From: Phyllobates terribilis
Taxonomy: Eukaryota
DNA: 64,000 nt
Direction: 5' to 3'
NCBI RefSeq assembly: GCF_046119375.1
Contig: NW_027362762.1
Location: 439,022,001-439,086,000 of the forward strand
Made by a program: the position numbers and the translations under genes
Part shown: positions 1-64,000 of the stretch, in pieces
Numbering within the stretch: the stretch's first letter is position 1
Layout: each line of letters opens with the position of its first letter
Notes under the pieces: generated by a model
What the model saw: only the letters and a program-made list of their open reading frames with translations
The model's database searches: none
What the model was told of the DNA's origin: nothing

Positions 1-3000
1 GTGTCTCCCTGATTTTTCAGACACAAATATATCTGTTGAAAATAGTCTGGTGTAGGCCAGAGAGACAGAAGTGTGCTTTTGCTGTTCCATGGTAAAAAAT
101 CTGTATTATCCTGCTTTGTGCATTTTTTGCTGTAAAAAAAAAAAAAATAGTGTCTCCCTGATTTTTCAGACACAAATATATCTGTTGAAAATAGTCTGGT
201 GTAGGCCAGAGAGACAGAAGTGTGCTTTTGCTGTTCCATGGTAAAAAATCTCTATTATCCTGCTTTTTGCATTTTTTGCTGTTAAAAAAAAAATAGTGTC
301 TCCCTGATTTTAAAGACACAAATATATCTGTTGAAAATAGTCTGGTGTAGGCCCGAGAAATACAAGTGTGGTTTTGCAGTTCCAAGGTACAAACCTCTGT
401 ATTATCCACTTTTGGGCCATTTGTATCTAAAAAAAACTGTTTGAGTGTGTCGCTCACTGTTCAGCCGCAAATATATATATATTTTAAAAAGCCTGGTATA
501 CACCAGTAAATTATTACTGTGGTTTTGATGTTCCACGGTAAAACATCTCTATTATCCTGTTTTTGGCATTTTTTGCTGTATAAAAATAATAATAGTGTCT
601 CTCTGATTTTTCAGACACAAATATATCTGTTGAAAATAGACTGGTGTAGGCCAGAGAGACAGAAGTGTGCTTTTGCTGTTCCACGGTAAAAAATCTCTAT
701 TATCCTGCTTTTTGCATTTTTTGCTGTAAAAAAAAAAAAAAATAGTGTCTCCCTGATTTTTCAGACAAAAATATATCTGTTGAAAATAGTCTGGTGTAGG
801 CCAGAGAGACAGAAGTGTGCTTTTGCTGTTCCATGGTAAAAAATCTCTATTATCCTGCTTTTTGCATTTTTTGCTGTAAAAAAAAAAAAAAATAGTGTCT
901 CCCTGATTTTTCAGACACAAATATATCTGTTGAAAATAGTCTGGTGTAGGCCAGAGAGACAGAAGTGTGCTTTTGCTGTTCCATGGTAAAAAATCTCTAT
1001 TATCCTGCTTTTTGCATTTTTTGCTGTTAAAAAAAAAAATAGTGTCTCCCTGATTTTTCAGACACAAATATATCTGTTGAAAATAGTCTGGTGTAGGCCC
1101 GAGAAATACAAGTGTGGTTTTGCAGTTCCACGGTACAAACCTCTGTATTATCCACTTTTGGGCCATTTGTATCTAAAAAAAACAGTTTGAGTGTGTCGCT
1201 CACTGTTCAGGCGCAAATATATATATATTTTAAAAAGCCTGGTATACACCAGTAAATTATTACTGTGGTTTTGATGTTCCACGGTAAAACATCTCTATTA
1301 TCCTGCTTTTTGCATTTTTTGCTGTAAAAAAAAAAAAAAAATAGTGTCTCCCTGATTTTTCAGACACAAATATATCTGTTGAAAATAGTCTGGTGTAGGC
1401 CAGAGAGACAGAAGTGTGCTTTTGCTGTTCCACGGTAAAAAATCTCTATTATCCTGCTTTTTGCATTTTTTGCTGTAAAAAAAAAAAAAATAGTGTCTCC
1501 CTGATTTTTCAGACACAAATATATCTGTTGAAAATAGTCTGGTGTAGGCCCGAGAAATACAAGTGTGGTTTTGCAGTTCCAAGGTACAAACCTCTGTATT
1601 ATCCACTTTTGGGCCATTTGTATCTAAAAAAAACAGTTTGAGTGTGTCGCTCACTGTTCAGCCGCAAATATATATATATTTTAAAAAGCCTGGTATACAC
1701 CAGTAAATTATTACTGTGGTTTTGATGTTCCACGGTAAAACATCTCTATTATCCTGTTTTTGGCATTTTTTGCTGTATAAAAATATTAATAGTGTCTCCC
1801 TGATTTTTCAGACACAAATATATCTGTTGAAAATAGTCTGGTGTAGGCCAGAGAGACAGAAGTGTGCTTTTGCTGTTCCACGGTAAAAAATCTCTATTAT
1901 CCTGCTTTTTGCATTTTTTGCTGTAAAAAAAAAAAAAATAGTGTCTCTCTGATTTTTCAGTCACAAATATATCTGTTGAAAATAGTCTGGTGTAGGCCAG
2001 AGAGACAGAAGTGTGCTTTTGCTGTTCCACGGTAAAAAATCTCTATTATCCTGCTTTTTGCATTTTTTGCTGTAAAAAAAAAAAAAAATAGTGTCTCCCT
2101 GATTTTTCAGACACAAATATATCTGTTGAAAATAGTCTGGTGTAGGCCCGAGAAATACAAGTGTGGTTTTGCAGTTCCAAGGTACAAACCTCTGTATTAT
2201 CCACTTTTGGGCCATTTGTATCTAAAAAAAACAGTTTGAGTGTGTCGCTCACTGTTCAGCCGCAAATATATATATATTTTAAAAAGCCTGGTATACACCA
2301 GTAAATTATTACTGTGGTTTTGATGTTCCACAGTAAAACATCTCTATTATCCTGTTTTTGGCATTTTTTGCTGTATAAAAATAATAATAGTGTCTCCCTG
2401 ATTTTTCAGACACAAATATATCTGTTGAAAATAGTCTGGTGTAGGCCAGAGAGACAGAAGTGTGCTTTTGCTCTTCCACGGTAAAAAATCTCTATTATCC
2501 TGCTTTTTGCATTTTTTGCTGTAAAAAAAAAAAAAATAGTGTCTCCCTGATTTTTCAGACACAAATATATCTGTTGAAAATAGTCTGGTGTAGGCCAGAG
2601 AGACAGAAGTGTGCTTTTGCTGTTCCATGGTAAAAAATCTCTATTATCCTGCTTTTTGCATTTTTTGCTGTAAAAAAAAAAAAAAATAGTGTCTCCCTGA
2701 TTTTTCAGACACAAATATATCTGTTGAAAATAGTCTGGTGTAGGCCAGAGAGACAGAAGTGTGCTTTTGCTGTTCCATGGTAAAAAATCTCTATTATCCT
2801 GCTTTTTGCATTTTTTGCTGTTAAAAAAAAAATAGTGTCTCCCTGATTTTTCAGACAAAAATATATCTGTTGAAAATAGTCTGGTGTAGGCCAGAGAGAC
2901 AGAAGTGTGCTTTTGCTGTTCCATGGTAAAAAATCTCTATTATCCTGCTTTTTGCATTTTTTGCTGTAAAAAAAAAAAAAAATAGTGTCTCCCTGATTTT

Positions 3001-6000
3001 TCAGACACAAATATATCTGTTGAAAATAGTCTGGTGTAGGCCAGAGAGACAGAAGTGTGCTTTTGCTGTTCTATGGTAAAAAATCTCTATTATCCTGCTT
3101 TTTGCATTTTTTGCTGTTAAAAAAAAAAATAGTGTCTCCCTGATTTTTCAGACACAAATATATCTGTTGAAAATAGTCTGGTGTAGGCCCGAGAAATACA
3201 AGTGTGGTTTTGCAGTTCCACGGTACAAACCTCTGTATTATCCACTTTTGGGCCATTTGTATCTAAAAAAAACAGTTTGAGTGTGTCGCTCACTGTTCAG
3301 CCGCAAATATATATATATTTTAAAAAGCCTGGTATACACCAGTAAATTATTACTGTGGTTTTGATGTTCCACGGTAAAACATCTCTATTATCCTGCTTTT
3401 TGCATTTTTTGCTGTAAAAAAAAAAAAAAAATAGTGTCTCCCTGATTTTTCAGACACAAATATATCTGTTGAAAATAGTCTGGTGTAGGCCAGAGAGACA
3501 GAAGTGTGCTTTTGCTGTTCCACGGTAAAAAATCTCTATTATCCTGCTTTTTGCATTTTTTGCTGTAAAAAAAAAAAAAATAGTGTCTCCCTGATTTTTC
3601 AGACACAAATATATCTGTTGAAAATAGTCTGGTGTAGGCCCGAGAAATACAAGTGTGGTTTTGCAGTTCCAAGGTACAAACCTCTGTATTATCCACTTTT
3701 GGGCCATTTGTATCTAAAAAAAACAGTTTGAGTGTGTCGCTCACTGTTCAGCCGCAAATATATATATATTTTAAAAAGCCTGGTATACACCAGTAAATTA
3801 TTACTGTGGTTTTGATGTTCCACGGTAAAACATCTCTATTATCCTGTTTTTGGCATTTTTTGCTGTATAAAAATAATAATAGTGTCTCCCTGATTTTTCA
3901 GACACAAATATATCTGTTGAAAATAGTCTGGTGTAGGCCAGAGAGACAGAAGTGTGCTTTTGCTGTTCCACGGTAAAAAATCTCTATTATCCTGCTTTTT
4001 GCATTTTTTGCTGTAAAAAAAAAAAAAATAGTGTCTCCCTGATTTTTCAGACACAAATATATCTGTTGAAAATAGTCTGGTGTAGGCCAGAGAGACAGAA
4101 GTGTGCTTTTGCTGTTCCACGGTAAAAAATCTCTATTATCTTGCTTTTTGCATTTTTTGCTGTAAAAAAAAAAAAAAATAGTGTCTCCCTGATTTTTCAG
4201 ACACAAATATATCTGTTGAAAATAGTCTGGTGTAGGCCCGAGAAATACAAGTGTGGTTTTGCAGTTCCAAGGTACAAACCTCTGTATTATCCACTTTTGG
4301 GCCATTTGTATCTAAAAAAAACAGTTTGAGTGTGTCGCTCACTGTTCAGCCGCAAATATATATATATTTTAAAAAGCCTGGTATACACCAGTAAATTATT
4401 ACTGTGGTTTTGATGTTCCACAGTAAAACATCTCTATTATCCTGTTTTTGGCATTTTTTGCTGTATAAAAATAATAATAGTGTCTCCCTGATTTTTCAGA
4501 CACAAATATATCTGTTGAAAATAGTCTGGTGTAGGCCAGAGAGACAGAAGTGTGCTTTTGCTCTTCCACGGTAAAAAATCTCTATTATCCTGCTTTTTGC
4601 ATTTTTTGCTGTAAAAAAAAAAAAAATAGTGTCTCCCTGATTTTTCAGACACAAATATATCTGTTGAAAATAGTCTGCTGTAGGCCAGAGAGACAGAAGT
4701 GTGCTTTTGCTGTTCCATGGTAAAAAAATCTCTATTATCCTGCTTTTTGCATTTTTTGCTGTAAAAAAAAAAAAAAATAGTGTCTCCCTGATTTTTCAGA
4801 CACAAATATATCTGTTGAAAATAGTCTGGTGTAGGCCAGAGAGACAGAAGTGTGCTTTTGCTGTTCCATGGTAAAAAATCTCTATTATCCTGCTTTTTGC
4901 ATTTTTTGCTGTTAAAAAAAAAATAGTGTCTCCCTGATTTTTCAGACACAAATATATCTGTTGAAAATAGTCTGGTGTAGGCCCGAGAAATACAAGTGTG
5001 GTTTTGCAGTTCCAAGGTACAAACCTCTGTATTATCCACTTTTGGGCCATTTGTATCTAAAAAAAACTGTTTGAGTGTGTCGCTCACTGTTCAGCCGCAA
5101 ATATACATATATTTTAAAAAGCCTGGTATACACCAGAAAATTATTACTGTGGTTTTGATGTTCCACGGTAAAACATCTCTATTATCCTGTTTTTGGCATT
5201 TTTTGCTGTATAAAAATAATAATAGTGTCTCCCTGATTTTTCAGACACAAATATATCTGTTGAAAATAGTCTGGTGTAGGCCAGAGAGACAGAAGTGTGC
5301 TTTTGCTGTTCCACGGTAAAAAATCTCTATTATCCTGCTTTTTGCATTTTTTGCTGTAAAAAAAAAAAAAATAGTGTCTCCCTGATTTTTCAGACACAAA
5401 TATATCTGTTGAAAATAGTCTGGTGTAGGCCCGAGAAATACAAGTGTGGTTTTGCAGTTCCAAGGTACAAACCTCTGTATTATCCACTTTTGGGCCATTT
5501 GTATCTAAAAAAAACTGTTTGAGTGTGTCGCTCACTGTTCAGCCGCAAATATATATATATTTTAAAAAGCCTGGTATACACCAGTAAATTATTACTGTGG
5601 TTTTGATGTTCCACGGTAAAACATCTCTATTATCCTGTTTTTGGCATTTTTTGCTGTATAAAAATAATAATAGTGTCTCCCTGATTTTTCAGACACAAAT
5701 ATATCTGTTGAAAATAGACTGGTGTAGGCCAGAGAGACAGAAGTGTGCTTTTGCTGTTCCACGGTAAAAAATCTCTATTATCCTGCTTTTTGCATTTTTT
5801 GCTGTAAAAAAAAAAAAAATAGTGTCTCCCTGATTTTTCAGACAAAAATATATCTGTTGAAAATAGTCTGGTGTAGGCCAGAGAGACAGAAGTGTGCTTT
5901 TGCTGTTCCATGGTAAAAAATCTCTATTATCCTGCTTTTTGCATTTTTTGCTGTAAAAAAAAAAATAGTGTCTCCCTGATTTTTCAGACACAAATATATC

Positions 6001-9000
6001 TGTTGAAAATAGTCTGGTGTAGGCCCGAGAAATACAAGTGTGGTTTTGCAGTTCCACGGTACAAACCTCTGTATTATCCACTTTTGGGCCATTTGTATCT
6101 AAAAAAAACAGTTTGAGTGTGTCGCTCACTGTTCAGCCGCAAATATATATATATTTTAAAAAGCCTGGTATACACCAGTAAATTATTACTGTGGTTTTGA
6201 TGTTCCACGGTAAAACATCTCTATTATCCTGCTTTTTGCATTTTTTGCTGTAAAAAAAAAAAAAAAATAGTGTCTCCCTGATTTTTCAGACACAAATATA
6301 TCTGTTGAAAATAGTCTGGTGTAGGCCAGAGAGACAGAAGTGTGCTTTTGCTGTTCCACGGTAAAAAATCTCTATTATCCTGCTTTTTGCATTTTTTGCT
6401 GTTAAAAAAAAAAATAGTGTCTCCCTGATTTTTCAGACACAAATATATCTGTTGAAAATAGTCTGGTGTAGGCCCGAGAAATACAAGTGTGGTTTTGCAG
6501 TTCCACTGTACAAACCTCTGTATTATCCACTTTTGGGCCATTTGTATCTAAAAAAAACAGTTTGAGTGTGTCGCTCACTGTTCAGCCGCAAATATATATA
6601 TATTTTAAAAAGCCTGGTATACACCAGTAAATTATTACTGTGGTTTTCATGTTCCACGGTAAAACATCTCTATTATCCTGTTTTTTGGCATTTTTTGCGG
6701 TATAAAAATAATAATAGTGTCTCCCTGATTTTTCAGACACAAATATATCTGTTGAAAATAGTCTGGTGTAGGCCAGAGAGACAGAAGTGTGCTTTTGCTG
6801 TTCCACTGTAAAAAATCTCTATTATCCTGCTTTTTGCATTTTTTGCTGTAAAAAAAAAAAAAATAGTGTCTCCCTGATTTTTCAGACACAAATATATCTG
6901 TTGAAAATAGTCTGGTGTAGGCCAGAGAGACAGAAGTGTGCTTTTGCTGTTCCACGGTAAAAAATCTCTATTATCCTGCTTTTTGCATTTTTTGCTGTAA
7001 AAAAAAAAAAAAATAGTGTCTCCCTGATTTTTCAGACACAAATATATCTGTTGAAAATAGTCTGGTGTAGGCCCGAGAAATACAAGTGTGGTTTTGCAGT
7101 TCCAAGGTACAAACCTCTGTATTATCCACTTTTGGGCCATTTGTATCTAAAAAAAACAGTTTGAGTGTGTCGCTCACTGTTCAGCCGCAAATATATATAT
7201 ATTTTAAAAAGCCTGGTATACACCAGTAAATTATTACTGTGGTTTTGATGTTCCACGGTAAAACATCTCTATTATCCTGTTTTTGGCATTTTTTGCTGTA
7301 TAAAAATAATAATAGTGTCTCCCTGATTTTTCAGACACAAATATATCTGTTGAAAATAGTCTGGTGTAGGCCAGAGAGACAGAAGTGTGCTTTTGCTGTT
7401 CCACGGTAAAAAATCTCTATTATCCTGCTTTTTGCATTTTTTGCTGTAAAAAAAAAAAAAATAGTGTCTCCCTGATTTTTCAGACACAAATATATCTGTT
7501 GAAAATAGTCTGGTGTAGGCCAGAGAGACAGAAGTGTGCTTTTGCTGTTCCATGGTAAAAAATCTGTATTATCCTGCTTTGTGCATTTTTTGCTGTAAAA
7601 AAAAAAAAAATAGTGTCTCCCTGATTTTTCAGACACAAATATATCTGTTGAAAATAGTCTGGTGTAGGCCAGAGAGACAGAAGTGTGCTTTTGCTGTTCC
7701 ATGGTAAAAAATCTCTATTATCCTGCTTTTTGCATTTTTTGCTGTTAAAAAAAAAATAGTGTCTCCCTGATTTTAAAGACACAAATATATCTGTTGAAAA
7801 TAGTCTGGTGTAGGCCCGAGAAATACAAGTGTGGTTTTGCAGTTCCAAGGTACAAACCTCTGTATTATCCACTTTTGGGCCATTTGTATCTAAAAAAAAC
7901 TGTTTGAGTGTGTCGCTCACTGTTCAGCCGCAAATATATATATATTTTAAAAAGCCTGGTATACACCAGTAAATTATTACTGTGGTTTTGATGTTCCACG
8001 GTAAAACATCTCTATTATCCTGTTTTTGGCATTTTTTGCTGTATAAAAATAATAATAGTGTCTCTCTGATTTTTCAGACACAAATATATCTGTTGAAAAT
8101 AGACTGGTGTAGGCCAGAGAGACAGAAGTGTGCTTTTGCTGTTCCACGGTAAAAAATCTCTATTATCCTGCTTTTTGCATTTTTTGCTGTAAAAAAAAAA
8201 AAAAATAGTGTCTCCCTGATTTTTCAGACAAAAATATATCTGTTGAAAATAGTCTGGTGTAGGCCAGAGAGACAGAAGTGTGCTTTTGCTGTTCCATGGT
8301 AAAAAATCTCTATTATCCTGCTTTTTGCATTTTTTGCTGTAAAAAAAAAAAAAAATAGTGTCTCCCTGATTTTTCAGACACAAATATATCTGTTGAAAAT
8401 AGTCTGGTGTAGGCCAGAGAGACAGAAGTGTGCTTTTGCTGTTCCATGGTAAAAAATCTCTATTATCCTGCTTTTTGCATTTTTTGCTGTTAAAAAAAAA
8501 AATAGTGTCTCCCTGATTTTTCAGACACAAATATATCTGTTGAAAATAGTCTGGTGTAGGCCCGAGAAATACAAGTGTGGTTTTGCAGTTCCACGGTACA
8601 AACCTCTGTATTATCCACTTTTGGGCCATTTGTATCTAAAAAAAACAGTTTGAGTGTGTCGCTCACTGTTCAGGCGCAAATATATATATATTTTAAAAAG
8701 CCTGGTATACACCAGTAAATTATTACTGTGGTTTTGATGTTCCACGGTAAAACATCTCTATTATCCTGCTTTTTGCATTTTTTGCTGTAAAAAAAAAAAA
8801 AAAATAGTGTCTCCCTGATTTTTCAGACACAAATATATCTGTTGAAAATAGTCTGGTGTAGGCCAGAGAGACAGAAGTGTGCTTTTGCTGTTCCACGGTA
8901 AAAAATCTCTATTATCCTGCTTTTTGCATTTTTTGCTGTAAAAAAAAAAAAAATAGTGTCTCCCTGATTTTTCAGACACAAATATATCTGTTGAAAATAG

Positions 9001-12000
9001 TCTGGTGTAGGCCCGAGAAATACAAGTGTGGTTTTGCAGTTCCAAGGTACAAACCTCTGTATTATCCACTTTTGGGCCATTTGTATCTAAAAAAAACAGT
9101 TTGAGTGTGTCGCTCACTGTTCAGCCGCAAATATATATATATTTTAAAAAGCCTGGTATACACCAGTAAATTATTACTGTGGTTTTGATGTTCCACGGTA
9201 AAACATCTCTATTATCCTGTTTTTGGCATTTTTTGCTGTATAAAAATATTAATAGTGTCTCCCTGATTTTTCAGACACAAATATATCTGTTGAAAATAGT
9301 CTGGTGTAGGCCAGAGAGACAGAAGTGTGCTTTTGCTGTTCCACGGTAAAAAATCTCTATTATCCTGCTTTTTGCATTTTTTGCTGTAAAAAAAAAAAAA
9401 ATAGTGTCTCTCTGATTTTTCAGTCACAAATATATCTGTTGAAAATAGTCTGGTGTAGGCCAGAGAGACAGAAGTGTGCTTTTGCTGTTCCACGGTAAAA
9501 AATCTCTATTATCCTGCTTTTTGCATTTTTTGCTGTAAAAAAAAAAAAAAATAGTGTCTCCCTGATTTTTCAGACACAAATATATCTGTTGAAAATAGTC
9601 TGGTGTAGGCCCGAGAAATACAAGTGTGGTTTTGCAGTTCCAAGGTACAAACCTCTGTATTATCCACTTTTGGGCCATTTGTATCTAAAAAAAACAGTTT
9701 GAGTGTGTCGCTCACTGTTCAGCCGCAAATATATATATATTTTAAAAAGCCTGGTATACACCAGTAAATTATTACTGTGGTTTTGATGTTCCACAGTAAA
9801 ACATCTCTATTATCCTGTTTTTGGCATTTTTTGCTGTATAAAAATAATAATAGTGTCTCCCTGATTTTTCAGACACAAATATATCTGTTGAAAATAGTCT
9901 GGTGTAGGCCAGAGAGACAGAAGTGTGCTTTTGCTCTTCCACGGTAAAAAATCTCTATTATCCTGCTTTTTGCATTTTTTGCTGTAAAAAAAAAAAAAAT
10001 AGTGTCTCCCTGATTTTTCAGACACAAATATATCTGTTGAAAATAGTCTGGTGTAGGCCAGAGAGACAGAAGTGTGCTTTTGCTGTTCCATGGTAAAAAA
10101 TCTCTATTATCCTGCTTTTTGCATTTTTTGCTGTAAAAAAAAAAAAAAATAGTGTCTCCCTGATTTTTCAGACACAAATATATCTGTTGAAAATAGTCTG
10201 GTGTAGGCCAGAGAGACAGAAGTGTGCTTTTGCTGTTCCATGGTAAAAAATCTCTATTATCCTGCTTTTTGCATTTTTTGCTGTTAAAAAAAAAATAGTG
10301 TCTCCCTGATTTTTCAGACAAAAATATATCTGTTGAAAATAGTCTGGTGTAGGCCAGAGAGACAGAAGTGTGCTTTTGCTGTTCCATGGTAAAAAATCTC
10401 TATTATCCTGCTTTTTGCATTTTTTGCTGTAAAAAAAAAAAAAAATAGTGTCTCCCTGATTTTTCAGACACAAATATATCTGTTGAAAATAGTCTGGTGT
10501 AGGCCAGAGAGACAGAAGTGTGCTTTTGCTGTTCTATGGTAAAAAATCTCTATTATCCTGCTTTTTGCATTTTTTGCTGTTAAAAAAAAAAATAGTGTCT
10601 CCCTGATTTTTCAGACACAAATATATCTGTTGAAAATAGTCTGGTGTAGGCCCGAGAAATACAAGTGTGGTTTTGCAGTTCCACGGTACAAACCTCTGTA
10701 TTATCCACTTTTGGGCCATTTGTATCTAAAAAAAACAGTTTGAGTGTGTCGCTCACTGTTCAGCCGCAAATATATATATATTTTAAAAAGCCTGGTATAC
10801 ACCAGTAAATTATTACTGTGGTTTTGATGTTCCACGGTAAAACATCTCTATTATCCTGCTTTTTGCATTTTTTGCTGTAAAAAAAAAAAAAAAATAGTGT
10901 CTCCCTGATTTTTCAGACACAAATATATCTGTTGAAAATAGTCTGGTGTAGGCCAGAGAGACAGAAGTGTGCTTTTGCTGTTCCACGGTAAAAAATCTCT
11001 ATTATCCTGCTTTTTGCATTTTTTGCTGTAAAAAAAAAAAAAATAGTGTCTCCCTGATTTTTCAGACACAAATATATCTGTTGAAAATAGTCTGGTGTAG
11101 GCCCGAGAAATACAAGTGTGGTTTTGCAGTTCCAAGGTACAAACCTCTGTATTATCCACTTTTGGGCCATTTGTATCTAAAAAAAACAGTTTGAGTGTGT
11201 CGCTCACTGTTCAGCCGCAAATATATATATATTTTAAAAAGCCTGGTATACACCAGTAAATTATTACTGTGGTTTTGATGTTCCACGGTAAAACATCTCT
11301 ATTATCCTGTTTTTGGCATTTTTTGCTGTATAAAAATAATAATAGTGTCTCCCTGATTTTTCAGACACAAATATATCTGTTGAAAATAGTCTGGTGTAGG
11401 CCAGAGAGACAGAAGTGTGCTTTTGCTGTTCCACGGTAAAAAATCTCTATTATCCTGCTTTTTGCATTTTTTGCTGTAAAAAAAAAAAAAATAGTGTCTC
11501 CCTGATTTTTCAGACACAAATATATCTGTTGAAAATAGTCTGGTGTAGGCCAGAGAGACAGAAGTGTGCTTTTGCTGTTCCACGGTAAAAAATCTCTATT
11601 ATCTTGCTTTTTGCATTTTTTGCTGTAAAAAAAAAAAAAAATAGTGTCTCCCTGATTTTTCAGACACAAATATATCTGTTGAAAATAGTCTGGTGTAGGC
11701 CCGAGAAATACAAGTGTGGTTTTGCAGTTCCAAGGTACAAACCTCTGTATTATCCACTTTTGGGCCATTTGTATCTAAAAAAAACAGTTTGAGTGTGTCG
11801 CTCACTGTTCAGCCGCAAATATATATATATTTTAAAAAGCCTGGTATACACCAGTAAATTATTACTGTGGTTTTGATGTTCCACAGTAAAACATCTCTAT
11901 TATCCTGTTTTTGGCATTTTTTGCTGTATAAAAATAATAATAGTGTCTCCCTGATTTTTCAGACACAAATATATCTGTTGAAAATAGTCTGGTGTAGGCC

Positions 12001-12555
12001 AGAGAGACAGAAGTGTGCTTTTGCTCTTCCACGGTAAAAAATCTCTATTATCCTGCTTTTTGCATTTTTTGCTGTAAAAAAAAAAAAAATAGTGTCTCCC
12101 TGATTTTTCAGACACAAATATATCTGTTGAAAATAGTCTGCTGTAGGCCAGAGAGACAGAAGTGTGCTTTTGCTGTTCCATGGTAAAAAAATCTCTATTA
12201 TCCTGCTTTTTGCATTTTTTGCTGTAAAAAAAAAAAAAAATAGTGTCTCCCTGATTTTTCAGACACAAATATATCTGTTGAAAATAGTCTGGTGTAGGCC
12301 AGAGAGACAGAAGTGTGCTTTTGCTGTTCCATGGTAAAAAATCTCTATTATCCTGCTTTTTGCATTTTTTGCTGTTAAAAAAAAAATAGTGTCTCCCTGA
12401 TTTTTCAGACACAAATATATCTGTTGAAAATAGTCTGGTGTAGGCCCGAGAAATACAAGTGTGGTTTTGCAGTTCCAAGGTACAAACCTCTGTATTATCC
12501 ACTTTTGGGCCATTTGTATCTAAAAAAAACTGTTTGAGTGTGTCGCTCACTGTTC
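1..12555. repeat. 7,463-bp higher-order duplication (50 monomers): 1-~5090 repeated at 7464-~12555
   Basis: Every ORF in the track from 17..457 to 4437..5087 reappears with identical length and translation at +7463. Rare variants are shared (CTTTGTGC, TTTTAAAGACAC, CAGGCGC, CAGTCAC, GTTCTATGG, GTCTGCTGTAGG). Confidence 0.93.
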
Positions 12556-15500
12556 AGCCGCAAATATATATATATTTTAAAAAGCCTGGTATACACAAGT
12601 AAATTATTACTGTGGTTTTGATGTTCCACGGTAAAACATCTCTATTATCCTGTTTTTGGCATTTTTTGCTGTATAAAAATAATAATAGTGTCTCCCTGAT
12701 TTTTCAGACACAAATATATCTGTTGAAAATAGTCTGGTGTAGGCCAGAGAGACAGAAGTGTGCTTTTGCTGTTCCACGGTAAAAAATCTCTATTATCCTG
12801 CTTTTTGCATTTTTTGCTGTAAAAAAAAAAAAAATAGTGTCTCCCTGATTTTTCAGACACAAATATATCTGTTGAAAATAGTCTGGTGTAGGCCAGAGAG
12901 ACAGAAGTGTGCTTTTGCTGTTCCATGGTAAAAAATCTCTATTATCCTGCTTTTTGCATTTTTTGCTGTAAAAAAAAAAAAAAATAGTGTCTCCCTGATT
13001 TTTCAGACACAAATATATCTGTTGAAAATAGTCTGGTGTAGGCCAGAGAGACAGAAGTGTGCTTTTGCTGTTCCATGGTAAAAAATCTCTATTATCCTGC
13101 TTTTTGCATTTTTTGCTGTAAAAAAAAAAAAAAAATAGTGTCTCCCTGATTTTTCAGACACAAATATATCTGTTGAAAATAGTCTGGTGTAGGCCCGAGA
13201 AATACAAGTGTGGTTTTGCAGTTCCACGGTACAAACCTCTGTATTATCCACTTTTGGGCCATTTGTATCTAAAAAAAACAGTTTGAGTGTGTCGCTCACT
13301 GTTCAGCCGCAAATATATATATATTTTAAAAAGCCTGGTATACACCAGTAAATTATTACTGTGGTTTTGATGTTCCACGGTAAAACATCTCTATTATCCT
13401 GTTTTTGGCATTTTTTGCTGTATAAAAATAATAATAGTGTCTCCCTGATTTTTCAGACACAAATATATCTGTTGAAAATAGTCTGGTGTAGGCCAGAGAG
13501 ACAGAAGTGTGCTTTTGCTGTTCCACGGTAAAAAATCTCTATTATCCTGCTTTTTGCATTTTTTGCTGTAAAAAAAAAAAAAATAGTGTCTCCCTGATTT
13601 TTCAGACACAAATATATCTGTTGAAAATAGTCTGGTGTAGGCCAGAGAGACAGAAGTGTGCTTTTGCTGTTCCACGGTAAAAAATCTCTATTATCCTGCT
13701 TTTTGCATTTTTTGCTGTAAAAAAAAAAAAAAAATAGTGTCTCCCTGATTTTTCAGACACAAATATATCTGTTGAAAATAGTCTGGTGTAGGCCCGAGAA
13801 ATACAAGTGTGGTTTTGCAGTTCCAAGGTACAAACCTCTGTATTATCCACTTTTGGGCCATTTGTATCTAAAAAAAACAGTTTGAGTGTGTCGCTCACTG
13901 TTCAGCCGCAAATATATATATATTTTAAAAAGCCTGGTATACACCAGTAAATTATTACTGTGGTTTTGATGTTCCACAGTAAAACATCTCTATTATCCTG
14001 TTTTTGGCATTTTTTGCTGTATAAAAATAATAATAGTGTCTCCCTGATTTTTCAGACACAAATATATCTGTTGAAAATAGTCTGGTGTAGGCCAGAGAGA
14101 CAGAAGTGTGCTTTTGCTCTTCCACGGTAAAAAATCTCTATTATCCTGCTTTTTGCATTTTTTGCTGTAAAAAAAAAAAAAAATAGTGTCTCCCTGATTT
14201 TTCAGACACAAATATATCTGTTGAAAATAGTCTGGTGTAGGCCAGAGAGACAGAAGTGTGCTTTTGCTGTTCCATGGTAAAAAATCTCTATTATCCTGCT
14301 TTTTGCATTTTTTGCTGTAAAAAAAAAAAAAAATAGTGTCTCCCTGATTTTTCAGACACAAATATATCTGTTGAAAATAGTCTGGTGTAGGCCAGAGAGA
14401 CAGAAGTGTGCTTTTGCTGTTCCATGGTAAAAAATCTCTATTATCCTGCTTTTTGCATTTTTTGCTGTTAAAAAAAAAATAGTGTCTCCCTGATTTTTCA
14501 GACACAAATATATCTGTTGAAAATAGTCTGGTGTAGGCCCGAGAAATACAAGTGTGGTTTTGCAGTTCCAAGGTACAAACCTCTGTATTATCCACTTTTG
14601 GGCCATTTGTATCTAAAAAAAACAGTTTGAGTGTGTCGCTCACTGTTCAGCCGCAAATATATATATTTTAAAAAGCCTGGTATACACAAGTAAATTATTA
14701 CTGTGGTTTTGATGTTCCACGGTAAAACATCTCTATTATCCTGTTTTTGGCATTTTTTGCTGTATAAAAATAATAATAGTGTCTCCCTGATTTTTCAGAC
14801 ACAAATATATCTGTTGAAAATAGTCTGGTGTAGGCCAGAGAGACAGAAGTGTGCTTTTGCTCTTCCACGGTAAAAAATCTCTATTATCCTGCTTTTTGCA
14901 TTTTTTGCTGTAAAAAAAAAAAAAATAGTGTCTCCCTGATTTTTCAGACACAAATATATCTGTTGAAAATAGTCTGGTGTAGGCCAGAGAGACAGAAGTG
15001 TGCTTTTGCTGTTCCATGGTAAAAAATCTCTATTATCCTGCTTTTTGCATTTTTTGCTGTAAAAAAAAAAAAAATAGTGTCTCCCTGATTTTTCAGACAC
15101 AAATATATCTGTTGAAAATAGTCTGGTGTAGGCCCGAGAAATACAAGTGTGGTTTTGCAGTTCCACGGTACAAACCTCTGTATTATCCACTTTTGGGCCA
15201 TTTGTATCTAAAAAAAACAGTTTGAGTGTGTCGCTCACTGTTCAGCCGCAAATATATATATATTTTAAAAAGCCTGGTATACACCAGTAAATTATTACTG
15301 TGGTTTTGATGTTCCACGGTAAAACATCTCTATTATCCTGCTTTTTGCATTTTTTGCTGTAAAAAAAAAAAAAAAATAGTGTCTCCCTGATTTTTCAGAC
15401 ACAAATATATCTGTTGAAAATAGTCTGGTGTAGGCCAGAGAGACAGAAGTGTGCTTTTGCTGTTCCACGGTAAAAAATCTCTATTATCCTGCTTTTTGCA

Positions 15501-18500
15501 TTTTTTGCTGTTAAAAAAAAAAAAATAGTGTCTCCCTGATTTTTCAGACAAAAATATATCTGTTGAAAATAGTCTGGTGTAGGCCCGAGAAATACAAGTG
15601 TGGTTTTGCAGATCCAAGGTACAAACCTCTGTATTATCCACTTTTGGGCCATTTGTATCTAAAAAAAACAGTTTGAGTGTGTCGCTCACTGTTCAGCCGC
15701 AAATATATATATATTTTAAAAAGCCTGGTATACACCAGTAAATTATTACTGTGGTTTTGATGTTCCACGGTAAAACATCTCTATTATCCTGTTTTTGGCA
15801 TTTTTTGCTGTATAAAAATAATAATAGTGTCTCCCTGATTTTTCAGACACAAATATATCTGTTGAAAATAGTCTGGTGTAGGCCAGAGAGACAGAAGTGT
15901 GCTTTTGCTGTTCCACGGTAAAAAATCTCTATTATCCTGCTTTTTGCATTTTTTGCTGTAAAAAAAAAAAAAATAGTGTCTCCCTGATTTTTCAGACACA
16001 AATATATCTGTTGAAAATAGTCTGGTGTAGGCCAGAGAGACAGAAGTGTGCTTTCGCTGTTCCACGGTAAAAAATCTCTATTATCCTGCTTTTTGCATTT
16101 TTTGCTGTAAAAAAAAAAAAAAATAGTGTCTCCCTGATTTTTCAGACACAAATATATCTGTTGAAAATAGTCTGGTGTAGGCCCGAGAAATACAAGTGTG
16201 GTTTTGCAGTTCCACGGTACAAACCTCTGTATTATCCACTTTTGGGCCATTTGTATCTAAAAAAAACAGTTTGAGTGTGTCGCTCACTGTTCAGCCGCAA
16301 ATATATATATATTTTAAAAAGCCTGGTATACACCAGTAAATTATTACTGTGGTTTTGATGTTCCACGGTAAAACATCTCTAATATCCTGCTTTTTGCATT
16401 TTTTGCTGTAAAAAAAAAAAAAAATAGTGTCTCCCTGATTTTTCAGACACAAATATATCTGTTGAAAATAGTCTGGTGTAGGCCAGAGAGACAGAAGTGT
16501 GCTTTTGCTGTTCCACGGTAAAAAATCTCTATTATCCTGCTTTTTGCATTTTTTGCTATTAAAAAAAAAAAAATAGTGTCTCCCTGATTTTTCAGACACA
16601 AATATATCTGTTGAAAATAGTCTGGTGTAGGCCCGAGAAATACAAGTGTGGTTTTGCAGTTCCAAGGTACAAACCTCTGTATTATCCACTTTTGGGCCAT
16701 TTGTATCTAAAAAAAACAGTTTGAGTGTGTCGCTCACTGTTCAGCCGCAAATATATATATATTTTAAAAAGCCTGGTATACACCAGTAAATTATTACTGT
16801 GGTTTTGATGTTCCACGGTAAAACATCTCTATTATCCTGCTTTTTGCATTTTTTGCTGTAAAAAAAAAAAAAAATAGTGTCTCCCTGATTTTTCAGACAC
16901 AAATATATGTGCTGAAAATAGTCTGGTGTAGGCCAGAGAGACAGAAGTGTGCTTTTGCTGTTCCATGGTAAAAAATCTCTATTATCCTGCTTTTTGCATT
17001 TTTTGCTGTTAAAAAAAAAAAATAGTGTCTCCCTGATTTTTAAGACACAAATATATCTGTTGAAAATAGTCTGGTGTAGGCCCGAGAAATACAAGTGTGG
17101 TTTTGCAGTTCCACGGTACAAACCTCTGTATTATCCACTTTTGGGCCATTTGTATCTAAAAAAAACAGTTTGAGTGTGTCGCTCACTGTTCAGCCGCAAA
17201 TATATATATATTTTAAAAAGCCTGGTATACACCATTAAATTATTACTGTGGTTTTGATGTTCCACGGTAAAACATCTCTATTATCCTGTTTTTGGCATTT
17301 TTTGCTGTATAAAAATAATAATAGTGTCTCCCTGATTTTTCAGACACAAATATATCTGTTGAAAATAGTCTGGTGTAGGCCAGAGAGACAGAAGTGTGCT
17401 TTTGCTGTTCCACGGTAAAAAATCTCTATTATCCTGCTTTTTGCATTTTTTGCTGTAAAAAAAAAAAAATAGTGTCTCCCTGATTTTTCAGACACAAATA
17501 TATCTGTTGAAAATAGTCTGGTGTAGGCCAGAGAGACAGAAGTGTGCTTTTGCTGTTCCATGGTAAAAAATCTCTATTATCCTGCTTTTTGCATTTTTTG
17601 CTGTAAAAAAAAAAAAAAATAGTGTCTCCCTGATTTTTCAGACACAAATATATCTGTTGAAAATAGTCTGGTGTAGGCCAGAGAGACAGAAGTGTGCTTT
17701 TGCTGTTCCATGGTAAAAAATCTCTATTATCCTGCTTTTTGCATTTTTTGCTGTTAAAAAAAAAATAGTGTCTCCCTGATTTTTCAGACACAAATATATC
17801 TGTTGAAAATAGTCTGGTGTAGGCCCGAGAAATACAAGTGTGGTTTTGCAGTTCCACGGTACAAACCTCTGTATTATCCACTTTTGGGCCAATTGTATCT
17901 AAAAAAAACAGTTTGAGTGTGTCGCTCACTGTTCAGCCGCAAATATATATATATATTGAAAAGCCTGGTATACACCAGTAAATTATTACTGTGGTTTTGA
18001 TGTTCCACGGTAAAACATCTCTAATATCCTGCTTTTTGCATTTTTTGCTGTAAAAAAAAAAAAATAGTGTCTCCCTGATTTTTCAGACACAAATATATCT
18101 GTTGAAAATAGTCTGGTGTAGGCCAGAGAGACAGAAGTGTGCTTTTGCTGTTCCACGGTAAAAAATCTCTATTATCCTGCTTTTTGCATTTTTTGCTGTT
18201 AAAAAAAAAAAAATAGTGTCTCCCTGATTTTTCAGACACAAATATATCTGTTGAAAATAGTCTGGTGTAGGCCCGAGAAATACAAGTGTGGTTTTGCAGT
18301 TCCACGGTACAAACCTCTATATTATCCACTTTTGGGCCATTTGTATCTAAAAAAAACAGTTTGAGTGTGTCGCTCACTGTTCAGCCGCAAATATATATAT
18401 ATTTTAAAAAGCCTGGTATACACCAGTAAATTATTACTGTGGTTTTGATGTTCCACGGTAAAACATCTCTATTATCCTGTTTTTGGCATTTTTTGCTGTA

Positions 18501-21500
18501 TAAAAATAATAATAGTGTCTCCCTGATTTTTCAGACACAAATATATCTGTTGAAAATAGTCTGGTGTAGGCCAGAGAGACAGAAGTGTGCTTTTGCTGTT
18601 CCACGGTAAAAAATCTCTATTATCCTGCTTTTTGCATTTTTTGCTGTAAAAAAAAAAAATCGTGTCTCCCTGATTTTTCAGACACAAATATATCTGTTGA
18701 AAATAGTCTGGTGTAGGCCAGAGAGACAGAAGTGTGCTTTTGGTGTTCCATGGTAAAACATCTCTATTATCCTGCTTTTTGCATTTTTTGCTGTAAAAAA
18801 AAAAAAAAATAGTGTCTCCCTGATTTTTCAGACACAAATATATCTGTTGAAAATAGTCTGGTGTAGGCCAGAGAGACAGAAGTGTGCTTTTGCTGTTCCA
18901 TGGTAAAAAATCTCTATTATCCTGCTTTTTGCATTTTTTGCTGTTAAAAAAAAAAATAGTGTCTCCCTGATTTTTCAGACACAAATATATCTGTTGAAAA
19001 TAGTCTGGTGTAGGCCAGAGAGACAGAAGTGTGCTTTTGCTGTTCCACGGTAAAAAATCTCTATTATCCTGCTTTTTGCATTTTTTGCTGTTAAAAAAAA
19101 AAAAATAGTGTCTCCCTGATTTTTCAGACACAAATATATCTGTTGAAAATAGTCTGGTGTAGGCCCGAGAAATACAAGTGTGGTTTTGCAGTTCCAAGGT
19201 ACAAACCTCTGTATTATCCACTTTTGGGCCATTTGTATCTAAAAAAAACAGTTTGAGTGTGTCGCTCACTGTTCAGCCGCAAATATATATATATTTTAAA
19301 AAGCCTGGTATACACCAGTAAATTATTACTGTGGTTTTGATGTTCCACGGTAAAACATCTCTATTATCCTGTTTTTGGCATTTTTTGCTGTATAAAAATA
19401 ATAATAGTGTCTCCCTGATTTTTCAGACACAAATATATCTGTTGAAAATAGTCTGGTGTAGGCCAGAGAGACAGAAGTGTGCTTTTGATGTTCCACGGTA
19501 AAACATCTCTATTATCCTGTTTTTGGCATTTTTTGCTGTATAAAAATAATAATAGTGTCTCCCTGATTTTTCAGACACAAATATATCTGTTGAAAATAGT
19601 CTGGTGTAGGCCAGAGAGACAGAAGTGTGCTTTTGCTGTTCCATGGTAAAAAATCTCTATTATCCTGCTTTTTGCATTTTTTGCTGTTAAAAAAAAAAAT
19701 AGTGTCTCCCTGATTTTTCAGACACAAATATATCTGTTGAAAATAGTCTGGTGTAGGCCCGAGAAATACAAGTGTGGTTTTGCAGTTCCACGGTACAAAC
19801 CTCTGTATTATCCACTTTTGGGCCATTTGTATCTAAAAAAAACAGTTTGAGTGTGTCGCTCACTGTTCAGCCTCAAATATATATATATTTTAAAAAGTCT
19901 GGTATACATCAGTAAATTATTACTGTGGTTTTGATGTTCCACGGTAAAACATCTCTATTATCCTGCTTTTTGCATTTTTTGCTGTAAAAAAAAAAAAAAA
20001 AAATAGTGTCTCCCTGATTTTTCAGACACAAATATATCTGTTGAAAATAGTCTGGTGTAGGCCAGAGAGACAGAAGTGTGCTTTTGCTGTTCCATGGTAA
20101 AAAATCTCTATTATCCTGCTTTTTGCATTTTTTGCTGTTAAAAAAAAAAAATAGTGTCTCCCTGATTTTTCAGACACAAATATATCTGTTGAAAATAGTC
20201 TGGTGTAGGCCCGAGAAATACAAGTGTGGTTTTGCAGTTCCACGGTACAAACCTCTGTATTATCCACTTTTGGGCCATTTGTATCTAAAAAAAACAGTTT
20301 GAGTGTGTCACTCACTGTTCAGCCGCAAATATATATATATATTTTAAAAAACCTGGTATACACCAGTAAATTATTACTGTGGTTTTGATGTTCCACGGTA
20401 AAACATCTCTATTATCCTGCTTTTTGCATTTTTTGCTGTAAAAAAAAAAAAAAAATAGTGTCTCCCTGATTTTTCAGACACAAATATATGTGTTGAAAAT
20501 AGTCTGGTGTAGGCCAGAGAGACAGAAGTGTGCTTTTGCTGTTCCATGGTAAAAAATCTCTATTATCCTGCTTTTTGCATTTTTTGCTGTTAAAAAAAAA
20601 AAAATAGTGTCTCCCTGATTTTTAAGACAAAAATATATCTGTTGAAAATAGTCTGGTGTAGGCCCGAGAAATACAAGTGTGGTTTTGCAGTTCCACGGTA
20701 CAAACCTCTGTATTATCCACTTTTGGGCCATTTGTATCTAAAAAAAACAGTTTGAGTGTGTCGCTCACTGTTCAGCCGCAAATATATATATATTTTAAAA
20801 AGCCTGGTATACACCATTAAATTATTACTGTGGTTTTGATGTTCCACGGTAAAACATCTCTATTATCCTGTTTTTGGCATTTTTTGCTGTATAAAAATAA
20901 TAATAGTGTCTCCCTGATTTTTCAGACACAAATATATCTGTTGAAAATAGTCTGGTGTAGACCAGAGAGACAGAAGTGTGCTTTTGCTGTTCCACAGTAA
21001 AAAATCTCTATTATCCTGCTTTTTGCATTTTTTGCTGTAAAAAAAAAAAAAAATAGTGTCTCCCTGATTTTTCAGACACAAATATATCTGTTGAAAATAG
21101 TCTGGTGTAGGCCCGAGAAATACAAGTGTGGTTTTGCAGTTCCACGGTACAAACCTCTGTATTATCCACTTTTGGGCCATTTGTATCTAAAAAAAACAGT
21201 TTGAGTGTGTCGCTCACTGTTCAGCCGCAAATATATATATATTTTAAAAAGCCTGGTATACACCAGTAAATTATAACTGTGGTTTTGCACGGTAAAAAAT
21301 CTCTGTTATTCAGGTTTTGGTAGTTTTTTCCGTAAAGAAAAACAGTAGTGTCTCCTGACTGTTGTGACACAAAAATATATCTGTTGAAAATAGTCTTGTG
21401 TAGGCCCGACATCCCAGTGTGGTTTCGCAGTTCCACGGGTCAAATCGCTGTACTATCCAGTTTTGGGCCTTTGGTATCTAAAAAAAAAGCAGTTTGAGTG

Positions 21501-21600
21501 TGTCGCTCACTGTTCAACCGCAAATATCTCTATTTAAAAAAGTGTGGTATACACCAGTAAACAATAACTGTGGTTTTCCTCTTCCACGGTTCTAATCTAC
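1..21600. repeat. Tandem satellite array of ~149-bp monomers (~144 monomers) of three related types (A, B1, B2) arranged as B2-(A)n-B1; continues beyond the left edge of the window
   Basis: Monomer A (GTGTCTCCCTGATTTTTCAGACACAAATATATCTG...CTGTAAAAAAAAAAAATA) recurs every ~149 bp. B1 carries GGCCCGAGAAATACAAG (35 copies counted, first at 350, last near 21110). B2 carries GTGTGTCGCTCACTGTTCAGCCGCAAATATATATAT. Confidence 0.98.
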
Positions 21601-21658
21601 TCTTTATTACCCTTTTTCCATTGATAGTGCAAGTGTAAGCTATTTTACTTCATTTACA

Positions 21659-22738
21659 ATGGGCAAGGCGCGTGGCAAGGGACGTGGAAGTGGACGTTCT
21701 GGTGATGGTTCGTGCAGAGGACGGGGCTGTGGCCAAGGTGAAAATGTGCCACAACCAACAGCCACATCTTCTCGCTCCCACTTCTTGACCGAATTACTAG
21801 GGAAGCACAGAACAACACCAGTATTGAGAACTGATCAGTGTGAACAGGTTATTAATTGGATAGCAGACAATACTTCCAGTTACCTGGGCACCACCACCTC
21901 CGGTCTGTCTTCCACACGGTCAACTCTTAGTAGCCGTGAGTCTCGACCGCATACTCCTCCTCACCCTGATGCTCCTTCCTCCCACCATGCCGAGTGTCGT
22001 CAGACAGCAAGTGATCCCACACTTGGACACTCTGAAGAGCTGTTCACTGGTCCATTTCCATATTTGGGCCCCTCGCCTGATACGCTTGAAGTGGTGGAAG
22101 AGGAGATCCCATGTTGCGATGCCCAAATATTTGAACAGCCACGGCCACAGGAAGTCGACTTTGGCAATCTGTCACAAGAGGTGGACGATGACGAGACACA
22201 ATTGCCAGGAAGTGAGGAGGAGGATCGTGGTGCGCAAGTGGAAGAGGAGGAGGAGGTGGTGGATGATCTAGTAACTGACCCAACATGGAAGGGGGACATG
22301 CGGAGTGAGGCCAGCAGCACACAGGGGGAGGGAGGCAGAGTACCCCAACAGGCAGGAAGAAGCAGTGTGGTGGCCGCAGACAGAAGGCAGGCAACCGTTC
22401 CCCGTAACACCAACACGAGGGACGTTGCCAGTACAAGCGGTAGGTCTTCCAGAGTCTGGAATTTTTTTTAAAGACTCTGCTGATAACCCCAAAAAGGCCA
22501 TATGTTCCACCTGCCATGCCAGCATCAGCAGGGGTGACAAAACTACCAGCCTGACCACCACCAGCATGATCAGGCACATGGCAGCAAAGCACCCGACTTT
22601 GTGGGGCGAACCCCAGGGTCCACGACCAGTGTCAGCGGGTGTCACCACTGCTTCTTCCACTGTTGTGCGTGCAATAGAACCCCCTGTTGTGTGTGCAAGG
22701 CAATCCCCTGTCCATACTGCATGTAAAGATGCCCCCTC
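21659..22738 (+). pseudogene. hAT transposase, N-terminal acidic region plus BED zinc finger; +1 frameshift in the T8 run at 22462-22469
   Basis: ORF 21659..22471 ends SRVWNFF*. The next frame reads KDSADNPKKAICSTCHASISRG...SMIRHMAAKH, i.e. the BED finger W-FF...CxxC...H...H. Truncated by the Gypsy insertion at 22739. Confidence 0.9.
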
Positions 22739-23160
22739 TGTTACAACTCTCCTGTTAGGTTTTTTTTAGTTTGCTGGTCACATGACCAGTTTTGCCTATT
22801 TAATCCGGCTCCGCCCTCCTGGCATTGCTGGACTTCATTGTATTTACTACTGTTGAGCTAGCTTGGTGCTCTGTTGCCGTTCTCTGTTAGTTTTGCTAGG
22901 TCTTCTGACCTCTATGCTTTTTGTTGTGTGTTTGTCTTTGACTGCTACTATTTCTGCTAGGGGGTGTCCAACTTATCCCAGTCCCTAGATCTTGTAGGGA
23001 TCCCTCCCTCACATCTATAGGTCTTCGTACAGACTAGCCTAGGACTTTAGCGGGTCTGATTGCAGGATCAGGTTCCCCGTTACATCGTAGGGATCTAGTT
23101 TAGTTCTATTGTAGGGACAGATCTCCTGTCTTTCCTTAGTCTCTGTAGCAGATCATAACA
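22739..23160 (+). repeat. 5' LTR of Gypsy-1
   Basis: TGTTACAACT...GATCATAACA, with TATA-like TATTTAA at 22797-22803. Confidence 0.97.
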
Positions 23161-23162
23161 GT

Positions 23163-23171
23163 AAGTCCAGC
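23163..23171 (+). promoter_or_regulatory. Self-priming primer-binding site (AAGTCCAGC), complementary to LTR 22827-22835
   Basis: Exact 9-nt reverse complement of GCTGGACTT, which lies 30 bp downstream of the LTR TATA-like box. Confidence 0.7.
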
Positions 23172-23224
23172 CTTAAAAAAAAAAAAAAAAAATTTCTCTA
23201 AGGAAAGACCTTCAGTTTTCCATC

Positions 23225-26200
23225 ATGGTCTCGGTGCAAGATTTGGCTCAACGCTTGCAGGGACTCTCTCTGGAGGTGGCCAAGCTCCAACAACACGTGA
23301 GTAGCTGTTCTGGAGCGCATTTTGTGGAACCAAAGGTACGTCTGCCTGATCTATTTTTTGGCGAACAACAAGATTTTTTTTCTTTTAAAAATGCTTGTCT
23401 ATTATATTTTCGTTTGAGACCCGGATCCTCTGGTGATGAATCACAGCGCATAGGGTTCATAATGTCACATTTGCGCAAAGATCCTCAGGGATGGGCCTTC
23501 TCTGTCCAACCTAGTGATCCGTGCTTTAGATCAGTGGATAGTTTTTTTTCTGCTTTGGGTTTATTGTACGATGATCCTGATCGTGTCTCATCTGCTGAGT
23601 CTGAATTAAGACGTTTGAGGCAGGGATCAGGTAATGTGGAAAAATATTGTTCTCACTTCCGTCGGTGGTCTGCCCAGGTGGGGTGGAACGATTCAGCTTT
23701 GAAAAGCTTGTTTCTTGCAGGGCTAGGTGAAAGGGTTAAGGATTTACTGATTGCTTATCCCACACCTGGAAACTTGCAGGAGGCAATGCAATTAGCTATA
23801 CGGGTGGACAGGAGACTGCGTGCAAGGGTTAATGAGAGAAAATCCTCTGCTATGTCAGCTTCGAGTCCTGAGAGGTTCAGTGCTGACAATGGTGAGCCAA
23901 TGGAAATTGGGGCTATGGCACCCCGTTCTCAGGAAAAAGACCGCCGACTTTCTGAAGGCTTGTGTTTCTATTGCGGAAATTCTGGTCATTTTATTAAGAG
24001 CTGTGTGCTTCGTATGAAGAAAGAAAAAAAAATGGTCAGTCATGCCCGTATTGCCTGTTTAAATTCTAAGGGAGTATTCCTATCTGCCACTACTGCTGCT
24101 CAGGATGAGTTAATTGAATTTCGGGTATTTGTGGATTGTGGATCTACTCTAAATGTGATTGATGGGAGATTCTTGGAAAAACTTAAATTAGAACCTAAAA
24201 CTTTGTCATCCCCTATTGCTGTGGTTTCTGTCGATGGCTCTCCCTTGAAGAGTGTTACTCACAAGGTCTGTGAATTTCCCCTCACTATTAATGGTATTCA
24301 TCAAGAGAATTTGGATTTGGTGGTATTGGATAATTTGCCTTCTCCTGTAATATTGGGGTTACCCTGGTTAAAATTGCACAATCCTGTACTGGATTGGTCT
24401 ACCAATGAAATTAAGTCCTGCAGCCCTAAGTGTTATGACAAGTGTTGTAACGGGCGCATTGCTGCTGTGGATAGAGGGGAATTGCCTGTACCTATTCAGG
24501 ATTTTTGGAGAGTTTTTTCTGAGGAGGAGTCGCAGGTTTTGCCTCCCCATAGAGACTATGATTGTACCATTGAATTTGTCCCTGGAGTGACTCTTCCTAA
24601 GAGTCGTTTATTTAATCTTACTATTCCTGAGAGAAAGGCTTTGGAGGAATACATACAGACAAGCTTGGCCGCTGGTCACATTAGGCCTTCCAAGTCTCCT
24701 GTGGCTGTTGGATTTTTTTTTGTAAAAAAAAAAGATGGCGGTTTACGTCCTTGTCTGGACTTTTGTGAGATTAATAAAATTACTGTACGCAATCCTTACC
24801 CACTGCCATTGATTCCTGATTTATTTAACCAGTTAGTGGGGGCCAAGTGGTTCTCTAAAATTGATCTCCGGGGGGCATACAATTTGTTGCGCATGAAGGA
24901 GGGTGATGAATGGAAGACTGCTTTTAACACTCCTGTGGGTCATTTTGAGAATCTGGTTATGCATTTTGGTCTCACCAATGCTACAGCATTTTTTCAGAAT
25001 CTTATTAATGATATCCTTAGACCTTTAATCGGCAAAAATGTGGTTGTGTATTTGGATGACATTTTGATTTATTCGCCTGATCTGGAGTCTCATTGGCGGA
25101 GCGTACGTGAGGTATTACAGTTATTAATGGACAATTCGCTTTTTGCTAAGCTGGAGAAATGTGAGTTCGCTGTACAGAGAATTAGTTTTTTGGGCTACAT
25201 TATCTCCAGTGAAGGTTTTGAGATGGACCCGGTTAAAGTTCAAGCTGTGCAGGAATGGCCTAGGCCTATTGGTTTGAAATCGATACAGAGGTTTTTGGGT
25301 TTCGCCAATTATTACAGAAAATTCATAAAAAAAATTTCTATTATTATCAAACCGCTGACCGATCTCACCAGGAAAGGTGCTAATACGGTTCAGTGGACTT
25401 CTGAGGCCATTGAAGCTTTTGTGTTTTTAAAGGAGAGGTTCACCTCTGCTCCCATCCTTATGCAGCCTGATGTGACTAAGCCGTTTTTGGTTGAGGTTGA
25501 TGCTTCTTCGGTGGGGGTTGGTGCGGTGTTGTCTCAGGAAAACAAGGATGGAGTACATCCCTGTGCCTTTTTTTCAAAAAAATTTTCCGAGACTGAACTT
25601 AATTACGATATTGGTAATCGGGAATTGCTGGCGATTAAACTCGCATTTGAACACTGGCGTCACCTCTTGGAAGGTGCAGATTTTGACATTCAGGTTTTCA
25701 CTGATCATAAAAATCTGATCTATCTTGATGCTGCCAAGCGCTTGAATGCCCGTCAGGCTAGGTGGTCACTTTTTTTCTCGCGGTTTAATTTTTCCGTTAC
25801 TTACATCCCGGGTACCAAGAATGTTAAAGCGGATGCTTTGTCTCGCAGCTTTTCTCCCATGGTCGGTGTTGAGGAGGAAGAGGAGACCATTTTACAAGAA
25901 GGTGTTGTGATTGCTGCTTTGGACTCCGTTTTGGAGGATGAGATTCTTAAAGCACAGGAGAATGCCCCATCTAACACTCCCCATGGGAGGTTGTTTGTGC
26001 CTAGGACCTTTAGGAGAGATTTGTTTGTTGAGTGTCATGAGTCTCGGTTGGCAGGTCATCCAGGAATTTTTGAGACCAAGAGACTTGTGGGTCGCAGTTT
26101 TTGGTGGCCTGGATGGCAGAAGGAAGTCATTAAGTGGGTGCGCCAATGTACTGTGTGTGCTAGATCCAAGTCTTCGCATGCTCCTGCTGCGGGGTTGCTT

Positions 26201-27295
26201 TGCCCTCTGGAGGTTCCTAGTGCACCTTGGACACATTTGGCTATGGACTTTATTACTGACCTTCCTCCCTCTGAAGGTTTCACGGTCATCTGGGTGGTCG
26301 TGGACCGTTTTAGCAAGATGTGTCACTTGGTTCCCTTCATCAAACTGCCTTGCGCTAAGACACTCGCTAAGGCCTTTGTCAAGGAGATTGTCAGACTACA
26401 TGGTGTTCCTACTGACATTGTTTCTGATAGGGGACCTCAGTTCGTGGCTCGTTTTTGGCGTGCCTTTTGTGACAGGTTGGGAGTCCATTTGTCGTTTTCA
26501 TCCGGATATCATCCTGAGTCTAATGGCCAGACAGAAAGGAAGAACCAGGATGTTGAGCAGTTCTTGTGTTGTTTTGTGGCAGACAATCAAGAGGGGTGGT
26601 CTGAGTTTCTGCCACTTGCTGAATTTGCTCTTAACAACCATACATCCTCTTCTGCTGGGTGTTCGCCTTTTTTTTGTTGTTCTGGGAGACATCCGTCTTT
26701 TGGGTCATTCTCCAAATTGGTTTCGGCTGTGCCTGAGGAGGAGAGTTTTTCCGGTGATTTGGAGAGAGTTTGGACAGATGTGCGTGGTAATCTTCAGGAG
26801 GCTAACAAAAAATCTAAGAGGTACTTTGATAGGAAACGGCAAGAGGTTTTGTTTGCTGTTGGTGACATGGTTTGGTTGTCCTCTAAGAATCTGCGATTGA
26901 GGATTCCTTCTAAAAAATTGGGTTCCAAATTCGTAGGGCCCTTTAAGGTGCTTCAGATAGTTAACCAATCTGCTGTTAGGCTGGAGGTTCCTACGTCCTG
27001 GAGGATTAATCCGGTGTTTCATGTTTCTCTGTTGAAAAAAGCTGATGTGTCGGATGGTGACGCCTCTGCCACTGTTCTTCCGGTGGTGGAGGACGGGGAA
27101 TATGAAATTTCCCGCATCCTAAATTCTAGACGGTATAGAGGGAGTTTGCAGTATCTCGTCGCTTGGAAGGGTTTCGGACCTGAGGATAACTCATGGGTGA
27201 GGGCGGATGATGTTTCTGCTTCCAGACTTGTCCGAGCGTTTCACAGGAGGTTTCCTGGTAAGCCTGGGCCTAGGGGATCCGGAGGATCCTCTTAG
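23225..27295 (+). CDS. Gag-Pol polyprotein, 1356 aa (gag, CCHC knuckle, protease, RT, RNase H, integrase, chromodomain)
   Basis: CFYCGNSGHFIKSC; VFVDCGSTLN; YLDDILIY; VEVDASSVGVGAVL; HESRLAGHPG...CTVC; AMDFIT / SDRGPQF / GQTERKNQ; YEISRILNSR...YLVAWKGFGPEDNSWV. Confidence 0.97.
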   Translation: MVSVQDLAQRLQGLSLEVAKLQQHVSSCSGAHFVEPKVRLPDLFFGEQQDFFSFKNACLLYFRLRPGSSGDESQRIGFIMSHLRKDPQGWAFSVQPSDPCFRSVDSFFSALGLLYDDPDRVSSAESELRRLRQGSGNVEKYCSHFRRWSAQVGWNDSALKSLFLAGLGERVKDLLIAYPTPGNLQEAMQLAIRVDRRLRARVNERKSSAMSASSPERFSADNGEPMEIGAMAPRSQEKDRRLSEGLCFYCGNSGHFIKSCVLRMKKEKKMVSHARIACLNSKGVFLSATTAAQDELIEFRVFVDCGSTLNVIDGRFLEKLKLEPKTLSSPIAVVSVDGSPLKSVTHKVCEFPLTINGIHQENLDLVVLDNLPSPVILGLPWLKLHNPVLDWSTNEIKSCSPKCYDKCCNGRIAAVDRGELPVPIQDFWRVFSEEESQVLPPHRDYDCTIEFVPGVTLPKSRLFNLTIPERKALEEYIQTSLAAGHIRPSKSPVAVGFFFVKKKDGGLRPCLDFCEINKITVRNPYPLPLIPDLFNQLVGAKWFSKIDLRGAYNLLRMKEGDEWKTAFNTPVGHFENLVMHFGLTNATAFFQNLINDILRPLIGKNVVVYLDDILIYSPDLESHWRSVREVLQLLMDNSLFAKLEKCEFAVQRISFLGYIISSEGFEMDPVKVQAVQEWPRPIGLKSIQRFLGFANYYRKFIKKISIIIKPLTDLTRKGANTVQWTSEAIEAFVFLKERFTSAPILMQPDVTKPFLVEVDASSVGVGAVLSQENKDGVHPCAFFSKKFSETELNYDIGNRELLAIKLAFEHWRHLLEGADFDIQVFTDHKNLIYLDAAKRLNARQARWSLFFSRFNFSVTYIPGTKNVKADALSRSFSPMVGVEEEEETILQEGVVIAALDSVLEDEILKAQENAPSNTPHGRLFVPRTFRRDLFVECHESRLAGHPGIFETKRLVGRSFWWPGWQKEVIKWVRQCTVCARSKSSHAPAAGLLCPLEVPSAPWTHLAMDFITDLPPSEGFTVIWVVVDRFSKMCHLVPFIKLPCAKTLAKAFVKEIVRLHGVPTDIVSDRGPQFVARFWRAFCDRLGVHLSFSSGYHPESNGQTERKNQDVEQFLCCFVADNQEGWSEFLPLAEFALNNHTSSSAGCSPFFCCSGRHPSFGSFSKLVSAVPEEESFSGDLERVWTDVRGNLQEANKKSKRYFDRKRQEVLFAVGDMVWLSSKNLRLRIPSKKLGSKFVGPFKVLQIVNQSAVRLEVPTSWRINPVFHVSLLKKADVSDGDASATVLPVVEDGEYEISRILNSRRYRGSLQYLVAWKGFGPEDNSWVRADDVSASRLVRAFHRRFPGKPGPRGSGGSS

Positions 27296-27307
27296 AAGAG
27301 GGGGTAC

Positions 27308-27729
27308 TGTTACAACTCTCCTGTTAGGTTTTTTTTAGCTTGCTGGTCACATGACCAGTTTTGCCTATTTAATCCGGCTCCGCCCTCCTGGCATTGCTGG
27401 ACTTCATTGTATTTACTACTGTTGAGCTAGCTTGGTGCTCTGTTGCCGTTCTCTGTTAGTTTTGCTAGGTCTTCTGACCTTTATGCTTTTTGTTGTGTGT
27501 TTGTCTTTGACTGCTACTATTTCTGCTAGGGGGTGTCCAACTTATCCCAGTCCCTAGATCTTGTAGGGATCCCTCCCTCACATCTATAGGTCTTCGTACA
27601 GACTAGCCTAGGACTTTAGCGGGTCTGATCGCAGGATCAGGTTCCCCGTTACATCGTAGGGATCTAGTTTAGTTCTATTGTAGGGACAGATCTCCTGTCT
27701 TTCCTTAGTCTCTGTAGCAGATCATAACA
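27308..27729 (+). repeat. 3' LTR of Gypsy-1
   Basis: Direct repeat of 22739-23160 immediately after the PPT. Confidence 0.97.
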
Positions 27730-29994
27730 CCCTCGTCTCAGTCTTCACTTGTTATGGCAGTTTCTCAAGAAACAGCATCAACGTCCACGTCCACGTCCCA
27801 CCGCAGCGTTCAATTGTCCATATCCCAGACCTTTGAACGAAAGCGGAAATTCGCAGCTAACGCCCCACAGGCCACAGTCCTAAATTCGCACATTTCACGA
27901 CTGCTTGCATTGGAAATGCTGCCTTTTAGGCTGGTGGAGACGGAATCCTTCCGCAACCTTATGGCGGTGGCCGTCCCTCGGTACTCGGTCCCCAGCCGAC
28001 ACTATTTTGCCCGGTGTGCCATCCCCGCACTACACAAGCACGTGTCCCAAAGCATCTGCCGTGCCCTCAACAACGCAGTTACTGGGAGAGTCCACCTGAC
28101 AACGGACACGTGGACAAGTGCTTGTGGCCAGGGACGGTACATCTCTCTGACGGCACACTGGGTAAACATAGTGGAAGCCGGGACCCAGTCGGACCTTGGG
28201 ACGGAACACATCCTCCCCACACCAAGGATTGCGGGCCCTATGTCAGTCAGAGTTGCCCCCACAGTGTACAGCTCCTGCGCATCCTCCTCCTCCTCCTCAT
28301 GTTCAGCCTCCATCTCAGATATCACCACATCAGTTACAAGCTGGAAGCATTGCAGTACTGCCTCTGCCAAGCGGCAACAGGCTGTGCTGAAACTCATAAG
28401 CTTAGGTGATAAACCTCTCACTGCTTGTGAGTTGTGGACAGCTGTGAAAGAGCAGGCAGATCTGTGGCTGAGACTGCTGAACCTACATCCCGGCATGGTC
28501 GTGTGTGACAATGGCCGTAACCTGGTGGCGGCTCTGAGGCGAGGTGAGATCACACACGTACCATGCCTGGCTCATGTGCTTAACTTCGTGGTTCAGCGGT
28601 TTCTTAAATCGTAACCCGAGTTGCCAGATCTGCTCGTGAAAGTACGCCGCCTGTCAGCTCATTTTCACAAGTCGGCTACAGCTTCCGCCGCCCTTGCTGT
28701 GTTGCAGCAGCATTTGCAGCTTCCGGCACACCGACTGGTTTGTGATGTCCCCACACGTTGGAACTCTACCCTCCACATGTTGCAAAGGATTTGTGAGCAG
28801 AAGAGAGCAGTTGTGGAATACCAGCTGCAACAAGGCCGTCGATATTCAGGTCAGACTCCACACATAAGACCTCAGGAGTGGACCTGGATGTCTGACATAT
28901 GTACCATCCTGACAAATTTTGAGGAGCCCACCAAGATGGTGAGTGGCGATGACGCCAACATTAGTGTCAGCATCCCACTTGTCTGTCTTTTGCAACGCTC
29001 TCTGCAGAGAATTAAAGAGGAGGCATTGCAGCCAGAGTATGATGAGATGGATCAAGAAGCCGTAGCGGGCGATTACACACAGCCCAGCCTCATCTCATCC
29101 CAACGTGCATTGGGGGACAATGAGGGAGAGGAGGAGGAGGAGGAAGAACAGGAGCTGCTATCATGCGTTGTAGACGGTAGTACCTGTACAAGTGTCATAC
29201 CGTCGGTTCAGCGTGGGTGGCCTGAGGACAGGGGGGAGGAGGAAGAGGAGGAGGAGGAGAGCATGGTCAGTCATCATCTTGGTGAGGACACGGAAATCTT
29301 GCCCGTTACGAGTCTGGCACGCATGGCTGACTTTATGTTACGCTGCCTTAACCGTGACCCTCGCGTTGTCAAAATGTTGGGTGACAGTCATTACTGGTTG
29401 GTGACACTTGTAGACCCCCACTACAAGGAGAACTTTCACTCTCTTATTCCTGAGGTGGAGAGGTCTACAAAAATGGGGCAATACCAGAAGGCCCTTGCTG
29501 CAGAACTCTTAAAAAAATTCCCATCTGAACACGCTAGCGGCAGAGGTCACAGTTCATTGCCCAACCAAGGCGTACAGGCGAGAGAGATGCAACTCCAATC
29601 CAGCAGAGGCAGGGGAACACTGTCAACGTTCTGGGACAGTTTTCTGACACCCGCCCAGCTTACAGGCCCTGAGGCGCGGGGTACTCTCACAAGGAGTGGA
29701 AAGTTTCAAAAGATGGTGAGGGAGTACCTTGCCGATCGTACCAGCATCCTCCGTGATTCCTCTGTGCCTTTTAATTATTGGGTATCCAAGCTGGACACTT
29801 GGAATGAACTCGCTCTGTACGCCTTGGAGGTCCTGGCCTGCCCTGCCGCTAGCGTGTTATCGGAGCGTGTTTTTGGTGCCGCTGGGGGAATTATAACTGA
29901 TAAGCACACTCGCCTGTCAACTGACAATGCTGACAAGCTGACCCTTATCAAAATGAACAAGGATTGGGCCAGACTTCTCATCACCACCAAATGA
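27730..29994 (+). pseudogene. hAT transposase catalytic core and C-terminal dimerisation domain; one in-frame stop at 28612-28614
   Basis: Motifs HLTTDTWTS (D), MVVCDNGRNL (D), CLAHVLN (CxxH), DVPTRWNST, and ACPAASVLSERVF (E, hATC). KS*PELPDLL is in frame, consistent with TAC>TAA. Confidence 0.93.
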
Positions 29995-30156
29995 CAGCAG
30001 AGTAACATAAAGTCAAATCCACTGTGTTATTTCGGGAGGTGTATTCACATGCACCGCTTCACACCCACACATGGGTATACTCTTCCTCGTTTCGGCTGTT
30101 TAATCTTCTTCTCCTTATCCTCAGCCTCCACCACCACTATACCACCAGGGTGCCAG

Positions 30157-30540
30157 CATTGCAATTGCTCCGTCCTAATTTTTGGCAGCTTTTGCTGGGA
30201 AAGCATAAGCAAATACTATGGGAGACCCACTCCCCAATAATGGGACTTATGTTTGTAATATGCTGTACTGCATGGCTCTTGTAAGGGGCATTGCAAGTTG
30301 CTCCGTCCTAATTTTTGGCAGCTTTTGCTGGGAAAGCATAAGCAAATACTATGGGAGACCCACTCCCCAATAATGGGACTTATGTTTGTAATATGCTGTA
30401 CTGCATGGCTCTTGTAAGGGGCATTGCAAGTTGCTCCGTCCTAATTTTTGGCAGCTTTTGCTTGCAAGGCATAAGCAAATACTATGGGACACCCACTCCC
30501 CAATAATGGGACTTATGTTTGTAATATGCTGTACTGCATG
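30157..30540. repeat. Three tandem 133-bp units in the hAT 3' region; the third is interrupted by a solo LTR and resumes at 31566
   Basis: GCTCCGTCCTAATTTTTGGCAGC at 30167, 30300 and 30433. Confidence 0.9.
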
Positions 30541-31565
30541 TGACGCGCCCCCTGGGCCGTGTGTACACGTGTGTGGGATACCTGGTGCCGGGTCTCTGGG
30601 GTCTGTAGTCTCCGTGGCGGTAACCCGGTCCCGTGGCTCAGGCAGGTCAAACCAGTGGCAATCTTTCTTAGGTTTTGAGGTTAATTGTCCGACTGCGCCA
30701 CCCGTGGATTGCGGTCAGGGAGTACCACCGCTGCGAGGCAGAGCGCTGAGGCTGGTGTTGTGTGCGCAACATAAAATGGGATAACTCCCCTCGGGAGGAG
30801 TATAGCCTCAGGGCAGTGAGTGTGGATGATGGGGGTGATGATACACGAGCGCCGCAGGAATGACTCAGAGTCTTTGCAGTGCAGTTCAGGGTCTTTACTG
30901 ATGATTATAAGGTAGACCCTCCCGGGAGTACTGGCTAGCATAAGAGGCCTGGTCAGTCTGTGAGCAAGCAGGAGTTCCCCTGGCCAGGTGGAGTTGTAGG
31001 CCTCCCCGTCTGTCTGCACTCTTCCTGGCTACCTTGCTGTAAGCGGGTAGAAGTAGCCCACGTCCCTGAGTGTACCGTGTAGTGCTCACCCGTATGGCTG
31101 GTGACTTGGGGCCTTCTGTTAGCCTCCGCTCCACGACGGCGGTGCTGGTCCCTTGCTTATGACTGAGCCTCCGGGCTTCTATGGCCAGAGGACCTGAAAT
31201 CCCCTGCTGGCTGGTTTCTTCTGCTGGATATATAAGTCCTCACAGCTTCGGACTCCTGTGTCCGGTTCATATTGTCTTCTGCCAGGGCGAGCTCTGCTCA
31301 GCTTCCAGCACCTCGTCTTTAGCTCCTAGCTCCTACAGTGCTCCTTGCTGTTACTTTCCCTTGCTCTCACTCTGACTCTGACTGTTCTCTGTTCTCTGAC
31401 TCACTCAACCCCACCCCAGATCCAGTTTATAAGGGCAGAATTCTCCCCTCCCAGGACTGGGGCAGGAGGATGTTGCATGTTTAAGGGATCCTGACCAGGA
31501 AACCTCCCACTTGCTCTCCGACGTAATCTCTATTACTGTGGTGACCAGACCCCTGGGGTGCCACA
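30541..31565 (-). mobile_element. Solo LTR (~1.0 kb)
   Basis: Inverted termini (TG)TGACGCGCCCCCTGGG ... CCCTGGGGTGCCACA, with CATG on both flanks (30537-30540 and 31566-31569). A minus-strand TATA (CCCTTATAAACTGG) and AGTAAA signal suggest orientation. No coding sequence. Confidence 0.75.
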
Positions 31566-31699
31566 CATGGCTCTTGTAAGGGGCATTGCAGTACCTCATA
31601 ATTTTTGGAAAGCCTTCCATTCACTGCTTAGGCCAACAGTGCACAGGAGACCCAGTTGCTATAAATGGAAAAAAAGGTTTAGTTAACGCCCTCTGGCCT

Positions 31700-33440
31700 C
31701 CATGTCATTTCCAAGGGGCATTGGAGTGCCTCGAAATTTTTGGTAGGCATTGCACTCACTGTATGCCATATAACTGTGTAGCCGAACCGCTCCTTTTGTT
31801 ACAGAAACATATCCTACAAGACATATCTGGTTGACTGGCCTGATATTGATGTGAATGGTCCCTGTTCCTCCTGCTCTTTCTCCTTTGCCACTACCTCATC
31901 CATCATTTATCACCTGAAGCTTTGTTTTAACGGGAGTCATAGAACTTGGATAGTAGCAGGAAAACATCCAGCAATCCTCGGAGGAGGTAGGATATGCGCC
32001 AAAACGCTGACCTCCTCAGGCCTAGCCGCTACTACATACATGCGCTTGCATTACAACAAAACAAAGCAGATGCTAACTTCTATCATCCTCATCATGCTTC
32101 TCACCTTGGCACTCTCAACTCCCCTGATGGAGAAGCCAGGGCCCACCGGAGGAGTCTGATAGTCCGGTGGGCTCGGCCAATGCTGCCCTAAAGCAGGCCA
32201 GGCTAAGAAAAGTGTGGGAAAGGTTACCGGTACAAATAGGGGTGGCTGGGGACCGAGTATGGACACCCAGCCACCCCCTGGAGGCTGGGGAGCAAGCGGG
32301 GACACCCGGGGACTGAGTATGGATACCAGGCCGCCGACACAGCCATGGCGTGGTGGCCAGATTCCGCCTCCACATGCCTAAAAGGCCCAATTTAAAGTGC
32401 AAGCAAGCAGTATGGTATTGCAGCCTGGGAGTGGGTGGGTGGCAGGCTGCATACTTGCGCTTGCATTGCAAGGAATGGGAGAGGTACAATTGAACACTGC
32501 CCTGGGACAAGGACTTGAATGGGGATAGTTGCAAGTCTGCAACGACAGGTGCAAGGTGGGAGGCATCTTCGCATGTATCATGAACAGGGGTTTGGCATGC
32601 ACACACTACAGCGGAATAGGCTCTCCTTCCCACTAAATGCACTGGGGAGGGCACAGGTAATGTTTTGGTATATGCGCTTAATGTTATGTATAAGGCACAC
32701 CAGGACAAATAGGGGCGGCTGGGGACTGAGTATGAATACCTCGCTGCCGAAGCAGCCATGAGGTAGTGACCAGCTTCGGCCTCCTCTAAACTAAAAGGCC
32801 CCATTTCAAGTGCAAGCTAGCAGTATGGAATTGCAGTCTGGGGGTGGGTGGGTGGCAGGCTGCACACTTACACTTGCATTAAAAGAAAACATAGCAGATG
32901 CTAACTTCTGTCATCATCATCATGCTCCTCACCTTGGCACTCTCAACTCCACCGATGGAGAAGTCAGGGCCCACCGGAGGAGTCTGGTTCTCTGGTGGGC
33001 TCGTCCAATGCTGCCTAAAGCAGGCCGGGCTAAGAAAAGTGTTTGGGGGGATGTTCCAAGGAGAAATGGGGGCGGCTGGGGACCGTTTATGGACACCCGA
33101 CTGCCCCCAGGCGGCTGGGGACCGTGTGGACACTCGGCCGCGGGGCGGCTGGGGACTGAGTATGGACACCCGGCCGCCGGGCGGCTGGGGACTGAGTATG
33201 GATTCCAGGCCGCCAACACAGCCATGACGTGGTGGCCAGATTCCCCCTCCACATGCCTAAAAGGCCCAATTTCAAGTTCAAGCAAGCAAGCAGTACGGTA
33301 TTGCAGCCTGGGGGTGGGTGGGTGGCAGGCTGCATACTTGCGCTTGTATTGCAAGGAATGGGGGAGGTACAATTGAACACTGCCCTGGGACTAGAACTAG
33401 CATGGGGATAGTTGCAAGTCTGCATCTTCTGATGCGGCAA
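31700..33440 (-). pseudogene. Antisense, degenerate, partly tandem-repeated fragments of hAT transposase coding sequence
   Basis: Minus-strand translations SVQLYLSHSLQCKRKYAA, GPFRHVEGESGHHVMAV..YSVPSR, AVVCACQTPVHDTCEDAS and HILPPPRIAG match the sense transposase SVQLSISQTFERKRKFAA, LPFRLVETESFRNLMAV..YSVPSR, PVVCARQSPVHTACKDAPS and HILPTPRIAG. Confidence 0.85.
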
Positions 33441-33959
33441 GGATCACTTATGATGGGCACACTTTTAGACAGTGACCTGGGAGTCAGAGATGCTTCCAGG
33501 GGTCTTCCCCATGCTGTTCCCATGTCTTTTCAGCACTTTATGCATGTGTCACACAGCACATGGCCAGATAAGGTTGTAAAATGTTAAAATGACATTTCCC
33601 GGTGAATGCATTTGTCATAGTTGAAAGCAATACAAAAATGCAAAAACACATAAAAAATGCTACTTGTGAACATAGCCGAAGGTGTGGAGGAGTATTTTTG
33701 TTTTTGGTCATTTATTTTAACTTATACACAAGTCTTTTCCCTGGAAAGGATGCTCCTTAACATATTTCACAGGAAAAAAGTTTCACTTTCGTTTTATTGT
33801 GAGCCTGTAAAAGTGGCTTAATACCTCTGACCACATTGTTGACAGCAGTGACCTGGGGGTCAGAAATGCTTCCTGGGGTGATCCCCATGCTGTCCCCATG
33901 TCATTTGAGCACTGTCACTATCGTTTTGGGCACTTGTTAGGCTTTCAAAAGACTGCCGG

Positions 33960-34094
33960 GGGTGCCACGGCAAAAATGCTCGAGTCTCCCATAGACTAAC
34001 ATTGGGCTCGTTGCTCGGGTCGAGCACCCGAGTATCACGGCGAGCTCGGCCCGAGCTTCGAGCACCCGAGCATTTTAGTGCTCACTCAACACTA
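33960..34094 (+). repeat. hAT right subterminal repeats and TIR
   Basis: Dense GCTCG/CGAGC/CCCGAG motifs ending in CTCAACACTA. Confidence 0.8.
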
Positions 34095-35624
34095 AGAAGT
34101 ACCATTCGTCCCGCAAAAAAACAAGCTCTCAAATAGCTATTTGGATGGAAAAAAGGAGGAAAAAACGAAAACGAAGAAACGGAAGTGAAGGAGTTAAGAC
34201 ACACTAATGTTCACAGAGGCTTCTTGGATGTCCCTTGATGGTAGGATTCAACATGCATCATTTGTTATACATGCATGTAGACTGAGACCTGTCAATCCAG
34301 GGTACCGAGTGTGGAAAAGCTACCAGGGATCTACCTGTCTGACTAGTCTCCAGTGCGGGGACTTTTAAAGTATGTTTTTCTTTGAAAAGTCGCAGTATTT
34401 CAGAGTCAAATATAAATGGCTGAGTACATACAGCCAGTGGCTGATACCGCGCCTTATGTGAGTATAATAAAAGCTATTTTTTGTATCAGCTGTTAGGTTC
34501 ACTTTAAGTGCTTCTCATATTTTTCATTTGCTGAGCAATATGATGTATGGCCATCTACTTGATCTTTACACAGTAATAACCGCATGGGTATCAAAGATTT
34601 TGACTTTTCCTATTTGATGTTGATACTTATTTTAATCCTGTACATTATTAACTAGAACCTGTCACCAGGTTTTTCCCATATAATGTAGGGACCACACCTG
34701 TAAGCCCTCACATACACCATACTAGAATGCTATTTATATGTCCCTAATGCGTTCTGCATAATATAAAAAATAGCTTTTATTATACTCCCCTACGGCACGG
34801 TATAGTCCTATGGACGTCGCACGTCTTGATCAGGCACCACCTTCGTGCTTTGCGTGGATGAAACATCATCCACACAGTTCTGTCTACCCTGCCAATGGCA
34901 GAGCAAAGTACTGTTATGCACATGCACGGTGAAAGGCCAAAGAGGAGGAGCGTGATGGAGGACACTGTGTGGATAACATAAGATGCTTCATTCACATGAA
35001 GCAAGAAGTAGGATGGAGATTGTAAGAAGAGAGGAGGCGCCGGATTAAAACTAGCGATGCCCATCATACAGGAGTGCGCCGTAGGTGAGTATATTAAAAG
35101 CTATTTTTTTTGCCTTGCAGAGTGCATTGGGCAAATACAGTCATGGCCGAAAGTGTTGGCACTCTTGAAATTGTTCCAGAAAAATAAGTATTTCTCCCAG
35201 AAAATTATTGCAATTGCACATGTTTATTTCCTTTGTGTGTATTGGAACAACACAAAAAAAAACAGAAAACAAAAAGGCAAATTGGACATAATTTCACACA
35301 AAACCCCCAAAGTTGGCTGGAGAAAATTGTTGCCACTTTTCAAAAATTTTGGGTAAACAACTTTGTTTCAAGCATGTGATGCTCATTCAAATGCACCTGT
35401 GGTAAGTAACAGGTGTGGTCAATATGAAAATCACACCTGAAACCAGATAAAAAGGGGAAACGTTGACTCAATCTTTGCATTGTGTGTCTGTGTGTGCCAC
35501 ACTAAGCATGGAGAACAGAAAGAGGAGAGGAGAAGAGAACTGTCTGTGGACTTGAGAACCAATATTGTTGAAAATATCAACAATCTCAAGGTTACAAGTC
35601 CATCTCCAGAGATCTTGATGTTCC

Positions 35625-38600
35625 TGTCATGGGTGTGGACCAATATAGGGACGTTAGGGTAGGCAGGGTGTTATTAGATCTACCTAGGGGTCTCCACTCC
35701 CCCTTTCCTTAGTGTCTGGGCTTCCTTCCCTTCATCCCTTCGTGTTGCACTTAGTCTTTCCCACACTGTGCTTGACATTATCACCGGCCGTGCATATAAA
35801 AAAAAAAAAAAAATGAAACGTGGTTTTTTTTGTGTGTGTGTGTGTTTTTTTCGGGTGTGGTTGTTTTTTCTTGTTTCATGGATCCCATTGTTGAGCTGTC
35901 AGAGCTGCTGCACAGGCTGTCTCTGGAGGTGACTGACCTCCGCTATGAGGTTCAGCAGCAGCAACAGCGGCTTCAGATCCCTAATGTTGGGGTCTCTGCA
36001 GGTAGCCCGATCCAGCTTGAACCCAAGGTTGACCTCCTGGACAGGTTTTCAGGAGGTAGGGACAAGTTTTTTGTGTTCAAAGAAGCTTGCAAACTGTATA
36101 TTAAATTTCGTCCTTACTCCTTTGGAGGTGAGGAGCAACAAGTGGGAATTGTGATCTCACTGCTGCAAGGAGATCCTCAATCCTGGGCTTTCTCTTTGCC
36201 GCAGGGTTCGGTTTGTCTCCAGTCTGTGGAGGGTTTTTTCAGGGCTCTGGCCCTCATTTATGATGACCCTGACTGAATCTTCTTGGCTGAGTCCAGGTTG
36301 CGTCACCTTCATCAGGGGAATCAGTCAGTGGAGTCATACAGCTCCGAATTCCACAGATGGGCAACTGATACAAAATTGAAAGACCCAGCTCTTAGAAGCA
36401 AATTTTGTCAGCACCTTACATGAAAAGTTGAAAGATGATTTGGCAGTGTATGAAACCCCAGAGTCCTTGGAGGCTGCCATGTCGTTGGCTATATGTGTTG
36501 ATAGACATCTTCAGGATAGGTGGGTGAGACAACCTTCTCCCAAGCCTTCTTTTCAGGGGGCGGTCTGGCGGTGAACCAGTACGGGGGGGGGGAGAACCCA
36601 TGAAGTTAGGGGGTGCCTCTGCATTGTACATTTCCCCGAAGATCTGTAAAAAGAAGGGCGTGTGGTTTTTTTGTGGAAAAATGGACATTTTATTGGGGCC
36701 TGTCCTTCGATTTCTAAGCAAAAGGAAACTCTATTAACCTTTGGTAGTCTGGAGTTGGATAAGCAAGGGGTACATTTATCTTCAACCTGCAGTTCCCGGT
36801 TTGTCCTGACAGCAGAGGTGGTGCTAGAGAGCAAAACCGAGAAAATTTCTGTTTGTTGACAGTGGAGCAGTCAGCATTGTTGGGCTCATGTTCTTGCTTG
36901 CTGTACTTCAGCTAAGCCCATTCTAATCTTCACCATTGACTCACTTGCACAGAGAGTTCTGACTCAGATTGTACATGGTGTAAAACTGAAGGTGGGGTCG
37001 GTCCATTGTGAGATAATTTCTTGCTATGTCCTGGAGGATCTTCCCATCCCAATTGTTTTGGGTCTACCCTGGTTGGTGAAACATAATCCGTTGGTGGATT
37101 GGCAATCCAGAGAGATCATTGCATGGGGAGATTACTGGCATGACAGCTGTTTAAATATTTCCTTTTCTACAGTCTCTACAGAGACCTTACCTGCATTTTT
37201 GTCTGGTTTTGAGGACGTTTTTTCTGAGCGGGGGTGTCAGGATTTGCCTCCTCATTGTGCATATGACTGCCCTATTAACTTGACCCCCGGGGCTAAACGA
37301 CCAAAGTCCAGACTATATAATCTTTCTGGCCGTTTCATTGTGGAAAGTCTGGAGAAGGGACATATCAGACCCTCATCTTCATCTGTGGCGGCAGAGTTCT
37401 TCTTCATGAAGAAAAAAAATGACAGTCTACGTCCCTTTTTTAGATTTCCGGGAATTAATTCAAATTACCATCCGGGATCCATATCCTCTTCATCTGATTC
37501 CAGATTTTTTCAGCCAGGTTGTGGGAGCTAAGGTGTTCTCCACGTTGGATTTAAGGGGAGCCTACAATCTGGTTAGAATCAGAGAGGAGGATGAATGGAA
37601 AACAGCATTCAATACCCCTGAAGGGCATTTCAAGAGTCTGGTTATGCCTTTCTGTCTGACCAATGCACCTGCGGTGTTCCAGCATTTCATTAATGATAGT
37701 TTCCATCATTTGGTGGGCAGGTTTGTGGTGGTCTATCTGGATGATATTTTGGTTTACTCACCTGATTTTGAGACACATCGGGGGCATGTTAGACAGATGC
37801 TTCAGATATTAAGGGATAACAACATATATGCCAAACTAAAAAGTGTGTTTTCGCCATCCAGGAGGTGCAGTTTTTGGGGTACCTGTTGTCATCTTTGGGT
37901 TTTCGGATGGATCCGGAGAAGATCCATGCCATCCTTGATTGGGACCATCCCGAGAACTTGACAGCTCTACAACGTTTTCTGGGCTTTACTTATTTTTACC
38001 AGAAATTCATCCAAAATTATTCAGTAATTGTGAAACCCCTCACTGACATGAAAAGGAAGGGGTCTGATTTTTCCAAATGGTCGGATGCCGCCCTGCAAGC
38101 TTTTTCCTCTCTAAAGAGCTGCTTTGCCACAGCACCTATACTCAGTCAACCCGATGTTTCCCAATCCTTTATTGTGGAAGTTGATACGTCGGAGGTGGAG
38201 GTTGGTGCTGTGTTGTCTCAGGGTCCGTCTCCTGGTAAATGGCATCCATGCGCTTTCTTTTCTAAGAAATTATCTTCGGCTGAGTGAAATTATGATGTGG
38301 GTAACAGAGAGCTTTTGGTAATTTTGGCAATTTTTGGCACTTAAATTGGCGTTCAAAGAATGGCGACATTGGTTGGAGCGTGTTGGAGGGGTCATATCTT
38401 CAATCGGCTAAATGTCTCAACCCTAGGCAAGCTAGATGGTCCCTGTTTTTCACTTGGTTCAATTTTGTTGTCACTTTCCGTCCAGGGGTCAAAAATGTCA
38501 AAGCTGATGCTTTTCCTGGAGCTTCCCTGGTGGTGGTGACCATGAGAACCATGCCCCGATTTTACAGAAAGGGGTAATAATTTCAGCTTTGTACCCTGAA

Positions 38601-39931
38601 CTGGAGGGTGTTGTGTTGAAGGCCCAGGGTGACACCCTCTTCTTCTGCTACCTATTCCTAGCAAGCCATGGACACATTTGTCCATGGATTTTATTACTGA
38701 CCTACCGGTATCTGCAGGCAAAGCTGTGGTTTTGGTGGGTGTAGATAGGTTCTGTAAAATGGTTCACGTCGTCACATTACCGGCACTTCCGAATGCCAAG
38801 ACTCTTGCTCAGGTGTTTATAAATGAGATCATGAAGCTTCACGGAGTTCCCTCCAATGTGGTGTCAGATTGGGGGGACCCAGTTTGTTTCTAAGTTCTAG
38901 AAAGCGTTCTGTTCTCAACTGAGGGTGCAGCTGTCCTTTTCCTCTGCCTTTTTCCTCTGCCCTTCATCCTCAGTCAAATGGACAGACCGAGCGCATTAAT
39001 CAGAATTTGGAGACTTACCTCAGGTGTTTTGTCTGCGAAAATCAGGAGGATTGGGCGACTTACTTACCGCTCACAGAATTTGCGTTTAATAATAATAATC
39101 AAGAATCCACTGGCAGGTCACCGTTCTTTGGTGTATACTGTTACTATCCACAGTTTGATACTTTTAATGGGGAAGGGGCTTTGGGAGTTCCTGAGGAGAA
39201 ACGATTTGCTTCGTCGTTCTCCTCGGTATGGCGGGGGGGTTCTGAGTAATTTGAAGATCATGGGAGACAGGTACAAATGTATACCTGACAGGAGACATTT
39301 GCCAGGTCCGGACCTGAATGTGAATAACTTTGTGTGGTTGTCTACCACACAAATATCAAGTTGAAGGTTCTTTCTTGGAAGCTGGGACCTAGAATTATTG
39401 GTCCCTATAAAATAACCTCCATCGTAAACCCAGCAGCGTTTCGTCTTGAGCCACCTCAGGCTCTTAAGATCCACAATGTCTTTCACAGGTCTCTGCTCAA
39501 GAAATATGTTGAACCTCTTGAGTCCTCACCCCTTCCGCCGCCCCCAATAATGGTTGATGGTAATCTGGAGTTTCAGATTTCGAGGATTGTAGATTCTCAT
39601 CTCTAATGTCGTTCCCTACAATACTTGGTGCACTGGAAGGGTTATGGTCCAGAAGAGAGGTTGTGGGTTTCAGCATCTGAAGTGAATGCTCCCAGGTTGG
39701 TTCATTCATTCCACACCTCTTATCCTGAGAAACCTGGTCCTGAGTGTCCAGAGGCCACTCGTAGAAGGGGGGGTACTGTCACGGGTGTGAAACCAATATA
39801 GGGACGGTAGGTTAGTCAGGGTGTTATTAGATCTGCCTAGGGGTCTCCACTCCCTCCTTTCCTTAGTGTCTGAGCTTCCTTCCCCTCATCCCTTTGTGTT
39901 GCACTTAGTCTTTCCCACACTGTGAGTGACA
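35625..39931 (+). mobile_element. Degenerate Gypsy chromovirus (Gypsy-2) with short ~153-bp LTRs
   Basis: LTRs at 35625-35777 and 39777-39931 (TGTCA...TGACA, about 13 differences). TSD GTTCC/GTTTC (one mismatch). PPT AGAAGGGGGGG at 39763-39773. Confidence 0.93.
35878..39765 (+). pseudogene. Gypsy-2 gag-pol with multiple stops and frameshifts
   Basis: EPKVDLLDRFSGG (gag), YLDDILVY (RT), VEVDTSEVEVGAVL (RNase H), SMDFITDLP (integrase), EFQISRIVDS..YLVHWKGYGPEE (chromodomain). Confidence 0.92.
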
Positions 39932-40336
39932 GTTTCTTTGTCTACGGTGCACAACATAATCAAGAAGTTTATAACCCATGGCAATGTAGCTAATCTCCCT
40001 TGACGTGCATAGAAGAGAAAAATTGATGAAAGGTTGCAATGCAGGAGAGTCTGGATGGAGGATTAGCAGCAACAATCAAGTTCCAAAGAAATTCAAGCTG
40101 TCCTGCAGGTTCAGGGTACATCATTGCAGCACCAACTATTCGTCGACATTTGACTGAAATTAAAAGCTATGGCAGCAGACCTTAGGAGGACCCCACTGCT
40201 GACACAGAGACATAAAAAAGCTAAACTGCCGTTTGCCAAAATGTACATGAGTAAGCCAAAATTGGAAGGCGTCTTGTGGACAGATGAGACCAAGACAGAG
40301 CTTTTTGGTAAAGCACATCATTCTACTGGTTACTGA

Positions 40337-40435
<99 letters not shown>

Positions 40436-43400
40436 TGATTACCAAAGGATTTTGGTTTGCAATGTAGTTCTCAGTGTCAGAAAGCTGGGTTGGCATCTTA
40501 GGTCATGGTGGGTCTTCCGGCAGGACAATGACCCCAAATATACTTCAAGAAGCATCCAGAAATGGATGAAAACAAAGCGCTGGAGAGTTCTGAAGTGGCC
40601 AGCAATGGGTCCGGATCTAAATCCCATTGAACACTGGTGGCGAGATCTTAAAATTGCTGTTTTGAGAAGGCACCCTTCAAATATGAGAGACCTGGAGCAG
40701 TTTGCAAAAGAAGAATGGTCCAAAATTCCAGTTGAGATGTGTAAGAAGCTTGGTGATGGTTATAGGAAGCAGTTATTTCTTCCAAAGGGTGTGCAATCAA
40801 ATATTAAGTTGAGGCTGCCAACAATTTTGTCTGGCTCATTTTTGGAGTTTTGTCTGACATTTTGTCCAATTTGCCTTTTTTTCTCTGCTTTTTTTGTGTT
40901 GTTCCAATACACACAAAGGAAATAAACATGTATAACAAAACATGTAATTGGAATAATTTTCTAGGAGAAATACTTCACTTTCAGGAACAATTTCAAGGGT
41001 GCCAACACTTTCGGCCATTACTGTAAATACAGCATTCTAGAATATTGTAACAGAGGGCTTACAGGTGCTGGCCCTACTTTATATGGGAAAAACCTGGTGA
41101 TAGGTTCCTTTTAAGATGTTATTTGTTATGCAGTTATTCCATATAGCTTGAATATGAAAAAGTAAGCATTTTTTGTTATATGACTGTAAAACGATGTAAA
41201 AAAAATATTTGAAGGAATATTCATAATGTTTTCCTTCCATGTATGGAAATATGTTCTGAACAAATTAATCACTGTATATTTCGCAGACTCCTCCTGAAAG
41301 CCCATATCAGTCTCCACTTTCTATCATCAACCAGAGATTTGTAATTTTAGGCACTATCTGCTACTGCCTTCCTGAAACTTGAGCCACACTTTCCCTGAGC
41401 CCACCTCAAAGTCTTTTTCCAAGGTTCATTTTCTTGTGTTTTTCTCCTTATTTATCCACACCAGTAAGGTTTAGGAATAGAGACTTATTCCATTAATAGA
41501 AACTACACATCAAAGGCATAAACTTTTGCCTAAGCTAGACTGACAGCACTATTGTCCACATGACGAATGATAATTATTTTGCTTTTTTATGCAAGTTCCA
41601 TGTTCTTACCAAAAGCAGCAAAGCAGGTTTGGAAAATTGATACAGTAGTTCCTTTGGTCCTGGGGACGAAATTGAAGAAAATGAGGTATGTACGTCTCTT
41701 TGTACAATCATAATTTTTGCGTGGATTATTCAAGTGAAGACATTTATTCATCTGTGTTTATATAATAACATAAAAAATTTTATAAATTCCAAAACACTGT
41801 TTAAGCTGAATATATTCTGATTTTCTATAAACTTTTGAAAATTGTTGCGGTAAAAGGAATTTCAGAGAATTCCAAATTTCAATCTGAATATCCTTAGAAG
41901 TTTGTTCTATTCTTACTGTAGATAATATTACAGAAAAAAATTATGTTACAAATAATAATTTAAAAAATCACTTCTGAAATATGTGCAAGCAAATAATAGG
42001 ACACGTAACATTTTTTGTGTGGCATGCTGGGATAGGCTTCCATATTTTGAACCTAATGGTCAGTAAATTCACAATGGTGGTTAGAACAGTATACAGATAG
42101 ACTAACCATGCAAGGGTTTAATCTAGCCTAACACATGTTTTGCTTAATTTATGCAGGCAAGCAGAGCTATTTCTAATGTTTCACCTCACTGTATTCCTCA
42201 TTGAGCTAGTATAATGACTGTATTAGTGGAACGGCTCTGGTTGTGTAAAATTAGCAAGGCTATGGCACTGCTTACTATGTGTCATAAAAATTAGAAACAA
42301 AGGTGAAAACTGAGCATAAAGCACAGAGGATGTGAGTGATTGCTGGTAAAATTCCTTAGATTAACAGTAGCATAGGCAAAACCAATACATAAAGGAAAGG
42401 CAAACAATTTTAATAGCAATCTATATTTTCTAAAATGTAAAAATACAACTAAAAAAAAGTACCCAACTACACTATACAGTACATTCAAAAAAGTAATCAA
42501 CTACTCTATAAATTATTTAATAGATTCATATCTGTCTACATTTGATGCATTTTTTTACTTTAATCTTGGTCTATATTCTGGTTTGTAACAAGTAACATGC
42601 AGCCTCAAGGCAAAGCATTAAGTGGGGCCTAGTACTATCAAAATAATAAAGGTCTACGTCCTGTCCTCTTTCTTAGGTTTACCCTCAATATACATATCTT
42701 TATAAAAGCTGGTCATACACTTTAGTTGTTTTTCCTGAGTTCACCATACACCTGCTTCCATTGTTCCATGTTTAAATTAATTTGAAAATGAGAATAAGCT
42801 TCTTTTCTGTGGAAATAATCAATAACTATTAAAGATACCCCCATACACATGGGATAGTGAGCTGATCTTGATGTGAAACATCAGTTTCCATTAGCTTTTA
42901 TTAGAAATAGTCAATAGTGATTGATGGACTTCTTAGTTGGTGGGCATCATAGCAGCTACTATGCCTTTAATCCTGCTAGTTACACCCAAGTCTAAAATTA
43001 TAAGGGTATGTGCACCCGACATATTTTTAGATGCCGGCATTCCTGCCGAGTTTTTCAAGCTGAAGAAAATGCCAGTGGTGTTTTTCCTGAGGCATCTTTT
43101 TTTATGTCTTTTATGTAGTTTTTTGCTGTGTTTTTTATTTTTTTAAATTGTACGTGAACATAGCAAGCTTGCTAAACAATGGTCAGGTCACTTCTTTTAA
43201 CTACTTTGCATGTTTGGAAACCTGAAGTGGTTAAAAGAAGCTCTAAAGACTGAACATACAGTGCTCAACATAAATGAGTTTAACCTCTTTGAAAAGTTAG
43301 ACTTGAATCAATAGCTTACTGAATACAAGAACAATTTTCAACATTTTAACAAGACTGAGTTTTATAGAACTTTTTTTTAACCCATAACATGAAAGTAAGG

Positions 43401-44265
43401 TTAATAATAATCTTCAATTTTACTCAAATTAGTTGAGTGAATACACCTCACATAAAAAACACTACATCTAGTATTTTGTATGACCTCCATGATTTTTAAG
43501 GACAGCACCAAATCTTTTAGGCATGAAATGAACAAGTTGGCGACATATTGTAACATCTATCTTTACGCATTGTTCAAGAACCACCTCTCTAAGAGCCTGG
43601 ATGCCGGATGGAGAGTGATGCTCAACTCGTCTCTTCAGAATCCCCCACAGGTGTTCGATTGGGTTCAGATCAGGAGACATACTTCACCACTGAATCACTT
43701 TCACCCTGTTCTTTTTCAGAAATGCAAGGGCACAGTGATGGTTGCATCTTCTCTTTCAATATAGAGCAGTACATCTGTGAATTCATGATGCCATCAATGA
43801 AATATAGCTACCCATCACCAGCAGCACTCATGCAATCTCACATAAGGACATTACCACCACCATGTTTCACTGTAGGCACCATGCATTTCGAAAAATTAAT
43901 TTAGAAAAATTCATAGTGCCTACAGTGAAACATGGTGGTGGCAGTGTTCTTACGTGGGGCTAGATGAATGCTGCTGGGGTCGTGGAACTACATTTCATTG
44001 ATGGTATAATGAATAAACAGATTTACTGCTCTTTAGTAAAAGAGAAGATGCTACCATCCCTTAGTTCCCTTGGTAGACATGCACATTTCGAACATGGTAT
44101 TGATAAAAAACACACATCTGCTGCATTTATGTCGCCAACTTGTTCATTCCATGCCTTGAAGACTTGGTACTGTCCTTAAAAATCATAGGTCAAACAAAAT
44201 ACTACATGTAGTAGTTTTTGATGTGGGGTGTATTAATTTTTGCTTTAAACTACTATATTATTATA

Positions 44266-45915
44266 CAGTTATATGAAAAAGTTTGGGCACCCCTATTAAT
44301 CTTAAGCTTAATGTTTTATAAAAATTGGTGTTTTTGCAACAGCTATTTCAGTTTGATATATGTAATAACTGCTGGACAAAGTAATGTTTCTACCTTGAAA
44401 TGAGGTTTATTGTACTAACAGAAAATGTGCAATCTGCATTCAAACAAAATTTGACAGGTGCATAAGTATGGGCACCCTTATCATTTTCTTGTTTTAAATA
44501 CTCCTACCTACTTTTTACTGACTTACTAAAGCACTTTTTTTGGTTTTGTAACCTCATTGAGCTTTGAACTTCATAGCCAGGTGTATGCAATCATGAGAAA
44601 AGCTACTTAAAGTGGCCACTTGCAAGTTGTTCTCCTGTTTGAATCTCCTCTGAAGAGTGGCATCATGGGCTCCTCAAAACAACTGTCAAATGATCTGAAA
44701 ACAAAGATTATTTAACATAGTTGTTCTGGGGAAGGATACAAAAAGCTGTCTCAGAGATTTAACCTGTCAGTTTCCACTGTGAGGAACATAGTAAGGAAAT
44801 GGAAGAACACAGGCACAGTTCTTGTTAAGGCCAGAAGTGGCAGGCAAAGAAAAACATCAGAAAGGCAGAGAAGAAGAATGGTGAGATCAGTAAAGGACAA
44901 TCCTCAGACTACCTCCAGAGAGCTGCAGCATCAACTTGCTGCAGATGGTGTCACTGTGCATCGGTCAACTATACAACACACTTTGCACAAGGAGAAGTTG
45001 TATGGGAGAGTGATGCGAAAGAAGCCGTTTCTGCAAGCACACCACAAACAGAGTTGGCTGAGGTATGCAAAAGAACATTTGGAGAAGCCAATTTCTTTTT
45101 GGAAGAAGGTCCTGTGGACTGATGAAACCAAGATTGAGTTGTTTGGTCATACAAAACGGCGTTATGCATGGCGGCAAAAAAACACAGCATTCCAAGAAAA
45201 ACACTTGCTACCCACAGTAAAATTTGGTGGAGGTTCCATCATGCTTTGGGGCTGTGAGGCCAATGCCGGCACCGGGAATCTTGTTAAAGTTGAGGGACGC
45301 ATGGATTCCACTCAGTATCAGCAGATTCTTGACAATAATGTTCAAGAATCAGTGATAAAGTTAAATTTACGCAGGGGATGGATCTTTCAGCAAGACAATG
45401 ATCCAAAACACCGCTCCAAATCTACTCAGGCATTCATGCAGAGGAACAATTACAATGTTCTGGAATGACCATCCCAGTCCCCAGACCTGAATATCATTGA
45501 ACATCTGTGGGATCATTTGAAGAGGGCTGTCCATGCTCGGCGACCATCAAACTTAACTGAACTGGAATTGTTTTGTAAAGAGGAATGGTCAAAAATGCCT
45601 TCATCCAGGATCCAGGAACTCATTAAAAGCTACAGGAAGCGACTAGAGGCTGTTATTTTTGCAAAAGGAGGATCTACTAAATATTAATGTCACTTTTCTG
45701 GTGAGGTGCCCATACTTATGCACCTGTCAAATTTTGTTTGAATGCAGATTGCACATTTTCTGTTAGTACAATAAACCTCATTTCAAGGCAGAAACATTAC
45801 TGTGTCCAACAGTTATTACATAGATCAAACTGAAATAGCTGCTGCAAAAACACCAATTTTTATAAAACATTAAGCTTAAGATTAATAGGGGTGCCCAAAC
45901 TTTTTCATATAACTG
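44266..45915 (+). mobile_element. Full-length Tc1 element (Tc1-B, 1650 bp)
   Basis: TA flanks at 44264-44265 and 45916-45917. Near-identical ~210-bp TIRs CAGTTATATGAAAAAGTTTGGGCACCCC. Confidence 0.96.
44665..45687 (+). pseudogene. Tc1-B DD34E transposase, 340 codons with two premature stops (44713-44715 and 45466-45468)
   Basis: MGSSKQLSNDLK...; LWTDETKI; FQQDNDPKH; VLE*PSQSPDLNIIEHLW; ends TKY*. Confidence 0.93.
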
Positions 45916-46479
45916 TATTATTAACCTTACTTTCATGTTATGGGTTAAAAAATGTTCTATGAAGCTCAATTTTCAAAAATTTTGGAAATTGTTCTTGTGT
46001 TAAGTAAGATATTGGTTAAAATCTTACTTTTCAAAGGGGGTTTAATCATTTATGCTTAGCACCATATTCACAGCAAGTCATTTTTACATTGCAGCGCATA
46101 TGTTCATTCTTTTTCGTTTTTATCTAGTGCTTTTTCAGGTGGGTTACGGAGACTTTGAGCACACCCTTATATACACTACTAGTCCATTTTAAGGTAGGGT
46201 TGACTTGTAAGCTAAATAAAAATGAAGTGCAAAGTTTGATAGGGAAAGAGATTCTTGTGCACATGGAAACCGGAGCACAAAATCAAGTTCAAAGCCATGC
46301 TACCTCCATAGATTAACATTGCTGGTAGTATGGACTGTACTGAGGAGCTTAGTTACTCCAAATGTGGTGCTGTTATAAGATTTTAGTTTGCGACATTTTG
46401 TATATGCTAGATTTGCTATGATCATCTGTAAGTGCCACTACTGTAAAATGGAAGTATCTGGTTGTAACAACAACTCAGC

Positions 46480-47090
46480 TACAAGATTGGTTGACCACAC
46501 AAATTCACAGAGCAAAGGGGCACCAAATGCTGAAGCATGTTGAGTATAAAAATCACCTTTCTGCCATTGCATCACTCACTACACAGTTCCAACCTGCCTC
46601 GGGAAGTGACAGCAGCATAAAAACTTTGAGTGGAGAGATTCATGAAAGAGGCTCCTATGGTCGAGCAGGTGCACTCTGTTCATCGAGTGCAATACCAAGT
46701 GTCAGCTGGTGTTGTGTAGAGCACACCACCACTGGACTATGGAGCAGTTTAGACATGTTATCTGGAGTCGTGAATTACGTTGCACTATCTGCCAGTATGA
46801 TGGATACATTTTGTTTTGGTTTATCATCAGATAAAACCTCCTGATGGATTCATACTGCCTACAGTAAAATTTTGTTGAGGAAGGATAATGATACTGGGCA
46901 GTGTTTCAATGTTTGAGCTAGGACCCTTTTTTCCAGTAATGGGCAATGTTAATGTTACATCATACAAATACATTTTAGCCAATTGCATGGTTCTATTTGT
47001 GGCAACAGTTTTGGGAAGGTTCTTTCCTGTTCCAGCATGATTGTTTCCATATGCACAAAGTGCTGTCTGAAGATTGCTCAAGTGATTTCT
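46480..47090 (+). pseudogene. Old, heavily degenerate Tc1 transposase fragment
   Basis: Resembles REIHERGSYGRA and LPTVKFC*GRIMILG. No TIRs recognised. Confidence 0.55.
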
Positions 47091-47466
47091 TTTAACCACT
47101 TTGCGACTTTGGAAACCTGAAGTAGTTAAAAGCAGTTAAAAGACAGAACATATGCACAGCAAATTTTTATTACATAGAACACAAAGTGCATATGGACACA
47201 ATTGTGGTTGGTATAAGGGGTGGATTAAGAGTAGCCAGGGCCTCGAGCAGTTTAGAAGGCGTGGGTCCCCCCAGATACCGGATGTATCACGTGACATGTC
47301 ACATGATCCCATTTGATAGATCATGTGATAGGTCATGTTAGTAACACACACAAATTTTTCTCTTATGTACAGCGCCATACATAACAGAGCAGGGGTGAAA
47401 GACCGTGACTGTTCTGGAGGCCGAACCAATAGGCTGAAATTAATTCTGCTCAATATTACCATAGTA

Positions 47467-48236
47467 TCTATAATATACTTACCTTGTAATGTCTTCACAT
47501 CCTGTTCCGTCTAGATGTGTCCGGATCCCAGAATTCCAAGCGGCAGAAGTTCGTCGACCGCCATATTGGGACAACCAAGTGATGGGTGTCTCAATATGGA
47601 AACAGCTGGTGGTACCAGCCTCTTGCACGGTACCACCAGTGGAACACTGTCGCGAACACGTCGTACACGCCGCCGCCGGGATCAGCCGAATGATTCACTG
47701 ACCGCCGCCATCTTTGTACAGGAGGAGCACATGCGCAGTTTTAATGTGACCGCCGCTATCTGCCTGCACAAAGATGGCGGTGGTCTGATTTACTGCGCGG
47801 GGAGACAGCTCAAACGAGAGAACACATGAGGGAAGAAGACAGCACAGGGGTGGAGAGAGAGAGTAGACAAGCGGGAGAGCACATGGGGTACACAGGTCAA
47901 AGAAGAGATCACATGAGAGGAGAAGACAGCAGATGGGAGAGAGAGAAAGCACACAGGGGGGAGAGAGACAGAGCACAGGGGGGAGAGAGCTCAAATGGGA
48001 CAGCACATGAGAGGAGAACACAGCACTTGAAGGAGAGAGACAGCAGACAAGGGGGATAGCCATGAGGTAGACAGGTCAAAGAAGAGAGCACAGACGGGAG
48101 AAGTCAGCACATGGGGGGAAGAGAGAGTTTATAGGTGGGTGAGCACATGGGGGGGAGAGATTCTCAATGCTGCAAAGCCTGCCCCCATCGTGACATTACC
48201 ACCCTCCCGATGCGATAGCATCGGGCCTCCGTCTAG
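47467..48236 (+). mobile_element. Non-autonomous Helitron-like element
   Basis: 3' end has the hairpin CCCGATGC-GATA-GCATCGGG (48206-48225) followed by CTAG|T (48233-48237). The candidate 5' start A|TCTATAATATA at 47467 is less certain. Internal GA-rich short repeats at 47820-48140. Confidence 0.6.
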
Positions 48237-48360
48237 TAAAAAATAATTTTTATTCATAATTGTATGACTTAATATCCTGACATCCCCCTATATACAATAT
48301 GAGCCCCCACATAGCCCCCTCAATCAACAACCAAAGTGATCAACCTATGGGGCCCTTATA

Positions 48361-49941
48361 CACTGCTCAAAAAAATAAAGGGAACACTCAAATAACACAT
48401 CCTAGATCTGAATGAATTAAATATTCTCATTGAATACTTTGTTCTGTACAAAGTTGAATGTGCTGACAACAAAATCACACAAAAATCATCAATGGAAATC
48501 AAATTTATTAACCAATGAAGGCCTGGATTTGGAGTCACCCCCAAAATTAAAGTGGAAAAACACACTACAGGCTGATTCAACTTTGATGTAATGTCCTTAA
48601 AACAAGTCAAAATGAGGCTCAGTATTGTGTGTGGCTTCCACGTGCCTGTATGACCTCCCTACAACGCCTGGGCATGCTCCTGGTGAGGTTGCGGATGGTC
48701 TCCTGTGGGATCTCCTCCCAGACCTGGACTAAAGCATCCGCCAACTCCTGGACAGTCTGTGGTGCAACGTGACGTTGGTGGATGGAGCGAGACATGATGT
48801 CCCAGATGTGCTCAATCGGATTCAGGTCTGGGGAACAGGCGGGCCAGTCCATAGCTTCAATGGCTTCATCTTGCAGGAACTGCTGACACACTCCAACCAC
48901 ATGAGGTCTGGCATTGTCCTTCATTAGGAGGAACCCAGGGCCAACCGCACCAGCATATGGTCTCACAAGGGGTCTGAGGATCTCACCTCGGTACCTGATG
49001 GCAGTCAGGCTACCTCTGGCGAGCACATGGAGGGCTGTGCAGCCCTCCAAAGAAATGCCACCCAACACCATTACTGAACCACTTCCAAACCGGTCATGCT
49101 GAAGGATGTTGCAGGCAGCAGATCGCTCTCCACGGCGTCTCCAGACTCTGTCATGTCTGTCACATGTGCTCAGTGTGAACCTGCTTTCATCTGTGAAGAG
49201 CACAGGGCGCCAGTGGCGACTTTGCCAATCCTGGTGTTCTGTGGCAAATGCCAAGTGTCCTGCACGGTGTTGGGCTGTGAGCACAACCCCCATGTGCGGA
49301 CGTCGTGCCCACATACCACCCTCATGGAGTTGGTTTCTAACCGTTTGTGCAAACACATGCACATTTGTGGCCTGCTGGAGGTCATTTTGCAGGGCTCTGG
49401 CAGTGCTCCTCCTGTTCCTCCTTGCACAAAGGCGGAGATAGCGGTCCTGCTGCTGGGTTGTTGCCCTCCTACGGCCCCCTCCACGTCTCCTGGTGTACTG
49501 GCCTGTCTCCTGGTAACTCCTCCAGCCTCTGGACAGAATGCTGACAGACACAGCAAACCTTCTTGCTACAACTCGCATTGATGTGCCATCCTGGATGAGC
49601 TGCACTACCTGAGCAACTTCTGTGGGTTGTAGAGTCCGTCTCATGCTACCACGAGTGTGAAAGCACAACCAACATTCAAAAGTGACCAAAACATCAGCCA
49701 GAAAGCATTGGTACTGAGATGTGGTCTGTTGTCCCCACCTGCAGAATCACTCCTTTATTGAGGGTGTCTTGATAATTGCCAATAATTTCCATCTATTGTC
49801 TATTGCATTTGCACAACAGCATGTGAAATTGATTGTCAATCAGTGTTGCTTCCTAAGTGGACAGTTTGATTTCACAGAAGTTTGATTTACTTGGAGTTAT
49901 ATTCTGTTGTTTAAGTGTTCCCTTTATTTTTTTGAGCAGTG
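48361..49941 (-). mobile_element. Full-length Tc1 element (Tc1-C, 1581 bp) with short TIRs
   Basis: TA flanks at 48359-48360 and 49942-49943. ~28-bp TIR CACTGCTCAAAAAAATAAAGGGAACACT. Confidence 0.96.
48619..49644 (-). CDS. Tc1-C DD34E transposase, 341 aa, uninterrupted
   Basis: [20 protein letters not shown] (paired-like HTH); VLFTDESRF; MKDNARPH; [11 protein letters not shown]. Confidence 0.92.
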
Positions 49942-50794
49942 TACATATAAGCCCTAACAAAAATAAAAACTTGAAAAATTCTCTTTTTATTTAGTTTAAA
50001 AACCCCAAAACATACAGACAGGAATACACACACATAGCACAGAAAAACAGTGATATAAAAAAGAGCAGAAATGCGGGGAGTTGGGGACTAGTTTTGCCCT
50101 TCACAATTCCCTTCTTGACAGCGGAGGTTGGCACCCTAAGTTTACACGGTATGGCGCTCCTGCTCCTTGTCGACTGCCCCTCTGTAGCCTGACCACTGCT
50201 CTAACTGACCAGGCATTCTCAATAGGTGATCAGATAATATTTAATAAACATTTATAAAATATAGATACTAGTAACCTTTCAGATCATAAATGGCCAGTTA
50301 AGTGACAGTGTAATTAAGTCACAAAACATCCATATACCTCACAGACACGTGAGGTATATAGCCCCTACATACAGTATGAGCCCCCACACAGCCCCGTACA
50401 TATTGTTTGAGCCTCCACAAAGCTCCCAATGTACAGTATGAGTTCCCACATAGCTACCTAGATTCAGTATGAGAACTCATTTAACTACCTATATACAGTA
50501 TAAGCCCCACATAGCTCCCTGCACAGCCCCGGCATGCATCCCCACACAAGTAACATCACCCCCTTCTCCACACAGGCACTCAGCATGCAGCCTTACATGA
50601 GTGACATTATCCCCTTCACTATGCAGCCCCATGTGAGTAGCGTCACTCCTTTCACAACACATCCTGCAGCCCCATGCAACCACCTTGCATGCAAGAGTGA
50701 CATTACCCATTTTCCCTTGCAGCCATCCAGCATCAACCACCCTTCCCCGCACAGGCCCACATCACTCCCCCACCACAGCCCCCTTCAACACAAT

Positions 50795-52325
50795 GCCACC
50801 ATCATCATCATCATCCCCCCCTCCTCACAGCCCCCATCATCATCATGATCCCCCCTCCTCACAGCCCCGATCATCATCATCATCCCCCCTCCTCACCGCC
50901 CCATCATCATTCTCATTCCCCCTCCTCACAGCCCCCATCATCATCATCATCCCCCTTCTCACAGCCCCCATCATCATCATCATCCCCCTCCTCACAGCCC
51001 CCATCATCATCATCATCCCCCCTCATCACAGCCCCCATCATCATTATCATTTCCCCTCCTCACAGCCCCATCATCATCATCATCCCCCCTCCTCACAGCC
51101 CCCATCATCATCATCATCCCCCCTCCTCACAGCCCCATCATCATCATCATCTCCCCTCCTCACAGCCCACATCATCATCATCATCCCCCCTCCTCACAGC
51201 CCCCATCATCATCATCCCCCCTCCTCAAAGCCTCCATCATCATCATCATCCCCCCTCCTCACAGCCCCCATCATCATCCCCCTCCTCACAGCCCCCATCA
51301 TCATCATCATCTCCCCTCCTCACAGCCCCATCATCATCATCATCCCCCCTCCTCACAGCCCCCATCATCATCATCATCCCCCCTCCTCACAGCCCCCATC
51401 ATCATCATCCCCCCTCCTCACAGCCCACATCATCATCATCATCCCCCCTCCTCACAGCCCCATCATCATCATCCCTCTCCTCACAGCCTCCATCATCATC
51501 CCCCCTCCTCACAGCCCCCATCATCATCCCCTCTCCTCACAGCCTCCATCATCATCATCATCTCCCCTCCTCACAGAGACCATAATCATCATCATCCCCC
51601 CTCCTCACAGCCCCCACCATCATCATCATCCCCTCTCCTCACAGCCCCATCATCATCATCTCCCATCCTCACAGCCCCCATCATCATCATCATCCCCTCT
51701 CCTCACAGCCCCATCATCATCATCCCCCTCCTCACAGCCCCCCTCATCATCATCATCCCGTCTCATCATCATCATCCCCTCTCCTCACAGCCCCATCATC
51801 ATCATCATCATCCCCCCTCCTCACAGCCCCATCATCATCATCATCCCCCCTCCTCACAGCCCCCATCATCATCATCATCCCCCCTCCTCACAGCCCCCAT
51901 CATCATCATCATCCCCCCTCCTCACAGCCCCCATCAGCATCATCATCCCCCCTCCTCACAGCCCCCCCATCATCATCATCACCCCTCCTCACAGCCCCCA
52001 TCGTCATCATCATTCCCCCTCCTCACAGCCCCCATCATCATCATCATCCCCCCTCCTCACAGCCACCATCATCATCATCATCCCCCCTCCTCACAGCCCC
52101 CAACATCATCATTCCCCCTCTTCACAGCCCTCATCATCAACATTTTCCCTCCTCACAGCCCTCATCATCATAATTCCCCCTCCTCACACCCCCCATCATC
52201 ACCCCCCCTCCTCACAGCCCCCATCGTTATCATCCCAATCCCCCCCTCCTCACAGCCCCATCATCATCCCCCTTCTCCACACAGACCTCATCATCCCCCT
52301 CTTCTCTATACAGCCCATCATCACC
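50795..52325. repeat. ~30-bp (CAT)n-CCCCCTCCTCACAGCCCC minisatellite
   Basis: Repeated CATCATCATCATCCCCCTCCTCACAGCCCC with variable CAT number. Confidence 0.95.
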
Positions 52326-53499
52326 TTCCCCATGCAGCCTCACGCATATAACATAAACCCTTTTCCTGTTAAAGCCCCCCCATAAGCAGCCTTATACAAG
52401 TAGCAGTTGCCATTTCCCTATACAACCCTCCATCATGCAGCCCCCATACAATACCATCATCCACACTTCTTTGCACCCAAAATTCATCCTCAGCCCACTC
52501 ACACTGAGCCCTGTGTCCTCATTCCCACCTGCACACAGCTCCATCATGCAGCCTCTCTGTCCGCTTCAGCAGCCACAGCTCCAGCTCCACGCTGCTTCCT
52601 GCCATCGGGCCTTCACTGGATTGAAGGAAGCCCCGCCCCTTCTGGTGACATCATCCCCTCAAAAAATCAACTCCACTCTAGACGCTACCGAGCTGCAGAT
52701 GTCAGTGTACAAAGGATTATATGAGGGCAGTCAGGCTATGGGCCCCCGGAGCCCCGGTGCCCGGGGCGGTAGCCCAGATTGCCCTCATTATAATCCGCCT
52801 ATGGTTGGTATGGACAACATAGTTCGTGGCTTAACAAGTTTGATGTGGAGAACATTGAGTGGCATGCACAGAGCTCTTACTTTAACCCCATCAAACACCA
52901 GACTTTCTCAACTTAGATTAGTCCTTGACTTCATAAATGCTATTTTTCCTGAATAGGCATAAAATTCCCCTATGCAATCCACAATCTTGTGAAAGCATTT
53001 TCAGAAGATTGGAGTCTGTTTAAGGCCACGGCCCCAGTATCAGTATTTGGTCAGTATTCAGTCAGTACTTTTTCTAAGGAATTGCAGCCAAAACCATTTG
53101 AGGAACAATCAGAGAAAAGGTATAAAAGAAACAAGTGCACCAATTCTGCATTTATCACCCACTCCTGGTTTTGGCTAGAGACAAATGTCTGCAATCTATG
53201 TGACTGAAGAATGCTGAATAGTGACAACTTGCGGTATGCACATTGTCATAATTCAGTGGTATTGCCAGTGTAAGAGGGTGGTCACGTGACTGCATGTAAG
53301 CAATTTGCAGTCACGTGTAAACTAGACGCATTCAACTTCTCTAAATAGAAATGACATGCGGACACATGATAGACCTTTCACGTCGGCGATACTGGAAAAT
53401 CGTGACAGCATGCACAACCACACCCTGTCATGATTCAGCAGTCTGCAGTCACATAAAGTGAGTGCAGACTTTTGTCCCAAGCCTGAACAACTTCTTTAA

Positions 53500-54301
53500 A
53501 TGGAATGTGTCATCAGAAAATGCCCTACAGTTTAAATTTGGTTATTTTGTTAAATAGATTTTTTAAGAATTTGAACCATTTTTACATCAGATCTGCTATA
53601 TCTGTATAGAAAAAAAGTCAAAATCTTGCAATTTTCACTCTGGCAACAGGGGCTATTCTAGACTCATAGTTGCAGTTTTTGGGGTTTTTTTGCTTTTTTT
53701 TAGGAAATCCACATGTACCATAGGGTTAGAGTCTGTCTATTACTGCTATCTTCTGTATTGAAGCATCTAATGATTGTGTACAAAGGTCATTGTGATACAG
53801 GCGAGCAGTGGAAGCTGTTACATTGCCTATTGTGAATGGTGGATGCTGTGTTACTATCTGAGGATAGAGGTGTTACTTGTCATTATAGCCCTGTCTGTGA
53901 TGATAATGATACTTCTGTAAAGTACTTTGCTACCTCATCTGACAGCAGAATAATGTAGGTAAAGAGAAGCTGAATACAAGGATGTATCACTTAGTTTACT
54001 GGGTGAAGCTGTTCTGATATCAGATAATCAGAGCTTTTAGATTTAGAATGAAGCAGAGCTGAGAAAGCTAACACCTCCCACACCAGGCTCTACATGTACA
54101 AAGTTCATAGACAGTGAGGAGATTATCACAGGGGGAGGGGGCGTTGCAGTTCGGCAATGTTAATCTCTTAGTGATAAATCCTTCACAGTTAGTAAACTAC
54201 AGCACGGACTTTGACAAGTAACACATCCCTGAATTCTGTGTTTCAGCCTTTATCTCCTGATGTTTTAGATTATATAGCAAAAACCTGCGGACAAATTCCC
54301 T
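53500..54301. mobile_element. TTAA-flanked T2/Kolobok-like non-autonomous element
   Basis: TTAA|ATGGAATGTGTCA ... GGACAAATTCCCT|TTAA; short, imperfect terminal repeats. Confidence 0.55.
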
Positions 54302-55496
54302 TTAAAAATGCGGCTTCACATCTGCACCAAAAACGCATCAAATAAGGGGAAAACGCATAAATGAAACACAGCAAACACACAATAGTCAGAGGAGAGTGTT
54401 ATTGCGTCGTGTAGTGTGGACACCTGCAAAAAATGTGCAGGAAAAAATGCAGTACAAAAAATGCAGCATTTACGCTGTGTGTGAACACGGTCTCAGTGTT
54501 ACATTTTTATTACATTTTTATTGGTTCAATGGAGAAAAAAATCAATGACGCCATTTATTTCTGCCATTTACGGATCACAATAAATAATCTGATTACTGTT
54601 TAGTGGGGGTCATTTCAATTACAAGGGTACCAAATATGTCTGTATTATTTGCTGGTATAAAAAGACTGACCGTCACTTCCAAAACAGAAAACTGGTGTGT
54701 ATGTACGGGTATTTACTAAGAGTAGTCATCTCCATATATAACCAACAAATAAAGTAGCACACTGTAGCGCTGTAGTTTGCAAACATGAAATATATGAAAT
54801 TTGAATTGCATTACTGCTCTAGAAAATAGAAATAAATGAGAATTCTTATCACATAAATTTGCCAATTCATGTGTACTCGGCAGCCACGGTGTGGCGACTT
54901 TCGTTGCTGGGAACCTGCATAGTGTGAATCCTCTCTTAGACTAAAGTCTACATGTATATGGGAAGTACAACTTATATTGATCCCTGAGAATAATGCTATT
55001 TTAGAAAAACACTAAAACTAGACATTATAAAATTACTGAACATGCATCATATTGCAGGACCATATTATAAATAGTTCAACGCCAAAATGAGAATGAACAC
55101 AAAAAAAAAAATAGACATCCCAGGAACTGATAGTAGATGTATAAAAGATAAATGTATTTATTTAATGAATATTAAAAACAATAACAATATAATATAGGTG
55201 ACGATAAAATTTAAGTGGCTATTGCCAAAAAAGGGGCACCAATGGGATGACATATACACATGATTGGTAATGAAAACATGATTAATGCATAGCTTAAACC
55301 TTAGGGATTAATTGAGCGGATATCATAATAAATAGCAATGTACTGACTTGTATTAAATACCAATAAAGTGCCAAGTGCAAATAGCTTAGCCAGTAGTAGT
55401 TATCCCACATAAACCCTATCAATAGGTGAGTATATACAGCATAGTAGAAAACTCTAACTTACATGTGTGATTATATGCCAAGCAATGGTGCCACTT

Positions 55497-55536
55497 CCCC
55501 TACGCACGTTTCGGCGGGCGTGTCTTCATCTGGGGG
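55497..55536 (-). ncRNA. Minimal type I hammerhead-like motif, copy 1 (U4>A core variant)
   Basis: Minus strand reads CCCC-CAGAUGA-AGAC-ACGCCC-GCC-GAA-AC-GUGC-GU-A-GGGG. Confidence 0.45.
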
Positions 55537-55590
55537 TGGGGGAGTCTCTAACTTACATGTGTGATGATATGCCAAGCGGTGGTGCCACTC

Positions 55591-55630
55591 CCCCTACGCG
55601 CGTTTCGGCGGGCGTGCCTTCATCTGGGGG
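55591..55630 (-). ncRNA. Minimal type I hammerhead-like motif, copy 2 (U4>A core variant)
   Basis: Minus strand reads CCCC-CAGAUGA-A-GGC-ACGCCC-GCC-GAA-AC-GCGC-GU-A-GGGG. Stem I CCCC/GGGG, stem II GGC/GCC, palindromic stem III ACGCGCGU, GUA triplet. Confidence 0.55.
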
Positions 55631-56048
55631 AGTCTTTCAGAGCTGACACCCACATGTGATCGCGGCGGCGCTCAGCGTGAGTCCATGCGATCACTGCGTC
55701 GTACATATACTGCTATTTGCAGGAACGCAGCTTCCGCAGATCAGTATATGTACGGCGCATCTCGTTAATTATAGCAGTATCCTACCTTCCCATATACATG
55801 TAGACTTTAGTCTAAGAGAGGATTCACACTAGGCAGGTTCCCAGCAACGAGAGTCACCTTACCGTGGCTGCTGGGTACACATGAATTGGCCAATTTATGT
55901 TCTAAGAATTCTAATATATTTCTATTTTCTAGAGCAGTAATGCAATTCAAATTTCAGATATTTCATGTTTGCATACTATAGCACTACAGAGTGCTACTTT
56001 ATTTGTAGGGTGTGTTATTTGCTGATTTGTGATGTTTATTATTTTTAA

Positions 56049-56873
56049 CCACTTCACATCTGGGCCATTTTACGTTTTTTAGTTTTCGTTTTTTTCCCTC
56101 CCCTTCTCCAAGAGCCATTACTTTGTTATTTTTCAGTCAATGTAGTCATATATGGGCTTGTTTTTTGAGGGACAAAGTTGTACTTTTAAATGACACCATT
56201 GATTTTACCATATAATGTACTGGAAAATGTGAAAAAAATTCCAAGTGCAGTAAAATTGCAAAAAAAAATGCAATTCCACGATTATTTTTTAGGTTTTCAT
56301 TTACTATGTTCACTATATAGTAAAACTGACTTGGCAATATGATTCTCTCAGTGCGCAGGTACCAAACATGAAAATTTTTTTTTGCTCTTGTCACCATTTT
56401 CCAAGACCCGAAATGTTTTCATTTTTTGAGATATGGGGCTGGGTGAGGGCTCATTCTTTCAGCCCTTAGCTGACATTTTTACTGGTACTATTTTGGGGAA
56501 GATACAATGCTTTGATAGCCTCTTATTGTATTTTATTGCAATGTTGTGGTGACCAAAAAAAGCGTAATTCTGGTGTTTCGATTTGTTCCTTGTTACGCTG
56601 TTTACCAATCAGATTAATTTACTTATATTTTGATAAATTGGACATTTCTGAACGTATCCATACCAAATATGTGTATTATTATTATTTATTTTTCTTGTTT
56701 TATTTTCATATTTTTTTAAAAAATATATTTTAATTTCTACTTTATTTAATAGTCTCCTTAGGAGAATTGAAGCTTCGATCATCTGATCAGTCATCATATG
56801 TGGGAAAAGATGTGGGCTCAGTGTGTGAGCCTGCATCAAAGTAATATACTGTACATCATATGTCGTGAAGGGA
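56049..56873. mobile_element. TTAA-flanked non-autonomous DNA element (piggyBac/Kolobok-like)
   Basis: TTAA|CCACTTCACATC ... TGTCGTGAAGGGA|TTAA; AT-rich interior with no ORF. Confidence 0.55.
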
Positions 56874-56997
56874 TTAAAAAGCACATTAAAAATGACTTTT
56901 ATGTAATTGTTTTTCATTATTTTTTAGTAATTTTGTAGGAAGAAAAAAATGTGACTCTTATTCTCCATCTAGAATACAGAGACATAGAAATACACTG

Positions 56998-56998
<1 letters not shown>

Positions 56999-57040
<42 letters not shown>
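56999..57040. repeat. (TA)n microsatellite
   Basis: About 21 TA units. Confidence 0.97.
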
Positions 57041-57044
<4 letters not shown>

Positions 57045-57229
57045 GTGTGTATATATATACAGTACAGACCAAAAGTTTGGACACACCTTATACTCAAGTA
57101 TAAGCCGACCCGAATATAAGCCAAGGCACCTAATTTTACCACAAAAAGCTGGGAAAACCTATTGACTCGAGTATAAGCCTAGGGTGGGAAATGCAGCATC
57201 TACTGGTAAATTTCCCCAACCTGGTAAAT

Positions 57230-58860
57230 ATTGCCAACTCATCACCAATCCTGGTATGCATGGCCCCCGCATCCCCAATCCTGGTATGCATGGTCCCCTC
57301 ATTCCCAATCCTTGTATGCATGGCACCCCTCATCCCCAATTCTGGTATGCATGACCCCATCATCCCCAATCCTGGTATGCATAGCAGCCCTCATCCCCAA
57401 TCCTGGTATGCATGGCACCCCTCATCCCCAATTCTGGTATGCATGGCACCCTTCATCCCAATCCTGGTATGCATGGCACCCCTCATCCCAATCCTGGTAT
57501 GCATGGCACCCCTCATCCCCAATTCTTGTATGCATGACCACCTCATCTCCAATCCTGGTATGCATGCCACCTCATCCCCAATCCTGGTTTGCATGACACC
57601 CACATCCCCAATCCTGGAAAGCATGGCCCCATCATCCCCAATCCTGGTATGCACGGCACCCCTCATCCCAATCCTGGTATGCATGGCACCCTCATCCCAA
57701 TCCTGGTATGCATGGCACCCCTCATCCCAATCCTGGTATGCATGGCACCCCTCATCCCCAATCCTGGTATGCATGGCCACCTCATCCCCAACCCTGGTAT
57801 GCATGGCACCTTCATCCCCAATCCTGGTATGCATGGCACCTTCATCCCCAATCCTTGTATGCATGGCCCCATCATCCCTAATCCTGGTATGCATGGCCCC
57901 ATCATCCCCAATCCTGGTATGCATGGCACCCCTCATCCTAATCCTGGTATGCATGGCACCCCGCATCCCAATCTTGGTATGCATGGCAACCCTCATCCCA
58001 ATCCTGGCATGCAAGGCACCCCTCATCCCAATCCTGATATGCATGGCACCCCTCATCCCAATCCTGGTATGCATGGCACCCCTCATCCCCAATCCTGGTA
58101 TGCATGGCCACCTCATCCCCAGTCCTGGTATGCATGGCCACCTCACCCCCAATCCTGGTATGCATGGCACCTTCATCCCCAATCCTGGTATGCATGGCCC
58201 CATCATCCCCAATCCTGGTATGCATGGCACCCCTCATCCAAATCCTGGTATGCATGGCACCCCTCACCCTAATCCTGGTATGCATGGCACCCCTCATCCC
58301 CAATCCTGGTATGCATGGCACCTTCATCCCCAATCCAGGTATGCATGGCACCCCTCATCCCAATTCTGGTATTCATGGCACCCCTCATCCCCAATCCTGG
58401 TATGCATGGCACCTTCATCCCAATTCTGGTATTCATGGCACCCCTCATCCCCAATCCAGGTATGCATGGCACCTTCATCCCCAATCCTGGTATGCATGGT
58501 CCCATCATCCCTAATCCTGGTATGCATGGCCCCATCATCCCCAATCCTGGTATGCATGACACCCCTCATCCCCAATCCTGGTATGCATGGCACCCCTCAT
58601 CCCAATCCTGGTATGCATGGCACCCCTCATTCCAATCCTGGCATGCATGGCAACCCTCATCCCCAATCCTGGTATGCATGGCACCTTCATCCCCAATCTT
58701 GGTATGCATGGTCCCATCATCCCCAATCCTGGTATGCATGGCACCCCTCATCCCAATCCTGGTATTCATGGCACCCCTCATCCCAATCCTGGTATGCATG
58801 GCACCCCTCATCCCAATTCTGGTATGCATGTCCCCCCTATCCTGGTATGCACGGCCCACC
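57230..58860. repeat. ~27-bp minisatellite (CCCAATCCTGGTATGCATGGCACCCCTCAT), roughly 60 copies
   Basis: Continuous 26-28-bp units, each centred on ATGCAT. Confidence 0.96.
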
Positions 58861-59299
58861 ATCACGGCACACATTTAAAAAAATAAACACTTCTACTCAC
58901 CTTCCTTCCCTCAACTCCAGCACTGTTCCTGTTCTGCCAGCAGCTCACCTCCACATCTGAGCAGCGCATGATATCACTGCCATGCACCCTCAGACGCTGA
59001 GGTGAGCGGCGGGGATATTCACTCCTCTCCACGCCGGGACTATGGTAGTGGAGAGGAGTGAATATTCCTGTTCTTTAATAGCGTGCGCACAATGTCATCA
59101 GTGCCGCAGCTCCTGCTGTGGCTCAGCGATCCTCAGTGCCCGCTACTAAAGAGAATGCATATTCACTCTTCTCCACGCCCAAATAATATTCAAACTAAAA
59201 TATAAATATTAACCATAACAATTTCTCCCTTTTTATTATTTACAGACAATTTATCCATCAGCTACTTCCCCATGCTATGGGAGCCTGGGGGGGGGACAG

Positions 59300-60954
59300 A
59301 TCCCATTCACTGACAGATACCTTGTCCGCAAATCTCATCATAACAAATACACCAGTTCTAGCGGTTATATACACTAGTAAGACCAACATTTATGTAATGA
59401 AAGGGTAAATGAATATACTTGTATTCCCTATCCCCATTTACACTAAATGAGGTCTACCATTCGGTCTGGTGCGATTGTCTGCAGCCCGTTTATATAGGGA
59501 ATGTTTGGGGACAGCATTTATATCTAGGCCACCATGCAGAAGTTTGAAGGTTGCAGGCGTAAGGCGTGCTAAGGTGCATGTTCCCTCTGCACCCGGGAGA
59601 AGCCATTTATAGGCCTGGTGACCACATACTAGATACGTATAAATCCTTAGGCAGTATGCAGGGTATGATGTCAGTGAGTCTTTTAAGACAATGTATACAA
59701 GTCAAAAGTCCATACATCTGAGGTTTGGCATAACCAAGTTTAGTTGTTTTGGAAACCAACCTCATTCCTTCAGCATGTCTTAGACTCAGAAGGGTGTTTA
59801 AATGGGTCAAGCCATTCACAAGTCTGGGCAGAATCTAAAAACCACAACTCGCTATTGTCCAAATTTCCATGTTTTTTTTTCTGAAAACACTGATCATCAC
59901 GAATCAAAGAAGTGCTCTTGCACCTTTCCTAGTCCTTGGAGTGTGGGCATCGCAGGCTTTACTGAAATCTCACGTACTGGAAACTTCTTAGCCCTGTGTG
60001 TTAGAAATTTACTTTCTACTAGGTCCAGCCCCCACCAGTGTTTTAAGCTATCTGTAATCAAGGACTCTCCAACCACCCCACATTCTGGACCGGTACCACG
60101 TGGCTGCTGATGAGGTTTCCTCCGTCATAACGGGCAGAATCAAAAGTCTCTTTGTGGAAACAACTATAGTTGAAAGCCTCATATGGAGTTAGGGGCACTG
60201 AGTGATATGGCATAGTATCAGAGGATATTGGGCTACGGTGCATATCCAGCAGTTTTTAGGAACGTCTTTAGAGTCCACGTCTAGCAGCAGGACTTGGTGA
60301 TGCTTATATCTCAGGTGTGTCAGAGGTGACAGACAGTCGTCCTGCACTGGTTTGCAGGAGATCTCCACGTTTGGCAATGCAGACAGCTGCCTAGATAGGA
60401 GGCTGTCTTTAGGACCCAGCGACTACCTCCCTGTGGCCTGGATGTATATATACCTGATCTCTCCAGGTGGGCGTCGCCGGTTTTACTCATTTCTACTTGG
60501 AACTTGGCTAAAGCAGCATCACGTCCTCTTTGGAGTCTTGAGGCCGTGTTCCCTGTTGGAGTTCTTCTAAAGCTAAGTTATTATTTCCCTGTGTTGTCTT
60601 CCCCTTTTGTCTTTAGAGTGCTAGCGGAGGTTGACTAGTGCTCATCTCCTTCCACCCGCAGCTTTAGCCTTACGCCAGGGATAGTAGGGTGAGGCACGTG
60701 ATCGGCGAAAGCTGCGGAGGGACGTTAGGGGGAGACAGGGTGACGCTAGTCCAGATTAGGAAGTCATCTCTTCCCCCTTTCCCTAGTGTCTGGGCTCCCT
60801 TTCCCTTTCCCCTCTGTGTTAAACTCATACCTGGCGTGACTCTCTGTGTTGCACTCACACCTGGCGTGACAGATTATCAGTTTGTTGTCCCAGTCCTCTC
60901 CTCCTTTAGTACGTCATTGAGAGTTAAGGCAAGGAATACAATTGACATCAGCAT
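59300..60954 (-). pseudogene. ERV env remnant (signal peptide and SU up to the furin-like site; TM mostly absent)
   Basis: MLMSIVFLALTL (hydrophobic leader); NCWICT; YLVCGHQAYKWLLPGAEGTCTLARL; HSLYKR|AADNR. Confidence 0.75.
60318..60871 (+). mobile_element. Solo LTR (~550 bp) related to the Gypsy-2 LTRs, inserted in env
   Basis: TGTCAG...GTGACA with TATATATA at 60445. The 3' part GGGACGTTAGGG...CCCTTTCCCTAGTGTCTGGGCT...GTGTTGCAC resembles 35648-35750. No TSD found. Confidence 0.65.
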
Positions 60955-60989
60955 GGTCCAGAGGGGCAGGGTCATCATCTTTGCTGCTG

Positions 60990-63760
60990 CCGGGGATCAG
61001 GACCTTTTTCAGTGGCTGACGTTGATCCAAGTATCTTTGCCTTGGAGCTTGACAGAAGTGGCAGCGGTCAGTAGCACTTAAAATGGCTCACTGTATCTGG
61101 GTTCAGTGGTCTTCTTATATGTCTCTTGACCACGACCCAGTCTCCTTGTACCAATGTGCGTGCGCCGCTTATACAGTTGGGGTCTGGGATGGAGGAAAGA
61201 ACATGGTTATGAGGAACAGTCAAATGTTTGTGCAACTCCAAGACATATTCAGTGAGGGAACTGTAGGAGGCCGGCAGCTGCTGTGGGAAATACAATCCTG
61301 TCTTAGGGACACCACCAAACACTATTTCATCGGGGACAGCTTCTCTCTACATATTGGGGCGGTTCTCACTGAATATATTGCAATGGGCAAGCAATCTACC
61401 CAGGACAAGTGTGTTTCCTCCATACACTTCTGGATTTTTAATTTCAGAGTACCATTAATGCATTCCACCTTCCCACTTCTTTGTGAGTGATAGGGAACCT
61501 GTTCTATCTCCAGAGTGGCCATGATCTGTTTCATCAGTTTTCCAGTGAAATGTGCCCCTGTCACTCTCTATGGTTTTGGTTACCTGGTATCTACAAACCA
61601 CCTCACTTATCATTTTTTTTTCCTGTGTTAACTTTGGTCACGGCCCAAGCTTCAGGCAACCAAGGGAGATCAATGCATACCAGGACGTATTCATAAGTAC
61701 CCACCTTAGGTACTGAAGAAACCAAAAAGGTATCCAACTCCAGGAAAATTTTAAAATAGCAACTTTATTAGAAAAAAATCATAAAAATTAGCTTTGAAAA
61801 AGATTGCCTCTGAGTGATCGAAATGCATTGCTGAAAATGTCCTAGTAACAGCTATTCAATTGCACCTGTACCTGAATTTTTCCTCATAAAGTTGCTATTT
61901 TTAAATTTTCCTGTTTCCTCGGATCCTGGAGCTGGATAGAGTATTGTTGGTGTCTGGTCAGGACGAATTTCTATGCTCCATTCTTCGGATTGCTCAGGTG
62001 AGCTGGCTGAAACTTTTTATATACAAAACCCACATTAGGTAGCTGTATGTAGTCCACCTGCAGTCTCTGAAACAGGTAATCTGGTTTTGGTGTGCATTTT
62101 TGTGGCACTCGAATAGGTCTATCGGGGTTATGTTTCGCACAAACGAGACATACTTTGTAGCCGTGTTCGGGAACCCTGGGGCGCACCACTTTTGTAGCAC
62201 CACTGCACACATAACATCCTGTTGAGCACCGAGGGAATGTGTTAGGGCAGCCATCATGGGGAACAGGCAGCGTGGGAGGCAAATCCTGGTGTTTACCTGT
62301 CATACCCCTGATGCTGATCGTACAGCACCCGCTTTGACCCATGCATTCTGTTCGTGTGGGGGAGCCTGGGTCTGGAAAACCTGCAGTAGTTCACGATCAA
62401 CGGCCGGTGTGGTGACAGTCTCCTCTGTCAAGAGAGGGCTTTCCACACTTTCGGTCACAGAGTCCCCTAGCGGGGCTGTGTCTGCTATGGCCAGTATTCC
62501 AGTCAGAGGTAGTCGTGCTGTTTCCTTAGCCGCCTGTTCGGCTAAGGCAATCCCTACTACAAGGGGAGTTTGTTCCGTGTGCGCCGATAACTGCCCTTTG
62601 GGGAAGGTTGAGTGCTGTGAGTAGCTGTTCTACAGTCTCATAGGTTTGCCAGCATTGGCCAGAAAATTACAGCTCCACCAAATGGCGCCAAAGTCATGTG
62701 CGACCCTTTAAAACATATCTCAAGTCTGAAAATACATTGATTTCTTTACCTTTTCCCAGATTGCATGCTGCCGCGAGTGCCTTCAGCTCAGCCTCTGCAC
62801 AGAGCAGATGGAGGAGAATGGTTCATGTTACTGCCTTACTATTGTTGCTACTGCATACCCGGTGATGAACCATCCTTGTTCACTGTCCCAAGCTCTTGAA
62901 CCATCTACAAAATACTCAGCAGAGGGGTTAATGAGGGTACATCAGTGATATCTAACAAGCCCTATTTGTCTGCATCCATCAATGCCTGACAGTCATGTTC
63001 ATGTGTCAATGTCAAACTGAACTTCCTCATTTGCTAGTCTACAGGGGCAGGTTTTGGCTCACAGTCCTTCCCTTTTCCCCATCCTGATAATCTCCTCCCT
63101 TTTCTAAATCCACTGGTAATAGTGTAGCTGGATTTAGAACATTACAGCGTTTGATAGTTATATGGGGGATATTAAATGGGGAGGTTATAGGGACAATAGG
63201 ACCTTCTCTCTGGAGCTCTGGGACGTTATCATGTATCACTGCATTCTCCACAGTACTTATAGGGTACTATTTTATATAGGGGGATGGACACCTGGTTTAA
63301 GTTTTACTGTCACCGGGGAATGGGTAGTTCTCCCAAATCAAGTTTGTGACATGCCCACAGCTGGCTGGTTATGTTCTCTAACCAAGTATGTAGGGAATGG
63401 GGTTCAGAGCGTGTGCTGTACAGGGCTGTAGGAAGTGTCAGGGACAAGAGACTACACAGGGTGCACTCAAATAAGGGGGTAATCATCTTGGGGCCATTTG
63501 GAGCAAATTCTATACGGGCTCCAATTTTCTGCAACACTTCTGTCCCCAACAAATTAAAAGATTCATCAGAGAAACTAAAACCAGGGTCATAATTAAAGTT
63601 GAACCATGCAAATTCGGTCAGAGGGGTTCAGTCATTTGTAATTTAGTAGCTTGTCCCTCTACCCCTTCATAAGTGACATATTTGGGGGACAGTATGTCTT
63701 CTGATTTGTTTTCTTGCATTAATACTGCAAAGGCTGCTCCAGTGTGTATCATAAATGTAA
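60990..63760 (-). pseudogene. ERV pro-pol remnant with the RT core deleted
   Basis: Only ~430 bp separate the protease C-terminus (LGTEVLQKIGARI, ~63550) from LNPATLLP (~63120). No YxDD motif seen. Confidence 0.8.
61713..62028 (+). mobile_element. ~316-bp insertion in the ERV integrase, with an inverted repeat and a decayed hammerhead-like motif (Penelope-like?)
   Basis: Flanked by CCCACCTTAGGTA (61700-61712) and CCCACATTAGGTA (62029-62041). Inverted arms at ~61741-61777 and ~61877-61914. The integrase reading resumes on both sides. Confidence 0.6.
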
Positions 63761-64000
63761 CAGTTTCTCCCTCTGCAGGGAAATGTCTCCCCCTTCCTAT
63801 TCCCTTTCTTAGCTGCACAGGTATTAATTAACTCTTTCTTTGACATGCTTTCTACTTCAGCACCCTAGTCTATTTCCTTCAGATCAACCCATTGCATATT
63901 GCGCCACTCCGGGCGACTAGTGTTTACTACGGTCAGGACTATAGGTCTAAGGCTGTTAATGAAACACTGCAGCAATAATAAGGGATTGCTGCAAAATGAC

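What the first reader, a model, noticed from the sequence alone, without database searches (positions are those of the whole stretch)
1..34094. A >21-kb higher-order satellite apparently grown inside a giant hAT transposon
Seen: the satellite runs without interruption to ~60 bp before the transposase ATG (21659). A hAT right TIR closes the element at 34094, and no left TIR lies between the array and the ATG. Known: hAT elements need both TIRs and make 8-bp TSDs, and TE-internal repeats can seed satellites. Inference: the left TIR is upstream of position 1, so the element is >34 kb and its internal ~149-bp repeat has expanded in place. This would be a snapshot of satellite birth, or a transposon that carries satellite arrays as cargo.
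Basis: partly seen in the sequence, partly recalled or inferred. Interest (0 to 1): 0.85.

Follow-up and report, generated by a model that had tools for sequence, protein, structure and literature searches.

The report
Satellite array inside a frog hAT transposon
A poison-frog-type hAT transposon family has ~149-bp tandem repeats directly in front of its transposase gene, and in this dead copy they form a satellite of more than 21 kb; this is a clear but not unprecedented case of a transposon seeding satellite DNA.

Summary
An uninterrupted, single-orientation array of 143 monomers of ~149 bp fills 1 to about 21620. Monomer homology fades about 38 bp before the ATG at 21659 of a BED/hAT transposase. 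A hAT-like terminus ends at 34094, and no matching left terminus lies in the window.

The main new evidence comes from public-run contigs laid across the junction. They show a very abundant hAT family. More than 100 distinct contigs cover the last monomer, the leader and the ATG, and depth does not drop there. So the repeat is a built-in part of the family's 5' region, not a truncation at this locus.

The array shows edge decay towards the ATG: identity to the core consensus falls from 99% to 83-87% to 69%. It also carries a 5.5-kb internal duplication at 99.8% identity, so it was growing recently.

The copy itself is dead. It has a +1 frameshift, a nonsense codon and a nested young Ty3/gypsy element (22739-27729), which accounts for 5 kb of the "giant" size.

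The left TIR and the TSD lie outside the window. "One element of more than 34 kb" is therefore plausible (about 55%) but unproven. Two unchecked earlier notes of this scan describe similar satellite-bearing hATs elsewhere in this genome.

This is a new member of a known kind (transposon-borne satellite) and of moderate interest.

The parts
1..21228 (+). Homogenised core of the satellite. It has three ~149-150-bp monomer types: A (73 copies), B (35, including the decayed one at 21373) and C (33). They sit in variable units B-C-A(n), n=1-5, with higher layers of 2,090 and 7,463 bp. The core runs off the left edge of the window.
   Evidence: within-type identity 96.5-98.5%; A/B 74%, A/C 80%, B/C 66%; 1-5472 equals 7464-12935 at 99.78% without gaps.
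21229..21620 (+). Decayed, hAT-proximal monomers: C-like at 21229-21372 (83% to core C), B-like at 21373-21521 (87% to core B), and a partial C-like one from 21522 (69%). They alternate with a ~291-bp period.
   Evidence: (D12-D17); 21340-21527 is matched with one difference by contigs of two other organisms and at high depth in organism A.
21621..21658 (+). Short non-repeat leader between the last monomer and the start codon. It holds no TIR.
   Evidence: depth here (2.3-2.4 million) equals that of the ORF. Variants at 21631 and 21652 are carried by about 70-100 contigs each.
21659..22738 (+). hAT transposase, 5' part: an acidic N-terminal region and the BED zinc finger. An 8-T run at 22462-22469 gives a +1 frameshift.
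   Evidence: zf-BED, E=7e-7; 21% of family depth has one T fewer, which restores ...VWNFFKDSAD...
22739..27729 (+). Nested Ty3/gypsy chromovirus-type LTR retrotransposon. The LTRs are 422 bp with 3 differences. It has an intact 1356-aa gag-pol ORF and a 5-bp TSD, CCCTC.
   Evidence: (D6). In one search, loose ends at 22738 read straight on into the uninterrupted hAT in all four runs.
27735..29994 (+). hAT transposase, 3' part: the catalytic region and the C-terminal hAT dimerisation domain. A TAA at 28612-28614 replaces a Tyr codon.
   Evidence: Dimer_Tnp_hAT, E=2e-8; frog hAT transposases match at 60-93%; 93% identity to a Phyllobates terribilis protein that has Y at the stop.
29995..34094 (+). 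Long 3' non-coding part of the element. It holds a 133-bp x2.9 tandem (30156-30540) and a tandem of ~413-466-bp units (32032-33424) that are antisense copies of a transposase fragment. It ends in a subterminal region with CGAGCACCCGAG twice and the terminus ...CTCAACACTA.
34095..34102 (.). The 8 bp flanking the right terminus (AGAAGTAC). This is the predicted target-site duplication; its partner is not in the window.
   Evidence: Not testable here.

Best explanation
This is a dead copy of a very abundant hAT transposon family of dendrobatid-type frogs. In this family the stretch directly upstream of the transposase start codon is made of ~149-bp tandem monomers. At this locus that internal repeat has grown into an array of more than 21.6 kb, most likely by unequal exchange between misaligned monomers and blocks of monomers. 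The exchange homogenised the core into A/B/C higher-order units and left older, decayed monomers at the fixed edge next to the ATG. A Ty3/gypsy element later landed in the BED-finger region. Shown: the array and its layers, the family-wide junction from monomer to ATG, and the breaks in the gene. Inferred: growth in place, and a left TIR at the far end of the array.
For: The array is uninterrupted and in one orientation. Identity to the core consensus falls from 99% to 83-87% to 69% towards the ATG. A 5,472-bp block is repeated at 99.78%, and a 2,090-bp layer at 98.8%. Across the junction, 80-95 thousand contigs per run lie on 2 kb. Depth at 21604-21669 matches the ORF. More than 100 contigs carry variants at 21602, 21631 and 21652 well away from their ends, and one listed contig spans 21575-21687. 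As a control, loose ends at 22738 recover the hAT without the gypsy insertion. hAT identity is supported. The hAT 5' stretch is held by six organisms. The core array is listed only for three: A and E, which are among the six, and H.
Against: No left TIR or TSD was seen, because the array runs off the window. Contigs from elsewhere in the genome show the proximal monomer types in tandem, and also A-like and core-B-like sequence (joints and loose ends). Long arrays could therefore exist independently and have recombined with this copy. Summed contig depth is not a copy number. The right terminus was not checked against other copies.
Confidence: 0.58

Rival explanations
1. The monomers belong to the hAT family, but the long array does not belong to this element. 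Ectopic or unequal recombination between the few monomers of this copy and a separate large array, or the monomers of another hAT copy, fused the two. The far end of the array then has no matching left TIR.
For: Contigs from elsewhere in the genome show the proximal monomer types in tandem and hybrid junctions between monomer types (tables 5c and 7). Small runs and RNA-type runs hold about half of the core-array words, which suggests many copies. The change from 99% core monomers to decayed ones is abrupt, at 21228/21229.
Against: The monomer orientation and the B-C alternation continue in register across the transition. In-place expansion needs fewer events. Unchecked notes of this scan report another hAT with a left end, then a 16.6-kb satellite, then the transposase.
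Confidence: 0.25
2. Satellite as cargo: the element already carried a long array when it transposed here, so giant satellite-laden hATs are themselves mobile.
For: All three monomer types turn up in contigs from other places in the genome, and some lead into the final leader monomer (loose ends at 21409 and 21566). Notes of this scan list other giant hATs in the genome (unchecked).
Against: The 99.78% 5.5-kb duplication is younger than the copy's other damage, which points to growth after insertion. No evidence here shows that any hAT of more than 30 kb has moved.
Confidence: 0.1
3. A 5'-truncated hAT fragment that merely lies beside, or inserted into, an unrelated satellite.
For: No left TIR lies between the array and the ATG. 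The copy is degraded.
Against: The same junction from monomer through leader to ATG occurs in more than 100 distinct contigs, at the depth of the ORF, in two samples.
Confidence: 0.04
4. Assembly artefact: the length of the array, or its join to the hAT, is a mis-assembly of collapsed or expanded repeats.
For: A near-perfect 5.5-kb internal duplication is the kind of structure assemblers can create.
Against: The junction itself is independently present in short-read-derived contigs of several runs. The array has a coherent multi-layer structure with a graded edge.
Confidence: 0.03

Closest known systems
Central tandem repeats of Helentron/DINE-1-type elements (Drosophila DINE-1; Crassostrea gigas CgHINE) that expand into satellite arrays
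   Same: Tandem repeats are a built-in internal part of a DNA transposon. The element spreads them around the genome, and they expand locally into satellite-like arrays (review PMC9659126, read).
   Different: Those carriers are non-autonomous rolling-circle elements. Here the carrier is a hAT that encodes its transposase, the repeats abut the start codon, and the array exceeds 21 kb with higher-order structure.
MITE-derived frog satellites: Xstir (Xenopus laevis) and miDNA4 (X. tropicalis)
   Same: An anuran satellite whose monomer comes from a class II element (PMC9659126).
   Different: Those derive from short non-autonomous MITEs. This monomer has no Rfam match and no significant similarity to the element's own right end.
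Tetris foldback transposon of Drosophila virilis, and TE tandem dimers as satellite seeds (from my own knowledge and the reference list of PMC9659126)
   Same: Internal TE repeats act as building blocks of an emerging satellite and expand by unequal exchange.
   Different: A different superfamily and host. Here many family copies show the repeat next to an ORF.
Canonical hAT elements (Ac, hobo, Hermes, Tol2)
   Same: A BED finger, the hAT dimerisation domain and a TAG-type terminus with short subterminal repeats.
   Different: Canonical elements are about 3-5 kb. This one is at least 7.4 kb from the ATG to the end even without the array and the gypsy element. TIR pairing and the 8-bp TSD are unverified.

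Membership tests
hAT superfamily DNA transposon | Transposase with the hAT C-terminal dimerisation domain | tested here: met
   PF05699, E=1.8e-8, on 28621-29991. Frog hAT transposase homologues match down to E=1e-135.
hAT superfamily DNA transposon | N-terminal BED-type zinc finger (common, not universal) | tested here: met
   PF02892, E=7e-7, in the frame 22305-22736.
hAT superfamily DNA transposon | Pair of short terminal inverted repeats | tested here: inconclusive
   Only the right terminus (34059-34094) is present. No inverted partner exists in the window with up to 3 mismatches. The left end would lie beyond position 1.
hAT superfamily DNA transposon | 8-bp target-site duplication | not testable with these tools
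   The right flank is AGAAGTAC. The left flank is outside the window, and two metagenome scans found no other copy.
Satellite DNA with higher-order repeats | Long head-to-tail array of one monomer family | tested here: met
   143 monomers over more than 21.6 kb, on one strand, with no interruption.
Satellite DNA with higher-order repeats | Monomer subtypes in a repeating higher-order pattern, more alike between units than within them | tested here: met
   A, B and C types are 66-80% alike to each other but 96.5-98.5% alike within a type. Units are B-C-A(n), with layers of 2,090 bp (98.8%) and 7,463 bp (99.78%). Unit length varies, so this is not a strict 448-bp higher-order repeat.
Transposon-borne satellite (repeat internal to the TE family) | The same monomers occupy the same position in many independent copies of the TE | tested here: met
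   More than 100 distinct contigs cover the junction from monomer through leader to ATG, at ORF-level depth, in two samples of organism A.
Transposon-borne satellite (repeat internal to the TE family) | The array lies between the two ends of one element | tested here: inconclusive
   The right end is present and the left end is not in the window.
Ty3/gypsy chromovirus (the nested element) | LTR pair, TSD, gag-PR-RT-RNaseH-IN order and a C-terminal chromodomain | tested here: met
   The LTRs are 422 bp and 99.3% identical, and the TSD is CCCTC. The Pfam domains occur in that order and include PF00385.

The most novel reading that the evidence does not exclude
An autonomous, very high-copy hAT family acts as a genome-wide distributor of satellite seeds. 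Every insertion plants a few ~149-bp monomers that sit against the transposase start codon and may carry its promoter. Individual insertions then inflate into arrays of tens of kb while still bounded by both TIRs. The result would be transposons of more than 30 kb, and a large share of this frog's satellite DNA would trace back to one transposon's 5' leader.
Probability: 0.3. Interest if true: 0.7.

Novelty: new member of a known kind. Interest (0 to 1): 0.45.

Why it matters
Satellites born from transposon-internal repeats are an accepted route. The documented carriers are mostly non-autonomous elements such as MITEs and Helentrons (PMC9659126). This case gives an autonomous-type hAT of a large frog genome, with the seed (a few decayed monomers in front of the ATG, shared by the whole family) and the product (an array of more than 21 kb that was still duplicating recently) in one contiguous sequence. 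If a family census confirms it, the birth rate of arrays per insertion becomes measurable. It would also help explain how giant anuran genomes gain both dispersed and tandem repeats from a single source.

Tried and rejected
1. I tried to fetch other copies through proteins. Close homologues exist in Phyllobates terribilis, Ranitomeya and Dendrobates, but no DNA was served: the sample files are too large or the gene range too long. The window's own ORF pieces are not on record.

2. Exact-pattern scans of metagenome contigs for the terminus and for the first 26 nt of the ORF found nothing.

3. I looked for similarity between the monomers and the element's right subterminal region, as a possible shared transposase-binding motif. 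It is not significant: the best local scores fall within the shuffle range for most comparisons, at most 1-3 of 200 shuffles reach the two best scores, and nothing convincing emerged.

4. I tested for an RNA-gene origin of the monomer (5S, tRNA or snRNA, as in some frog satellites). No Rfam match came near its threshold.

5. I searched for monomers or further ends of this hAT elsewhere in the window and found none.

6. Searching the scan's earlier notes by sequence gave nothing.

7. The reading as a strict 448-bp trimer was rejected. The unit length varies with the number of A monomers.
Full report
**What is in the sequence**

The window has no N and splits at about 21.6 kb. The left part is AT-rich (34% GC), and the right part is 38-53% GC and rich in transposons.

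Tandem Repeats Finder reports one array from 1 to 21167, with periods of 149 and 448 bp, and a looser 150-bp continuation to 21589. I chained a conserved 10-mer anchor and obtained 143 consecutive monomers spaced 140-158 bp. The single 299-bp gap is a mutated anchor. All monomers lie on the + strand, and none occurs elsewhere in the window.

Clustering gives three monomer types:
- A has 73 copies, B has 35 (including the decayed one at 21373) and C has 33.
- Identity within a type is 96.5-98.5%.
- Identity between types is 66-80%.

The types are arranged as B-C-A(n) with n from 1 to 5. The "448-bp" higher-order repeat is therefore only the commonest of several unit lengths.

Two further layers exist. 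A 2,090-bp repeat is 98.8% identical. A 7,463-bp repeat has 1-5472 equal to 7464-12935 at 99.78% without a gap.

**The edge next to the gene**

Identity to the core consensus is 98-99% up to 21228. It then falls to 83% (C-like, 21229-21372), 87% (B-like, 21373-21521) and 69% (partial C-like from 21522). Recognisable homology ends near 21620. Only about 38 bp separate the repeat from the ATG at 21659. This graded decay at a fixed boundary is the usual mark of an array edge that escapes homogenisation. That reading rests on established knowledge of satellite dynamics and is an inference here.

**The transposon**

The ORF pieces 21659-22471, 22305-22736 (in another frame), 27754-28614 and 28621-29994 together make a BED-finger hAT transposase. 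The evidence is zf-BED at E=7e-7 and Dimer_Tnp_hAT at E=2e-8. The best homologues are all frog hAT transposases. One Phyllobates terribilis protein is 93% identical to the middle piece. The host is therefore a dendrobatid-type frog.

The copy is dead in three ways:
- An 8-T run at 22462-22469 shifts the frame by +1.
- A TAA at 28612-28614 replaces a Tyr codon.
- A Ty3/gypsy chromovirus sits at 22739-27729. Its LTRs are 422 bp with 3 differences, its gag-pol ORF of 1356 aa is intact, and its TSD is CCCTC.

Without that insertion, the distance from the ATG to the end is 7,440 bp.

The 4.1 kb after the stop codon holds a 133-bp x2.9 tandem. It also holds a tandem of ~413-466-bp units that are antisense copies of transposase nucleotides 22681-22738 plus 27735-28087. 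These units were therefore copied from a hAT without the gypsy insertion.

The element ends at 34094. Read inwards, the terminus is TAGTGTTGAG..., and the 12-mer CGAGCACCCGAG occurs twice only in the last 75 bp. The 36-nt terminus has no inverted partner anywhere in the window.

**Is the repeat part of the transposon or only a neighbour?**

This was the key question, and the window alone cannot answer it. I laid the Logan contigs of four public runs on 21340-23300 at 90% likeness or better.

In two samples of the window's species, 80-95 thousand contigs matched. The family is therefore extremely abundant and diverse: 24% of the contigs are at least 99% alike, 42% are 95-99% alike and 35% are 90-95% alike.

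Summed depth does not fall at the junction. It is 2.3-2.4 million at 21604-21669, against about 1.5-4.4 million along the ORF. It is 4-12 million over the proximal monomers.

Variants at 21602, 21631 and 21652 are each carried by about 70-107 distinct contigs, 29-57 nt from the contig ends. One listed contig spans 21575-21687.

As an internal control, loose ends at 22738 in all four runs read on into the uninterrupted transposase. The method therefore does detect alternative junctions where they exist. No comparable alternative junction appears upstream of the ATG among the best-supported rows, but 693 rows were not shown.

Two other organisms hold 21340-21527 with a single difference.

I conclude that the ~149-bp monomers directly upstream of the ATG are a built-in feature of this hAT family. 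The rival reading, a truncated hAT beside an unrelated satellite, is essentially excluded.

**What else the reads say**

Contigs also show proximal-type monomers in tandem elsewhere (the back-joints with about 30 inserted letters). Some switch from the proximal B-like monomer into core-B sequence (loose end at 21409). In others the last monomer before the leader has an A-like left half (loose end at 21566). All three monomer types therefore occur elsewhere in the genome, and this array is not the sole birthplace of the satellite.

About 21% of family depth has a 7-T run, which restores the reading frame.

The word index finds the hAT 5' stretch in six coded organisms. The core array is listed only for three of the coded organisms (A and E, which are among the six, and H). 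It is held at about 0.5 share in small runs and in runs guessed to be RNA. This is weak evidence that the core variants are younger or narrower in distribution than the hAT, and that monomer sequence is transcribed.

**What remains unproven**

The left TIR and the TSD are outside the window. Every route to other copies failed:
- No exact-product records exist for the window's ORF pieces.
- The metagenome scans found nothing.
- Only one read-laying run was allowed.

Two unchecked first-reader notes from other pieces of this genome describe a hAT with a 16.6-kb satellite between its left end and its transposase (s1-196784), and one with a 110-bp satellite in the same position (s1-224837). Others describe hATs of about 11 kb with antisense modules in all three copies of one window (s1-241531, s1-209078). 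I treat these as leads only, since I could not see their sequences. If they concern the same family, they favour in-place expansion between intact ends.

**Mechanism and odds**

Most likely (about 0.58), the repeat expanded in place after insertion, by unequal exchange, with the left end beyond position 1. The alternatives are:
- Fusion with a separate array by recombination (about 0.25).
- Transposition of an already satellite-laden giant element (about 0.10).
- Truncation next to an unrelated satellite (about 0.04).
- Mis-assembly (about 0.03).

**Comparison with what is known**

Reviews list transposon-internal repeats as a recognised source of satellites. The carriers named are mainly non-autonomous ones: MITEs, including the frog satellites Xstir and miDNA4, and Helentron/DINE-1 central tandem repeats (PMC9659126). 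I found no paper on dendrobatid satellites linked to hAT. This case works like the Helentron central-repeat model, but in a transposase-encoding hAT. I file it as a new member of a known kind.

Noticed in passing
window 32032-33424: A tandem of about 3 units (413-466 bp). Each is an antisense copy, 66-79% identical, of transposase nucleotides 22681-22738 plus 27735-28087, so it was copied from a hAT without the gypsy insertion. Other notes of the scan call this a family-wide 'antisense module'. It could feed antisense or small RNAs against the transposase.
   Followed up: partly
window 22739-27729: A young Ty3/gypsy chromovirus with an intact 1356-aa gag-pol ORF, 422-bp LTRs with 3 differences and the TSD CCCTC. 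It is nested in the BED-finger region of the hAT, and other family copies lack it (loose ends at 22738).
   Followed up: yes
window 1-12935: A 5,472-bp block of the array is repeated 7,463 bp further on at 99.78% identity without gaps. This is either a very recent segmental duplication within the satellite or an assembly duplication.
   Followed up: partly
window 22462-22469: A homopolymer of 8 T causes the frameshift. About 21% of the family's contig depth has 7 T (frame intact) and about 13% has 6 T. The frameshifted form is therefore the commonest in the genome, which hints that a non-autonomous lineage did much of the amplification.
   Followed up: partly
window 10000-11500 (core array): Runs guessed to be RNA from the same organism hold 47-51% of the sampled array words. 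Monomer sequence may therefore be transcribed, or the libraries may carry DNA.
   Followed up: no
window 30156-30540: A 133-bp unit repeated 2.9 times at 98% identity in the hAT 3' region. This is a second, much smaller internal tandem repeat in the same element.
   Followed up: no
window 34648-41114: Another element bounded by inverted repeats (arms at about 34648-35335 and 40816-41114). It holds a nested LTR-type element, with direct repeats at 35639-35782 and 39792-39936 and a gag-like ORF from 35830.
   Followed up: no
window 50803-52295 and 57238-58842: Two C-rich minisatellites, with periods of 34 bp (46 copies) and 30 bp (53 copies).
   Followed up: no
runs X9 and X10 laid on window 21340-23300: Many loose ends carry the same palindromic linker-like string (…GGTTCGTCCATCGATCGATGGACGAACC…). 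It looks like a library construct, not genome sequence, so junction evidence from these two runs should be discounted.
   Followed up: no

What the first reader, a model, noticed from the sequence alone, without database searches (positions are those of the whole stretch)
31700..33440. The hAT element carries multiple antisense copies of its own transposase sequence
Seen: on the minus strand three modules (~32300-32600, ~32710-32880, ~33190-33390) match the SVQL..RKRK..PFRLVE..YSVPSR segment, and ~31950-32020 matches HILPTPRIAG. DNA matches include TACTCAGTCCCCAGCCG versus TACTCGGTCCCCAGCCG. One module runs from TPVHDTCEDAS to SVQL, spanning the position where Gypsy-1 interrupts the sense gene, which acts as an internal empty-site control. 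Inference: read-through or convergent transcription could give antisense or fold-back RNA against the transposase, a built-in self-silencing or piRNA-trigger module. The alternative is an older relative captured in inverted orientation.
Basis: partly seen in the sequence, partly recalled or inferred. Interest (0 to 1): 0.7.

Follow-up and report, generated by a model that had tools for sequence, protein, structure and literature searches.

The report
Transposon hauling inverted transposase relics
A very abundant cut-and-paste transposon, likely from a frog, carries back-to-front scraps of transposase genes near one end, but they are only about 65% alike to its own gene and closer to related transposon families, so they are likely old captured cargo rather than a built-in self-silencing device.

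Summary
The inverted transposase pieces are real and fixed in the family: 18 of 20 copies picked by transposase carry them, and 2 could not be followed to the tail. They are not copies of today's own gene. They are 63-65% identical to it (longest exact match 16 nt) and match a sister family, S110, better. All 16 modules sampled from both families form one clade; grouping this family's modules with its own gene is rejected (p-AU 3e-9). The HILPPPRIAG piece comes from a third hAT family (86% over 71 nt). Mismatches to the nearest gene are even across codon positions, and the modules are no better conserved than the 3' UTR. Module number varies from one to four, and three related copies lack them. 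The family is young and prolific (median 0.82% divergence). Best reading: one old inverted capture, later tandem duplication and a second capture, all carried passively, as in lizard hobo_AC. Weak piRNA targeting or fold-back is not excluded: no stranded or small-RNA data were available.

The parts
1..21590 (.). 149/150-bp tandem array inside the element's 5' arm, hugely expanded in this copy; the 5' TIR lies 3,135 bases left of the window (L049:6866)
21659..22738 (+). hAT transposase gene, 5' part (BED finger region); frameshifted in this copy
22739..27729 (+). Gypsy/chromovirus-type LTR retrotransposon inserted in the ORF (LTRs 99.3% alike, 5-bp TSD); at this site only in this copy among those aligned
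27730..29994 (+). hAT transposase gene, 3' part (stop at 28612-28614 in this copy; hAT dimerisation domain); 27777-28087 is the stretch that the modules mirror
30156..30540 (.). 133-bp tandem array of the 3' arm (2.9 units here, many more in some copies)
30541..31565 (.). solo-LTR-like block (TG...CA, CATG on both sides), carried by most family copies, absent in L047, L097, L101, L102
31793..32037 (-). inverted, internally deleted transposase fragment from a different hAT family (L150/P0008); includes HILPPPRIAG
32032..32230 (.). spacer of the duplicated unit (second copy about 32860-33057; homologue in S110 tails)
32211..32291 (-). short inverted transposase remnant (YSVPSR motif region)
32308..32614 (-). 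module 1: inverted transposase relic, aa 342-445, 64.6% nt to the own gene, about 68-70% to S110; spans the Gypsy site
32628..32885 (-). module 2: inverted transposase relic, 63.5% nt to the own gene
33070..33214 (-). 36-bp tandem repeat (4 units) of the YSVPSR-coding motif
33182..33391 (-). module 3: inverted transposase relic, aa 380-447, 65.4% nt to the own gene; present in tail types A, B and C
33470..33537 (+). duplicate of the element's own subterminal 33846-33913 (88%), next to the module block
34083..34094 (-). 3' TIR; followed by the 8-bp TSD AGAAGTAC, identical to the 8 bases before the 5' TIR

Best explanation
The modules are decayed pieces of hAT transposase genes that lie inverted in the 3' arm of a young, high-copy hAT family and that likely travel as passive cargo. 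Shown: a stretch of transposase (ORF bases about 1080-1670) entered the 3' arm once, before this family and sister family S110 split, and was later duplicated in tandem to different extents in each; a second inverted fragment, from another hAT family, was added in this lineage. Inferred: the first capture happened by template switching during repair or replication, from a close relative or an old copy of the ancestral lineage, because in S110 the block is flanked by a direct repeat of the element's own subterminal DNA and also holds a sense transposase piece and another subterminal duplicate. Inferred: it persists because it sits between the TIRs and does not block mobility; it encodes nothing and adds little to silencing beside the many near-identical copies that would supply perfect antisense guides.
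For: Fixed: 18 of 20 transposase-picked copies, 2 uninformative. Single origin: 16 of 16 modules one clade, 100/100; this family's modules plus its own gene rejected as a clade, p-AU 3.3e-9. Closer to S110 than to self (65-75% vs 61-71% by columns). Second donor at 86% vs 79% over 29 nt for self. Mismatches to S110 by codon position 31/25/26, 30/26/29, 26/27/28 (p 0.69-0.96) against 19/12/31 (p 0.011) for the two sense genes. Between families the modules are 79-86% alike, like the 3' UTR (82-86%) and synonymous sites (pS 0.198), and below neighbouring subterminal DNA (86-96%). Copy number varies: 12 type A, 3 type B, 2 type C and 1 deletion form among the 18; one to four modules in S110. Related copies L156, S104a (L104/L169) and S105 (L105/L088) reach the 3' end without modules. 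The 233-aa minus-strand frame is not kept: 169-203 aa in 12 of 20 type-A copies with a 3' TIR, 231-239 aa in 8; 6 copies without a TIR in range were left out. The family is 0.82% (median, 35 copies) from its majority ORF, and many copies have open frames over 1,100 aa. Patchwork junctions in S110. Precedent: hobo_AC (PMC3014272, passages).
Against: The block has been kept in two families across about 20% synonymous divergence and amplified in both, which a function would also explain. Both captures in this family are antisense (S110 also has one sense piece, so 2 of 3 events). Under the relaxed PIWI rule (at most 6 mismatches in 26 nt; PMC10338343, passages) 161 of 1,716 tail 26-mers could still pair with the own ORF (shuffles 0-1). 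Module-target duplexes are stable in isolation, and the window tail has no AATAAA on the + strand (one ATTAAA at 32878), so read-through is not excluded. The donor of modules 1-3 was not found: the clade sits in an unresolved fork, and 'all modules plus own gene' is not rejected (p-AU 0.056), so an ancient self-duplication remains possible. The module-less relatives are single decayed copies and may be deletions.
Confidence: 0.76

Rival explanations
1. Built-in attenuator: the transposase transcript reads through the 3' arm and folds back on aa 342-455, or a + strand transcript of the tail yields piRNAs, so the element limits its own expression.
For: Fixed in the family and in S110. Duplex energies -214 to -311 vs shuffled -111 to -166 kcal/mol. 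No AATAAA before the modules in the window or in L081. 161 of 1,716 26-mers within 6 mismatches. The pairing was better in the past: an S110 tail has 35 21-mers within 1 mismatch of its own ORF.
Against: Longest helices 13-18 bp including G-U, about 45% of perfect energy. 0 of 1,721 21-mers within 2 mismatches and only 2 exact 15-mers. An ordinary inverted family copy gives 1,149 of 1,715 perfect 26-mers. No extra conservation. No sign of escape in the target: pS 0.241 vs 0.188 elsewhere, p 0.14. The family expanded recently.
Confidence: 0.1
2. Ancient self-duplication: modules 1-3 came from the element's own ancestral transposase by a template switch onto the opposite strand, then decayed while the gene stayed under selection. 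Passive today, but 'self' in origin.
For: The module clade joins at the fork that holds this family, S110, S104a and S105; 'all modules plus own gene' has p-AU 0.056. The other fillers in the S110 block are the element's own parts.
Against: The stem of the module clade (0.14) is far longer than S110's sense branch from the same fork (about 0.02), and the flanking duplicates are 86-96% alike while the module is 73-77% alike to the resident gene, which suggests that the donor was already diverged; those duplicates may however be constrained. It cannot explain the 31793-32037 piece.
Confidence: 0.1
3. Cross-family interference: the tail supplies antisense RNA against competing hAT families that share TIRs, while its own gene has drifted out of range.
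For: The window tail pairs better with S110 (275 of 1,716 26-mers within 6 mismatches; 8 exact 15-mers) and has a 22-nt exact match to the L150 family. S110 copies are older (2.56% vs 0.82%).
Against: The same ranking follows from the tree (long branch of this family's gene). Those families' own copies would give far better guides. No RNA evidence.
Confidence: 0.03
4. An independent nested insertion private to this copy.
For: Other insertions in the window copy are private (Gypsy).
Against: 23 other genomic copies cover all of 31700-34094 at 97-98%; no TIR-like 12-mer within 2 mismatches inside the tail.
Confidence: 0.01

Closest known systems
hobo_AC of Anolis carolinensis (Novick et al., PMC3014272; passages read)
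   Same: Long autonomous hAT that carries fragments of older transposons; lineages with near-identical transposase differ in structure; recombination between elements makes composites.
   Different: There the cargo named is Chapaev, Bov-B, CR1 and SINE pieces; here it is inverted transposase of the element's own clade plus a second hAT family, kept across two families. The passages read do not mention inverted self-like cargo.
Ac killer composite insertions (bioRxiv 10.1101/2020.01.07.897926; abstract and section 16 read) and Mu killer (PMC3440606; search listing only)
   Same: Inverted transposase sequence inside a DNA-transposon structure, able in principle to give fold-back RNA; Ac is also a hAT.
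   Different: Those are single rearranged loci with long perfect inverted repeats, shown to give dsRNA and siRNA and to silence the family. Here the arms are 63-65% alike, several kb apart, part of the standard mobile element, with no RNA evidence.
Pack-TIRs, gap-filling and FoSTeST models (PMC8277862; passages read)
   Same: Capture by template switching followed by amplification through transposition; antisense regulation of the parent gene is raised there as a possibility.
   Different: Pack-TIRs carry non-TE host sequence; this cargo is transposon DNA.
Frog 'ZBED4/ZBED6-like' hAT transposases
   Same: BED finger plus hAT dimerisation domain; up to 71% aa identity over residues 340-560; 20 of 22 hits carry BED or hAT Pfam entries.
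   Different: Automatic gene names; here the protein is the transposase of a mobile family with TIRs and TSDs.

Membership tests
hAT superfamily | Short terminal inverted repeats | tested here: met
   5' end TAGTGTTGAGCGA, 3' end (reverse) TAGTGTTGAGTGA
hAT superfamily | 8-bp target-site duplication | tested here: met
   Perfect in the window copy and in 3 of 4 other copies with both ends in view, one mismatch in the fourth
hAT superfamily | Transposase with BED finger and C-terminal hAT dimerisation domain | tested here: met
   PF02892 and PF05699 above cut-off in intact copy L081; PF05699 in the window ORF
hAT superfamily | DDE catalytic triad | not tested
   No alignment to a characterised hAT transposase was made
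Mu killer / Ac killer type silencing locus | Long near-perfect inverted repeat of transposon sequence | tested here: not met
   63-65% identity, longest exact match 16 nt, longest helix 18 bp
Mu killer / Ac killer type silencing locus | Transcribed into dsRNA and processed to small RNAs | not testable with these tools
   Only unstranded contigs were available
Mu killer / Ac killer type silencing locus | Represses the family in trans | tested here: inconclusive
   The family carrying it is young and prolific, which argues against strong repression but does not measure it
hobo_AC-like cargo-carrying hAT | Unusually long autonomous element with older TE fragments shared by copies | tested here: met
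   8.5-9.5 kb TIR to TIR in 4 copies; modules, second-donor piece and LTR-like block shared
hobo_AC-like cargo-carrying hAT | Structural lineages on a near-identical transposase, with recombinants | tested here: met
   Tail types A, B, C; type B with the LTR-like block (L081, L083) and without (L097), type A without (L047)
Pack-TIR | Captured sequence is non-TE host DNA | tested here: not met
   Captured pieces are hAT transposase
Pack-TIR | Template-switch junctions with microhomology | tested here: inconclusive
   Patchwork of own subterminal, sense and antisense pieces in S110; junction microhomology was not scored

The most novel reading that the evidence does not exclude
An autonomous vertebrate DNA transposon keeps, and repeatedly re-amplifies, an imperfect inverted copy of its transposase in a 3' arm without a canonical polyA signal as a tuned brake (fold-back or piRNA source) on itself and on sister hAT families: a mobile, heritable, self-encoded 'killer' that is part of the standard element.
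Probability: 0.1. Interest if true: 0.75.

Novelty: new variant of a known kind. Interest (0 to 1): 0.3.

Why it matters
As read here it is a clean, datable case of how giant frog hATs grow: capture, tandem duplication and recombination in the arms. It also warns that protein-based repeat annotation will count these relics as extra transposase copies in the opposite orientation. If the unlikely functional reading held, it would be a transposon that carries its own silencing trigger as a standard part, which would make self-limitation of DNA transposons directly testable. The natural variants (one to four modules, 65% vs 75% complementarity, module-less relatives) are a ready-made comparison series.

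Tried and rejected
RNA: no RNA holder was listed on record. Four runs guessed as RNA and four of unknown kind are Logan contigs; they cover all bins but show no strand, ends or level. At diagnostic sites the RNA-guess contigs follow S110-type letters and X5 follows type B/C tails rather than the window's type A, so they do not represent this subfamily. The A>G at 27909, at first a candidate for editing in the paired region, is an S110-type letter (G in 6 of 7 S110 copies) and was dropped; 6 of the other 9 A>G sites checked had G in 32-34 of 35 or all aligned genomic copies in the ORF or tail, and the rest were likewise explained by family or subfamily letters. Rfam on 29900-34200: 0 matches at E 0.1. 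Pfam on the two minus-strand frames: 0 families. Escape test in the target region: not significant. A sense-strand donor of modules 1-3 was sought with P0001, P0002 and P0008 in the genome and among 22 public homologues: none stood out; genome searches score only the best 40-132 candidates. That the 3' end is an inverted second element was rejected: module-less relatives share the same 3' end. Earlier scan notes by sequence and by words: nothing. Literature searches (listings only) showed no hAT family with a fixed inverted transposase relic; the library lacks most subscription papers. PMC9250109 (abstract only) and hpRNA papers (listing only) were not used. Caveats: the 20 transposase-picked copies were chosen by hand from 132 hits and favour long open frames; in the tree S105 is misaligned at its end and module MB fills under half of the columns; one search was a script error, rerun.

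Full report
Setting. The window comes from a 10.6-Gb genome; the nearest named homologues of the transposase are frog 'ZBED4/6-like' proteins, so it is likely a frog. The finding lies in the 3' arm of a hAT element. Its 3' TIR ends at 34094, its 5' TIR lies 3,135 bases left of the window, and both are flanked by the same 8 bases. The 149-bp array at 1-21590 is inside the element. A Gypsy-type element (22739-27729) interrupts the ORF of this copy; aligned copies run straight through. An intact copy encodes 1,122 aa with BED and hAT dimerisation domains. A protein search scored 132 of 384,353 candidates, all 97-100% identical, many in open frames over 1,100 aa. 35 copies differ from their majority ORF by a median of 0.82%.

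Observation. Against the intact ORF of L081 the window has inverted matches at 32308-32614 (64.6%), 32628-32885 (63.5%), 33182-33391 (65.4%) and 32211-32259. The modules are 79-88% alike to each other and sit in a duplicated unit (32032-32541 vs 32860-33424, 80%).

Fixation. A DNA search scored 40 of 6,375 candidates; 23 other copies span the whole query at 97-98%. To avoid picking by the tail I took 20 of the 132 transposase hits (by hand, favouring long frames): 18 carry modules and 2 (L091, L100) are interrupted before the tail. The tails differ: 12 are like the window, 3 have a longer relic reaching aa 543 at 73% (type B), 2 have one module (type C) and 1 is a deletion form. No TIR-like motif lies inside the tail.

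Origin. Sister family S110 (83% nt to the own ORF; copies 2.56% from their majority) carries homologous modules: 9 of 14 fetched copies have one to four, L156 reaches its 3' end without, and 4 are uninformative. In a 31-row tree, 16 of 16 modules form one clade (100/100) in an unresolved fork with the sense genes of this family, S110, S104a and S105. This family's modules plus its own gene are rejected as a clade (p-AU 3.3e-9); all modules plus the own gene are not (p-AU 0.056). So the capture is single and older than the family split; whether the donor was the ancestor itself or a close relative is open. The 31793-32037 piece is a second capture: 85.9% over 71 nt and 73.6% over 163 nt to the L150/P0008 family, joining two distant parts of that gene, against 79% over 29 nt to the own gene. 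In S110 the block is flanked by an 85-113-bp direct repeat of subterminal DNA and holds a sense transposase piece and another subterminal duplicate; S104a and S105 have one copy of the repeat and no block. I infer template switching during repair or replication, as modelled for Pack-TIRs (PMC8277862, passages). Five P0004-like elements (L147-149, L151, L152) showed no inverted transposase hits.

Signs of function. Coding: none. Mismatches to S110 are even across codon positions while the two sense genes show a third-position excess, and the 233-aa frame is not kept. Conservation: against five S110 copies module 3 is 79-83% and module 1 83-86% alike, the 3' UTR 82-86%, the last 250 bases 82-85%, and 33440-33840 86-96%; synonymous divergence is 0.198. 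Complementarity: longest exact match 16 nt; 0 of 1,721 21-mers within 2 mismatches of the window ORF, 39 for S110 and 27 for the L150 family. PIWI slicing needs at least 15 contiguous pairs or longer pairing with mismatches, and the paper's simulation allows 6 mismatches in 26 nt (PMC10338343, passages). By that rule 161 of 1,716 tail 26-mers could pair with the own ORF (shuffles 0-1) and 275 with S110, whereas an ordinary inverted family copy gives 1,715 of 1,715, 1,149 of them perfect. Fold-back: duplexes are much stronger than shuffles but about 45% of perfect, with helices of at most 13-18 bp. The window tail has no AATAAA on the + strand, so read-through cannot be excluded. Escape: pS in the mirrored region is 0.241 vs 0.188 elsewhere, p 0.14. 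RNA data were uninformative (see Tried and rejected).

Mechanism. Most likely (0.76) passive cargo: one inverted capture, tandem duplication, a second capture and recombination between copies. Presence, fixation, single origin, the second donor and the neutral-like pattern are shown; the repair mechanism and the lack of function are inferred. Self-attenuation 0.10, ancestral self-duplication without present function 0.10, cross-family interference 0.03.

Comparison. It is a hAT by TIR, TSD and domains. It works like hobo_AC of Anolis, a 9-15-kb hAT that carries older transposon fragments and forms recombinant structures (PMC3014272, passages). It fails the defining feature of Ac killer loci, long perfect inverted repeats (10.1101/2020.01.07.897926, abstract and section 16). 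Searches (listings only) showed no description of a fixed inverted transposase relic in a hAT family. Earlier scan notes on this genome describe cargo-laden hATs and arrays in the arms; they gave me two papers as leads and are not counted as support.

Verdict. A real, family-wide and mildly unusual feature, wrongly labelled as 'own' transposase and probably without function. Interest 0.3.

Noticed in passing
window 1-21590 and L049:7482-10000: The 149-bp array in the 5' arm, a few units long in most copies, is expanded to about 24 kb in this copy, with long-period structure (90% identity at offsets near 7.5 and 9.6 kb); the element still has a perfect TSD.
   Followed up: partly
window 30541-31565; L085, L091, L100, L144, L155, L156, L164: A solo-LTR-like block is a carried part of most copies, and 68-80% relatives of it occur as separate insertions in or beside several other hAT copies; preference or mere abundance was not tested.
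   Followed up: partly
L145:4937-5186, L142:5539-5770: S110 tails carry a sense-orientation transposase piece (about aa 559-630, 79-85% to their own gene) next to the antisense modules.
   Followed up: partly
L087:9293 and L098:9027; L101, L102: Both type-C copies are followed directly by the 3' part of another family member with a type-B tail, at nearly the same ORF position: likely one nested composite that was copied.
   Followed up: no
L090:2709-3030 (reverse): TIRs of two hAT elements lie head to tail with only an 8-base spacer.
   Followed up: no
L084, L088, L096, L046: The 133-bp array of the 3' arm varies from about 2 to more than 25 units between copies with 97-98% identical ORFs.
   Followed up: partly
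window 33440-33619: This subterminal stretch is 94-96% conserved between the two families and is duplicated in both: candidate transposase-binding sites.
   Followed up: no
window 35800-39400, 40251-40925, 44716-45468, 48619-49746: A second, decayed Gypsy-like element and three Tc1/mariner-like frames (identified by eye, not scanned).
   Followed up: no
window 50720-52330 and 57213-58864: Two minisatellites (34-bp and 30-bp units) that give long low-complexity open frames.
   Followed up: no
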